Positions 1 through 64,000 of a stretch of 64,000 nucleotides of DNA are shown piece by piece. Numbering within the stretch: the first letter of the stretch is position 1; every line of letters begins with the position of its first letter. A model generated the notes under the pieces. It was not told the DNA's origin and did no database searches. It was given only the letters and a program-made list of their open reading frames with translations. The stretch comes from Raja brachyura. Lineage: Eukaryota. A program made the position numbers and the translations under genes. The stretch lies in assembly GCA_963514005.1 (NCBI GenBank), contig OY740809.1, positions 18,290,001 to 18,354,000 of the forward strand. Reading direction: 5' to 3'.

Positions 1-80
1 GACCATGCTGACCCCTTCTGGGCTTGTCTATTTGCCTTTGATTTGCCCATATCTCTCTAAACCTTTCCTATCCATGTAAC
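1..80 (-). mobile_element. CR1-type LINE 3' fragment
   Basis: ccatatctctctaaacctttcctatccatgta matches CR1 3' ends at 4.8, 12.2 and 62.1 kb. Confidence 0.55.
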
Positions 81-221
81 AGAGGATAAAGCTGACTCGT
101 GAGCACAGTGCTGATCGGTAAATACAATAGCATGAGTTGGATTTGAACAGCAAATGTTTGTGCAAAAGTAAAAGTTGATGGAAAATGGGAAACCCATTGA
201 GATTACACTGGTGCAGCTGTG

Positions 222-536
222 GGTGACGCAGTAGCATAGTTGGTAGAGCTGCTGCCTCACAGCATCAGGAACCTGGGTTTGATCCCGCCCTTGGACACTG
301 CTTGTGTGGAGTTTGCATGATTTCCCTGTGACTATGTGAGTTTCCTCCAGGTGCTCTTGTTTCCTCCCTCATCCCAAAGACATGCAGGGTTTGTAGATCA
401 ATTGGCCTCTATAAATTGCCTGTAGCTGTGTAGGGAGTGGGTGAGAAAGTGAGATAACATAGAACGAGTGTAAACAGGTGATTGATGGTTGGCAAGGACT
501 CGGTGGGCGAGGGGCCTGTTTCCATGCTGTATCTCC
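222..536 (+). mobile_element. tRNA-derived V-SINE (HE1-like)
   Basis: tRNA-like head with A/B boxes, central tgtggagtttgca..ttcctccc..cccaaagac domain, CR1-shared tail gggcctgtttccatgctgtatctc. Confidence 0.85.
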
Positions 537-1059
537 GATCATTGAAATACTCATATCTATAAGGTACAAAAACATGGAAGTGGATTTCAACAACAAATAA
601 GCTACAACAACATTGGGAGCAATGCGATCTTTCTTGATGAATCCTGTAAACAAGGCCAGTAAATCACCTCAGGCCCAATGTCTGCACCAACATTGTGAGT
701 GTTTTGTTCAACCTTAAAAAGACATTTGGGGCATTGAGTCCGGTGGTGGCAGTCAAAGGCAATGGTGTCGATCTTCCCAATATTTAGTTAAAGGACATTT
801 TTTGTTTGTCCAGTATTGATTGTTAACAAACAAGTTGCAAAATTAGGATTTAGGGACAGTAAAAGGTACAATTAAAGTGGAAAGATAGAGTGGGGCATTG
901 TCGGTATTCATGCATTATCTGATGTATCTTTAGTCAAAGTCATTGAAGGCTAGCCATTGAGAAATAAGGAAGACTAAAGAGAGGAAGCCTTTGTAAATGA
1001 CTCTGTAGGGAGGACATTATGGAGAACAATGAAGACATGAAAGAACGGACACCAGAAGG

Positions 1060-1250
1060 AAAGAGCTGGAGACGCTAAAATATTGAGCAAAAACAAAATG
1101 CTGGGGGTACTCAGCAGGTCGTGCAGCATCTGCGGAGGGAAGTAGACAGACGATGACTCAGATCAAGACCCTTCTTCAGACCCTTCCCAACCCATATACC
1201 TCCACAGATGCTGCCTGACCAGCTGAGATCCTCCAGCACTTTGTGTTTTG
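1060..1250. mobile_element. Fold-back Penelope pLTR-derived element (older copy)
   Basis: Inverted arms acaaaatgctgg..ctcagcaggtc / gaccagctgag..ccagcactttgt with a decayed antisense HHR. Confidence 0.75.
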
Positions 1251-1782
1251 CTCGAGAAGAGAAGAGCTGAAGGAGGTTGGTGCTGTCAACTGTGTCAAAA
1301 ACCGCAGACATGGTGAAGGGCTGGGAGAAATAGTATGTCACAGATACAATGTCATAGGATGTTATTTCTGATGTTTCAATGTTGCATCAATCTCATATAT
1401 ATTTGTCACTCTGTGGTACTTGGTATTAAATTCTCTGCGCAGCAGCAACAGGTATTTTAATCTATAGGTAGGACTATCTTCTGACGGAAAGAGAGCTATT
1501 CTGGCCCCATCCATACCCCAGTAATGTAGCCAGGTTTGTGCAAGGTGGTTGAATCTGAGTGCTCGCGGAGAGGGTGCATCTCGTTAAGTTGCATTCAGAT
1601 GAACGTCAGTGACCTTTCCCTTAAAAACTTCAAATTAAATTCAGAGTAAAACTTCTGCCAGAAATATCTAATTCTCCAAACTATATTGCTGACATTTTGA
1701 TGCTACCTTTGGCCTTTTAGTCAAAAGAATACTTTGATTTTAGTACAGAAGTAAAATACCTATATTGTTCCTGAACTTTTCT

Positions 1783-1969
1783 TTTTTCTACATTTATTTT
1801 TTTAATTTTATTTTTTTTAATTTTATTAGAAGTAAATACAGGAATATGGCACCACGGTGCCTAATATATATTCACATATTACATTTTATGTACAGCTTTT
1901 TTTTTAATAATGAAAAATAAAAAGAGAGAATAGATAATAAAAGATAGAGAAACATGTGATATATAGTGT
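1783..1969 (-). mobile_element. 5'-truncated L1-type 3' end with poly(A) tail and 11-bp TSD
   Basis: T-rich tract plus tttatt (AATAAA on minus strand); TGAACTTTTCT at 1772-1782 and 1970-1980. Confidence 0.7.
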
Positions 1970-2009
1970 TGAACTTTTCTAATTCTTTTCCGCCAAGACT
2001 GTTGAGATC

Positions 2010-2315
2010 TGCAGTTAATTCCCTAATTGTCATTTTCTAAAACGTTCAGAAGGCAATTAAGAGTTGGTTATGCTGCTCTGAGTCTGGGATTACAGATTGG
2101 GTAGGGAGCACAGAATCTCTCCTCGAAATGACACTGGTGAACCAGATTATTAACATCCGGATACTTTCATGGTCACTATTAATGATGTGAGCATTTTATA
2201 CCAAAATAATTTCTTAATTACTTTGATTTAATCTCCACCACTGTTACAGTGATGTTTTGAATCTGTGTCTCCAGAAAAAAAAGCAGTTCAGGCTTTTTGA
2301 TACCAGCCCTGTTAT
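2010..2315 (-). mobile_element. Old tRNA-derived SINE, second family
   Basis: gtgaaccagat..ttcatggtcactatt block recurs at 28.2, 46.2 (+), 49.4 and 59.7 kb. Confidence 0.55.
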
Positions 2316-2629
2316 GTGCAAAATGATGGGAATCAACCACATATCCTCCCAATGTTTTACTCAGGAGCCTCCTAAACTTTAAATGCCACAACATGAGCTC
2401 GCCTCCTTCTCGCCTCTACTAATTTGTACAAAGCTCTCTTCAAATCAATATTTTGAGCAATCCCCTTCCAAACTTCCCAAACTCATTCAACCATTTCCAC
2501 TAGGCATGGAGATATGATTACCAAATGCAGGTAAAATATAAAATTGGAGCCACAACTGCCGACGTTTACTTTGAATACTGCCTAACAAAATTAATATAAA
2601 TGTTAATTAGATGTTCACCCTGATTGTGT

Positions 2630-2770
2630 TAGTAAAGGTGTCAAAGGTTACAGGGAGTAGGCAGGTGAATGGGGTTGAGAGGGAAAAATAGATCAGCCAT
2701 GATTGAATGAGGAGCAGACTTGATGCACCAAATGGCCTAATTCTGTTGCTATGCCCTACGGTCTTACGAT
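2630..2770 (+). mobile_element. CR1 LINE 3' end
   Basis: gatcagccatgattgaatg..aaatggcctaattctg, as at 11.9 kb. Confidence 0.7.
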
Positions 2771-2914
2771 ACATAGAACCAAAGATTACCTGTTGAACTA
2801 TTATTCTCCCTTTGCACTACTTTTAAAACCAGAATTGATGACTATCCTTACACCCGAGCTAGCAACATTGGAACTCTACCCTCAAGTAGGTTAGAAGAGG
2901 GAGAGCAATGGACA

Positions 2915-3142
2915 ATGGAAGGGACATGGGGGGACTGTGGTGGGAGACGGGGGGATGGAGGGGACTGTAGTGGGGGACGGGGGGGGGGGGGGGGTGACGA
3001 GGAGGGTAACTTTGTCAGCGCTTTAGGTGGCTGCTATTTGCATAACAAATTTTTCTCTGTGCCTTATCACTTTCCAATTTATTGAAGTATTAAAGTATTA
3101 ACTTTTATTAAAGTATTTCAATAAAGTATTCCATTCCACTCC
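2915..3142 (+). repeat. G-rich tandem tract followed by a non-LTR element 3' tail
   Basis: Repeated gggggactgtggtggg units, long G run, caataaagtattccattcc tail. Confidence 0.5.
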
Positions 3143-3242
3143 AGAAGAGTACCTTGATTCCTTAATCGCCCATATGTAATATACTTCCAGTAGGAAACTG
3201 AATTCATTATTCCTGTTTAATGACGGCCCAGCAAATTAAGCA

Positions 3243-3464
3243 TGTGTAGAAAGGAACTGCAGATGCTGGTTAATACCAAATATAGACACAAAGTGCTGGA
3301 GTATCTCAGCGGGTCAGGCAGCATCTCAGGAGAAAAAGGATTGGTGATGTTTCAGGTCAGGTTCGGGTCTGAAGAAGGATCCCGACCCAAAATGTCACCC
3401 ATCCTTTTTCTCCATAGATGCTTCCTTGACCCACTGAGTTACTCCAGCACTTTGTGTCTATCTT
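3243..3464. mobile_element. Fold-back Penelope pLTR element with 14-bp TSD
   Basis: Inverted arms of about 75 bp; CAGCAAA(T/A)TAAGCA at 3229-3242 and 3465-3478; HHR core with decayed GAAA. Confidence 0.85.
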
Positions 3465-4772
3465 CAGCAAAATAAGCACCCCGTTTGGTAATCCAAAGGC
3501 TCTGTTTGTGCTCAGCCCTGGGTTGTTTTTACCTTGTTTTTTAAACTGTTTTTAGTTTTGGAATTTTGCTCAGTAACAGAATGAAGCTGCCATGAAGAGA
3601 TAGATAAGGAAGTGATTGATTGACAACAAATTGTTTCATGAATAAATCGCAGTGAGCAGGGAGGAAGGAAAGTTTTTGTCTATGAATTGGAATTTCAACA
3701 ATGTGTCCAAGTGTAATCTGAATCTGATTGTCTTGAATTGGTTTCCTTCCGTGGTAATGGATTGGAATTTCCACTGGAACAGTGAAGGTGGCTGAATAGT
3801 TGGGTGCTGTTCATTCTCATATCAGTCCAGACTGTTACAGACAGGCAAGGATGGGATTGGGGTGTTTTCATCATCTCATTCTGACTGTTGCAGCTCATAC
3901 ATTTATTCTTTGGACATAATTTTCTGCACCATTGTATAAATCAGTGAATGCTCGAGTGGTTCAACTTCTTTAAGTTGAATTTGTTGCAATATTGCTCAGT
4001 TATGCAGAAGAGAAAGGATGCTCATTTTTTTTTCTGCCTTAATTGTGGGGCAGAAGTGTTTTGAAAATGGGATTGGCTGTAACTTGGTGATAAACAAGAC
4101 CAAGTCTCTTTGAATGGGAGATTATGGAGAAGGTTGAATGTGTGTGTGGATGGTCTTTCATTCTGCAGAAACGATCCTCCTCGCCTCCCCTTCCTGCTCC
4201 ATTATTGAAGATGATTATAGATCTATGTCAAACTTCTAGCGGGATGCCGTGGCAAGGATAGAGCAGCTGTATAAAAATCTCTCCTGCGTTTTATTTTGTC
4301 ACCAGGGTGTAGATTTTCAACTGAAATATGGTATAACATCCTCTCAATAATAAATATTAGGTTAGTGGTCATGAGTCTAGAGTGGGCCATAAACTCAGAA
4401 CTAAACAAACTGAGAAACAAATGGCCTTTCACTGACCCAAGTTTGATACTTTAAAATCCTTTTAAATTCAGATGACAATATTTCATTAAATGTCAATGAC
4501 ATAAACTTCATTGTATTTCAGTCAGTGCTCATCTGCAAAATTGGACTCCTCTGTCATGGTTCTGTCTGCGGACATGGTTCTGCTTATTTTTCATAGTCTT
4601 GAATGTTCGATGAATTTGGGACAAGATAATTTAGGCTTCACAGACGCTCATTCATTCCCCACCAGGCTCCAATCTGTCTGCTCTCCTCTTTCACAACAAC
4701 ATATCTGTGGCATTATTTGACATTTCCTAAATCATCAAAAATAAATCCATCACAGGGTGGGAGAAAACTTTG

Positions 4773-5065
4773 CAGAGTCATTGTCATTAAGTGATACAGT
4801 GTGGAAACAGGCCCTTCAGCCCAACCTGCCACACCAGCCAACATGTCCCAGCTACACTAGTCCCATCTGCCTGCATTTGGTCCATATCCCACCAAACCTG
4901 TCCCATCCATGTACCTGTGTAATTGCTTCTTCACTGTTGGGATAGTCCCAGCCTCAACTACAGTACCTCCTCTGGCAGCTCATCCGATACTCCCACCACC
5001 CTTTGTGTGAAAAAATGACCCCTTAGTTTCCTATTTAATCTTTCCCCCTTCACCTTAAACCTATG
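4773..5065 (-). mobile_element. CR1 (HER1-like) LINE 3' end
   Basis: Reverse complement of the CR1 3' end at 29.9-30.17 kb. Confidence 0.85.
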
Positions 5066-5764
5066 ACAATATATTCATCAAAAGGTTTCATTTTTATTTT
5101 AGTTTTTAACCAATACTAATTGGGAGAAAACCCCACCTTAAGCCTACTTGGATAAAATAGTTTTGATGTTTTTTCATCAATTAAACTCCATGCCAACAAT
5201 AAATGTTAGACATGCCATGTTTACCATTTCATTCAGCGTATTTTAAGATTGCCATAGATGATCTTCAGTGCAGACTCCTGATCAATCCATTGTTTTGGGG
5301 GTTCATATCATGATTTAGTTCAGCAGGAAGATGGTAATAGGTTTTAATGACATGACACAAATATAAAATCATACGTGTCTTTAATCTGGCCTTTGTCAAT
5401 TGGCAGCAGACTACAGATCAGTTCAGTATATATGACATCCATTCTGTCCTTTCTTAAATATCCCATGAAATAAAATAGGCCATTTGGCCCATCATGTCTA
5501 TTCCAACTCTCAGAACAAAGCCCATTTCCTCAGTTAGTTCCCTCTAATCTATTGTCACTTATGTGTCCAAGAATTCTGCCTTGATTCTCCAGCTGCGCCA
5601 AGGGTAATTTACAGCAATCAATTAACCTAACCTACAGGAACCTACTGACCTGCACACCTTGTGTCTGCAAACCAGACCTTCTGGGCTGAGCCCACTCAGG
5701 GAGATCATGCAACCATGGAGGGTTAGAGAGGCTCCAGTGGAGGTTTACACGTCTAATCCCATGA

Positions 5765-5908
5765 ATGATTGGGTTTACATATAATGAGCATTTGGGGGCA
5801 CTAGGCCTGTACTTGCTGGAGTTTAGAATGATGAAGGGGACCTCATTGAAACTTACTGATTAGTGAAAGACCTGGATCAAGTGGATGAGGAGAGGATGTT
5901 TCCACTAG
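5765..5908 (+). mobile_element. CR1 ORF2 C-terminal fragment
   Basis: LGLYLLEFRMMKGDLIETY-like sequence. Confidence 0.75.
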
Positions 5909-5909
5909 C

Positions 5910-6080
5910 TGAAAACTGCAGATGCTGGAAATCTGAAATATAGACAGAAAATTCTGGAAGAATTCAGCAGCTGAGACAGCAACTGTGGAAAGAGGATCAA
6001 TAAACATTTTGAGGCTATGCATTTATATTTCCACAGGTGCCATTTGACCTGTTGAGTCTCTTTGCATTTTTTTTCTATCA
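5910..6080. mobile_element. Old fold-back Penelope pLTR element
   Basis: aactgcagatgctggaaatc head and a decayed inverted arm. Confidence 0.55.
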
Positions 6081-6239
6081 AAGCAGAAATCCCTGTTCAT
6101 AATGCAGTTGATATCATCCAAGGTGTTGCCTTGTAATCCATGCCATGCCACCAAAGGACCACAAAGTAACTGTCAGGTATCTGTAACCTCATAAAGATTT
6201 GAGTTCTACTTTCTGAATGTAGTATATTCTTACTTACTT

Positions 6240-6545
6240 TGGCGTGGCCAGTGGCACAGCAGGTAGAACTGCTGTCTCCCAACTCCAGAGATGGTCTGGA
6301 TGCAGTTGTCTGCTTCTCCCTGCGTCTGTGTGGTTCTCACAGGTGCACTGGTTTCATCCTAAATTCCAAAGACATTCTAGTCAGTTAATGAGACATCTCT
6401 GCTGTGTACTGATGGTAGTAGAATTGTGGAAATTTAATGAGCATGTGAAAAGAATGGATTGTAGGGAAATAAGTGAGTTAACAGAATTGTCTGAGAGCTG
6501 GCATGGATCTGATGGGACAAATAGTCTCCTTCCAAGTCATCATTA
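6240..6545 (+). mobile_element. Decayed V-SINE
   Basis: gtggcacagcaggtagaactgctg head and V-domain remnant. Confidence 0.6.
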
Positions 6546-6929
6546 AAAACATGAAATACCAGGTTTATCCTCGTACGTTTATTTCTAATTCTGAGAATCA
6601 AAATTCAACCCACCAGTTTCCAGTATAAATGGTTAAATATATTTTCTGTGGTCCAGTGCTAAACCAAAGCACATACATGTATGGGGTTAACTCCGACTCC
6701 CAGTATCTTCTGAAGTCTAAATGAAAGGAAGAGCTTTGAAATATTCCTGGTAGAAAATGGAAAGTGTTTTTATTTGTGTGTGTCTGGATGCTGTATGATG
6801 GATGAGGCCAAATCAGACACCTACCTTCTGCAGTACCATTGTAATAATCGCATTCTGTTCAGTGGAACTGCTGCTGATTAGATTTATACATTTCTGTTGT
6901 GGAGTGTGAGGCTTCACAATGAATACATA

Positions 6930-7435
6930 TTGTAAAGTAAGCATGCAGGTACAGCAGGCAGTGAAGAAAGTGAATGGCATGTTGGCCAGGAGTTGTGTAT
7001 AGAAACAAAGAGGCCCTTCTGCAGTTGTACAGGGACATAGTGAGACCATACCTGGCGTATTGTGTGCAGTTTTGGTCTCCAAATTTAAGGACAGACATTC
7101 TTGCTATTGAGGGAGTGCAGCGTAGGTTCACGAGGTTAATTCCCGGGATGGCGCAACTGTCATATGTTGATAGAATGGAGTAGCTGGGCTTTTACACTCA
7201 GGAGTTTAGAAGGATGAGAGGATATCTTATTGAAACATATAAGATCATTAAGGGTTTGGACATGCTAGAGGCAGGAAACATATTCCCGATGTTGGGAGAG
7301 TCCAGAACCAGGGGCCACAGATTAAGAATAAGGGGTAAGCCATTTAGAACCGAGATGAGGGTAAACTTTTTCACACAGTGGGTTATGAATCTGTGGAATT
7401 CTCTGCCTCAGAAGGCAGTGGAGGCTAATTCTCTA
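6930..7435 (+). mobile_element. CR1 LINE ORF2 3' fragment
   Basis: LQLYRDIVRPYLAYCVQFWSP; RGYLIETYKIIKG; FFTQWVMNLWNSLP. Confidence 0.9.
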
Positions 7436-7490
7436 TCTTAAGAAACATTAGGATAAAATCCAGAATTTGTTATGGTACAGTCTCTGATCT

Positions 7491-8350
7491 GTAATATAGT
7501 AATATAGTAATGGTTTCTTTATTGTCATTGTAACATGAACCATGTACAACAAAATTAAAAAATGTCAACCAGCCAGTGCACCATTCAAACCATAAAAGCT
7601 AACGATACATACAAGGTAAAATATTAAAAAAGATAAACAACTAAAATAAATATGAAATATGAAAATGGCACGCATAGTCACCCAACCCTACATCCTTCTG
7701 TCGATTTCACAGTGTACCAACCACAGTCCCTTAGTCCCCGCGTTCCTTGGTGGCTGCATTTAGTGCCTTTATAGCAGTGGGGTAAAAACTTTTTTAAAGT
7801 TTGTTTGTCCTTGTCCTTGTAGATCTGTACCGTCTGCCTGACGGCAACAGTTCAAACAGGGAGTATCCAGGGTGGGAAATGTCCTTTATAATATTCTGGG
7901 ATTTTTTGATGCAGCGGGAACTGTGTAAGTCCTCCAAGGTAAGGAGAGGGCAGCCGACAATCCTCTGGGCGTTGTCAATGGCCCTCTGGAGCGCTTTCCT
8001 CTGAGCCGCTGTGCAGCTGGTGTACCTAACGCATACACAGTATGTTAGGATGCTCTCAATGGAGCACCGATAAAAGGACAGCAGCAGTCTCTGTGTGATG
8101 TTATTCTTCCTGAGCACCCTCAGGAAGTGCAGTCTCTGCTGGACCTTTTTCAGCAGCGCAGAGGTGTTCACACTCCACGTCAGGTCCTCCTCAATATGGA
8201 TTCCCAGGAAGCGGAAATCCGCCACCCTCTCCATACAGTCCCCTCTGATGATTAGTGGTACCAGTTCTGTTTTGTTCTTCCTCAAGTCTATTATTATCTC
8301 CTTGGTCTTTAAGGTGTTCAGGAGCAGGTTATTTTCTCCACACCACCACT
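7491..8350 (-). mobile_element. Rex1/Babar LINE, 5'-truncated
   Basis: FRFLGIHI..LTWS.NT..KK.QQRLHFLR..FYRCSIESILT..LLPSGRRYRS; AATAAA plus (TTACTATA)n tail. Confidence 0.9.
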
Positions 8351-8399
8351 AAACTTCTCAGACAAGTGTGGAGTATGCTTTGCAATCTTGGCATTATCT

Positions 8400-8850
8400 A
8401 AGAAAGTGCTGGGCTCAGATTCTGGTGACTTGAACTCCAGAATTTAGAATGATATTCCGCTACATTACTAAGGAAGCACTGGGAAGAAATAATGCTTCAT
8501 CTGGACGCTGGGATGCATCGGACAGATTTCATGGGGCTATTAAAAGCATTTACGTTTGTTTTTTCTGATATCTGAGCCAAATTCAAATTTCACTGTACCT
8601 TAATTGGTACACGTGGCAATAAACTGACCTTGAAACCTTGAAATATTATCCCCAAACCAAAATTACTAAAATAGATTATCTCTGCATTGCCGCTTGTGAG
8701 GGCTTTCCACACACAAAATAACTGCTACTGTATGTTTCCTAAATTACAAAAGTTATTATGATTCATACCTTATTGATAAACTTTAAAATATTTAGAGTTG
8801 TTCTGAAAGTGTTGTGAAGGATATTATATGAAGAAAGCTTTTCCTTCTGG
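8400..8850 (+). mobile_element. Ancient Deu-domain SINE (SacSINE1/AmnSINE-like), interrupted at 8578-8643
   Basis: gcc-aatattatccc..tactaaaatagattatct..cattgccgcttgtgag..tttcctaaattacaa resembles the Deu core as I recall it. Confidence 0.55.
8578..8643 (+). mobile_element. 65-bp LINE 3'-tail micro-insertion
   Basis: caaatttcact + GTACC-ttaatt-GGTAC hairpin + AATAAA + (ccttgaaa)2. Confidence 0.65.
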
Positions 8851-8977
8851 TGCAGAGTTCCTCCCACAATAACTTGGGGAGATTCAGTTTAGTACAACAG
8901 TGTGCACATATGTGTGTGCTTTATATTTTGCACAATATGTAGTTATTTTATGTAATATAAAACATTTCATCATCTGT

Positions 8978-9100
8978 CGACACAAGGAACTGCACATGCT
9001 GGTTTGCAAAAAAAGACACCCTGTGCTGCAGTAACTCAGTTGGCCAGGCACCATCTGTGGAGAACATGGATAGTGGGCACTTTGGGTCGGGACCGCTCAT
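8978..9100 (-). mobile_element. Penelope pLTR fragment
   Basis: acacaaggaactgcacatgctgg..gtaactcag..tttgggtcgggacc. Confidence 0.75.
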
Positions 9101-9699
9101 TGTGCAACATTTATTCATCTTTTCTACATTGCACAGAGAAGTGACCGGGGTAGTTTTCAAAAAATAAGTTACAAGATAGAAGATGCTTGGACCGATTTGG
9201 AAAATGTGTTTCAGTACTCAATAAAGTGTCCTTATTTATTTCATTCTAGCCCTTCTAGATGAGATATAGAGACAGAGATTCATGAGCACGTCTTGAAACC
9301 TCGACCATTGGATTTGGTGGTCTCGACGTGGCTTTGTTACTTTGACAAAACCAAACATAGAATGGGCAACTGTTTCGCTGAACATGGAACATAGAATAGT
9401 GCAGCAACATCAACAGGCCCTTTCACCCACAATATTAAAAGATTCAGCATTCAAAACCGCTCCTTCGGCACACCAAGCCCACACTAACTATCAGACATCC
9501 ATTCACACTAGTTCTACGTGATCCCACTTTCTCTTCCATGCCTAACTCCCCGTATTCATTCTGCAGGACCTCATCCCTTTTCCTTCATTGCAATTTATGC
9601 TAATGTGCACAACAACCTCTGGCTGTTTCCCCATGAGAATATTCTGCAGCCACTACAAGAATCTGGCACCAAGCAGACAACACACCACACTGCAATCCC

Positions 9700-10125
9700 A
9701 TTTGTTGTCACAGAATCTCCTAATGGTCCCGCCTGACTAATGAGCCTCTTATCACAATTACTTTGTCTGCTTTCACCCTACCCCGCAGGACTAGCATACC
9801 AAAGCCCCTAACAGCCATATCTATTACATTACAGTAAGAACACCGTAACCCTCCGCTCAGTCTCCTTGCCGAAGCCTTAGCACTTCCCCTCAAACACAGC
9901 CCTCCACTCAACACACATGTTCTCTCAAAATGGCGACTCCCACTATAGGCTGCTGCTCTGCCTGTCTTCCTTTCACGTACACTAGCAGCAGCTTTTTATA
10001 CCCCTCGCGCTGCTCCTCCTCTCAGCCGCCCACTCGCTATTGAAACTGTGCCCCACCCCATCCCACATCGCTTTTCCAGCTTTCTCCCACTCTGCTGCAC
10101 TCTACACCACACTCCATTGGCCCAA
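9700..10125 (-). promoter_or_regulatory. Probable CR1 5' end / Pol II promoter-like region
   Basis: On the minus strand: CCAAT (10116-10120), TATAAAAA (9993-10000), CGCCATTTT YY1-like site (9927-9935), then a decayed ORF start MAVR. Confidence 0.4.
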
Positions 10126-10139
10126 CCCGTAAAGTCAGC

Positions 10140-10222
10140 TGTCCATACACCAGATGCTGCCTGACCCGCTGAGTTCCTCCTGTGCTTTGTTGTTGCTTAA
10201 GGTTCCAGCATCTGTGGTTTCT
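10140..10222 (+). mobile_element. Penelope pLTR tail fragment
   Basis: cagatgctgcctgacccgctgagttcctcc..ccagcatctg. Confidence 0.7.
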
Positions 10223-11962
10223 TAATGGCAGAACAGTTAAGCAAGTTATTTGGTTCTGTCTTCGTTAAGGAAGACACGAACAATCTCCCAGAAATACTAG
10301 GGGATCGAGGATCTAGTGGGAGGTGGAAACTGAAGGGAATCCATAATAGTCAGAAAATGGTGTTAGGAAAACTGTTGGGACTGAAGGCAGATAAATCCCC
10401 AGGGCCTGATGGTCTGCATCCCAGAGTACTCAAGGAGATGGTCCCAGAAATTGTAGATGCATTGGTGATCATTTTCTAATGTTCTCTCGACTCTGGATCA
10501 GTTCCAGTAGACTGGAGGATAGCCAAGGAGGGCACTCCACGTTTTAAGAAAGGAGGAAGAGGGAAAATGGGGAATTGTAGACCAGTTAACCTTATGTCGG
10601 TAGTGGGGAAGATGCTGGAGTCGATTATTAAAGATGTTATAGCAGCACATTAGGAAAGCAGTGATGGGATCGGTCAAAGTCAGCATGAATTTATGAAGGA
10701 GAAATCATGCTTGACTAATCTTTTGGAATTTTTTGAGGATGTAACAAGTAGAATGGATAAGGGAGAGTCAGTAGATTTGGTGTATCTGGACTTTCGAAAA
10801 GCTTTTGACAAGGTCACATATAAGAGATTTGTGTGCAAAATTAGAGCATATGGCATTGGGGGTAGGGTATTGACATGGATAGAGAATTGGTTGGCAGACA
10901 GGAAGCAAAGAGTAGAAATTAACAGGTATTTTTCAGAATGGCAGGCAGTGACCAGTTGGGTGCCGCAAGGCTCGGTGCTGAGACCCCAGTTGTTTACAAT
11001 ATATATTAACGATTTAAATGAGGGAATTAAATGTGACATCTCCAAATTTGCGGATGACACAAAGCTGGGTGGCATTGTGAGCTGCATTGAGGATGCTATG
11101 AGGCTGCAGGGTGACTTGATAGGTTGGGTGAGTGGGCAGAAGCATGGCAGATGCATTTAATGTGGATAAATGTGAGGTTATCCACTTTGGTGGCAAGAAC
11201 AGGAAGGCTGATTATTATCTGAATGGTGTCAGATTAGGAGAAGATGAGGCGCAATGAGGCCTGGATGTCCTTGTACATCAGTCACAGAAACTAAGCATGC
11301 AGGTTCAGCAGGCAGTGAAGAAAGCTAATGACACGTTGGCCTTCATTGCGAGAGGAATTAAGTTTAGGAGCAAGGAAGTCCTGCTGCAGTTGTACAGGGC
11401 CCTAGTGAGTCCGCACCTGGAGTATTTTGGTCTCCTAAAGGAAGGGAATTATTGCTATTGAGGGAGTGCAGCATAGGTTCACAAGGTTAATTCTCGGGAT
11501 GGCGGTACTGACATACGATGAAAGAATGGGTCTACTGGGCCTGTATTCGCTGGAATTTAAAAAGGATGAGAGGGGACCTTATATAAACATATACAATTCT
11601 TAGAGGATTGGACAGGGTAGATGCAAGAAAAATGTTCCCGAAGTTGGGGGGACCAGAACCAGGGGTCACAGTTTAAGAATAAAGGGTAGGCCATTTAGGA
11701 CTGAGATGAGGAAAACCTTTTCACCCAGAGAGTTATGAATCTGTGAATTTCTTGGCCACAGAAGGCAGTGGAGGCCAATTAATTGGATATTTTCAAGAGA
11801 GAGTTAGATGTAGCTCATGGGGCTAAGGGAATCAAGGGATATGGGGAAAAAGCCGGAACGGGGTACTGATTTCGGATGATCAGCCATGATCATATTGAAT
11901 GGCAGTGATGGTTCGAAGGGCTGAATGGCCTACCCCTGCACCTGGTTTATATGTTTCTATGT
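10223..11962 (+). mobile_element. CR1 LINE, 5'-truncated, RT pseudo-ORF to 3' end
   Basis: KSPGPDGLHPRVLKE; SCLTNLLEFFE; VYLDFRKAFDKV; VPQGSVL; SKFADDTKLGG; tatgtttctatg tail; stops and frameshifts. Confidence 0.95.
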
Positions 11963-12190
11963 ACAATGATTTGACAAAGTATGAGGCAGCTGGGGAAGTT
12001 GATGATGAAGTGGAGAAAGTAAAACTTGGAGTGAAGCATATTATCCTGAATCAAGAACTAGTTTGCATGGAAAAATGCTAATATAAAATCGACATCGGAA
12101 TTTAAAATTATGGAAAGCTGCACAGGGCTCCAGTTTTTAAACAAATTGCAAACAGCGCAGTCTGTTGCATACTATGTGCCTAATTGCTTC

Positions 12191-12447
12191 TAGAGTCATA
12201 GAGTGATACAGTGTGGAAACAGGCCCTTCGGCCCAACTTGCCTCCACTGGTCAAGGTGTCCCAGCTACACTAGTCCCACCTGCCTGTGCTTGGTCCATAT
12301 CCCTCTAAACCTGTCCCATCCATGTATCTGTCTAACTGTATCTTAAAAGTTCGGATAGTCCCAGTCTCAACTACCTCCTCCTGCATCTTGTTCCATACAC
12401 CCTCCAGCCTTTGTGCGTAAAAGTTGCCCCTCAGATTCCTATTAATT
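12191..12447 (-). mobile_element. CR1 3' end
   Basis: NLRGNFYAQR..WNK..EEVVE; agagtcatagagtgatac tail. Confidence 0.85.
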
Positions 12448-13194
12448 GTTTTTATATTTGCCAAGTGTAGATGAGCATAACATGTTTTGTGCTGTATCTT
12501 AACATCTAGTTTGTGTCATATAGAAGCTAATAAATTGTGCATGCTTTCTTATTCTGTGTATATTACAGCATGTAATAAGCGTGTGTCATGTGTTGGGGGG
12601 TTGGAGTCAACACACGGGGAGAGGCCTGTGACCCTGTCAGCACTGTTTTAACTGTATGGCAATTTTATGCCATCTTTTGTTCAAATAGGTTTCAAATAGA
12701 AAACATAATTTGAATCAGAGAGTCCACAGTGGTTGCAAATGTAGAAAGGTTTTGCAATTTAAAGAAAGTAATTGAATCGGAGCATCCAAAGTGTGGCAAA
12801 TCGGAAAATACTGAAGAATCACTGAACCAAAAAGTCTTTCCCATCTGCGGATATTGGACAGGGATTTAATGGAGAGAGCATCAGAATTATTCACAGTAAA
12901 CATTTCATAATGAGAAAGTCATCATCACCTGACGATTTCTTTTGTGCTGGTATTAATATACACAGCTGGTTAATTTTGCAAATGAGGGATTAACTAGTAA
13001 AGGGGTAAGGGTGGGCAGGATATCATGTTATGAGTTGGCAGTGTAGGAGAGACAGTCACATACTAAGTGGTAAACAGGGATAAACTCAGGAAAGTACCAC
13101 ATTTATCTCACCAAACTATACTATGCAGCTCATGCCATGTGGAATTGCCTATTCCACGATTCACCAATTTATTTTGTGGAGTAACTGAAGGATA

Positions 13195-13645
13195 TTGAGG
13201 GAGATCACAAAAGGTGGTGGACACTGTCCAGTGCATCAGGGTACTGATCTCCCCACCTTAAATCTATAGGAGATCTGAAGGTGCACTGCTGCAAAAAGGC
13301 AGCCAGCATCATCAAGAACCTCACTACCTTGACCACACTCTCTTTTTACTCCTGCCGTCAGGAAGAAGGTACTGGAGTTGGAAATCTATGATCGCCCAGG
13401 TTCAGGAACAACTTCTTCCCAATAAACATCAGGGCCTGGAATACTACGAGCACTAAGTACGAACTGTCTTGGTTGCTCTTGGGATTTTGGGCTTTTGCTT
13501 TGCACTCATATATATTTTTTAATCTTTCTTTTGTTTATTGTGTTATACTATGAGTATTGTGGTTACAGACCTGTTATGCTACTGCGAGTAAGAATTATAT
13601 TGTTCTATTTTTGGTACATATGACAATTAAACACACTTGATTCTT
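13195..13645 (+). mobile_element. Decayed Rex1/Babar 3' end
   Basis: aaggcagccagcatcatcaag..ctgccgtcaggaagaaggtac..aacttcttccc; homologous to 17.0-17.8 kb. Confidence 0.8.
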
Positions 13646-13889
13646 GGTATACCATAGTCCTGGCAACTATTCTGTCCACAGTAATCTGTGTCTTTACTTG
13701 AATCCTAGGTGTCCCTGGTGCCTTAGTCCAGGGAATCAGGCACAAACCACAAATGATACTGCATATAGTTACCAAGGGTGTGTTGTACTATCGAGGATGA
13801 TATCTTACAGCTGCAATATTAAACAGAGATTCAGGTAAAGACAGATTTCTGTGGACAAAATAGTTACCAGGCCTGTGATATATCATGAG

Positions 13890-14125
13890 TGAAGAGTAAA
13901 AGGCCTCCGAGCAACATTCCAGCGCTTGGAAGTTCTCCTGCGTTCCTGGCCAACGTTTATCTACAGAACCAGAAGCTGATATTTTGGCAGCTTACTTAAT
14001 TACACGTTGTTATATGCAAACTGACTGCCACGATTCTCCATTACAATAATGCATTTCAGAAGTAGTACATTGGCTGATCAAATACTTTTCAAAATCAGGA
14101 AAGGTTCTATAGAAGTGTTTTGTTA
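13890..14125 (+). mobile_element. Ancient Deu-domain SINE remnant
   Basis: gttctcc..cctggccaacgtttatc..gcaaactgactgcc..cattacaa..ttcagaagtagtacattggctg. Confidence 0.55.
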
Positions 14126-14535
14126 TTTTTGTTTAAACTGCAAATTCATGATTATTTGATACTTCATTGCACCTGCAATGTATATTGGCACTGTAGAGAT
14201 TTGTGAAGTGCTGGTGCAGTTATATTGTGACTAAGCTCTCTGCAACACATCATCAAGTTCATGTTTCCACAAGATGTTCATTCAGATCCACACTGAGACC
14301 TTGGCTCATATGTAGCTTCAAATGCAACTGGTGAAACCGTGGCCGTGTCTTGCACCAATGTTAAGCATAAAAGTGAAACAGCCACAACAGTAATGCAAAA
14401 CTTCATTTATTATTTCCTCATGTATTTGCAGCAGAGTGTGGTTGACACAAGAGATGTAACATCAAAGAATCTTCCAATACTGCTGGCAATGCAGTGGGGA
14501 TGATGAATTGTGCTGATAAAGCATTTCCTATGTTT

Positions 14536-14768
14536 AAGAAGGAACTGCAGATGCTGGAAAATCCATACCGAGCGGTATGAACATTGACTTCACCAATTTC
14601 AGGTAGTCCCCGCTTTCTCCTCCCCTTTCCCAGCTCTCCCTCAGCCCACTGTCTCCGCCTCTTCCTTTCTTCTTCCCGCCACACCCCCCCACCCCCCCCC
14701 CCCCATCCTCACATCAGTCTGAAGAAGGGTCTCGACCCGAAACGTTTCTCCAGCATTTTTGTCTGCCT
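14536..14768 (+). mobile_element. Short Penelope 3' insertion with inverted tail at its 5' end and 15-bp TSD
   Basis: GCATTTCCTATGTTT at 14521-14535 and 14769-14783; end of the GIY-YIG ORF (GMNIDFTNFR*) and pLTR. Confidence 0.88.
14716..14750 (+). ncRNA. Minimal type I hammerhead ribozyme core
   Basis: CTGAAGA-A-GGGTC-TC-GACCC-GAAA-CG-TT; the downstream helix I strand appears deleted. Confidence 0.65.
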
Positions 14769-14872
14769 GCATTTCCTATGTTTCTCAGTTTACCCCCAGC
14801 CATTTACCCGATCCTTGAATGAAACCCAAGTCTCAGTCAAGCTTGCAGCTGCCACTCCTCCCTTCCACCGGT

Positions 14873-15160
14873 GAGGGCGGCACAGTGCCGTAGCGGTAGA
14901 GTACAGCACAAGAGACCCGGGTTCGATCCTGACTACCGGTGCTATCTGTACGGAGTTTGGACGTTCTCCCCGTGACCTGCGTGGGTTTTCTTCGGGACCT
15001 CTGATTTCCTCCCACACTCCAAAGATGTACAGGTTTGTAGGCTGATTGGCTTGGTATAATTGTAAATTGTCCTTAGTGTGTATAGGATAGTGTTGGTGTG
15101 CAGGGATCGCTGGTCGGCGCGGACTCACTCAGCCAAAGGGGCTGTATCTCTAAAACTAGA
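14873..15160 (+). mobile_element. V-SINE (HE1-like)
   Basis: ggttcgatcc B box, V-domain, ctgtatctctaaaact tail. Confidence 0.9.
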
Positions 15161-15454
15161 AAAACACTGAGCCCTTAGACAAGGATCATAATTTTCTCTA
15201 GCACCTGAATCATTGGGCTCTGCTAAGGTTTGTTATGGCAAACTTACGGCAGCTTCTAAAATGCCATATCATCCATCATAATGGTGCCATCAAGTTTATT
15301 GGCATTGCTTTTCCCTTCAATGTTTCAGCAGGAACCTTATATAGAAAATTAAATATGTTGATTTTTGCTACAAGGGAAATCACAGTAGAAATACAAACAC
15401 GAGAATGTGCAGAGTGATTGTTTTTCTGTCTGTATACAAATTTTCAACCATGTC

Positions 15455-15615
15455 TGTGTGTTTCTTCCAATTCCATGTGTTGTCTAACCTTCTATATGAG
15501 ACCTTATCAAAAGCCTTAAGAAAATCAAAATATTCCATATCCATCAAGCTCTCTGTTAACTATTCTGCCAGTCTTATCCTCAAATATCTCCAATGTGATA
15601 GTCAAACATGATATT
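15455..15615 (-). mobile_element. CR1 RT fragment, inverted relative to the adjacent copy
   Basis: gagaccttatcaaaagcctt reads KAFDKV on the minus strand. Confidence 0.6.
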
Positions 15616-15624
15616 CTTTTTATT

Positions 15625-16910
15625 TTGGTACCGGCAACGTAGATAAGAAGAAAGATGAGGTCCTTCAAAGTGAATGTAGAGAATTTGGCACAAGGTTAAA
15701 GGGCAGGACCTCTCTCAATCTCAGGATTCCACCTTGTGGTACACACTGGTGATGGTAGGAATAGGAGGATTAAGCAAATGGATGCATGGGTGAGAGTTGA
15801 TGCAGCCTAGTGGGCTTAGGTTACTTGGACCATTGGGATCTCTTCTAGGTCAAAGATGACCAGTACAAGTGGGACGGATTGCATCTGAACTGAAGGGCTC
15901 CAATATTCGTTCAGGGAGATTTGCTAATGTTACTCAGTAGGGTTTAAATTAGCCTGGCAGAGTCCACTGCTGTTTGTCATATATTTATGCGGATGAGAGT
16001 CTCAATGGCATAATTACTAAGTTTGCAGATGACACCAAAACTGGTGATAGAGTGAACAGTTTGTCTGGGTTACAACAGGCTATTGATCAACCTGGGAAAG
16101 TGGGCAAAGAAGTGGCAGATTGTATTTAACTCGGGCAAATGTGACGTGTTGCGTTTTGTGAAATTAAAGTAGGGCAGGACTTACACAGTGAATGGCAGGG
16201 TGCAAGGGAATGTTATTGAACAGAGAGACCAAGGATATACATACATAGTATCCTGAAAGTGGCCACACAGGTGGAGAGGATGGTAAATAAAGCGTCTGCT
16301 ACGCTTGCCTTCATCGGCTGAGGCACTGAGTACAAGAGTTGGGCAACACATTACCGAATATTGGTTAGACCATGCCTGGTATAGTGTACAGTTCAGGTCT
16401 TCACAGTACAGGAAAGATGCAATTAAGCGAGAGAAGTTGCAGAAAAGATGCATATGAATGTTGCCTGTGTTACAGGGCTTGAGTGATAAGGATAGATTTG
16501 ATAGGCTGTTTTCTATGGAACGAAGGAGGCTCAGAGGTGACATGCAAGAGTGATGTAAAATTATGAGAGGCGTAGAAATGGCGTATTGCCTATGACTGTG
16601 TCCTTTGGTGTTTAAAAGTAGAGGGTGTTGGTTTTCAGGTAAGAGGGAAAGGATTTAAAGGGGATCTGAAATATAAATATTTTGCAGAAAGAGTAGTTGA
16701 TATCGGGAATGAGCTGTCAGAGGTGATGAAAGCAACAACATATAAGAGGCATCTAGATTTGTACTTGAAAGAGCAAGGTATAGAGAGATACGGAATTAAT
16801 GTCGGCAAACGGGATTAGTATAGATAGGCATAATGGTTGGCAAATGAACAGCAGGATGGTTGGGTTGGGGGATGAAGGACCTGTTTCAGTTGTGTGCTAT
16901 GACTCCTATG
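15625..16910 (+). mobile_element. Old CR1 LINE: ORF1 SGNH-esterase remnant joined to RT/3' end by internal deletion
   Basis: 15625-15960 reads GT..V..KKDEVLQSE..ISG..LDHWDLF..YK.DGLHLN; from 15961 PLLFVI..KFADDTK and the CR1 3' end. Confidence 0.75.
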
Positions 16911-16984
16911 TGCTGTAACGATCTATGACTCCTTGATAAATCAATGCTGAGCCTCTCAACCCTATGATTTTCTTGGTATCCTGT

Positions 16985-17772
16985 TATTATATCCATTGTG
17001 GATTCCAACGTTTTCCTACTACAGTTTATATCAATGCGCATATCAATCCTGTTTATATCATTGGGTTGATGGTGGAGAGGATCAAAAACTTCAAATTCCT
17101 GGGCGTACATATTTCCGAAGATCTTTCCTGGACCCAGCACACTGATGCTAATATAAAGAAGGCATATCAGCGCCTCTGCTTGCTGAGAAGACTACGGAGA
17201 TTCGGTATGTCAAAGAGGATTCTCTTGAACTTCTACAGGTGCACAGTAGAGAGCATACTGACTGGTTGCATTGTGGCTTGGTTCGGCAACTTGAACGTCC
17301 AGGAGCGGAAAAGAATGCAAAACATTGTGAACACTGCCCAGTCCATCACCGGCTCTGACCACCCCACCATCAAAGGGATCTATCAAAGTCGCTGCCTCAA
17401 AAAGGCAGCCAACATCATCAAAGATCCACACAATCCTGGCCACCCACTCAGTTCACCATTGCGTTCGAGAAAAAGGTACAGAAGCCTGAAAACTGTAACT
17501 CCAGGCTCGGGAACAGCTTCTTCCCTACAGCTATCAGGTTATGAAACACGACAACAAATAAGCTCTGAACTACAACAGACTATTATTATTATTATTGCAT
17601 TATATTTGTTTATTTATTGAGTATGTGTGCATGTGTATATTTACACACTGACCTTTTTTTCTCCCGTTGTATACTATGTTTACATATTCTGTTGTGCTGC
17701 AGCAAGTAAGAATCTCATTGTCCTATCTGGGACAGATGACAATAAAACACTCTTGACTCTTGACTCTCTTGA
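16985..17772 (+). mobile_element. Rex1/Babar LINE, 5'-truncated
   Basis: VERIKNFKFLGVHISEDLSW..FYRCTVESILTGCI..RCLKKAANIIKDP; (ctcttga)n tail. Confidence 0.9.
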
Positions 17773-17799
17773 GACTCACAGGTCACTTTGTCCCCCATA

Positions 17800-18330
17800 T
17801 TGTCGATATTGATCTGAATGTCAGTAAGTGATAATGACTAAATATTGATCTGGGTGACATTGAGAATTACTTGACAATGATCTGACGGCTGGAGACTGAT
17901 CCAAGTAACAAGGGGTGACAGAGACTTCAGGTTTATGTGAGTGGCAGCAGGTTATAATTACTAGCCATTGATCTGAATGACACAGAGAATTACCAGGCAA
18001 TACTCTTCGTGGCACTGAATGAATTACTGGGAATGATTTGAGAGGCAGTGATTTATAACTACTGGGCATTGATCCGAATGACGATAACAACTATTTGAGA
18101 TTGATCCAGGTGATTGGGTGACAATATACTTGGCATTTATTTGAATGATGCTGGGAATTTCTAAGTATCAATGTGAGTGCCCCTGAGTGAATTACTCGAC
18201 ATCGATCTGATTGGCACTGATTGATAATTACTGAGTATTGATCTTAGTGGCAATGATAATTTTGAAGTATTGATCGGAGGAACGGTGAATGACTCTTGGG
18301 TTTACTCTTGTGATTGATTTGAGGGCCATG
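17800..18330. repeat. Degenerate minisatellite, 32-36 bp unit
   Basis: ATTGATCTGA-like anchors at 17808, 17844, 17876, 17967, 17999, 18032, 18068, 18100, 18135, 18167, 18201, 18237, 18269. Confidence 0.7.
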
Positions 18331-18439
18331 ATATTGGATGGATACTTCTGTGACAAACACGTTAAATGGGCCACCACATATTTTAATGGAATTAAGGAAG
18401 ACAATCCAGTAACTGTTTCAATGTCGTGGGACGTTTGAT

Positions 18440-21400
18440 GTGGTAGCGGCAAAAGGGGTAGAGCAGCCTTCAAAAAGTGTCTAATTTGTAAATATCTAAA
18501 TAAAGTGTGAATTAGGTAAGTTATATTTATTGGAGAGTTGTTCAAAAAACATAAAACAACCCTGCAAAAACAAATCACGGAAAGCTACTAAACCCTTCCT
18601 CTTCCATAACAAAAAGACTTGATCAGTACTAGATGGTTGGAAGAGAAAATTGGATAAAATAGGACTCGGTAAGGTGAAATCATTTAGTCCAATCAACTTA
18701 CGAAATGGAAACCATATTCGGAGCATAAGTCTTATTATTGGGTTAGTCGTATATTTATTCAATCTCGTAATTCAAGTCAAGTCAAACAAGTCAAACAAGC
18801 TTTATTGTCATTTAGAAATATATCGATATATGCAATTCCAAACGAAATTCCGTTGCATTTGGCTCCCTGTGCAACACGATAATTAATAAAGGATAAACTG
18901 GAAAAAAAAAATGGATAAAAGGATAAATAGACAATGGTGGCAGCCCATTACGTGGCATTCAGGAGTCTGATGGCTCGTGGGAAGAAGCTGTTGCAGAACC
19001 TTGATGTTCTATTTAATTGTGAAAGGTAACGAGGCCCCTAGAATAGAGGCCATTGTAAGGAATCACGTTCAAGGTTTATCCATCCTGGGCATTGGGTATC
19101 TTCTAAATCTTTTGTCCAAAATGTTAAATAACGACCATTGACTGCCCAATAGTAAAATCTCTAAATGTTTTTTACTTAGTCTGGGATTTTTATTCTGCCA
19201 TATATATGAAGACATTTTGGAGTCTATAATGTCAAAGAAAGATTTGGCAATAAAAATTGGTATCGTCTGAAATAAATACAGAAATGTAGGTAAAATTAAC
19301 ATTTTAATAGCATTGATTTGGCCAATTAGGGATAAGGACATTGGTGATCATTCAGTAAACTGATGTTTAATATGGTCAATTAAAGGCATAAAATTGGCTT
19401 TAAATAAATCCTTGTGTTTCTTGGTGATCTTAATACCTAAATAAATAAAACTTTTGGTAGTCAATCTAAATGGAAACTGACCATAATTCAAAACAAGATT
19501 ATTTAATTGAAAAAGCTCACTCTTACTAAGATTTAGTTTATAACCAGAAAAACTACTAAATTGATTAAGTAATGCTACTATTGCCAGAATAGATTTCTCT
19601 GGGTTAGAAATAAATAGTAACAGATCATCTCCGTAAAGAGATAGCTTATGTGTCTTATTGCCACGGACAATACCAAAAATATTAGGGGATTCCCTAATAG
19701 CGGTGGCTAAAGGTTCCAAAGCAATATCAAATAGTAAAGGATTTAAGGGACAGCCCTGTCTAGTACCTCGAAAGAGCCTGAAAAAAGGGTATCTCTGATT
19801 ATTAGTAAATACAGAAGCCTGAGGTATATGATATATCAGCTTGATCCAAGAAATAAATTTTGGACCAATCTTAAATTTTTCAAGTGTTTTGAGTAAATAA
19901 TCCCATTCTACTCCATCAGAAGCTTTCTCAGCATCAAGTGAGATGACACATTCTGGGGTTTTATTAGACACTGTATATACAATATTCATTAATCTCCTAA
20001 CGTTGAAGTATTTTTGATAAAACCGGTCTGATCTTCAGAGATAATTTGCGGTAAAATTATAGCTAATATTTTGGAAATAATTTTGAAATCTGCTTTTAAC
20101 ATTGATATAGGTCAATATGATGTCACCAGTAGGGTCTTTATCTTTTTTAAGAATTAAAGAAATAGAAGCTTCATAAAAAGATTGTGGTAATCTATTTCTT
20201 AAAAGGGCTTCTTTAAATACCTTACGTAGTCATGGAGACAATAAATTTGAAACATACTTTAAAAATTCTGCTGTAAACCCATCTAAACCGGGAGCTTTAC
20301 CAGAATTCATTGAAAAGATTGCTTTCTGTATTTCTTCTTCCGTGATGAGTCTTCTAACAACAGAGACTCATTATATGGTAAATTTGGTAAGTTCAGTTTC
20401 TTTAAAAACTCATGCATTATATTGGAATCAGTAGGAACATCTGATTTGTATAGGGAGGTATAAAATTCTTGAAGGACTTATTAATTTTGTCATGGTCTAC
20501 AGGCACTGTACCATCCCGTTTTCTCACTTTAGTAATCTGATGCTTGGCCGACACCGCTTTCAATTGATTAGCGAGTAATTTACCAGATGTTTCGCCATGT
20601 ATATAAAATTGACTTTTGGTTTTAAGCAACTGGTTCTCAATCAGTGATACTAATAACAAATCATGTCTCAATCCAAGTTCAACTCTATTCTTGTAGAGCT
20701 CTAAACTAGGAGCTTTTGAATATTTTTTATCAATTTCTTTAATCTCGTCAGCCAATGTACCTATTTATTTTTGATTTTGTTTTTTTAATCCCACGGAGTA
20801 TTAAATAATTTGTCCACGACTATATGCATTAAAAGCATCCCAGACTGCACCATTGGCTATTTCTTCAGTAGAGTTTGTCAAAAAGTAAAAAGCAATCTGA
20901 TCTTTCATAAAATTAATAAAATTTAAGTCTTGAAGCAAAGTAGCGTTAAATCGCCATTGTTTAGCACTAAACTTGGAATCAGGTAGATTGATTGATAGTT
21001 TCAAAGTGCGTGATCAGAAATAGCGATTGTGCCATCGGTTACATGCAGTGACCGATGGAACTAGCCGAGAATCTAGTATAAAATAATCAATCCTAGAATA
21101 ACTGTGATATACATGAGAGAAAAATGATTTTTTTTTTGTCATTTGGGTGCAAAAATCTCCAAACTTCTAACATTCCAGAGTCAAGTAAAAAATAATTAAT
21201 CAAATTAGCTGATTTATTTGGAAGCACGTGATCAGATGTAGACCTGTCAATCGCAGGGTTCAGACAACAGTTGAAATCTCTACCCATTATTAAAAAGTGT
21301 TAATTTAAATTAGGAAAGGATGCAATTAACTGTTTAAAAAACTCAGGGTGATCAATATTTGGTGCGTAGACATTCACCATAGCAACTTTTTGCATGTAAA

Positions 21401-21680
21401 GAACACCAGTAATCTCCAAAAATCTGCCATATGGATCAGAAATGGTTTCCTTATGAACAAACGGAATTGAGGGGTCAATAAAAGTAGCCTTAGCCTGTGA
21501 ATTTGAATGAAACTGCTGTCCTCTCCAAAACTTAAAAAATCGTAAATTGTCATCTTGCCTTACATGAGCAAAGATAATCTGAGCATTTAGTCTGTGACAA
21601 ACTTTAAAACATTTTTTCCTCTTAATGGGATGGTTCAAGCCATTCACATTCCATGAAAGAAAATTAATAACTTTATCCAT
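18440..21680 (-). pseudogene. L1 ORF2p (APE endonuclease + RT), multiply disrupted
   Basis: FLSWNVNGLNHPIKRKK; VNVYAPN; DFNCCL; WRFNATLL; ISLDAEKA; RGTRQGCPL.PLLF; LSLYGDDLLL; FRYLQIRHF. Confidence 0.92.
18773..19010 (-). mobile_element. Rex/Babar 3' tail inserted into L1 ORF2
   Basis: (caagt)n tail, tttattgtca, gggaagaagctgtt; same tail at 57290-57375. Confidence 0.75.
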
Positions 21681-22250
21681 ATTGCTTGTCAAAATCATGT
21701 GGGATGTAATGGGTTGATTTCTTGAAGCCTAAAAGTTCATGATACTGGAAGAAGAAAAATCTAGGGCGGAGCCAGAAGTGACGACATTCAAACTTTGCAC
21801 AAATGGAAAACACTAAATAGGGAACCAAGGACCCCTCCCCCCCCCCCTCCCACCCCTGTAAAGCCCCAAACTGACCAATAGACAGTCAGCACGCTACCTA
21901 ATCCCTTCCCCGAACCCATCTTCCCTAGTAACAGTGCTCGGCATAAAGATAATAATTTCTAACCACTCATAGTCAAAACATATTCCTTATTATCTCTTTG
22001 AGAGCGAAGAAAAAAAAAATACAGACTGACATGAAGTTAACGAGCGAAAGCTACATATTATTAACCAAGGTCAGGATATGAAAAACAAGAACTGCGTTCT
22101 CTTAGTTTGTCTAATGACAGGGGAACACGACATAACAACAAAATTCTTAAAAGAATATTTATAAAAGAAAAACATCTCGTCCAGTTAAATTCTTAATCAT
22201 TACCAAACTATATATTGTCAAAATAGGAACAGTAAATCACCAATTATAAC

Positions 22251-23134
22251 TTAATCAGCTATCGATTGGTCCCCTTCCTCCTCGTAGCTCTCCAGAAAGA
22301 TAGAGGCGTCTTGAGGATTGTTAAAAAATCGAAAATTACCGTTGAAAAGTCGAATACGCAATCTAGCAGGGTATAATAAAACTGGCTGCAGCTTTTTCTT
22401 ATACAAATCAGACATTACATTATAAAAGGATTTTCTTATTTCCAAAAGCTCGCATCAGGCTATAATCAGGGACACACCGAAACCGAAACTTGCCTCCTTC
22501 ATATTCAACCACACCGAACTTTTTTGCTGCCTGGAGAATATTCTCCTTCATTTGCCAAAAATGAAACCGTATAATCAAATGTCTATTTATTACCAGATTT
22601 CTTCCCAATCCTGTGAGCGTTATCCAAAAACGGAAGATTTTCATTGTGCTCAATGTTAAAAGTTTCCTTTATCATTTTAGAAGCATATTTTATAACGTTA
22701 TCTCCTTCTTGACGTTCCGGCAAACCAACAATTCGTAAATTCAAATGAAGGCTTCTGTTTTCCAGATCCATATTTTTAGTCTTGTATTGCTGAAGTGCTC
22801 GAGTGTTTTCATTCATTCGCCGTTCCAGTTTTTCAATCTTCAAATCTCTCTCCCGTCCCAGGGTTCGCAAGATATCAATTTCATTCTTCTGTTTACGATG
22901 TTCATCTTGTAACAAAGACAGTCTTCCTTGGACTTCCTTCAATTTTGTCAAAACTCCTTTCACCATTTCTTCCAAACTGCCAAATCTTATTTTCATTTCA
23001 TTTTTCAGCTCATTTTTCAATTCATCGTTCATTTTCGATATTGCTTCTATGATACTGGAATCAGAAGCTGCAGCTGTGGTTGTGGCTTTCCCCTGTTCCT
23101 TCTTTGGGGAGCCTTCCTTTCTTCTTGTCTCCAT
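22251..23134 (-). pseudogene. L1 ORF1p (coiled coil + RRM + CTD), frameshifted
   Basis: METRRKE start, heptad-rich region, DLENRS..NLRIVGLPE, LDNAHRIG, LLYPARLRI. Confidence 0.88.
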
Positions 23135-23287
23135 CCTTTTCACGATTAAGGCATGTAAAAGTGTTATCAACACTTTATCAAAAGTTAGACGGTGTTTTGA
23201 AATCAAATAGTCACGAGTAACATTGAAAGAGTGATGAGTGGAAGTTAAAAGTTCCACAAAAGGGAGCAAACAAATTTGCAACCTTTA

Positions 23288-23861
23288 AGGGCCTGTCCCA
23301 CCAGCATGCAACTCTATGCGATGAACGCGATCAAACTAGATGCGGGGGCCGCGCGGAGGTCGGGTGATCCCCTGTACAGGGCCATTCCCACCAGCATGCG
23401 CCTGCATACGGCAAGCGCAACCAAAAAGGCAGTAGGGGCCGCGCAGAGGTCGGGCGCAACGCAGCGCAAAGTGAGGCGAACTTGGAGCGAAGTCCAAGGT
23501 AAGTTCGCCAGAACAGAGAGGGGCACACAGAGAGGGGCACCGAGGCACACACACACACACAGGGCCACGGAGCCACACACATAGAGGGTCACAGAGTCAC
23601 TTACAAATAGGTTCACGGAGGCACAATGTCGGGGCGGTGTGTAAATGTCGAGGCGACTGCGAGCCGACAAGCCGTTGCCGCGCGGAATCTTTTGGACATG
23701 GTCGGTTATTCGGAGCCCCGCGCGGTGTCGGGACGAACTCCGCACAATTCCGCACAGCTCCGGCGATTGAAGTGGGACCGGCCCCGCGACGCCGGACGGC
23801 TCAAGCGACCACGTTAGGTCGCGCTCATCGCATAGAGTTGCATGCTGGTGGGACAGGCCCT
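23288..23861. mobile_element. PIF/Harbinger-type MITE in the L1 5'UTR
   Basis: TIR of about 45 bp AGGGCCTGTCCCACCAGCATGCAACTCTATGCGATGA; TTA TSD at 23285-23287 and 23862-23864. Confidence 0.88.
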
Positions 23862-23990
23862 TTACAGCATGCTGCCACTAGGAGAGTCCCATCATGCTGC
23901 CACTAGCAGATATAACAGTGATTGACAGTGATAATGAAAAGATATCCACATTGAACATTATCGTTGTGATTGCTAGATTTTTCAAAGAGG

Positions 23991-24210
23991 ATGGCATGAT
24001 GGCGCAGCGCTAGAGTTGCTGCCTTGCAGTTCCAAAGACCCGGGTTCAATCCTCACTATGGGCGCTTGTCTGTACGGAGTTTGTACATTATTCCCGTGAT
24101 CATAGTGGGTTTCTTCCGGGTGCTCCGGCTTCCTCCCACACTTCAAAGGCGTTTATAGGTTAATTTGCTTGGTAAATTGTACCTGGTGCGTGTAGGATAA
24201 TGTAAGTGTG
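23991..24210 (+). mobile_element. V-SINE
   Basis: tggcgcagcgctagagttgctgcc head, B box, V-domain. Confidence 0.85.
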
Positions 24211-25296
24211 ATAGATGCAGCATTTCACAGGTATCACTAAGCGACTTTTCTTGTTATGGGACATAGATCAGTGTAGCTACGTGATGTGAGAAATATTACT
24301 GCAGTTGACAGTCAGTATTAAGTAGCAGATATCACAGTGATTGACAGTGATTATCGAATGACTAGATATGGCACAGTGTGACAGATGTCATGGAATAGTG
24401 ACTGCAGTGGGGCAGATATGACTGACTGATAGATTCTGTGTTATTTAACAATGATCATAAGGCAGAAAGCAAGTTTCATGCGACAGATGACAAAATGATT
24501 GTCACGCGGGTGGTGCTAGGCTTTCTTAAGTTGAAGATTTATAAATAACATTGAAAATCCTGGGAAAAATAAATACGAGATATCTCACCAAAGACAGTGT
24601 TTGGATATCTATAAATTGTACCATTATTAACAGTGGAAGCAGCGTAAAAGAACATTACAGAGAGAACTATACAGATATTATGATAGACATCCCAAAAGAA
24701 TGATCAGATTTCAGAATAGTTGACATTTCTCTCCCCTTTTGTGGAAGATGTGAAAATAATGTTCCTGCTGCCACTAATTGGCTGATTGAGAATGCAAACT
24801 TTATGATTCAGAGTTCCTATTTCATTTCATTGAAAGGTCAATGTTTTCCTTGACAAATATAAACTTTAAACTATACATGATGTGCACCAAATAAACCTTC
24901 TGTTTGGTTGCAATTTGTTTGATTGTTAAAGTGCTCAAATTATTTATGCTTGCTGACGTTTTCATCAACTTTCACGTGAAAGAATGAGTTTAAATATCAG
25001 GCACCTTGTCTACGAATGTCTTTGTTCTTGAACAAAATGGCAGGCTTGTTGAAAATAGTGAGAAAATATCCTTGCTCAGAATATGCAACATGTCATATCC
25101 AACATGCTGTGTTATAATTTAGTATTCATGTCTGTAGATCCCATGCTGTGAATTGCTGATGTTAGACAGGACTTTAGAAGCAACTTCGAGCAGAACAATG
25201 TAACAACTCCAGTCTAACAGAAGTCAGACTTTGCGTACCTGCCAGCTATTGCATGTTGGGCATGACAGTGTGTACAATGAAGCAGATATGTGAATA

Positions 25297-25485
25297 GATA
25301 TGGAGAGAAGGAGTGGGTGACATTTTGGGTCGAGTCCCTTCTTCAGTCTGAGGGAGGATCTCGATCCGAAACGTCACCTGGAGAAGCTTCCTTTTCTCCA
25401 GAGATGCTGCCTGACCCGCTGAGTTACTCCACCATTTTGTGTCTATCTTCGATGTTAAACCAGATCTGCTGTTCCTTCCCACACC
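25297..25485. mobile_element. Fold-back Penelope pLTR element with back-to-back HHR remnants
   Basis: gggtcgagtcccttcttcag / tctgagggaggatctcgatccgaaacgtcacc; imperfect TSD gtg(a/g)ataga(t/c)atg. Confidence 0.8.
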
Positions 25486-25624
25486 AGTGGATAGACATGT
25501 TGCACACACCAATCACTGAAGGACATTCGCCTTTAAGGTTACACTCTCCTCGGTTGCCACAAAGCAGCAATGTACACTGAGGCAGCAGTGAGGAGAGGAT
25601 CTAAACATGGAACATGGCAACCCT

Positions 25625-26220
25625 CACGTTCAGGTTTATTGTCGTATACACAAGTGCAGTGAGACACAGGTATAATGAAACATCTTGACTTCAACAGCAT
25701 CACATGCACACAGTCTCAGACAACAGACTCACACAAAGCATACTTAAACTATATATAAATTACACGTAAAATTCTAAAACAAAGAAGACTGCAAAAAAAA
25801 GACATTGACATCAACACATAATTAGAAAATAAACTCCATAATATTATTGTGTAAGTAACCAGTGGAAGGGTTGATAGACACAAAGTGCTGAAGTAATTCA
25901 GCTGGTCAACCAGCATCTTTTGAGAGAAGGATTGGGTGACGCTTCGGGTCGAGACCCTTCTTCAGACTGAGAGCTGGGGCGGGAAAAGGGAAATGAGAGA
26001 TATAGACGGTGATGTTGAGAGATATGGAACAAATGAATCACAGATATGCAGAAAAGTAACGATGATAAAGGGAACAGTACAGGTTGATTCAAGAACCTGA
26101 TAGCTATAGGAAAGTAGCTGTCCCTGAACCTGATGGTGTGGAACTTCAAGCTTCTGTACATTCTGCCCTATGCTAGTTGTGAGAAGAGGGCAGGCCCTGC
26201 CTGGAGCGATCCTTGATGAT
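25625..26220 (-). mobile_element. Rex/Babar 3' end interrupted by a Penelope pLTR (25873-26075)
   Basis: MYRSLKFHTIRFRDSYFP.AIRFLN on the minus strand; pLTR with HHR at 25936-25968 (minus). Confidence 0.75.
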
Positions 26221-26614
26221 CACATCTTCTCTCTCCCACCTAACAATGCCAATGAGAACAGGCCAACAGACTTGCTAAGTTATTCAGAGGAAGATCTGAA
26301 CAAGCTGTTGAAAGGAAGATATCAAGGATAATCACCTTACTTTTAATCTCCATTAGAATGGAACGGAGAAACACTAGGCTCATTTACCGATATAAATTAA
26401 TCCATTCCATGAGCAATAGTTAAGCTGAGTCATCTGATAAGCATTAGATAATACAGGTAGACACTTTCAGAAACAAGGGTCACCTTGAAATTCAGTTGTG
26501 CAGCATCCTATAAATAAATATTAGTTACTTGCCGAGAGAAACACTGCTATGACTGTATCCTACACAGAACTGACAGTGCATTCCTTTCCCTGATCTGACG
26601 TTATGATGTCTGGG

Positions 26615-26755
26615 CATCACAGAAGGGTTCTCACTATCACAATCCTGATACCGAATCTTGACCTGAAACATCAACCGTCCCTTTGCCTCCACGGATGCTG
26701 AGTTCCTCCAGCAGCTTCTATTTTGCCACATCTACAGCATCTGCAGTCTCTGGTC
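26615..26755 (+). mobile_element. Penelope pLTR fragment
   Basis: gacctgaaacatc..gatgctgagttcctccagc..cagcatctgcagt. Confidence 0.65.
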
Positions 26756-27509
26756 TTCTTTTAGTTTAGTTTCGAGATACAGCATGGAAACATTTGCAGA
26801 TGGAATCATGGTATTGAAGGCAGAGCTATAGTCAATGAATAGGAGTCTAATGTTTTGTCACATTTGATTCCAAAGATGTAAACCTACTTTAATGTAGTCT
26901 AACATTTTTATTCCAAGAAATGTACATCTGTCTACAGTTTTACATCCAGGTTTACTTTTTCTGAATTGGCTACTGGCCCGTTAATGAGGGAAATAAATAT
27001 GTATGTTGCTTCAACTGGATTTGTTTGAACATTTGATGATTGCTTATGGTCAGCAATTAAATAGGATAGAGTGGGATGATGAGGCATGTGGGTGTTAGAT
27101 GTGAAAGTGTTTTGGAGCAGTAACGAGGTTCATTATATTTAAAAACAATTAACTGTATTTTCATTCTGATTTTTCTATAATGTATGACTGCAGTATTGTG
27201 AATTGTTATCTTAGTGTCTAATAATCTGTAGTTCTGAAAGCTGGTTTCAGCATGTTTATGCAGCCATTGAAGTTGTATGTTTTAGCTGCTTTTGAAGGAT
27301 ATATTCATGCATCCTTAATATTGCAGAACAAATCTATGTGTATTCATCTGCAATCTTTTGTACATTTCTGCGTGCAAGCCTTGGAGGTGGAAGGCTTAAC
27401 TTCCTTCTGCATGTCACTTACAGCAAAATCTGCTTAAGGCTGATCTGTATTCATGCAATTTTTTTGTTCTTTCTCATTCAGAGGATGTGGACAACAGTGG
27501 TAATGTCAG

Positions 27510-27676
27510 ATAGACACAAATTGCTGGAGTAAGTCAGTGGGTCAGGCGGCATCTCTGCAGAGAAGGAATAGGTGAGGTTTTGGGTCAGGACCCTGCCTGA
27601 CCGCTGTGTTACTCAGCATTTTGTGTCTATGTGTCTATCTTTGGTATGAATCAGCATCTGCAATTCCTCCATTCAT
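27510..27676. mobile_element. Fold-back Penelope pLTR element with 12-bp TSD
   Basis: TGGTAATG(T/C)CAG at 27498-27509 and 27677-27688. Confidence 0.8.
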
Positions 27677-27730
27677 TGGTAATGCCAGTCTTTACTGTCC
27701 ATCCCTATCCATCTTATGAAGGGTCAGTTA

Positions 27731-28041
27731 AGGGCCAGTCCCACTTACACCAACTTTTCGGCGACTGCCGGCACCCGTCATAGGTTGCCGAAAATTTTCA
27801 ACATGTTGAAAATTCAGTGGCGACCAGATAGACGCAATGACTCTTTGGGTGACTAGGAGACCTCTCACGACCATACAAGCGAGCCCTGGCGACATGTCGC
27901 GGGGGGTCACCAGGGGGTCGGCTGCATGGTCGTGAGAGGTCTCCTAGTCATCCAAAGAGTCGTAGCTTCGTTGAAAGTTTTCGGTGACCTATGACGGGTG
28001 CCGGCAGTCGCCGAAAAGGTCACGTAAGTGAGACAGGCCCT
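27731..28041. mobile_element. PIF/Harbinger-type MITE
   Basis: TIRs of about 60 bp AGGGCC(A/T)GTC(C/T)CACTTAC..; TTA TSD on both sides; second internal inverted repeat. Confidence 0.88.
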
Positions 28042-28077
28042 TTAAGGTGCAGCCATATTGAGTGCGCTCTTGTTTGG

Positions 28078-28217
28078 TGTAGGAAGGAACTACAGATGCT
28101 GGTTTACACCGAAGATAGACACAAAATGTGGAGTAACATCAGCTGGACAGGCAGCATCTCTGGATGGAGGGTATGGGTTGCGTTTTGGGTCGAGACCCTT
28201 CCTCTGACTGAGCTTGG
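28078..28217 (-). mobile_element. Solo Penelope pLTR with 10-bp TSD
   Basis: TCTTGTTTGG at 28068-28077 and 28218-28227. Confidence 0.78.
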
Positions 28218-28909
28218 TCTTGTTTGGGCCTAGATGGGAAATTTAGTGAACCAAATGGGCTTTTATAATAATCAAGTCACTATGTGATTACCATCACTGA
28301 AACTAACTTTAATTCCAGGTTTATTTAATTTCCACCAAACAGGGAAACAAAGCACTGACTCTAACAAATATTAACTAGAACCAATTGTTAACCTCTGAGG
28401 GGAGGCAGCTGGTCAGGCCCACACTGAGTGCAGACTCAGCTCTCAAATTATTCCCAGTAAGCTTGTTTTTGTGCATTTTAAACTTTTTCCTGTAATTAGA
28501 GTGGGAATTTGATTTTTATTTTCAACACACAAATAACCTTTCTCAGCAGAGATAAAAATGCACACAAGGTTAAAAAGACTATTCAAAGAATGCTTGCATC
28601 TGAAGCTGATGCTGTGAACACAAAATGCACTGCTGGTTGGGATTATTATAGGCCTGAAATTATGAATGGTTTTTAATCCATAAATGCCAAATCTGAAATT
28701 GGATTCTAACTGTCCTACTAACGCTACATAGCATAGACGTACTAAATTACTCACAGCCTCTTTGTTTTCATTTTTTAATCACAATTAACATGAAGTTATT
28801 TCTACTTTGAGAGGCAAATGTAAAATAGATACGAAAATACAGAAACAAATGCAACAAACTGAAAGATTCTTGAATGAAACAGATCAGATCCTTCATCATT
28901 AGTGCGAGA

Positions 28910-30176
28910 TGTTGCATTTTGACACGTCTAACCAGGGCGGGACGTACATAATGAGTCGTAGGACTCTGGGGAGTATTGTAGAGCAGAGGGATCTAGGAGT
29001 GCAGGAGCATGGTTCCCTGAAGGTCGAGTCGCAGGTAGATAGTGTGATCAGAGGCTTTTGACACATTGGCCTTCATCAGTCAGAGTATTGAGTATAGAAA
29101 TTGGGCGGTCAAGCTGCAGTTGTATAAGACGTTGGTGAGACCGCATTTGAAATATTGCCTTCAGTTCTCGGCACCATGTTATAGGAAAGATATTGTCAAA
29201 CTTGAAAGGGTTCAGAAAAGATTTACGGGGATGTTACCAGGACTAGAGGGTGTGAGCTATATGGGCCTGTTCCACTTAGGTGACTTTTTAGGCGACTACA
29301 GGAGACTATGTGGTCGCCGGTTGTCATCTGTATGATTGTGAGTAGTCTCCTCAGTCGCCCAAAGAGTCGTAGAGTCTTTCCTGTCGCTGAAAATTTTTCA
29401 ACATGTTGAACATTTTCCGGCGAAGGGGTGGCGACCTTGGGTTTGACTCCAAATGACCGTAGCTTGACATAGGTGCTGTCGTAGGTTGTCGCTGGGTCAA
29501 TGTACACAGTCGCCAGGATGTCGTAGAGTGTCGACAGGATGTCATAGGTTGTCGCCAGGTGACGTAGGTTGTTGCCGGTGCTGACTTCGGTGGATTTCGA
29601 TGTCGTATTCGCCCGCAGTCCCCTAAAAAATGGCCTAAGTGTGACAGGCCCATTAGTCCAGTCGCTGTTTTTTTCGGCGACCTGCTATGACTATAACAGT
29701 TGCCAGCAGTCGCCGAAAAATTTGCCGAAGTGGGACAGGCCCATTAGGAAGAGGTTGAGTAGGCTGGGTCTCTATTCCTTGGAGCGCAGGAGGATGAGGG
29801 GTGATCTTATGTACAAAATCAGAAGAGGAATAAATCGGGTAGATTTCTCAAAGTCTCTTGCCCAGAGTAGGGGAATCTCGGACCAGATGACATTGGTTCA
29901 AGGTGAAGGGGAAAAGAATTAATAAAAATCTGAGGGGTTACTTTTTCACACAAAGGGTGGTGGGTGTATGGAACAAGCTGCCAGATGAGGTAGTTGAGTC
30001 TGGGACTATCCCGACGTTTAAGAAACAGTTAGACAGGCTCATGGATAGGACAGGTTTGGAGGGATGTGGACCAAGCACGGACAGGTGGACTAGTGTAACT
30101 GGGACATATTGGCCAGTCTGGACAAGTTGGGCCGAAGGGCCTGTTTCCACACTGTGTCACTCTGTGACTATGACTA
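28910..30176 (+). mobile_element. CR1 LINE 3' part, split by a MITE
   Basis: LQLYKTLVRPHLKY..LERVQKRFTGMLPGL / RLSRLGLYSLERRRMRGDL; gactatgact tail. Confidence 0.9.
29262..29743. mobile_element. Composite Harbinger-type MITE with an extra internal TIR
   Basis: TGGGCCTGTTCCACTTAGG ... AAGTGTGACAGGCCCA (ends 29651) ... AAGTGGGACAGGCCCA (ends 29743). Confidence 0.85.
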
Positions 30177-30321
30177 TCAATCTCTTTAATGGTGTCTAAA
30201 GTCTCATTTAAAACTGTTCAAATTACTTCCTCCTGCTCTAAGATGAGCAAGTATTGGTCAGTATAAGTACAGCCGTGTCCTGCTACTATTACCCTTTGAC
30301 TTCCAGTATGGGAGGGTTTAT

Positions 30322-30640
30322 AGTTTAGTTTAGAGGCACAGCTTGGAAACAGGAGCTTCGGCCCACCGCGTTTGCGGCGACCAGCGATCCCCATACACTA
30401 ACACTAGTACATACTATTCTACATACTAAGGACAATTTACCATTTTTTCCCGAAGCCAATTGACCTACAAACCTGCACATCTTTGGAGTGTGAGAGGGAA
30501 CCGGAGCACCTGGGGAAAACCCATGCGATCACGGGGAGAATGTACAAACTCCATGCAGACAGCACCTGTGGTCTGGATCAAACCTGGGTCTCAGTCATTT
30601 AAAGGCTACAACTCTACCACTGCGCCACCATGCTGCCCTT
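30322..30640 (-). mobile_element. V-SINE
   Basis: (agttt)n tail, V-domain and tRNA head on the minus strand. Confidence 0.88.
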
Positions 30641-30825
30641 TATATTTATATTTAGGGTTATGCTTGAGCTGAAGGTTCTCTAGGGTTGCATCATTTATTT
30701 TGCAATGAAACATTCTGGTGCAGAAGAGTTGGTCTATCCGAAGAGCTGATTGTCTTTTCAAATAATTAAACGAGAACACGGAAATAAATTATGTTTAAAA
30801 AACAAGACACTAAGTGCTGGGGTAA

Positions 30826-31308
30826 TGCCCTTGTCCCACTTAGGCAACCTGAACGTAAACCTCTGGAGACTTTACGCCCCACCCAAGGTTTCCGTGCGGT
30901 TCCCGGAGGTTTTTGTCAGTCTCCCTAATGATTGAAAGTGGTTTCCGCTTCTTCTATGTTCCCGCGATTATTTCAAAACATTCAAGTGGAAGGTAAGGCC
31001 TTTATTTCACCCAGTTTTATTCCACCAGGGAGGTCTTACCTTCCACTACCTGCAACCTCCAGCAACCACCTTCAACTAGCATCGCAACCGGCTTCGACTA
31101 AAAAATACTGATTTTTAAACCAGCAACCTATTTTTAGTCGCGGCCAATTTTGAATTTTTTAAATAATCACCAGAACATAGAAGAAGCGGAAACCATTTTC
31201 GACCATTAGGGAGCTGGACAAATACCTCCGGGAACCGCACGGAAACCTTGGGTGGGGCGCAAAGTTTCCAGAGGTTTCCATTCAGGTTTCCTAAGTGGGG
31301 CAGGGGCA
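30826..31308. mobile_element. PIF/Harbinger-type MITE with long TIRs (about 150-180 bp)
   Basis: TGCCCTTGTCCCACTTAGG...CCTAAGTGGGGCAGGGGCA; TAA TSD at 30823-30825 and 31309-31311. Confidence 0.9.
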
Positions 31309-31551
31309 TAACTTTGCAAGTCAGGCAGCATCACTGGAGGGCATGGATAGGTGACATTTCTGGTCAGTGCCCATCTTCAGACTGATTGTCATGGGAACGA
31401 TGCCGCCAACTCTCTTCCAGCTTTATCTCTTCCCCCTCCCCCCCTCACCACCATCACAGTCAGTCTGAAGAAGGGTCCCGACCCAAAACGTCACCTATCC
31501 ATGTTTTCCAGAGATGTTGCCTGAACCAGAATTAGATGTACAGATGCAATA

Positions 31552-31862
31552 CAGGGGCGGCACGCCGGCGCAGCGGGAGATTTGTTGCTTTACAGCGCTT
31601 GCCGCGCCGGAAACCCGGGTTCGATCCCCATTACGGATGCTGTCTGTACAGAGTTAGTACGTTCTCCCTGTGACCGCGTGGATTTTCACCAAGATCTTCG
31701 GTTTCCTCCCACACTCCAAAGATGTATGGGTATGTAGGTTAATTGGCTTGGTGTATGTATAAATTATCCCAAGTGTGTGTAGGATACTGTTAAATGCGGG
31801 GGTTCGATGGTCGGCGAGGGCTGGAGGGACAGTTTCCGCAATGTATCTCTAAAACTAAAACT
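31552..31862 (+). mobile_element. V-SINE
   Basis: gggcggcacg head, gggttcgatccc B box, (ctaaaa)n tail. Confidence 0.88.
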
Positions 31863-32721
31863 AGATAAAAGTACTCCAGCAAGTTGTGCCTTTTTTTTGT
31901 GAACTCACATCTGAAATTCCTTGTTCCTGCAACCCCAATTTCTATGCCTGAGTTTCTATTTGTGATAGACCAATAGTGATGTCTGATAACACTTTTACGA
32001 ACTATGCACCTCTGGCTCAGTCTTGTTTTTTGACCATGTTTCTTGCATTTTTCGAGGGAGTTGGTTCAGACAGACTTTTATCCAATATTTCTGCATGTTT
32101 TTAATATTAGCTGATGTTAAACACTGCTGCTGAATAATCTGATGCAGACATGACCAAGAATTTCCATAATGACTCTTCCCAATTATACTGTGAAACATAA
32201 GGTAATGGTCAGTAGAAATTCAGAATAAAATTGGCAAATTGAAAATATATTGATTGAAACCTCAGCATGACAAATTTTAGAAATAAAACCCGTTAAGTTG
32301 CATATGTTTGCTTTGTACTGAAGGCTTATTAAAATCCTTTCTACTCGGTTAGATCTTCACACCGAATTAAGTATAACTTTGCTGATTTTCAGAGTCATGG
32401 CAGGTTAGGATTCAGCCACATACGTATTGTATGGGTAGAAGTACAGGTGAAACAATGAAAAATACAGTATCTTTCTGCAGCGTAACTAGGATAAAATGGT
32501 CCTCCATTTATGCAAGAAATGCACAATTTTAATCATAGTTGTCAACTGTTTAAGCAAACATTTTAAATAATGATTGGGGATTGTTATAGAATGTAAAGGT
32601 TTCTCAGTGTACCTAATTAAGAGAAGAATAGTATTTACTTACCAGATGCACTGGATATGAACCAGAACAACTAGGTTCTCTCTTACGTCTGCATTATAAG
32701 CAATATTGCAGGAGAACCACA

Positions 32722-32835
32722 TAAAACAAAGTGCTGGAGTAACTCAGTGGGTCAGGCAGCATCTCTGGAAAACCATGAGTAGGTGACATTTTAGATCGGG
32801 GTCTTTCTTTAGACTGTAGTTTTGGGTCAGGACCA
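32722..32835 (-). mobile_element. Penelope pLTR fragment
   Basis: caaagtgctggagtaactcagtgggtcaggcagcatctctgg. Confidence 0.78.
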
Positions 32836-33663
32836 TTCACTTTATTTCTTTAGCTGCTAAAGGAGATCAGTCATCCTTAAATGTTGTAACTCAGGCGATC
32901 CTTGCTCTTTCTTAGTAAAACATGGTTTCAGTGAGAGTACCATAACAGCATGTACCAGTGAGATGGTCAATCAATAGCGATGCAATATCTGACTGTGATA
33001 ATGGGCCTCATTTAGGGTTTTTTTTTGTCACGCTATATTAAAGTGAAGTTTCAAAAACCAGTTTGAGATTCACCATCTGCCACTTCTCCCGTTGACTGCC
33101 GTTGAAATCATCTGATAAAGGAGCGCATGTGGGTGGTTAAGCATTTCCTGCAAGTTCTGTAAATCATGTAAAACATCTTCAATGTTTCTAATGCTTCGCA
33201 CTTTGTGGGTGTCTGCTGATTTCCACCTGGAGAGAAAAGCACCGCTCCTCCGTGAAGTCTTAATATTAGACCAAACCGGCAAAGTTGTCTAGGGAATCAG
33301 TCAAGCAGTGTTCATTACCTACTTAACAGTTTAAAGTGTCAAGCAAGCGATGACTGACTCCAGTCTCTATTGTCCTGGTACTTTCCTTCCTTTAATTTTC
33401 TTTGACAACTCTAAAGCAAAAGTGTCTAAATGCAATATGGCCTTCTACACTGAGAGGAGCTCAGCGTGAGTGCAGTGGGATTAATTATCCTTCTCAGGGA
33501 TCTCCTGAGCAGCGTAATCTGCTGTAGCCAACAGCAAACTGCTTGCATTACATCTGTCCAAATATGAGATGTATTTCTCAAAGTAAGCTGCTCCAGTTTT
33601 CACATTTATTTATTTCGGGGGGGACCTTTTTTTTCCTTTTGCCATCGACGCTTTCTTTTTAAG

Positions 33664-33756
33664 CTTCGGAGGGTTTGCATTTGACTTGCCAACACTACAA
33701 GTTTGGAAGCTCTACCTAAGTAATTGCTGAGATGCCGTTGGCATGGAAAACGAAAG
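33664..33756 (+). other. Candidate non-coding 5' exon of DLGAP3 (5' boundary uncertain; may be a longer first exon)
   Basis: Consensus donor AAG|GTGAGT at 33756/33757 ending a repeat-free island of about 500 bp; T-rich tract plus AG at 33663. Confidence 0.3.
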
Positions 33757-33936
33757 GTGAGTGTAGAGGCAATCATTTTGCTTCGCTACATTGGTTTTGT
33801 CAGATTTGTAAAAGTGGCACCGTGTAGCTTTTCACGAGCATGTAAAGCATCAGAAACCTTTCATATGGGAGGCATCAAAGTGTGGTAAAGTATGTAAAGT
33901 GTCATGCCCACAAGCATTTGAAGTTATACCAAGGAT

Positions 33937-34418
33937 GGACACAAAATGCTGGCGTAACTCAGTGTGTCAGGCCTCATCTCTGGAGAAAATGGATTTCGGG
34001 TCGGGACCCTTCTTTGGACCGGATTGTAGAGGTGAGGGTGAGGGGTAGAAGGGGGGTGGGCGAAGAAACTGGAAACAAGAAAAAATGCTGGAAAAAATTG
34101 GAGCCAGCAACAGATTACCTCAGGCAAGGAGGTTCCTTGATAGGCCAATAGTTGGTTTGAGACATCATTGTGAACAGTGGACCTTGTTAACCGATGTTTA
34201 ATGGAGGATGGAGGTGATAGAGGGTGATGGAGAAGTGGGGAAGGTGTCGGTGGGGAGGGGGTTGGAGGAGGGGGGGAAGGGAGTTGTGGGTAGAAGTTAC
34301 CCCAAATTAGAGAATTCAACATTCGTATCGCTGGGTTGCAAGCTACCCAAGCAAAATATGAGGTGCCATTCCTCCAATTTGCATGTGGCCTCACTCTGTC
34401 AATGGAGGAGGCCCAGGA
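33937..34418 (-). mobile_element. Penelope 3' fragment (GIY-YIG C-terminus, 3'UTR, pLTR)
   Basis: Minus strand reads LGLLH*QSEATCKLEEWHLIFCLGSLQP.DTNVEFSN. Confidence 0.82.
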
Positions 34419-34627
34419 TGTGGTCGATACGTGGGGTGTTATATTTGTAGTTCAGTTCATAAGGAATATAAACAGAAATGGAAATGAATTTGTGCAGTGA
34501 ATTCAAAATTCCACATAAATTATGAAAGCATTTGTTGAAATAGGTTGTAACAAATAAAAAAAGGAAAAGGGAAAATGTACCAGGCTCTAAATATTCTTGA
34601 GCTGAAGAAATAGGTTTGGATTTGACA

Positions 34628-34837
34628 GTAGACACAAAATGCGGAGTAAGTTAATGGGACAGGCAGCACCTCTGGAGAGAAGGAATGGGTGATGTTTTGG
34701 GTCAAGACACTTCTTCAGACCCTTCTTCTGATGAAGGGTTGCAACCCAAAATGTCACCTATTCTCTTTCTCCAGAGATGCTGTCTGACCCACTGAATTAT
34801 TTTTGTGTCTATCAACATCTGCAGTTCCTCCCTATAC
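34628..34837. mobile_element. Fold-back Penelope pLTR element
   Basis: Inverted arms; CTGATGA-A-GGGTT-GC-AACCC-AAAA. Confidence 0.82.
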
Positions 34838-35499
34838 AATGGTGAACTGGTTGTCTGGTTACCATTTCCCCGCAAGTATTATTCCATGATTTCAAGATCT
34901 CACCATTCTCTGCTGCACTGCTTCACAAACGTTCTACTTCTTGGCAGGTTATATGAAAACAGTTGGGAATACTTAGCAGGTGTTGTCAGTTGCTCGTGAA
35001 AATGAAAGATTCTGGCCAGGTTGTAAAACATGGAAATTCACGTTGCTTTAAAGATAAGGTATAACATTAATAAAATGCTGCATTGGTGTCCGGGTTGTTA
35101 TTAGCAACAAAGTCATTTAGGCAGAGATGTTGGGTAGTAATGGTGTCCATGATGGTGCAGAATTCCACCTTAGCATTTCAGATACAAAACTATCCATAAA
35201 GCCAGATTTGTTACGCTGAATACCACTAGATGTTGAACTTCCTGGCCTTACATGCGACCTTGTAGGTTGCAGTGTCATCACTTGTAATGTCTAACCCGAA
35301 TAATTTGTTATATCGATATTATGCAGGTCACAAAATTGCTGTGACACGACTGCATATTTAAGGTAACCTCTGTCAACAGTTTGGTAACTGGAGGTCTGAA
35401 CCACTGCCACCATTGATTCTGTTGTGATTTCAACATCTCTGCCCAACATGCATTTAATTGGAGTCCTGTGACTTTTGTAAGGACAAATGTAGTGAACTC

Positions 35500-35970
35500 T
35501 AAACAAAAACAAAAGATGTTGGACATGCTCAGTGGGTTAGGCCTCATCTGTAGGAAGAGAATCAGTTGACATTTCAAGTCAGCGACCCTTCGCCAGAACT
35601 GAAGAGGAGACCAAAGAAGCTGGTAAAGCTGCAGGGATGGTGGAGGGGTGGGTAAAAGCAGAATGACCATGGGAACCAAATGCAAATCAGGGCTATCTGG
35701 TCAATAGGAAGCAGGTAGAGAGTGAGGACATAGACAAAATAACCTAGACAGAAGTATTTGAGAGTTGTCAAACGCAGACATGAAGGACATACCCAGCAGT
35801 CAGGCTAGGAATATCCCTCACTTCCAGGGAGGCAAAAAAACAAAGGAAAAATAAACAAGTTGAGCTAATATTAAAGATGGATGATTGATACAAACTTGGA
35901 AATCAAGTTCCCTAAAGTTCAACATGGAGTGCAGAAGCTGCAACATGCCCAAGTGGAAAATGGGATACTT
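35500..35970 (-). mobile_element. Older Penelope 3' fragment
   Basis: pLTR at 35.5-35.6 kb; IFHLGMLQL..MLNF near 35.9 kb. Confidence 0.65.
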
Positions 35971-35974
35971 TCGT

Positions 35975-36277
35975 TTTAGTTTTGCTTTTAGAGAAACAAC
36001 GTGGAAACCATCCCTGCGGCCCACCAAGACCACGCCGGCCAGCGATCCCCATACACTAACACTATCCTTCACACTAGGGACAATTTACGATTTTTACAGA
36101 AGCCAATTAGCCAACAAACCTGCACATCTTTGGAGTGTGGAAGGAAACCGGAGAACCCGGGGAAAACTCTTGAAGTTATAGGGAGAATGTACAAACTCTG
36201 TACAGACAGCACCTGTAGTCAGAATTGAACCCGGGTCTCTTGCGCTGTAAGGCCGCAACTCTACCGCTGCGCCGCCC
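35975..36277 (-). mobile_element. V-SINE
   Basis: Head, V-domain and tail recognisable on the minus strand. Confidence 0.88.
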
Positions 36278-37021
36278 CTCTGTTGGCATTTGCAATGTGT
36301 TTGGGTGAGATCAGTGAGCCTGCCTTGTGGTGCTGCTAAGTTGCGTCTATAATCATCTTCAGAAAGCACCTTCCACCATCAATTGGTACATATACATTTT
36401 ACATTTTTTGTTAAACCCAAGTTATTACAGATCCGCACATAAATATACAGCAAGAACACTTTAGGAATCGTAAGTCTGTGTGTACTGTACATGAACTCCT
36501 CGCTCACGCTGGGCAAGGACTTAGAAGCTGGTGGAGGATTCAGTGAGTGAGCATTTATCATTTCTGACAAAATCTTAAGGGTTCTTGTCATCTAAAGATA
36601 AATGCATACATTAAGTTGCTAATGATGAGTTCCTAATAATTTTCTATATATAGTATAGACAATTTCTGGTGAAGATCCACGACCAGCATGATAAATGCAG
36701 AGGTAATGGACAGAGTCAGTGATGAAGTGCTGGAGCACTGAACTCACAACCACTTTTTTTGCAATGGCTAACGTTGTGGAGATGGTGTGCGCTGAGATGT
36801 TTATGAAGAGGATGGGACTGTTTGACTCCAACCCACACTCCCCATTAGGTAGTACCCCAGGATGCCTGAAGGAGGCAGAATGTGGCTACGGCTTGTTGTC
36901 ACAGCAGTCCCAGATTCTGATATAGCCCTACAGATTCTGATATAGCTGACCACTGACCCTGAAATAATGAATCTATTTGCACCCTGTCATACCATGTAGA
37001 TATGGGTCAGAAATTAACAGG

Positions 37022-37400
37022 GAAGATAAACACAAAGTGCTGGAGTAAATCAGCGAAATCTCTCTGGAGAAAACGGATGGGTGACGTTTCGGGTCAGAAC
37101 TCTTCTTCATCGACCCGAAACTTCACCCAACCTTTTTCGCCTGAGATGCTGCCTGACTCGCTGAGTTACTCCGGCACTTTGTGTCTATGGTATAGACCAG
37201 CATCTGCAGTTCCTTCTTACACAAATTAACAGGAAATATTGATACAAGGAACTGCAGATGCTGGTTTAAAAAAAAAGACACAAAATGCTGGAGTGGGTCA
37301 GTTTGAAAGAGGGTTCTGACCTGAAATGTCACCTATCTATGTTCTCCAGCGATACTGCCTGATCTGCTGAGTTACTCCAGCACTTTGTGCCTTTTTTTTA
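37022..37400. mobile_element. Two adjacent fold-back Penelope pLTR elements (37022-37222 and about 37240-37400)
   Basis: The first is flanked by AAATTAACAGG at 37011-37021 and 37223-37233. Confidence 0.82.
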
Positions 37401-37691
37401 ACAGTGAATGCTGCAGTGTCCCTGGCTCTAGCTGACTTCCTGTCATCACCCTGTCATTCCTTACAATATACAGACAGAAGGAAGGTTCCTGTAAAGAAAT
37501 CCACTCTTAATACTGTTCAGAGATTTTAAATTATCAGCGGCACAATATTTTGACGAACTAATTTTGACTTTCAAATCAATTTCTATAAATCATATAAATG
37601 TAGCAACGTTAAATGCCCTACTTTGTGAATATCTTCGGATTAAACCTGCATCTGCAGTTCCTGCCTACAAATACAAGGATATATATTTTTT

Positions 37692-37830
37692 AAGAAACAT
37701 TTAGACAGCTGCATGGATAGGACAGATTTAGAAGGATATGGGTCAAGCGCAGGCAGGTGGGACATGTTGGTCGGTGTGGGCAAGTTGGGCCGAGGGGCCT
37801 AGTTCCACATTGTATCAATCTATGACTATG
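37692..37830 (+). mobile_element. CR1 3' end
   Basis: catggataggacag..gggccgaggggcct..ctatgactatg. Confidence 0.8.
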
Positions 37831-37969
37831 CACGTGTATTCTGGGCTTAATTTTCATGGAATGAATGACAAGCCAGCAGTTCCTGCTGGTATATAAGCAG
37901 GTGGATTTCATTGGACTTAACCTGAACAGAAATGCTGTGGGTTTCTGAACAACCACACCCACTATATGC

Positions 37970-38165
37970 CAAACACAAAGTGCTGGAGGGACTCAGCAGG
38001 TCAGGCTGCAGCAGTGCCCTTCTTCTGTCCTGACCCGAAACACCCCCATTCAATTCCTTCCACAGATGAGTCTGAAGAAGGGTTCCGATCTGAAGCATCA
38101 CCTATCCATGTCCTCCAGCGGTCCTGCCTAACCTGCTGAGTAACTCCACCACTTTGTGTTCTACT
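37970..38165. mobile_element. Rearranged fold-back Penelope pLTR element
   Basis: acacaaagtgctgg .. ccaccactttgtgt arms; two HHR remnants. Confidence 0.72.
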
Positions 38166-39336
38166 CATGATCTGAACTAAATGCTTGTCTAATAGGTATC
38201 AACAATTATAAACAAGAGCCAAAACTTTATTGATAACATCTCCACACCAAGTGCCACTACGTATCTGTCTCTGTACCTCCACCATTCTCTTTCTGAATCA
38301 TATGATATTGATCCCATTTTATTTTGGCACAATTATTTGATGCAGCGTTATCTCAGGTTCATTCGCAGGGCAGTGAGTTCCAGTTCACAAAATCCTTCAT
38401 GTTGTTGCATTTGGTGCATTATTATCCCTTACACCGTGCTTGAGATCTGTGACAGAGCCTTCTGCGTACCTGCCTTCCCCAGCGCTGTGCTTATTCCACC
38501 TGCAGGATGAGGAGTTGTGGCAGCATCGCTGCACGTTAATGAGAATACACAGCCAGCCTGGAATATGCATGAATGGAAAGAATCAATGCTGTCTCCCAGT
38601 TGGTCCCTGAGCCAATCTTCCCTGCAGCCAAAGAAAGACACATGGATACCGGCAAAAATTACACTGTCGGTCAGAACGGATGGGTTGAGAACCAAATCTG
38701 CCTCAGCCAGCAACATGGTTCTCACTTATGTCTTGAGGCCTCCAGCTCTGTGTCTCCAGAGAAGAGGAATGCTTTCTGGTATGCCACTTATCTTCAGTCG
38801 TGATCAGTGGCAGGACGTTAATGCACCCGCAGTATTAGAATCATAGAACATCTCGGCATGATTAACATTCCAAAGTCAGTGTTCAGCAAGTGAAAGCCAA
38901 GGGATTTCTGACTCCAGTAAACAGTTAGATTACAGATATTGATTTGGCCGTGATCTAATACACAGCTAATCGCCAGATGTGGTACATTGTGCTTGAAAGC
39001 AAAAGGCGATTTGCAATTTATATTTCCCAACTGATTAAAGTAAAGCAGTGTTTAAATTATTTCCAGATATTTTATCTGTTTCGGAGTGTTACGCTCTTAT
39101 TGAAAATTAAATAAAGAGCTTAATCGATTATTCTTCAAATATTATTCCACACAGTGAGATGTGGGTGGTGAGAGTTGGAACAAGAGGCGCACATTAACAC
39201 AAAAGTTTTCTGGTTTAATATTTATTTCAAATGCACTTGATGGAATGATGCCGAGGCAGGTGGAATGGGTAGGAGTTGAATGAGTCGGGGAAGCAGCTAT
39301 TCCGTTAGGTTTAAAGGGATTATTGAGTTTACAGAT

Positions 39337-39670
39337 CATAAGAGATACAGAACGGAAATGGGTCATTCAGCCTTTCAAGTTCGCAATGATCACTCATTCA
39401 CATTCGTTCCATGTAATCCCACCTTTTCATCCACTCCCTACACATTAGGGGCAATTTTGCAGAGGCCAATTAGCCTACAAACTCACAACTCAAATTTCAC
39501 TGCACCAATTGGTGTATGTGACATAAATGTCCTTTGTCTTTGCAATGTGGTAGGAAACTGGAGCACCTGGAGGAAATGGTCACAGGAAGAATATGCAAAC
39601 TCCACACAGACAGCACCCAAGGTCAAGATTAAACCCAGGTCACTGGAGCTGCAAGGCAGCGGGCTCTATC
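39337..39670 (-). mobile_element. V-SINE with a LINE-tail micro-insertion (39488-39542, +)
   Basis: The SINE body is interrupted by actcaaatttcactgcaccaattggtgtatgtgacataaa. Confidence 0.75.
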
Positions 39671-40149
39671 ACCTGCAGTGCAAAGGATTCCTTGTAGCAC
39701 AAATCCTTCCCTCCAGCACACAAGGATTCCTCACAATCGGTCAAAATATAGTGCCTTGCAGTGGCCACTACTGCCATTGTTTTGCTATCACAACACGTTG
39801 CTGGAATTAAATTTCGCAGGTCATTCATGGTGTTAGCCTTGTCTTCAATGGTCTGTAACTAATTGCTATGTAATCCTTCCCTTTTTGCGTTGTTGGGGTG
39901 TCATTCACGCATTCAGTTGAATGGAAGAAAGAAGAATATGCCACGACGTAGCACTTAAAGACCACTTGCCTGCCCTCCTCTGACCACAACCCCCACCCAC
40001 CCTTAGCGTGTCTTCACCATCCCCCCTGACCTCCCCCTTTCCATTACGGAATGGTCTGTCCTCAAAAGAGGCCCCACCTTTGCTCTGCTCCGCCCCCACC
40101 TCAACGGGTCCCGGGTCGACCATGATGTAGTGTTTAAAGTACATTTTCC

Positions 40150-40311
40150 TTGAGCTTCATCTCTTTTGATCTCTTTCACTTTCTTGTCTCTGTAACTGCC
40201 TCTCCCGTGACTCAGTCTGAAGATGGGTCTCGACTCAAAATGTCACACATTCCTTCTATCCAAAAATGCTGCCTGTCCTGCTGAGTTACTCCAGCATTTT
40301 GTGTCTATCTT
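40150..40311 (+). mobile_element. Penelope 3'UTR/pLTR
   Basis: tgactcagtctgaagatgggtctcgactcaaaatgtc..gtgtctatcttc. Confidence 0.8.
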
Positions 40312-40603
40312 CGAGAAGAATAATGGTTTGCTTTGAAAATTACACTCTTTTATAGTTTGTGCTACCTTCCAACATGATTTTATTTTGCAATCTAAAGCTT
40401 GATTAATGAACTTCTCAACATTAATGTTGATTAAGTAGCTCATTAGGCACTTGATAAATGCTAAAGAATCATTATTACAAATGCATCATGACTAGCTAAT
40501 GTTTGTGATTCTCACAGATGGAGTGTAAAGAACTGCATCTTTCAAGATGTTGATATTTTTTTGGAACTGAGGATTTTTTTTTCTTTTTCCTTTTGACTGA
40601 GTG

Positions 40604-40925
40604 AAACATAGAAACATAGAAAAATTGGTGCAGGAGGAGGCCATTCGGCCCTTCGTGCCAGCACCGCCATTCATTGTGATCATGGCTGATCGTCCCCAAT
40701 CAATAACCCGTGCCTGCCTTCTCCCCATATCCCATGATTCCACTAGCCCTAGAGCTCTATCTAACTCTCTCTTAAATCCATCCAGTGATTTGGCCTCCAC
40801 TGCATCTTGGGGCAGGGAATTCCACATATTCACAACACTGGGTGAAAAGGTTTTTTCTCACCTCAGTCTTAAATGGCCTCCCTTTTATTCTAAGACTGTG
40901 ACCCCTGGTTTTGGACTCACCCAAT
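40604..40925 (-). mobile_element. CR1 3' end
   Basis: (gaaacata)n tail; WNSLPQDAVEAKSLDGFKRELDRAL. Confidence 0.9.
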
Positions 40926-41203
40926 GTATTCCCCAAGACTCTGAGAGTGAGGACACAAGTGCTGGAGTAACTCAGCAGGTCAGGCAGCATTCCTGGAGAC
41001 TGTGGATAGGTGATGTTTCAGGTTGAGATTCACGTTGGGTCCAGCAATCTGCCTATCAACAACACCCCCCTCTCCCTAACCTATGTCATCTATTATCTGC
41101 ATGCTTTGTCCAGCCCCTCCAGATTTCTCCCCCAACCACCATGTTGCAAAAATTCTTGTAGGGTCCCGACCCAAAAATCAACTCTCCAAGAATGATGCCT
41201 TAA

Positions 41204-41520
41204 ACCCCTGTCCCATGGTACGAGTTCATTCCAAGAGTTCTCCCGAGTTTGCCCTGATTCGAACTCGGAGATTTACGGTAATGGCCAATCGTCGGTACTT
41301 GGGGCTCTCGTGGACATTTTTCATCATGTTGAAAAATCTTCACGAGTCTTCCCGTGTATACCTGACATTAGCGAGTCTTCCCGAGTTCCTGCCGTTAGTG
41401 CTAAGAGATGTCCCCGAGCTCCGACGTACCCGCTACGTTCATTCTCCGTGCTTACCACGAGTTTGATTTTCTTTAACTCGGGAGAGCTCTTGGAATGCAG
41501 TCGCACCGTGGAACAGGGCT
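41204..41520. mobile_element. Harbinger-type MITE (distinct family)
   Basis: ACCCCTGTCCCATGGTACGAGTTCATTCCAAGAG...CTCTTGGAATGCAGTCGCACCGTGGAACAGGGCT. Confidence 0.82.
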
Positions 41521-41524
41521 ATTA

Positions 41525-41903
41525 AGGGCCTGTCCCACTGGGCGATTTCTTTAGGTGACTGTCATAGCCGTAGCAGGTTGCCGAAAAACCGGCGACTGGA
41601 CTAATGGGCCTGTCGACAATGGAATTCACCAAAGTCAGCACCGGCGGCAACCTACGTCATCCTGGTGACAACCTACAACAATCTACGGCAGCACCTACGT
41701 CAGGAGAAGACAAGCTACGACAAGCCCACGCTCGCCAACTAGTTTTGAACATTTCAAAATCCAACAGCAACCAGAAAAACGCTACGACTCTTTGGGCAGT
41801 GAGGAGACTACTCACGACCATACAGGCAACACCCGGGCGACCGTGTGGTGACAGCCTAGTCGCAGGCAGTTGCCTAAAATATCGCCTAAGTGGGACAGGC
41901 CCT
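41525..41903. mobile_element. Composite Harbinger-type MITE, same family as 29262-29743, opposite orientation
   Basis: AGGGCCTGTCCCACT...AGTGGGACAGGCCCT; internal TAATGGGCCTGTC at 41602-41614. Confidence 0.85.
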
Positions 41904-42170
41904 TAACCTGCTAAGTTATCCCAGCACTTTGTATCATTTTTTACTCTCTTTCTCAGTTCTAATGAAGAGTCCTGAATCTGAATCTGGATGCAGCCTGTCC
42001 TGTTGTGTGTTTCCAGTTTTTCTGTTTTTATTTCAGGTTTCCGTCATCTGCAGTTTGTTTTAATTTTTAAAGAATGCCTTGCTCAAATTGTTTGAAGTGT
42101 AATTCATTGCACTGAGAATTGCTGACGTTACCCACATATCATCGTGAGACAAGGCTGGTAATATCAATGA

Positions 42171-42261
42171 GGATAGACACAAAAGTAACTCAGCGGATCA
42201 GGCAGCATCTCTGGAGAGAAGGAATGGGTGATGTTTCGGATTGAGACCCTTCTGCTTAAGA
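42171..42261 (-). mobile_element. Solo Penelope pLTR with 11-bp TSD
   Basis: AATATCAATGA at 42160-42170 and 42262-42272. Confidence 0.78.
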
Positions 42262-42624
42262 AATATCAATGACAAGACGGAGACTGTGGAGGGTCCTAAT
42301 AGCACAAGAACGAGGGGACCTTACCGGCGTAGCCCGAACGTGGGGACCTTACCGATATCTATGATGGAGTCCTATTTGAATAACCTTGAGCAGATTCCTA
42401 TGTGGACTGATGATTGGGTTGACCTCAAACAGGGTGGATGGGAACAATAAGCGGCACTCGTAGTTTTCTGCAAGAGGACTCACCTGGTTATTGTATGTTT
42501 GGAAGGAGATGAAAATGGGACTTTCTTTAAAATCAAGATTAAGGTGTGCAAACACCTAAAGTCTTCTTAATAATAGTGATTTCAACATTCCTAAAAATAG
42601 AATTGGGCTGCCATTGAATATTTT

Positions 42625-42938
42625 GTTTGGTTTAGAGATACAGCATGGGAACAGGCCCTGCGGCCTACTGAGTCCGCGCCGACCAGCGATCCCCACACAT
42701 TAACGCTATCCTACACACACTAGGGGCAATTTACACATACACCAAGCCAATTAACCTACATACCTGTACGTCTTTGGAGAGTGGGAGGAAACCAAAGATC
42801 TCAGTGAAAACCCACACGGTCACAGGGAGAACGTACAAACTCCATAAAGACAGCACCCATAGTTGGGACCGAACCCGGGTCTCCGGCGCTGCAAGCGCTG
42901 TGAGGCAGCAACTCTACTGCTGCCCCAATGTGCCGCCC
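42625..42938 (-). mobile_element. V-SINE
   Basis: Complete head, V-domain and tail; flanks aatattt(t)gttt resemble a TSD. Confidence 0.9.
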
Positions 42939-43139
42939 TAATATTTGTTTCAGATTTCTTGCATTGTCACATTACCTCACACATCCACAGAACGTGCCTG
43001 GATACCTTGTTCAAAGTACAGCAAATGAGTGAACCTGTTATTTTGTTCTCTTGATGTTAATTAAAGGAAAGGTGTTATCCAAAAACTCTCAGAGAGTTAA
43101 GCTGCACTTCAAATAGTGCGGGGGAATCTTACACCGACC

Positions 43140-43300
43140 CGGGAACACAGATGGGAGCTTGATGTAATCCCACATTTGAAAAATGCCACTTCCGACAGAG
43201 CAGAGCTCCCACAGTAATACACAGTGAAATGCTAAAGTAGATTAAAGCCTGAAGGCCTTGTTGTGAAGCTTGAAAGCACTGTAACTCAAAGCCGCTCGCT
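43140..43300 (-). mobile_element. Ancient Deu-SINE 5' remnant
   Basis: Minus strand tactgtgggagctctgctctgtcggaagtggcatttttc..aagctcccatctg. Confidence 0.45.
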
Positions 43301-44034
43301 ATCGGTGACATAAAGCTGACACAAGTAAAAATTATTTTGTCATGTCATCTAAAGTAATTATATCTACCCAAAGTTAATTCCAAATCCTCTAATAATTGGC
43401 ATAGAGCATGTGAAGATGTCCAGCACCTCAGGTGGATTGTGCCCTCATCATAACATGTAGGTTATGCATGATATCCTGTTATAACAATATTATATCTTTC
43501 ACCTTCATTATGTTACCGTCCAAGAGGCTAATCAATTAAAGTATTATGACATGTCCGACCTTCGGCTCACCCTGTGAATAATTATCCGTATACAATAACA
43601 ATCGGTGCTTCAAACCATGTATTAGATCAAGGCCGTTACTGGGAGAATGTGCCAAGAACGACACAAGGTGAGAGATAATTCAGTAAAAAGACTTGTTGCT
43701 TTATTTAATTTGTCCGTAGGGCCTTTCATTTCCCTTTCATTGCTTATTGGATAATTGTTGGCTAGCAGAGATTTTATGGAAAGATCATTTAGGAGATTGA
43801 TTCTGATGAAGTAACAAACCAAGAAATCAGAGTGGTTTATGAACGATAACTTGAATAGCTACTTCAAGATAGTTTTTCCCGCCCAACAAGAAAATAAAAC
43901 GTCATGATCTTCGCGAGATCCTGAATCCCCTTTGAGAATTCTATCACAAACGCACGCCTTTTATATATCCTATATACAATTCCACGGAGCACCAATTGTT
44001 TATTCATTTTTAAATAATGCATGCAGTAAAAAAA

Positions 44035-45030
44035 ATTGTCGATGCAGGAAACAAATATTGAAATCGCTCAGGAGTTCAAGTGCCCAGAGAAACTGAGTCA
44101 ATGCTTTGGGTCAAGGAACCTTCATTGAAGCTGGAAAGGTGAGAAAAGAAGAGTGTTGCAAGCAGGAAGAGGGTAAAGAGAGGGAATGCCTATGGTAAGG
44201 TGCAAGATGCAAAGTTGCCACGGTAACAATCACTTCGGAAACTAACAGTTAGAAACCAAAGTGATAAAAGGAAATACATTTAATTGGAAATGTACAACTA
44301 CATCTGTGGAAAGAGAAGACAAAAGGAAGTGTTAACTGAAATTATTAAATTCAATATTGAGTTCCAGGGCTCCGATATACCGACAAATGGAAAATGAGGT
44401 TTAGAGCTACAGCACGGAAATAGGCCCTTCGGCCAACCAAGTCCGTGCCGACCAGCCATCCCCGCACATTAACATTACCCTACACACACTAGGGCCAATT
44501 TTACATTTACACCAAGCCAATTAACTGACAAACCTGTACGTCTTTGGAGTGTGGGAGGAAACCAAAGAACTCGGAGAAAACCCACGCAGGTCACGGGGAG
44601 AACGTACAAACTCCGTACAGACAGCACCCATAGTCGGGATCGATCCCGGGTCTCTGGCGCTGTAAAGTAGTAGCTCTCTACCGCTGCGCTACTAATTAGG
44701 AACAACAACCATGCTGTTCCTCAAGCTTATTTTGAGCATGACTAGAACAATATAAGAGACTGAGCGGTCACAGTGGGAGTGGGGTGGGGAATGGAAGTGA
44801 CAGGTGACTGGAAGCACCAGGTCACCCTTGCAGACTACCTTGCAAAGTGTTCAGCCAATCTGGATTGGTTTCTTCAGCAGGGAGCAGATCATGTCTTGAG
44901 CACTGAATGAAATACATTCAATTGGGAAAAAAGTCTGAGTGAATTGTGGCTTCACTTCATGGTGAGAGGAGATGAGATAACAGAGCAAGTGCTGCACCTC
45001 CTGTGGTTATGAAGGAAAGTGCTGAAAGAA
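44035..45030 (-). mobile_element. Old Penelope 3' portion (GIY-YIG + pLTR), split by a V-SINE at 44400-44692
   Basis: aattcaatattgag..aaaatgagg | tgctgttcctcaagctta.. continues across the SINE. Confidence 0.65.
44400..44692 (-). mobile_element. V-SINE (young)
   Basis: CpG-rich and close to the other copies. Confidence 0.9.
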
Positions 45031-45189
45031 GAAAATACATAGATGACTTTTAATCCCTGTTGACAGAGTCGAGGGAATCATTGATGTGTGGGAGAGGTAC
45101 AGATGGCATATCCTCCCAACCCAAACTAATGAAACTCATCTGAGCAGAAAAATAGTTCTCAGTCCACCAGAGTACAATTCCCCTGTCTG

Positions 45190-45295
45190 TAGGTTCGATG
45201 ACGGGGTCAGAAGAAGTCTCCCAATCCGAAACGTCATTTGTCCATTTTCCTCCATAGATGCTGCTTAACCCCCTGAGTTCCTCCAAGAGTTTGTT
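45190..45295 (+). mobile_element. Penelope pLTR fragment
   Basis: gtcagaagaag..ccgaaacgtc..gatgctgc..gagttcctcc. Confidence 0.65.
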
Positions 45296-45384
45296 TGTTT
45301 TATTCTCATTCCTCAGATTGTGGCTACTGGACCATAATCACAACTTCACTCCTTCTGTGACAATGACAGTATATTAGCATTGGA

Positions 45385-45735
45385 TTAGTTATTAATTAGT
45401 TACTAATTAATTAATTAATTAGTGGATACATTTAATGGCCAAGTATTCACAAACAAGGAATTTGCCTTGGTGCTCCGCCCGCAAGTGACAACGACAAACA
45501 GTGACAGTTAGGAATGACACATAAAACAGTAAACATTAATAATGAAACATTATTGATTAAACATGTGATTTAAATAAAATACCAGAGCAAAAGGAGGCTA
45601 CAGATTTTTGGTTATTGAATAGAACTGCCACTCGTGATGAAAAAAGCTGTTTTTATGTCTGGCTGCGGCAGTTTTGACAGTCCGGAGTTGCCTTCCAGAA
45701 GTGATTCAAAGAGTTTGTGGCCAGGGTGAGAGGGG
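45385..45735 (-). mobile_element. Rex/Babar 3' end with (TAAT)n tail
   Basis: aaaaagctgttttt..gccttccaga..agtttgtggccagggtg. Confidence 0.75.
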
Positions 45736-46139
45736 CATCAAACCCCTTATTATGCGCATCAATCCCCTTATTATTTGAGGTGTTGGCCCCAGAGTATTGT
45801 TCCAGAGATACCCTTTCCATCCAGTTTACTCTTTAAAAAAATATCCTTTGAGTAGGGATGGTTTTATGTTTTGGATAAATAATATTGTGCCTTCACTGGG
45901 CTATCCATTAGCCAATTAATTGAGCAATCCATGGGTCTAACCTGCTATGAGTTCCTGTATTTTATTTCATATAATGGGTACCGTGGTCATGTGGCTATGT
46001 TAATTTGAGGTTCAAATGACAATAAACTGTATTGTATTGAATTGTATTGATGTAACTGCTAATATTCACCGATATTTGCACATTATCTGGAAACATTCAT
46101 TCAAATCGCACCTTGAAAGCTTCCTTACTTAAATGCATT

Positions 46140-46385
46140 TGAAAATCTACAATGGTACCCGTAAAACTGCAAAAATGTTCCAAAAACTCATCTGATTTAC
46201 TAAATTTTGTTTTCCTTTCCCCTTTTCGCTATCTTGTAAGTAACTGCAGACACGCGAGCAACGTTGGCTTTTAATTGATTTTTTAACTGCCTTGCAAACC
46301 TTTTAGTTTGAGGACAATTAGTAATGGATAACAAATGCTGATTTTACACTAACACCCACAACCTGTAATGGAGTAAAGGAAAAGC
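46140..46385 (+). mobile_element. Old SINE, second family
   Basis: aaaactcatctgatttactaa..ggacaattagtaatggataacaaatgctg. Confidence 0.5.
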
Positions 46386-46944
46386 TATTTTTTAAGCGAT
46401 GAAACCACTTATAAATCACAACACTTGACATATGTTTGTGTTTGTAGTTAATTCATTTGAATTATGGTATAATATTCCTATAAAAGCCAAGCATGAGGTT
46501 AGTTTAGCTGTCCAGCCACCAGAAAACATATCAATCAGTAGCTGTATCGTGTGCTAAAAGCGTTGTTCCAACATCAAATGTTATTGTCTTTGCTTAGAAT
46601 TCAACACACTTAATTATGTTGATTTTGAAATGTTGAGGAAAAGTATGGAATTGGTGATTGATATATGTTCAAAGTTATGTGTTCCATGTTTCTGAAGGCA
46701 GAACCCCTTACTGGTGTAAAGGCTTGACTGCCAGCAAAACCATGGCCAGGTCTAATCATAGCACAATGCTGACTGGTGCATTTGTATTAGACTGCCAACG
46801 TACGTTTGGCTTGGTTCCTGCTATCCCGCTGTAGTCAATGGGTCAGTTTATCCAACCCATGGACCAGCGGTTAAGAGATCCATTGCCAGTGATTTTTTTG
46901 TTTCTGGTCAAAAATCAACCAATGTGGTGGAGTCCCTTAGAGTA

Positions 46945-47090
46945 CGGCACGGTGGCGCAGCGATAGAGTTGCTGCTTTACAACGGCAGAGACCCGGGTTT
47001 GATCCTGACTACGGGGTTTGTACATTCTCCCCGTGACCTGCATGGGTTTTCTCCGGGTACTCCAGTTTCCTCCCACATTCCAAAGGTGTT
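46945..47090 (+). mobile_element. V-SINE 5' half
   Basis: ggcacggtggcgcagcgatagagttgctg head plus V-domain. Confidence 0.85.
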
Positions 47091-47328
47091 GCAACAATTA
47101 TACTATTTCACATGATGCTGAATATGCAGACAACGTCAGCTTAGAATAAAGTTCTGTATTTTAAAAAAGCCTTGAGTGAAGGTAACGTGTGAGCAAATTG
47201 CATAAACATTCCTGCAGAAAATTCCAAACGAATATTTGTGAATTTGAGCAGTGGGCGGGAGTTCCTCCCTGTGCTGCTGTATTGGATATGTGCTGGAAAT
47301 GAACCTCAAAACATACATTTTCTACCCC

Positions 47329-48680
47329 GCCGACTAGGGAGGTGCCGTGGTAGTCTGGCGCGTCGATCTCTACAAAGCGGAGGCCACGCACAAACTCTCG
47401 GACACCTCCTCGTACTTACCCCTGGACCATGACCCCACTGACGAGCAACAGGCCACCATCTCGACCACCATAACCGACTTCATCGACTCCGGCTCCCTAC
47501 CCCCCCGAGCCTCCAACCTCATCGTTTCCCAGCCCCGCACGGCCCGATTTTACCTTCTCCCCAAAATCCACAAACCTGACTGCCCCGGCAGACCCATTGT
47601 CTCTGCCTGTTCGTGCCCCACCGAACACATTTCCACATACCTTGATCCCATCCCACCCCCCTTGGCTAAATCCCTCCCCACCTATGTTCAAGACACCTCA
47701 GACACTCTCGGTCGGCTCTGCGCATTCCATTCTCCAGGCCCCCATCCTCTCATCTACACCATGGACATCCAATCACTCTGCACCTCCATCCCCCACCAGG
47801 ATGGTCTCAAAGCCCTCCGGTTCTTCCTCGACCAGAGGAGCAACCCATACCCGTCCACTGACACCCTCCTCCGCCTAGCGGAGCTGGTCCTTACCCTCAA
47901 TAACTTCTCTTTTGACTCCTCCCATTTCCTCCAAACACAAGGCGTAGCTATGAGCACACGCATGGGCCCGAGCTACGCTTGCCTCTTTGTCGGGTACATC
48001 GAACAATCCTTGTTCTCGGCATACCAGGGCCCCATCCCCGACCTCTACCTCCGTTACATCAATGACTGCTTTGGTGTCACCTCCTGCACCCACACACAAC
48101 TGACTGACTTCAGCCATTTCACCACCAACTTCCATCCGGCACTCAAATACACTTGGACCATTTTCGACACTTCCCTACCATTCCTTGACCTCACCATCTC
48201 TATTGCAGGAGATACACTCCTGACCGACATCCACTACAAGCCAACTGACTCCCACAGCTACCTGGACTACTCTTCCTCCCACCCTGCTTCCTGTAAGGAC
48301 TCCATCCCTTATTCCCAATTCCTCCGTCTACGCCGCATCTGCTCCCAGGATGAGGTGTTCCACTCCAGGTCATCACAAATGTCCTCATTCTTCACTCCTT
48401 TCAGGGACCCAAGCAGTCCTTCCAGGTCCGACAGAGGTTCACCTGTACCTCCTCCAACCTCATCTACTGCATCCGCTGCTCTAGATGCCAACTGATCTAT
48501 ATCGGTGAGACCAAGCGGAGGATGGGCGATCGTTTCGCCGAACACCACCGCTCGGTCCGCAATAACCAACCCGACCTCCTGGCTCAGCACTTCAACTCCC
48601 CCTCTCATTCCGTATCCGACCTTTCGGTCCTAGGCCTCCTCCATCTTCTGGGCTTGAACATTGAATTTTCTGAATTCTGT
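47329..48680 (+). pseudogene. Penelope RT-GIY-YIG polyprotein remnant
   Basis: YIDD changed to YIND, ADKGG to AD*GG, internal deletions near 48390 and 48645. Confidence 0.88.
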
Positions 48681-48771
48681 TAACCCTCCCCTTCCCACCT
48701 CTCCCCCTGCCCTTGGGCTCCTCCTCTTCATTTTTCCTTTCTTCTCCCCCCCCCCCCCCCCCAACTCCCAT

Positions 48772-48808
48772 CAGTCTGAAGAAGGGTTTTGGCCCGAAAC
48801 GTTGCCTA
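48772..48808 (+). ncRNA. Minimal type I hammerhead ribozyme in the Penelope pLTR
   Basis: agt-CTGAAGA-A-GGGTT-TT-GGCCC-GAAA-CG-TT-gcc; all core nucleotides present. Confidence 0.75.
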
Positions 48809-48984
48809 TCTCCTTCGCTCCTTAGATGCTGCTGCACCCGCTGAGTTTCTCCAGCCTTTTGTGTATCCTCAATTTTCCAGCATCTGCAGTTCCTTCTTTA
48901 ACATTTTCTACCCAGAATGTGAGAACATTGTTTTAATTATCTAATGCCCATTATTGACGTACTGCTCCTGAACTGAAGAGGCAG

Positions 48985-49371
48985 CAATCCGCTGAGTTAC
49001 TCCAGCTGTTTGTATCTATCTTTGATTAAAACCAGTATCTGCAGTTCCTTCCTACACATTTTGTCTGCTCCACTGCAATTCTCCTCACGGCATGCCTAAT
49101 TTGAAGAAGTTCTCCTCCTCTCTCTGATGGGAGCACTGCAACATCCTCTCTCCCTGATCCCCCTCTGTGATCCCCCTGCTCATTCATTTGTTCTGTAGCT
49201 CCATCTATATCTCTCAGAACCTCTTCCCTTGACTCTCAGCCTGAAGAAGGGTCTGGACCCGAAATGTCATCTATTCCTTTTCTTCAGATCCGCTGCCTGA
49301 TCCACTGAGTTGCTCTAGGATTGTGTGACTATCTTCAATTTAAACCAGCATCTGCAGTTCCTTCCTACACA
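48985..49371 (+). mobile_element. Two further Penelope pLTR fragments (48985-49060, 49175-49371)
   Basis: Tail gcagttccttcctacaca occurs twice; HHR CTGAAGA-A-GGGTC-TG-GACCC-GAAATGTC at 49241-49268. Confidence 0.8.
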
Positions 49372-49374
49372 TTA

Positions 49375-49815
49375 AGAGTTAACCATGTTGATGAGTCAAG
49401 TCACAAAGGTCAGCAGAATTCTTTCCCTGCAGAACATTATTGAACCGGATGGGTTTTTACAACAATCCTGTGGTTTCATGGCTGTCACTGGGGTCAAGGA
49501 AAGAGCGTTCACGTCGCGGCCCTGTTTCCAACAATCTTTCCCCCACCATACACAAGAAGCGACAAGACAGACACCATTGTATGCAGACGCCGAGAAGTGT
49601 GTTCATTTCTGGCTGAACAACTTCTAATCTTGTGTGTCGACTCAATAAGAAGATAGTTGTCACTATTGAAATGAGCTTGTTTTTTAATTCCAATTCCAAA
49701 TGTATTTATTTATTTAAATCTAAATTCTGCAGCACCTGTGATGGGATTCCATCTTGTTCCCCTTGATCAATGATTCTGGCGTGAACTACTGGTCCACTAA
49801 GTTAATCACTGCACT
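49375..49815 (-). mobile_element. Old SINE, second family, with a 168-bp insert
   Basis: tgaaccggatgggtttttacaacaatc..ttcatggc | tgtcactattg continues across the insert. Confidence 0.6.
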
Positions 49816-50237
49816 TTCATACTTATTAAAGTTTTTAAAAGCGCTATTGTTTCTACTTTTTATGTATCTTGACAATTGATAGTAAGGACTTGATATCATT
49901 GGCTGGCTGTCAGCTTGTTATCCTATTGGAACTAAATGTATTAATTGAAACTTTTACAAATAGGAACAAGTAGTTTTATTAAACTAGTGGCAAGGCAAAG
50001 TAAATGATTATCACAGCTCTTGTATGGAACTTTCATAGACTGAACATTTGCCCAGCTCTTACAAAAGCAATTGGGGTTTAGCTTCAGCATCTAGGTCCTC
50101 AAAGCAGATTTAGTATGACACCGTTCCCATTGAAAATGCAAAGGTATTTTAATATATTTCACTGCAAAATTTGTAAAAATCTAACTCATGATATTCCAAA
50201 ACCAAAAAACTGAAAATGGTCTAATTCTAGTATAATA

Positions 50238-50337
50238 GAGTATAGACACTAAGTGCTGGAGTAACTAAGCGGATCACGCACCATCTCCAGAGACAAGGGA
50301 TGGGTGACGTTTTGGGTTGGGACCCTTCTTCAGACTG
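50238..50337 (-). mobile_element. Solo Penelope pLTR
   Basis: gggtgacgttttgggttgggacccttcttcagact. Confidence 0.8.
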
Positions 50338-50913
50338 ACAGAGTGTATCGGAAATACTTAGTAGATTAAACGTAGAAAGGAAAAGGGTGAGCATTTTGCT
50401 TCGATAACCTTTATCATGATCTGAAATGTTAACTGTTTTATTTTACTCCTAATTAGATTCCTTTCCAGACAAATGGAGACGGGCAGGCTGAGAACATACC
50501 CATTATCCAATCTCCTGATTTTCATTTCATTATTTGAATGAAAATGTGGTTATTTCCATAAATCAGATTTCAGGTCAACCTTGTGTCAATTAATTAATTG
50601 GAGCTGTGGTGGGATTTCTGACGTACCAAATGACTTACTATGCAGCATACAGAGTCAACTTACTCCATGAAACTATCTATTTAAATGGCAAATGGAATAA
50701 AGCAGGATAATTTCTCCAGAACAATGCAGTGAATTAAGAATAGTTGGGTATAATTATGTACATTAAATCTAGCTCAGTCACATCAGGCTGTGTGGTCATT
50801 AAGCTTGAACGACTGGTAAATTAGCCAATCATCGCGCACACAAGCTGATTGTACCATCATGACCATATGCTGTTGTCCATAAAAAATATGGCATCTGTCC
50901 CACTAAATTACCT

Positions 50914-51034
50914 GAGTCTGAAGAAGGGTCTCCATCCAAAACATCACCCATTCCTTCTCCCAGTTTGAAGAAGAGCCTCATCCCGAAATATCACCCATTC
51001 CAGAGATGCTGCCTGTCCCGCTTTTTGCGTCTAT
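50914..51034 (+). mobile_element. Penelope pLTR insertion with two tandem HHR remnants and 14-bp TSD
   Basis: CCACTAAATTACCT at 50900-50913 and 51035-51048. Confidence 0.82.
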
Positions 51035-51119
51035 CCACTAAATTACCTTTTGGATGGCCAAAGGCAAATAATAGTTATTTTAAAATCGGAGAAATTTTAA
51101 CTCTTAAAATCAGAGATAT

Positions 51120-51225
51120 CTCCTTGAGTCTGATGAAGGGTCTCAACATGAAATGTCACCTATTCCTCCTCTCCAGAGATGCTGCCTATCCCACTGAGTT
51201 ACTCCAGCATTTTGTGTCTATCTTT
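51120..51225 (+). mobile_element. Solo Penelope pLTR
   Basis: gtctgatgaagggtctcaacatgaaatgtcacc..gtgtctatct. Confidence 0.8.
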
Positions 51226-51725
51226 ATATTAAGATATTTTTAAAGATCCTTTACCCATAGCCAAATATCAATTTTGCTTATTCGGTGAAACTTGAGTTGG
51301 GAATCTAATGCAGGCTTGTTACTTCATTGTGATGCTGAGGGAACACAGCTTTGTGAAGAAACAGTAAGCTAAAGCATTCTGCACAAATCCAGTGGATTGA
51401 AAAGATCTTAACAACATCCTCTGCCCCTCTGCTTCAGGGGGTTTATTAGAATCAGACACTACAAGGTCAAGCAGGAAATGTCAAATGAGTCTATAAACCT
51501 TTGAAGTGTTAATTTGAAAGCTGCTGGGGACTGGGAAGTAAAATAGTGAAATATCGCTGTAAAGATCACCATTGAGCTTCCACAATTTGGATGGTTCTAT
51601 TAAACTTTAAAGATTTCGATTACTCAATGTTTTCTGATATTTCTGTCAAGTTTTTTTTTGAAGTTTCAAGAACTACAGTGATAATGTTAACACGTTTTAA
51701 TTTGTGGCTTTGAACTCTTTTATAG

Positions 51726-51791
51726 ATGGTGAGGCTGACAGTGCAACGCAATCCTGAAGCATGAAGAAAAATTGCGTGCTTTATTGACACA
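51726..51791 (+). other. DLGAP3: 5'-UTR part of the DLGAP3 exon (acceptor AG at 51724-51725), containing two short uORFs
   Basis: Pyrimidine-rich ttgaactcttttatAG acceptor; in-frame TGA at 51762-51764 upstream of the main ATG. Confidence 0.7.
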
Positions 51792-52823
51792 ATGAAGGGA
51801 TATAATGGGAGTCGGAGCCAGTCACAACATTCTTCCGCACACACATGCCATTGTATGCCTGAGGATTGCGATCACTCCCATGATTACCTACATCACAGCC
51901 AGGACCCGAGGCAGTCCTACTTGCTCAGTCCCAGCGAATCCTGCTCGATGGACCATCACTACTGCGTGTCGAGAAGCACCATGCCCGCCGAATGTGTCGC
52001 AGCGCAGGTTAGCATGAATGAACAGATGTCGTCCAGCAGCACCTTCCCGAGGATGCACCACAACCCGCAGTATGAATCTTGTGACGACTGCATGGCTGCC
52101 ACCCACACGGCCAGCAAGATCAACCGGCTGCCCGCCAACCTGCTGGACCAGTTTGAGAAGCAGTTGCCCCTCCACCACGACGGGTTCCACACACTGCAGT
52201 ACCAACGGGCCAGCTCGGCAGAGCAGCGGAGCGAGAGTCCCAGCCGCATCCGGCACCTGGTCCATTCCGTGCAGAAGCTTTTCGCCAAGTCCCATTCCCT
52301 GGAAGCCCCCTCAAAAGGAAACATAAATGGGACGAAGGGAGAGGGAAGAGGCGGAGACAGCTACCACCACCATCACCACCAACACCACCAACACCATCAA
52401 CACCACCAGTCGAGATCAGCAAAAAGGAGTAAAAGCAAGGAACGCAAATCGGAGTCCAAGCACAGAGCCAAGATCACTGGCTGGTGGAGTTCAGATGACA
52501 ACCTCGACAGCGACAGCAGTTATATGGTAACTGCCGGCTCCAGTAGGCACTCTATGGATCAGTCCACCCAGTACTGTACAGAACCCATTGAAAGTGCCTT
52601 CAGAGATTTGACCCTGAAGAGCTTGAAAAGCAGCAGTGAAGGGAAATGTTTAGCTTGTGCAGCCATGCCAATGCTGGCTGATTCACAGCACACAAAACGT
52701 AGTGCATGGTCTACCATGACAGTAAGCCAAGCCCGGGAGGCCTACCCCAGCTCGGGCCCGAACCAAGACAAACCAATGCTACAGGATATCAAGGCACAAG
52801 AAAGAGCTTATCATTATCTTCAG
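51792..52823 (+). CDS. DLGAP3: First large coding exon of Disks large-associated protein 3 (SAPAP3), 344 codons, ends at a phase-0 splice donor
   Basis: Translation has DLGAP motifs SSTFPRM, LLDQFEKQLP..DGFHTLQYQR, RSESPSRIRHLVHSVQKLFAKSHSLEAP, GWWSSDDNLDSD and YHYLQ. MKGY start, poly-His before KRSKSK and EGKCLAC match the DLGAP3 paralogue. Donor CAG|GTAGGT at 52823/52824. Confidence 0.95.
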
Positions 52824-52909
52824 GTAGGTGATAAACCATTATTGCCAGCTTTCGATACAGGGCCATCAATATGTAAAATCCATGGAACCTTTATTCAAGG
52901 ACATTGTAT

Positions 52910-53140
52910 TTGAAGATAAACACAACATGCTGGAGTAACTTAGCTGAACAGGCAGCATCTCTAAATAGAAGGAATGGGTGACATTTTGGGTTGAGACCGT
53001 TCTTGACCAGAAACGCCACCCATTCCTTCTATCCAGAGATGCTGCCTGTTCTTCTAAATTAATCCAGCACTTTGTGTCTATCTTCGGTGTAAACCGAAGC
53101 TGCAGTTCTGAACTGAACAGCATCTGCAGTACCTTCCTGC
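52910..53140. mobile_element. Fold-back Penelope pLTR element starting under 90 bp after the DLGAP3 donor
   Basis: gaagataaacacaacatgctgg / ccagcactttgtgtctatcttc arms. Confidence 0.82.
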
Positions 53141-53465
53141 TCATTACATTTAAAAAGTTGTACAGTTCTTCGATGACTTCTCCCAAATGTGTTTCAATTT
53201 CCATATGGTTGACTTTTGGATCCTCTGCATGTGAATACTAAATCAGACAATCTACTCTTCAGACTCTTCTATTACAATGTAGAACTTCCTCTCGGGACTC
53301 ACTGCAGCTCATCATCAGCGAGTAAAGAGAAGATGCTTGTTCAAAACTGAACCTGCGTACCACCTCATTAAACAGTATTTGCTAAAGGGGAAGTAGAGAT
53401 TGTTCAGTGATTAACCCCACATGGATGGTAATTGTGACACTCCAGTCAAGGAACTGATTTTAATT

Positions 53466-53634
53466 GAGAGGCACAAAGTGCTGGAGTAACTCAGCAGATC
53501 AGGCAGCATCTCTGGAGAAAAACGATAGGTGCCGTTTCGGGTCGGGACCTATCTCGCCCCTCCTTTTTCTCCAGAGATGCTGCCTGACTCGCTGAGTTAC
53601 TCCAGTGCTATATGTGTCTGCAGTTCTTTTTTGC
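53466..53634. mobile_element. Fold-back Penelope pLTR element with 13-bp TSD
   Basis: ACTGATTTTAATT at 53453-53465 and 53635-53647. Confidence 0.85.
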
Positions 53635-54469
53635 ACTGATTTTAATTCCTCGGCATCAAAATACACGTTTTTCATTGTGATGAACTTTATCAAAAGCAGA
53701 CTAGCTGGCTTGCTATTCACTTCTACAAGGATCTAAAAGTTAATCATATGGTAACTTTAAATATTTGCCTCATACTTTGCATTAGTCCTCTGGCATTAGT
53801 TAAACAAAGAAGACCTTTTGAACTTTACAACTTTACAATGAAGGAAATTATATTGTTTGCATATTAGATGGGGTTTTTTTTTCATTTATCTATTGTATAT
53901 GTGCAGCTGTGTTATGTCAACTGAACTGCTTAGATCAGAATTGAAAAACAGTCACGAGGTAAATTATTTTAAAAACATATCCATGAATGGATCTGTTAAA
54001 ATGCCGAGGAAATACCTCCTTAAATGTTAACAGTTAATGAGGGACAATATTCATGTCCCTTTCCTGCATAAACATCTTACAGGATATGTGGAACATTACA
54101 TGTGCAAATATATTGTGTCTTGCATTTTTTGTACTTAGAATGTAGAAAAATGCCGGGAGTACTTCAGCAAAGCAAGGGGAGAAATGAATGCAACTTCAAG
54201 GAGATACAGGAGGGTGAAATAAAGCCTGATTATTTATGGACGCTCTTAAGACAGGAGCAGAGTAGGAAATGTTGGGGCGCAGATGCACAAGTGGGAAGGA
54301 TCAGATAATTGTGTGGTGATTATGAACCAGGTGCAGGACTGGGATTTTAGTAGCATAAGGGGCAAATCTGGGTGTTATCAAATGGCATTACAGAGGTGGG
54401 GAGGAAATGGATCAGAAACTCAGAGTCCCATAAAATGCCAAGGTTACAGACAGGTAGCTTTGTGTTTTC

Positions 54470-54860
54470 ATAAGTTGATAAATTATAGGAGCAGAATTAG
54501 GCCTTTTGGCCCATCAAGTCTACCCCATTATTCAATCATGGCTGATCTATCGTTTACTCTCAACCCCATGCTCTTGTCTTTTCCCCATAACCCCTGACAC
54601 CCTGTCAATCTTCACCTTAAAAACTATCCATTGATTTGGCCTCCACAGCCGTCTGGCAATGAATTCCACAGATTCACCACACTTTGACTGAAGAAAATCC
54701 TCCTCATCTCCTTTCAAAAAAGTTACAGCCTTTTATTCTGAGGCTATGGCCCACTAGTGGAACTCAAATTTCACTACCTTAATTAGTACATGTGACAATA
54801 AACTGTCCTTGAAACCGTGAACCTTGAAATATCCTCTCCACATTGACTCTATCCAGGTCT
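54470..54860 (-). mobile_element. CR1 3' end with a LINE-tail micro-insertion (54762-54830, +)
   Basis: ttcaatcatggctgatct..gaattccacagattcacc; insert actcaaatttcactaccttaattagtacatgtgacaataaa. Confidence 0.8.
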
Positions 54861-55242
54861 TGCCTTTTCTTCTTACCTTGCTGGGCACAATTCCAGTTGT
54901 TTGTTGTGACTCATAATGAGCTTTGGGTTATTTTGTAGTGCTAAAGGTACCATAGATATGGTACAGCCAGTGATAGTAGAGAAGGGGGAAAGGAATTAAT
55001 GCCAATGGTTAAAGAGTGTGGAAGAGAAATACAGGCAATGCTTTTGTTTATTCCAGTGGTTTAGCTTGAAGGATGCAGTAATTCATGCAAGAATGGAGAC
55101 TGGTAAAGAAAATGCATGCTTTTTCCGTATAGTAACTGTCATTCAGATGCACGATAAAATCGGTGCTGAAAATCCTGTTAAAAAATTGTTAAGATGGTTT
55201 TCACTCTGATTGTGCAGAGACAATCTGAAGAAACCCCCGGGG

Positions 55243-55482
55243 GTTACACAAAAAGCTGGAGAAACTCAGCGGGTGCAGCAGCATCTAAGGAGCGAAGGAG
55301 ATAGGCGACGTTTCGGGTCGAGACTCTTCTTCAGACTGGTCAGGGATCAGGGAAACGAGAGATATAGACAGTGATGTGGTGAGATAAAGAACAATGAATG
55401 AAAGATATGCAAAAAAGTATTGATGATAAAGGAAACAGGCCATTGTAAGCTGTTTGTAGTGTGAAAATGAGAAGCTAGTGTG
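55243..55482 (-). mobile_element. Penelope pLTR + 3'UTR with near-intact HHR (55303-55337)
   Basis: Minus strand AGT-CTGAAGA-A-GAGTC-TC-GACCC-GAAA-CG-TC-GCC. Confidence 0.85.
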
Positions 55483-55764
55483 ACTAATGTTTAAGCCCCA
55501 TGCCTGCATTAGTGCTGTGCTGGCTGCTCAGAAATAAGTCAATGCTTAAGGAACTCTCTTTGTTGTACACCTTCACCCCCTCTCTCCAGTGCCACATCTT
55601 GCACCGGGGTGCATAATAGGGATGCTATGACTTTGCCAATGACACTCGTATATACTTATCCACAAGTTCACCCTCAAAGGAAAATGAGCCTGGCAGAAGT
55701 TGAGGGAAAACACAAATGATTTAGTGGAACCTCCGCCCATTGACTGTGTGGTTTGCTTCTTGTT

Positions 55765-56068
55765 TTAGTTTTGTTTAGGTTAGAGATAGAGCGTGGAAAC
55801 AGGCCCTTCGGCCCATGACGACCAGCGATTCCAGCACATTAACACTATCCTACACACACTAGGGACAATTTACAATGTTACCAAGCCAATTAACCTACAA
55901 ACCTGTGCATCTTTGGAGTGTGGGAGGAAACGGGAGCTCCCGGGGAAAACCCACCCAGGTCACGGGGAGAACGTACAAACTCCGTACAGACAGCACCCGT
56001 AGTCGGGATCGAGCCCGGGTCTCTGGCGCTGTAAGGCAGGAACTCTACCGTTGCGCCACTATGTCACC
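55765..56068 (-). mobile_element. V-SINE
   Basis: Complete head, V-domain and tail. Confidence 0.9.
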
Positions 56069-57289
56069 CTGTGCGTGCATCTTAAACAACCAGCTTCTGT
56101 CAGTAAGGTTAGTGAACTACAGACGCAGATTTCCATATTTGAGTATGAGTATGGTGATAATGGAAAGTTGACTCAAAAGGGAACAGGGGAGAGAAACCCC
56201 CCAATAATCCTGTCTCCACAATCCTCCTTGATGGAGAATTCCAGATATTCACCATTTTAACATAGAACATAGAATAGTAAGTACATCAGTGAAAATATTT
56301 CCACGCATCTCAGTTTCCAATGACTATCCCCCACTTTGTAACCATGTCTCCTTGTTCAAGATACTCCCATCAGTGGAAACATATTAACATCTACCTAGTC
56401 ATACATTAGGTTAAGGTTGATCTTAACTCCTAATTCCCAACCCATAACCCTCGTGGTCTTATGTATTTTACTAACTCTACCCTTCATTCTAATGTATTTA
56501 GCTGTTCACCATAACACAACACATTCATCCCAGGAATTAGCCCAGCTTAGGCCTAGTTTTGATTTTTTAGTCGTCAATTTTGTCTTCGTCACTAAATTGT
56601 CTCCAGTCCCTGTTTTAAGCATTTTGAAAGAATGGTTGGTATGGTATTTTCAAATCTGATTGATAGATGATCCTTTAGCCCCGATGGACAGGTTAAGCTG
56701 CAGCGGAACAGTCTACTTGGTTACCTCAGACGCCTATCAATAAGCTGACAAGCATCACCTGGAACTGATCATTGCTTCAAGAACAAAAAAATGTTAGCAA
56801 AGATCATCACTTTAATGAGGAACAAAGTGGCTCATTTACAGTTAAACACCCTGCAGCACTGTTGCAATATTTATAGCCTGTTGTTAATTTGCTCATTCCA
56901 GAAATAGTCTGTAAAAGGATGGCAAAGAACACTGCAATCAATTAGTGTGAATAATGAAGGTTCTCCATCAGTTCGTGCAGCATTTTACTGGAGTGTTTTA
57001 GTGTTTTCCTTTTGTATGTTTGGCTATTTGATCCTGCCAAAGAAACACTCACTGTCCATTCACCCACCCCATCAAACAGGATGCATTCTCCAACCTCCAT
57101 TGAAATGTTTTTGCCGCTGTCCTTCACTCCTCCTGTCACAGCTGACATTTTCATTCCCCAGACCAGTCGTTCTTGTGCTCTTTGTGAGTGAGACTTATAA
57201 GGTCATGAGGTCATAAGGAATAGGAGTAGAATTAGACCACCCGGCCCAAGTTAGACTCCCAAGTTAGTGCAACTAGTGCTGTGTCATTT

Positions 57290-57375
57290 TGTCAAGTCAA
57301 AGTCAAACAAACTTTATTGTCATTTAGAAATACATCGATATATGCAATTCCAAACGAAATTCCGTTCCGTTTTGT
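57290..57375 (-). mobile_element. Rex/Babar 3' tail fragment
   Basis: Near-identical to 18775-18860. Confidence 0.75.
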
Positions 57376-58220
57376 ATTCGTATGGGAATTGGATTTAGCC
57401 TAAGACCTCCGTTTGGACTTTTACCAGATGTCAGGGTAAGGATGGTTTCATTTTGCTAGAATGGGAAGGACTTGTGCAGGGTATGTAATGGAGGTACATG
57501 AGAAATAAGAAGCAAGAAAGGCTATCCACCTATTAACCATTTATTATCCTATTTCCTCCATTTTAAGATATAGCTAAATTTTAAATTGGTCTAATCTATT
57601 CATCGCCTCGACAGGCGGATAATACCACAAAATGACCACATTTCAAAGCATTAGAAATGATAAAATATTCAGTCTACCTGTTCCATTGTAAACACTGCTC
57701 TCGTCAGCTTGCTTTTAAATTAACATGGGTTCCACAACTGTTTTGGTGCTGTTTAATGAGCATCAAGCTCATTGCAGCATATTAATATGCATGAAATCTG
57801 CACATTAACATATCCCAGCAATAAACATAAGCAGGGACTGTTTAGAAATCTTACACGTTTTTTTTTAAACTCTGGGATCATTTTTGAAAAACGATCAGTA
57901 TTTCTACAAAGTGGCGTGATAAGAGCGGTAGGCTGTTGAATATAGACGAGTAAAAGAGCAGAGAACCATTTGATCATTTTGAATTGACACGATTATAAAT
58001 GAGACAATTTATGAATGAAAAGAACCGTCTCCTTGTTTGCGCAATAATTGCTGTCTCTGTTTAACAGTAGTTTTCCTTTGCTATTTGGGGCAGATGTGGG
58101 CAACTCACTGTTACCAACAAGTTCTGGGCAATTTTACTATGTTCAACATGTGGAGACATTGCATTGGGCCAAAAGCTGCAGAGGAACTACGATTGCATGG
58201 ACACCAAGTATTTAAAAAAG

Positions 58221-58342
58221 TGTGTAGGAAGGAACTGCAGATGCTGGTTTAAACCGAAGATAGACACAAGGTGCTGGAGTAATTCAGCATCCGTGGATAA
58301 AAGGAATAGGTGACATTTTGGGTAGGAACTCTTCTTCAGACT
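58221..58342 (-). mobile_element. Solo Penelope pLTR
   Basis: tgtgtaggaaggaactgcagatgctgg..cttcttcagact. Confidence 0.82.
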
Positions 58343-58819
58343 TCAAATTGAGAATACAAGACCAAAGGAGAACCCTACAGCCCAAAATGTCTCCAGTGCC
58401 GTAGATTTATGAAATTTCCCACATATCCAATCACTTTAGAACATGAGTCGTAGGATTTGAACCATGCTTGGAAATTAGAGCATTATTCATTGAGACCTGT
58501 ATACTAATCTTCCCATCAAGAACGTTATTGTCATGGAATCAGAAGAACAGTGAGTATGATTTGTGACTCCAGGGAAAATGTTGGTTCTGGCCCGACCTAT
58601 TGCCTGTCTCCATAATGAGCTGCCCCCTGCTGGGCTGTTCAATTAGCTCACACTCGTGATGATGAGGACTAATGCTTCGCTGCCACTGCTCTCCCACTCA
58701 GTTTTACTGAGACTCAGGTCTCCAACTCCCAGCTGCTCCTTCATATCCCAAACAACCAACTGACACACTGAAAGAGTTGGAAACTTAGACATATCCCAGT
58801 CAACCCAACCAGCAACAAG

Positions 58820-58993
58820 AAAGAACTGCAGATGCTGGTTTATGCGGAAGATAGACACAAAATGTTGGAGTAACTCAGTGGGTCAAGCAGAATGGGTCTG
58901 AAGAAGGGTCGTGACCCAAAACATCAGCTATTCATTTTTTCCAGAGATGCTGCCTGACCCGCTGCGTTACTCCAGCATTTTATGTCTATCTTC
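58820..58993. mobile_element. Fold-back Penelope pLTR element
   Basis: Inverted arms; CTGAAGA-A-GGGTC-GT-GACCC-AAAAC. Confidence 0.82.
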
Positions 58994-59066
58994 GAACTGT
59001 AAACATACCTTTCAGACTTGGCATGGAAAGTGGTTATGTCTCCAGGAACTAACATTAAAACACTTA

Positions 59067-59615
59067 AGGGCCTGTCCCACATAGGTGATTTTTTTCGGCG
59101 ACTGCCGGTGACTGTCAGAGTCGTAGCAGGTCGCCGAAAAAGCAGCGACTGGACCCCCCCACGACGATGTCTACGACAACCTACCAGTTAGTCGACGTCA
59201 AGCTACCACAAGCTGCCAACAACTGGCGACCCAATCGTCGCGACTTGGAACGTCCACCTATGACCACACCTAAGACAACCTACGACCACAGGCGACAATT
59301 GAAGTCAACCTACATACACCCACAACAAGTTACGACAAGCGATGACCCTGTCAGTGGCAACTGAAGACAATTCAGTCGCTGGTACCTGTTGTCGGTTGAT
59401 GTAGGTTCACCTAGATAGTCGCCAATGGAATTCACCGAAATCAGCACCCGGTGGCAACCTGCGTCATCCTGGCGACAACCTATGACAGCACCTATGACAG
59501 GAGAAGACAAGCTATGTCGCCAAAAAGTTTTGAACATTTCAAAATCCAGCGGCGACCAGAAAAACGTTACGACTCTTTAGGCGACTTGAGGAGATGACTC
59601 ACGACTATACAGGCG
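59067..59615. mobile_element. Harbinger-type MITE, longer relative of the composite family; right TIR missing
   Basis: TTA-AGGGCCTGTCCCAC start; body shared with 41525-41903. Confidence 0.78.
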
Positions 59616-59634
59616 TCATCTTTCACTGAACATG

Positions 59635-59970
59635 GGCCCCAGTAGCAAAGGCAACATTTACTGTCCATTTCATTCCCCCCCCCCAACCCCACAATGGATT
59701 TCACAGGACTCTTGTGAAGTCACAGGTCAACCTCATCGCTCTGGTTCTGGAGCCACTAGCAGGCCACTGAATTTAGTAAATTTATTTTCCTGAAGTACAT
59801 AGATGAACTTAAAAATTGTAATATGGCAATCCAATAGTTTCATTATTGACATGCACTTTATATTCTAATTGTATGTATTTGAATTTAAATTCCCTGGTAG
59901 CCATGGTAGAATTCAAGCTTCCATCTCCAGGTTCTGCCCTCTGAATACTAGTCCAGGAAGCTGTCTGCTA
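59635..59970 (-). mobile_element. Old SINE, second family
   Basis: gcaacatttactgtccat..gaatttaaattccc..gccatggtagaattcaa..tactagtccag. Confidence 0.55.
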
Positions 59971-61511
59971 TCATGATGCAATTCGAGAAGGTAACGTATC
60001 ACAATCTGCTTAAGGGCAGTTGATTATGGGCTATCATGCACTCACGTGGTATTCACATGCCTGAAACTGAATAAATATATTGATAAAAAATCAATTCAAA
60101 AATGGATGCAAATTGTTCATTTTCTCGATCACAACCCAAGACTCTTCCAAAATGTTGTTGTTCTACAAATTGTTACCAATCGGATGTCCCAGAGTTCCTT
60201 TATGGATCATACCAGCTGACATTCAAACTCTTAATAATTGAAAATTATATTCATAATTTATGGCATGTCTCGAAATTGGCCATTTAAACCAAAGTGACGA
60301 GTAGATAAGAGATTAGCTGACACATGGAATAGATGCATGATGGTCCATTACATATTACAAAGCAGACAATAATACAAAAGAATAAAAAGCCAAACAGATG
60401 TATTGCTGAACTTTGACATTCTCCCCTGGAATACAGATAACCATGTACTGAGCCATTTAAAAATGGTAACACTTACAGATCACAGTGTTTAAACAGACAT
60501 AGTTCTTGGATGAATATTATCAAAGAAAAATCCGAAGGTTCATTGGCATTGCTATGTAACCCTGAATATCATGAAGGAAAGTGCTTCCTCTGTTTTTTTG
60601 TTTTTTCTTCTCAAGATGCATACTTCGAAATTGCTCTTTTCAACCATCTCATTGTGAATGGAGAGCAGGGCCGAAGTACAGGTATCACGAAATGCAAATA
60701 TCCTGCAGAGCTTGGCTATAAAACCTTTTGTTATAGAAAATCATATTATAAAACAATTGTGCCAATGGAGAAAAGGGGTAATAGCCACAATAATAAAGTT
60801 CGGTTTTTTTTAATGCAGGATTTTCATAAAATGATTTTTTTCTTATAACTTTAAGTTAATTGTGTTACTGTAAACTAAAAGTAACAAAGACTGCATGTAA
60901 CATTATTTACGGAGTATCATTGCACAAGTATCAATGGAAGCGATCACTTGCCCATTTCAGTGGCCATCCACCGTGAACACAGCAGCTGTGTTCTGAAGAG
61001 ACGATGGTGCTTAATTACTGTGGGGAGGCTACATGGAAACAGATTTTTTCCAAAACAGATTTTTTTTTTTTGCCTGCCAATTTCCAAAGTAATATTTAAG
61101 TGGTTCTCTAGTTCCTGAATGAAATCCCTTTACTAATCAATTCATTCCTCCTAATGCAAATAGTATCCTTTAATTCATCAATCAAGTTATATCCAATTTG
61201 TGTAATGGAAACATGTGTTTTAGCAGAAGTACCTGTATCTGACCTTATACAAGGCTTGTGATCTGTGCTATGGCCACTAGCTTTTAGCTCAAGCTCGAAA
61301 ACGACCTCCTATTATTGTGAAAGCATCTTTCATTAAGCTCTTTCAGTCTATCTGAAGCAAAAATATTCTTCCAGCCGTTCTTCAAAACATAACATGTAAA
61401 CTTTGGAATCATGTTGGCCATTCCATTTCTGAAATATATCAAATGCGTCAATGTTGTTTTTGAAGTAGGATGTGCTTTATAATTTCTTAATCAAATCAAT
61501 GTGACCTCGGA

Positions 61512-62035
61512 GACATAACAGACTGCAGTGCTGGAATCTGAAGCAAACCCGCTATTCAGTGGGTCAGGCAGCATCTGTAGAGGCAGAGGGATGGTCAACG
61601 TTTCCGGTCGAGGCCCTGCATGTGCACAAAGCGTGTAGAGGGCAGATAGCCACATAAAGAGGTGAGAGGGAGAGGTGAGACAGGGGTTGGCAGGCAACAG
61701 CTGGAACCAGGTGAGGAAGGGGTTGGTAGGAGATGGGGGCAGACGTGTGGTGGGGAGGGTGGAGGTAGAGACAGAGGCTGGAGGACGATAAGTGGTGACA
61801 CAAGGGGGCAGGCGCTGAGTATGTAAGTTGGTAAGTGAAATCAGGAAGGGTAATTGGCAGATGGAACTAGTTGGCGAAGGTGAATCAAACTGGGTGACAG
61901 AGGAGATGGAGGGTGGTTTGGTGATCCTGACTGGATCAGAAGTAGAGAGTGAGGAGCACAGGTGAAACTAGATAATTCCATGTTCATGCCATTAGGTTGG
62001 AAACTACCCAGGCAGAGTATTAGGTATTGTTCTTC
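61512..62035 (-). mobile_element. Older Penelope 3' fragment
   Basis: pLTR at 61.5-61.6 kb; aattccatgttcatgccattaggttggaaactaccc is the GIY-YIG ORF end. Confidence 0.75.
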
Positions 62036-62036
62036 T

Positions 62037-62390
62037 CATAGAGTCGCAGTGTGGAAACAAGCCTTTCTGCCCAACTTACCCACACTGATCAACATGTCCC
62101 ATCTGCACTAGTACCACTTGCCTGCATATGGCCCATATTCCTCTAAACCTGTCCTATCCATGTACCTGTCTAATTGCTTCTTAAACGTTGCAATAGTCCC
62201 TGCCACAACTCCCTTCCATACACCAACCACCCTTTATATGAAAAAGTTTCCCCTCAGATTCCTATAAAATCTTTCCCCCTTCACATTAAACCTATTCCCT
62301 ATGGACCTCGATTCCCCAACTCTGGGCAAAAGATTCTATGCGTCTACCCGATCTATTCCTCTCATGATTTTATACACATTGTATATACAG
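62037..62390 (-). mobile_element. CR1 3' end
   Basis: VYKIMRGIDRVDA; catagagtc tail. Confidence 0.85.
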
Positions 62391-62569
62391 ATGCTAGTTT
62401 GGGTTTGTCCACACCTTGGCATTCGGGAAGACAAAGGATATACAGGTTGGTGTGAGAATGGGAAGGGGCCATGAACTGGGAGTTCATTAGGGCTAAGTAT
62501 AATCTCAGTATTGTGCTTTTTAAAACAATTCTCATTCCATGTAACATCCATCAATAAATTCCACTCCTT

Positions 62570-62790
62570 CCTGGTCTGAAGAAGGGACACAACTGGAAAT
62601 GTTTCCTATCCAGGTTCTCCAGAGATGTGTGTAGAAAGGAACTGCAGATGCTAGTTTATACCGAAGATCGACACAAAGCCCTGGGTTCACTGCATTGTGT
62701 CTATCTCCAGAGATGCTGCCTTCCCCGCTGAGTTACTCCAACACTTTTTGTCTCTTTTAGTAAATCAACATCCGCAGTTCGTTGTATTTC
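62570..62790. mobile_element. Nested Penelope pLTR elements
   Basis: tctccagagatg is duplicated around an inverted insert (about 62628-62703). Confidence 0.7.
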
Positions 62791-62934
62791 TATTTGATAT
62801 CTCATTTGTACAACATGATTGCTTTTGGCTTCTGTTTTGACAACATGAAGTATAACAATAGAATGGTAACAAGTTCCCACGTTCTTCCGAATCTTTAAAT
62901 CCCCACCTAACTAATGGACAATTCAACATAAAAT

Positions 62935-63350
62935 CAGGAGCAGCCAACTCTCACGCATTGAGCGTGAGAATCACGCATTTCGCCAAATTCTCATGCTCTC
63001 ACGCTGATCACAGAATTTTTCACGGTCTGTCCTGAGAAATTATGTGACCAATGAGAATTTCAAAACTAATATCAACTGCATGGGCCGCGGGTGTTGGGGA
63101 GCCGGGGCGGAGGGAGGGATGGAGTCTCAGTGTAAGAGTCCCGGGGGTTCGTTGGAAGCGTTGTGCCACTGCCGTGAGAGTCTCTGTGCTGACTTCGCCC
63201 TGGTGACCAGCATGGACCAGGCTGCGGCTCGGTGCATCCTGGAGAACAACCAGTGGCTGCTGGAAGTGGGTACCAAGCACTTTGCAGAAGCATTGGAAGA
63301 TAGTGGCCTTCAAATGGGGGTGGTTGGAGAAAGCATCCTCCTTGCCTGCT
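62935..63350 (+). mobile_element. Putative hAT-like non-autonomous DNA transposon left part carrying a captured gene fragment; right end not found
   Basis: CAGGAGCAGCCAAC resembles CAGGGYTGCCAAC termini; clustered TCACGC subterminal repeats and a CTCACGC-ATTGA-GCGTGAG palindrome. Confidence 0.55.
63119..63265 (+). pseudogene. TDP2: TDP2-like exon 1 fragment (N-terminal UBA-like domain) ending at a splice donor
   Basis: RESLCADFALVTSMDQAAARCILENNQWLLE aligns without gaps to TDP2 RRLLCVEFASVASCDAAVAQCFLAENDWEME (human, from memory); GAA|GTGGGT donor follows. Confidence 0.68.
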
Positions 63351-63364
63351 AGATTTTACCTGCA

Positions 63365-63472
63365 GGACAGGTGACGTTTCAGTCTGAAGAAGGGTCTCGA
63401 CCCGAAACTTCACCCGTTCCTTCTCTCCAGGGATGCTGCCTGTCCCGCTGATTTTCTCCAGCATTTTTGTAT
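63365..63472 (+). mobile_element. Penelope pLTR with near-intact HHR (63381-63416)
   Basis: agt-CTGAAGA-A-GGGTC-TC-GACCC-GAAA-CT-TC-acc. Confidence 0.82.
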
Positions 63473-63714
63473 CTAATTCTTGCTGATATGCCTTACTGGC
63501 TCATACCGGCTTCCATTTATGTCGATTGTGTTTGGAACTTGGGATCAGAGTTTCTTGACAAAAGATTGGCTATTTGCGACAGAGACAGAAAAAAAGGACA
63601 GTGGTGGCTTTGCACTCAATCACTGAGTATTTGCAATGCAGATGTCAATAAATCTGTAGATATTATGGAATCAAGGTATTCTGGGTTAGTGCCAGGAAGT
63701 GGTGCTGAGGTACT

Positions 63715-64000
63715 GGTCTTTCATTGTCACGTGCCAACATACAGTGAAATACTTTGTTGAATGTGCTATCCAGTGAAATCATACCATGCATGAGTACAAC
63801 AGGTATGCAAAAAGAGAAAGGTAGAATATGGTGTTACATCTACAGAGAAAGTGCAGCAGAAAGGAGGTAGGTTGGGAGATAGGGAATACATCCTTAATTC
63901 TTGAGAGATCTGTGCAAGAGTCTGATAACAGTGGGAAAGAAACTGTTCTTCAATCTGGTGTATGCTTTGGTATCTTCTTTCAAGCTCTTGTATGTCCTGC
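63715..64000 (-). mobile_element. Decayed Rex/Babar 3' end, runs off the window
   Basis: aagagtctgataacagtgggaaagaaactgttctt. Confidence 0.65.

Follow-up and report, generated by a model that had tools for sequence, protein, structure and literature searches.

Short hammerhead ribozyme repeats in Raja brachyura as probable by-products of a Neptune-type Penelope-like retrotransposon

Introduction

The stretch of Raja brachyura DNA analyzed here (the window: 64,000 nucleotides, positions 18,290,001 to 18,354,000 of contig OY740809.1) is strewn with short sequences built around a hammerhead ribozyme core, which raises a simple question: are these stubs an independently amplifying family, or are they products of a larger element? 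A first-pass annotation, made from the sequence alone, had described them as a retrozyme-like family. We give a probability of about 0.75 to a different reading: a young Neptune-type Penelope-like retrotransposon is the source of the stubs, which correspond to its hammerhead-plus-tail end and are likely dead by-products left by its copying.

Results

Searching the 64-kb window with a profile of natural copies gives 54 fragments at E<1e-3 (52 with a first seed), which span 4,842 bp or 7.6% of the window; the reversed window and five block shuffles give none. Merging 12-13 head-to-head pairs leaves ∼41 places. The repeat reported earlier is real and its consensus correct; the count of about 30 copies was too low. 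The unit is ∼97 or ∼133 nt long rather than 100-230 bp, the larger examples being head-to-head pairs or copies with 3' UTR attached. Most copies are free of any ORF, as had been noted, and their density is above, not similar to, that of the one tRNA-type SINE counted (12 copies in the window). A separate SINE headed by an HDV ribozyme lies at 49489-49658. Genome-wide, there are 12,457 exact matches to a 31-mer of the core and 28,355 to a young-subfamily 41-mer, with none for either reversed control; the two patterns are mutually exclusive, giving more than 40,000 exact core copies. The copies in the window are as follows.

47326..48914, plus: Penelope-like element, 5'-truncated dead copy with RT part, GIY-YIG part, short 3' UTR, hammerhead and long tail
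48772..48914, plus: hammerhead and long tail closing that element, with an undamaged core, palindrome and helix II (one G-U pair)
14715..14750, plus: intact core behind 3' UTR, all sequence 3' of the cut deleted
49240..49363, plus: solo long unit retaining its core, with U-G at 15.2-16.2
55241..55485, minus: young-subfamily copy with ∼150 nt of 3' UTR and a short 3' end; helix II mismatch; 98% identical to the L058 unit
63380..63477, plus: solo short unit that keeps the core bases but has a broken palindrome pair
25868..26068, minus: older copy with 3' UTR attached
40213..40314, plus: older copy with 3' UTR remnant, G12 lost
33924..34418, minus: older copy joined to a GIY-YIG C-terminal remnant
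1061..1253, 3251..3469, 27506..27668, 34622..34829, 37970..38161, 52910..53108, 53454..53620 and 58821..58998, no single strand: head-to-head pairs
25299..25477, no single strand: head-to-head pair whose junction is the CAG-T-CTG edge of the core
37015..37400, no single strand: two adjoining head-to-head pairs
62574..62782, no single strand: three-fragment cluster including one head-to-head pair
28084..28208, minus: solo long unit with candidate 12-bp target-site duplication, three core bases lost
31306..31526, no single strand: two divergent short copies with 80 bp between them
50224..50335, minus: solo unit, G12 lost
50916..51227, plus: three decayed copies in one common orientation
58229..58341, minus: solo long unit, G12 lost
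5914, 8984, 10121, 26646, 32722, 35492, 37620, 40951, 41958, 42155, 45206, 48977 and 61522 (range 5914..61621): other decayed solo fragments

The link to a protein-coding element is visible within the window: the unit terminates the RT/GIY-YIG remnant, as reported earlier with nearly the same limits (47328-48900). This copy has suffered two internal deletions (∼366 and 60 bp), its GIY-YIG match (E 4.5e-4) is under cut-off, and it is 91-94% identical to the full-length unit L058. L058 measures 4.0 kb and holds a single ORF of 1192 aa, RT followed by C-terminal GIY-YIG. Both domain matches are under Pfam cut-offs (RVT_1, E 4.8e-4; GIY-YIG, E 1.7e-3); the ORF has 1,418 homologues, the best of which carry RT annotation. 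Its translation contains a C-x4-C-x2-C linker, in line with the CX2-5CxxC motif of Neptune and Nematis (Craig et al. 2021, PMC8557442), and the master is, judged by this linker motif, a young Neptune-type EN+ Penelope-like element. It shares with those elements the single RT/GIY-YIG ORF, partial-tandem pLTRs, inverted copies and an optional 30-40-bp tail, and differs in a long low-complexity N-terminal region that brings the ORF to 1192 aa. The genome has full-length 1192-aa ORF units, partial tandems and identical young copies. The UTRs of ORF-linked subfamilies range from 82 to 299 nt and are unlike in sequence; similarity sets in abruptly at CAGT.

The motif itself is, as had been recognized, the minimal type I hammerhead of Penelope-like pLTRs (Cervera and de la Pena 2014, PMC4209133), with which it shares the type I core, an extra base (here A) between 9 and 10.1, the G10.1-C11.1 pair and a loopless palindromic 15.2-16.2 (ACGU). 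Helix II has 4 bp, compared with 7-8 in Schistosoma, and helix I of ORF-linked copies has just 2 bp (U-G or U-A, then G-C), short of the 4-5 bp that are typical but equal to the 2 bp of D. virilis (PMC4209133). The hammerhead-compatible fold is predicted to lie 6-10 kcal/mol above the minimum, and none of the 16 Rfam covariance-model matches at E≤10 in the window is to a hammerhead family. The CUGANGA / GAAA / UH core is present in the ORF-linked masters and in 62 of 234 unselected fragments. In the window, 8 of the 54 fragments retain all 11 core bases plus H, and three (14719, 48776 and 49241) also retain helix II and the 15.2-16.2 pair. These three belong to the five cores that the first-pass annotation had ranked as best preserved, although nothing is left 3' of the cut at 14719; of the other two, 63384 no longer has the palindrome pair, and helix II of 55303-55337 (minus strand) contains a mismatch.

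The expectation that the core would be better conserved than its flanks holds only in part. No core base varies among ORF-linked masters, yet the essential G12 is changed in 38 of 93 older copies, compared with 29% at other CpG bases. Core-internal A/T positions are changed slightly less often than those of the tail (6.1% vs 10.0%, p=0.017). A comparison of the whole core (5.3% vs 10.1% changed) was set aside because alignment edges and the mixture of subfamilies bias it. After insertion the copies decay neutrally, with G12 behaving like any CpG. In our reading the hammerhead would be cargo: it is predicted to misfold when alone, could at best cut slowly in the master RNA, as a dimer helped by protein, and would be inert in nearly all genomic stubs.

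We examined the ends of 104 young copies. In two thirds of them the 5' edge is fixed: 66 start 0-7 nt upstream of CUGA, while 38 extend into the 3' UTR or ORF, by 19 to >1,800 nt. The set comprises these 38 UTR-linked copies, 22 head-to-head copies, 22 solo copies with an exact 8-17 bp duplication and 22 solo copies without one. The 3' ends fall into two classes, 64 at +87..97 and 32 at +126..133, so that 96 of 104 end at ∼+94 or ∼+130. The arms of a head-to-head pair often differ in their 3' end (+95 and +127, for example), and the junctions center on the mini-palindrome CAG-T-CTG. Short and UTR-linked young copies are alike within the first 88 nt, where no short-specific diagnostic was found: the variant at +41, for instance, occurs in 9 of 66 short and 4 of 38 UTR-linked copies (p=0.76; copies drawn by the exact 41-mer). 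The older subfamilies are mostly short, with 11 UTR-linked copies among the 84 that have a 5' part.

No tandem array of the unit occurs in the window, and at most ∼2 of the 104 young copies (by eye) lie directly behind another unit; the short tandem arrays that were found are without the hammerhead core. Two recurrent core-deleted variants (∼24 and ∼14 of 100 rows, by eye) were considered as self-propagating subfamilies and rejected: they share long flanks and are therefore passengers in another repeat. We also rejected a candidate cap signature: among the 17 young copies whose start is G(-2), 12 have one more G upstream (by eye), but this G is accounted for by re-annealing to the GTCT that recurs at +10..+13.

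Discussion

How could a 4.0-kb element leave so many stubs with the same two ends? By analogy with the Poseidon element PAc of Anolis (Frangieh et al. 2024, PMC11167929), for which internal starts have been demonstrated in vitro, RT would start inside the RNA at one of two sites and copy uncut RNA. Copying would mostly stop at the CAGT edge, which is probably, at about even odds, the RNA 5' end. The resulting 97- or 133-nt cDNA would be attached to the target by itself or linked with a second cDNA templated by the opposite strand, the latter producing a head-to-head pair; otherwise RT would continue into the UTR and ORF.

The nature of the 5' edge is central to this scheme. At the edge stands an Inr-like CAGT, and MTE- and DPE-like motifs follow in register: with A(-3) taken as +1, CGANC at +18 and GWYV at +29 match the registers of PMC5580651. 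Both motifs together occur at 3 of 1,107 background sites. The match was made post hoc and shares positions with the hammerhead constraints, and neither the R of the DPE nor the CGG of the MTE is matched. Given this layout, the stubs may be run-off cDNAs from a putative transcript start at CAGT. It is rather unlikely, though the stubs would still be dead by-products, that the edge instead marks where copying stops or switches on a template that is longer or antisense, such as a protein-bound site, a splice acceptor or CAG-T-CTG self-priming. In D. virilis an intron begins 46 bp downstream of the start and its 3' end abuts helix I, so that CAG could be a splice acceptor; here too a CAG accompanied by a pyrimidine tract looks like a 3' splice site, the mini-palindrome sits at the center of head-to-head junctions, and antisense self-priming has been proposed (PMC3846280). 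Moreover, full-length copies begin elsewhere than CAGT: the six full-length loci with a complete upstream hammerhead all run on upstream in a partial tandem, and a simple start-site model must therefore invoke strand transfer or read-through. Against a stop point, no stable structure is predicted just upstream of the edge (z 0.16), by-eye inspection found no exon-joined copy in 104 upstream flanks and no good splice donor in the young-subfamily UTR, and the pair arms often end differently. Also unlikely is a three-in-one role for the 133-nt unit, with an Inr-MTE-DPE core promoter overlaid on the hammerhead and a terminal repeat that acts as the R region does in LTR elements: stubs would be frozen strong-stop cDNAs, cDNA transfer to the 3' repeat would lead to UTR and ORF copying and to the partial tandems characteristic of Penelope elements, and the rare +28 starts would record cleavage in vivo.

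Low-rate cleavage in vivo, with rare copies beginning at +28 as fossils of the 3' cleavage product, is compatible with the by-product reading, and we regard it as an addition that is less likely than not. The starts number 283 at the cut, 241 at +31 and 108 at +25, cut starts amounting to ∼1% relative to the 28,355 copies. In contigs 1-12, the youngest variant has 50 loci whose truncation falls between +24 and +35, and 14 of these begin at +28 (p=4e-5). Of 19 types of short tandem junction, 8 likewise begin there (classed by eye; 4 loci overlap with the former set). The peak was not repeated in held-out contigs (4/36, p=0.35); the pooled contigs give 18/86 (p=2e-4). Of the 69 rows inspected among the first 100 listed, 30 were taken as loci and 39 after by-eye removal of rows with a 7-nt internal duplication; a script then removed rows that still had the core upstream. 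Because +28 is itself a G, a copy that ends at +29 and gains a G would look like a +28 start, and 6 of the 14 loci follow an extra G. Tandem arrays in the held-out contigs start variously at +28, +29, +31, +33 and +35; by eye, no peak appears in the first 100 of 1,571 rows or in the first 100 of 5,389 older-subfamily rows; and in anole RNA-seq no reads end at the cut (PMC11167929).

Could the short units nevertheless be a retrozyme- or SINE-like non-autonomous family with an internal promoter, re-mobilized in trans by the Penelope protein? Several features are what such a family would display: fixed ends with target-site duplications, promoter-like motifs entirely within the unit, long units that hold the first RT start and ∼36 nt past it, the 73 of 84 older-subfamily copies without UTR, and the precedent of rotifer pLTRs acting in trans (PMC3846280). 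The variant spectrum, however, is identical in short and ORF-linked young copies, unit tandem arrays are absent from the window, the recurrent core-deleted variants ride in another repeat, and the anole RT required ORF sequence 3' of the start site, which the stubs lack. We consider such a family improbable; because short copies prevail in the older subfamilies and the variant test drew on copies with the exact 41-mer, some non-autonomous spread may have occurred. Non-LTR retrozymes (bioRxiv 10.64898/2026.07.22.740005) likewise combine a PLE pLTR origin, a type I hammerhead and the lack of protein, but they form tandem arrays with a hammerhead per unit, whereas here dispersed monomers and pairs are tied to ORF masters. 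The window has no tandem array with complete hammerheads in two consecutive units, and the first 88 nt of the young subfamily reveal no lineage of its own. From the shared variants, the absence of tandems and the neutral decay it follows that the label retrozyme-like, with its implication of independent amplification, is unsupported; with an uncut core at their 5' end, the copies look as though made from uncut RNA.

The by-product reading fits what is described for PAc (PMC11167929): two internal RT starts that bracket the tail, matching the two 3' ends here, protein-assisted cleavage, uncut RNA as the main template, and extension of both target strands, the last two as proposed here. The RT starts differ in position, both lying upstream of the first ATG (∼+163) here and 111-118 nt inside the ORF in PAc, and a fixed 5' edge of short copies is undescribed in the parts of that paper used here. 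The finding is real but mostly ordinary, since dispersed Penelope-like minimal hammerheads have already been published: those of PMC4209133 are likewise mostly single motifs from truncated elements, solo or on opposite strands, in thousands per genome (4,000-9,000 for coelacanth and Xenopus, against more than 40,000 exact copies here). It offers a natural sample of insertion ends that is both very large and young, in which the fixed 5' edge and the +28 class can be counted in one genome for questions of copying with the ORF downstream of the RT start, partial-tandem origin and cutting in vivo.

Two minor observations complete the picture. Contigs of presumed RNA from related organisms are deepest over the unit and have loose ends gathering at its 5' edge, which we do not take as evidence; no canonical splice joint is among the joints listed for them (42 further joints are unlisted). 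Finally, 121 rows include three real chimeras of young-type UTR and older-type tail, which may represent an ancestral subfamily.

Abundance and origin of the hammerhead copies

We searched the window with a profile made from natural copies and found 54 fragments of the hammerhead-plus-tail end-piece (stub), covering 7.6% of its bases, while the reversed window and five shuffles gave no match. About 12-13 head-to-head pairs reduce the fragments to ~41 separate places. Thus the repeated hammerhead motif that the first-pass annotation had put at ~30 copies is real, and commoner than claimed. In 40 fragments the 5' part survives: 15 are pair arms, 20 are solo copies and 5 carry a recognisable 3' UTR. 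For comparison, the tRNA-type SINE has 12 copies in the window. Genome-wide (2.7 Gb), the annotated 31-mer core occurs 12,457 times; a 41-mer marking a younger subfamily has 28,355 occurrences, and the reversed controls have none. All core bases are kept in only 8 of the 54 fragments, 3 of them with intact helices as well, and an Rfam search of the window gave no hammerhead match.

Our verdict is that the stubs are very abundant pseudo-LTR (pLTR) end-pieces of a putative Neptune-type element, with the minimal hammerheads as cargo. The reverse transcriptase (RT) of the remnant at 47326-48914, used as query, returned 36,255 first-look candidates in the genome; among the 135 that were scored, many tied in score and had open frames of about 1,200 aa. 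At twenty such loci the unit is 4.0 kb long: a hammerhead and tail precede the 1192-aa ORF, a 3' UTR of ~240 nt follows, and a second hammerhead closes it; the units are arranged as partial tandems or inverted. The 1192-aa protein matches RT and GIY-YIG only weakly but contains a C-x4-C-x2-C linker, a mark of the Neptune and Nematis clades (PMC8557442, in excerpt). The window copy is 91-94% identical to this unit, 5'-truncated and carries two deletions.

To describe the young copies we took 104 unique ones, all on contig 1, from the first 100 of the 28,355 41-mer occurrences and their neighbourhoods. UTR or ORF continues upstream in 38, over 19 to more than 1,800 nt. The other 66 start no more than 7 nt from the core: 22 are head-to-head, and solo copies with and without an exact 8-17-bp duplication number 22 each. 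The 3' end lies at +87..97 or +126..133 in 96 of the 104, counting the C of CUGA as position 0, and the difference is an optional tail of 30-40 bp; two comparable ends in an anole element are its two internal RT start sites (excerpts of PMC11167929). Because the two arms of a pair frequently have different 3' ends, two separate priming events on both target strands would fit better than one hairpin.

The first-pass reading of the copies as retrozyme-like was not supported. Non-LTR retrozymes are defined by tandem arrays (bioRxiv 10.64898/2026.07.22.740005, in part), and Tandem Repeats Finder detected no array of the stub unit in the window. Short and UTR-linked young copies show the same variants: the variant at +41 is present in 9 of 66 short and 4 of 38 UTR-linked copies (p=0.76), and no short-specific change was found in the first 88 nt, a comparison limited by the selection of copies through the exact 41-mer. 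A UTR is visible in only 11 of 84 older-subfamily copies, which counts against the stubs being by-products of the parent, a count tempered by the greater difficulty of detecting old UTRs.

Two recurrent core-deleted variants (by eye, roughly 24 and 14 among the first 100 matches out of 5,389 for the older subfamily) were considered as self-spreading forms and rejected, since both ride as passengers in another high-copy repeat; the copies at genomic loci L290, L303, L318 and L306-L309 have their flanks in common.

Hammerhead structure and traces of cleavage

The stub motif agrees with the minimal hammerhead of Penelope-like elements in the available part of PMC4209133, where solo and opposite-strand copies are already published and whose supplementary alignments may already list this family. 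Our literature search found no paper covering the fixed 5' edge, the overlap with promoter motifs or the host group, probably sharks or rays to judge by the SINE and gene types; this does not prove that such papers are absent. Helix II has 4 bp, one pair being U-A or U-G, and helix I only 2 bp in ORF-linked copies. The predicted minimum-energy fold has the core paired to the tail, and folds compatible with the hammerhead are 6-10 kcal/mol less stable. The proposed excess conservation of the core gave a mixed result: 10 of 11 core columns are invariant across the three subfamily majorities, and internal core A/T bases are changed slightly less often than those of the tail (23/379 vs 154/1,533, p=0.017). 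On the other side, 44 of 60 tail columns are invariant too, and 38 of 93 older copies carry a change at G12, a higher rate than the 29% at other CpG bases. We read this post-insertion pattern as near-neutral decay.

Cleavage is predicted between +27 and +28. Genome-wide, 283 copies start at +28, 241 at +31 and 108 at +25; the +28 starts make up only about 1% of the young subfamily, so uncut RNA would be the main template of copying. On contigs 1-12, the youngest variant has 50 loci whose truncation falls between +24 and +35; 14 of these start at +28 (p=4e-5), some preceded by an extra G and some inside 63-nt arrays, but the excess was not repeated on held-out contigs (4/36, p=0.35). Eight of 19 short tandem junction types, classed by eye, start at +28. 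No +28 peak was seen by eye among the first 100 matches of either of two further sets (1,571; older subfamily, 5,389). On these sequence counts, the +28-start copies are an unproven candidate record of cleavage.

Three loci (L177, L183, L387) carry short tandem arrays of tail without core. Some consist of 63-nt units covering +28 to +90, whose junctions vary; another repeats a 159-nt unit, which extends from +29 to about +191, at least 15 times.

The fixed 5' edge

The UTRs of ORF-linked subfamilies (82-299 nt) are pyrimidine-rich and mutually unrelated, agreeing only from CAGT on. With A(-3) taken as +1, the sequence has TCAGTC or CCAGTC across the start, CGANC at +18..22 and GWYV at +29..32, where PMC5580651 places the Inr, the revised MTE and the DPE. 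CGANC and GWYV occur together at 3 of 1,107 background sites; the promoter match is post hoc and imperfect. Alternatively, the CAGT edge may be a splice acceptor or a switch point rather than a transcript start: in D. virilis a 75-bp intron, which begins 46 bp downstream of the start (PMC2377424), ends at helix I (PMC4209133), and PMC3846280 proposes antisense self-priming. Six full-length loci have a whole upstream hammerhead, and none of them begins at CAGT.

Other features of the window

226 to 56064, 12 places: tRNA-type SINE of about 155 nt, presumably HE1
7794-8348 (-), 10654-11160 (+), 16940-17620 (+): LINE RT fragments (RVT_1, E 3e-14; ALKBH8_N match)
19348-23284 (-): broken L1-like element, in which ORF1-like, endonuclease and RT segments were recognised by eye
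49489-49658 (+): SINE-like copy of a 165-nt family, starting exactly at a compact CPEB3-like HDV ribozyme fold
51765-52913 (+): open frame of 382 aa with a histidine run

An ALKBH8_N match is typical of RT C-termini. The 382-aa frame had no match in Pfam; it probably corresponds to the first large exon in a gene of the DLGAP family, which, if true, would make the window intronic.

The 165-nt family has 2,578 first-look candidates in the genome (40 scored, 91-96% identical), with AAG repeats at the end and 10-12-bp duplications. Model RF00622 scored 26.7-31.1 bits, below its gathering score of 35, in the window copy and 4 of 5 loci scanned. A literature search combining HDV-like ribozyme, CPEB3, retrotransposon and shark found no paper. 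In contrast to the hammerhead stubs, these HDV-ribozyme-headed copies start at the predicted cut.
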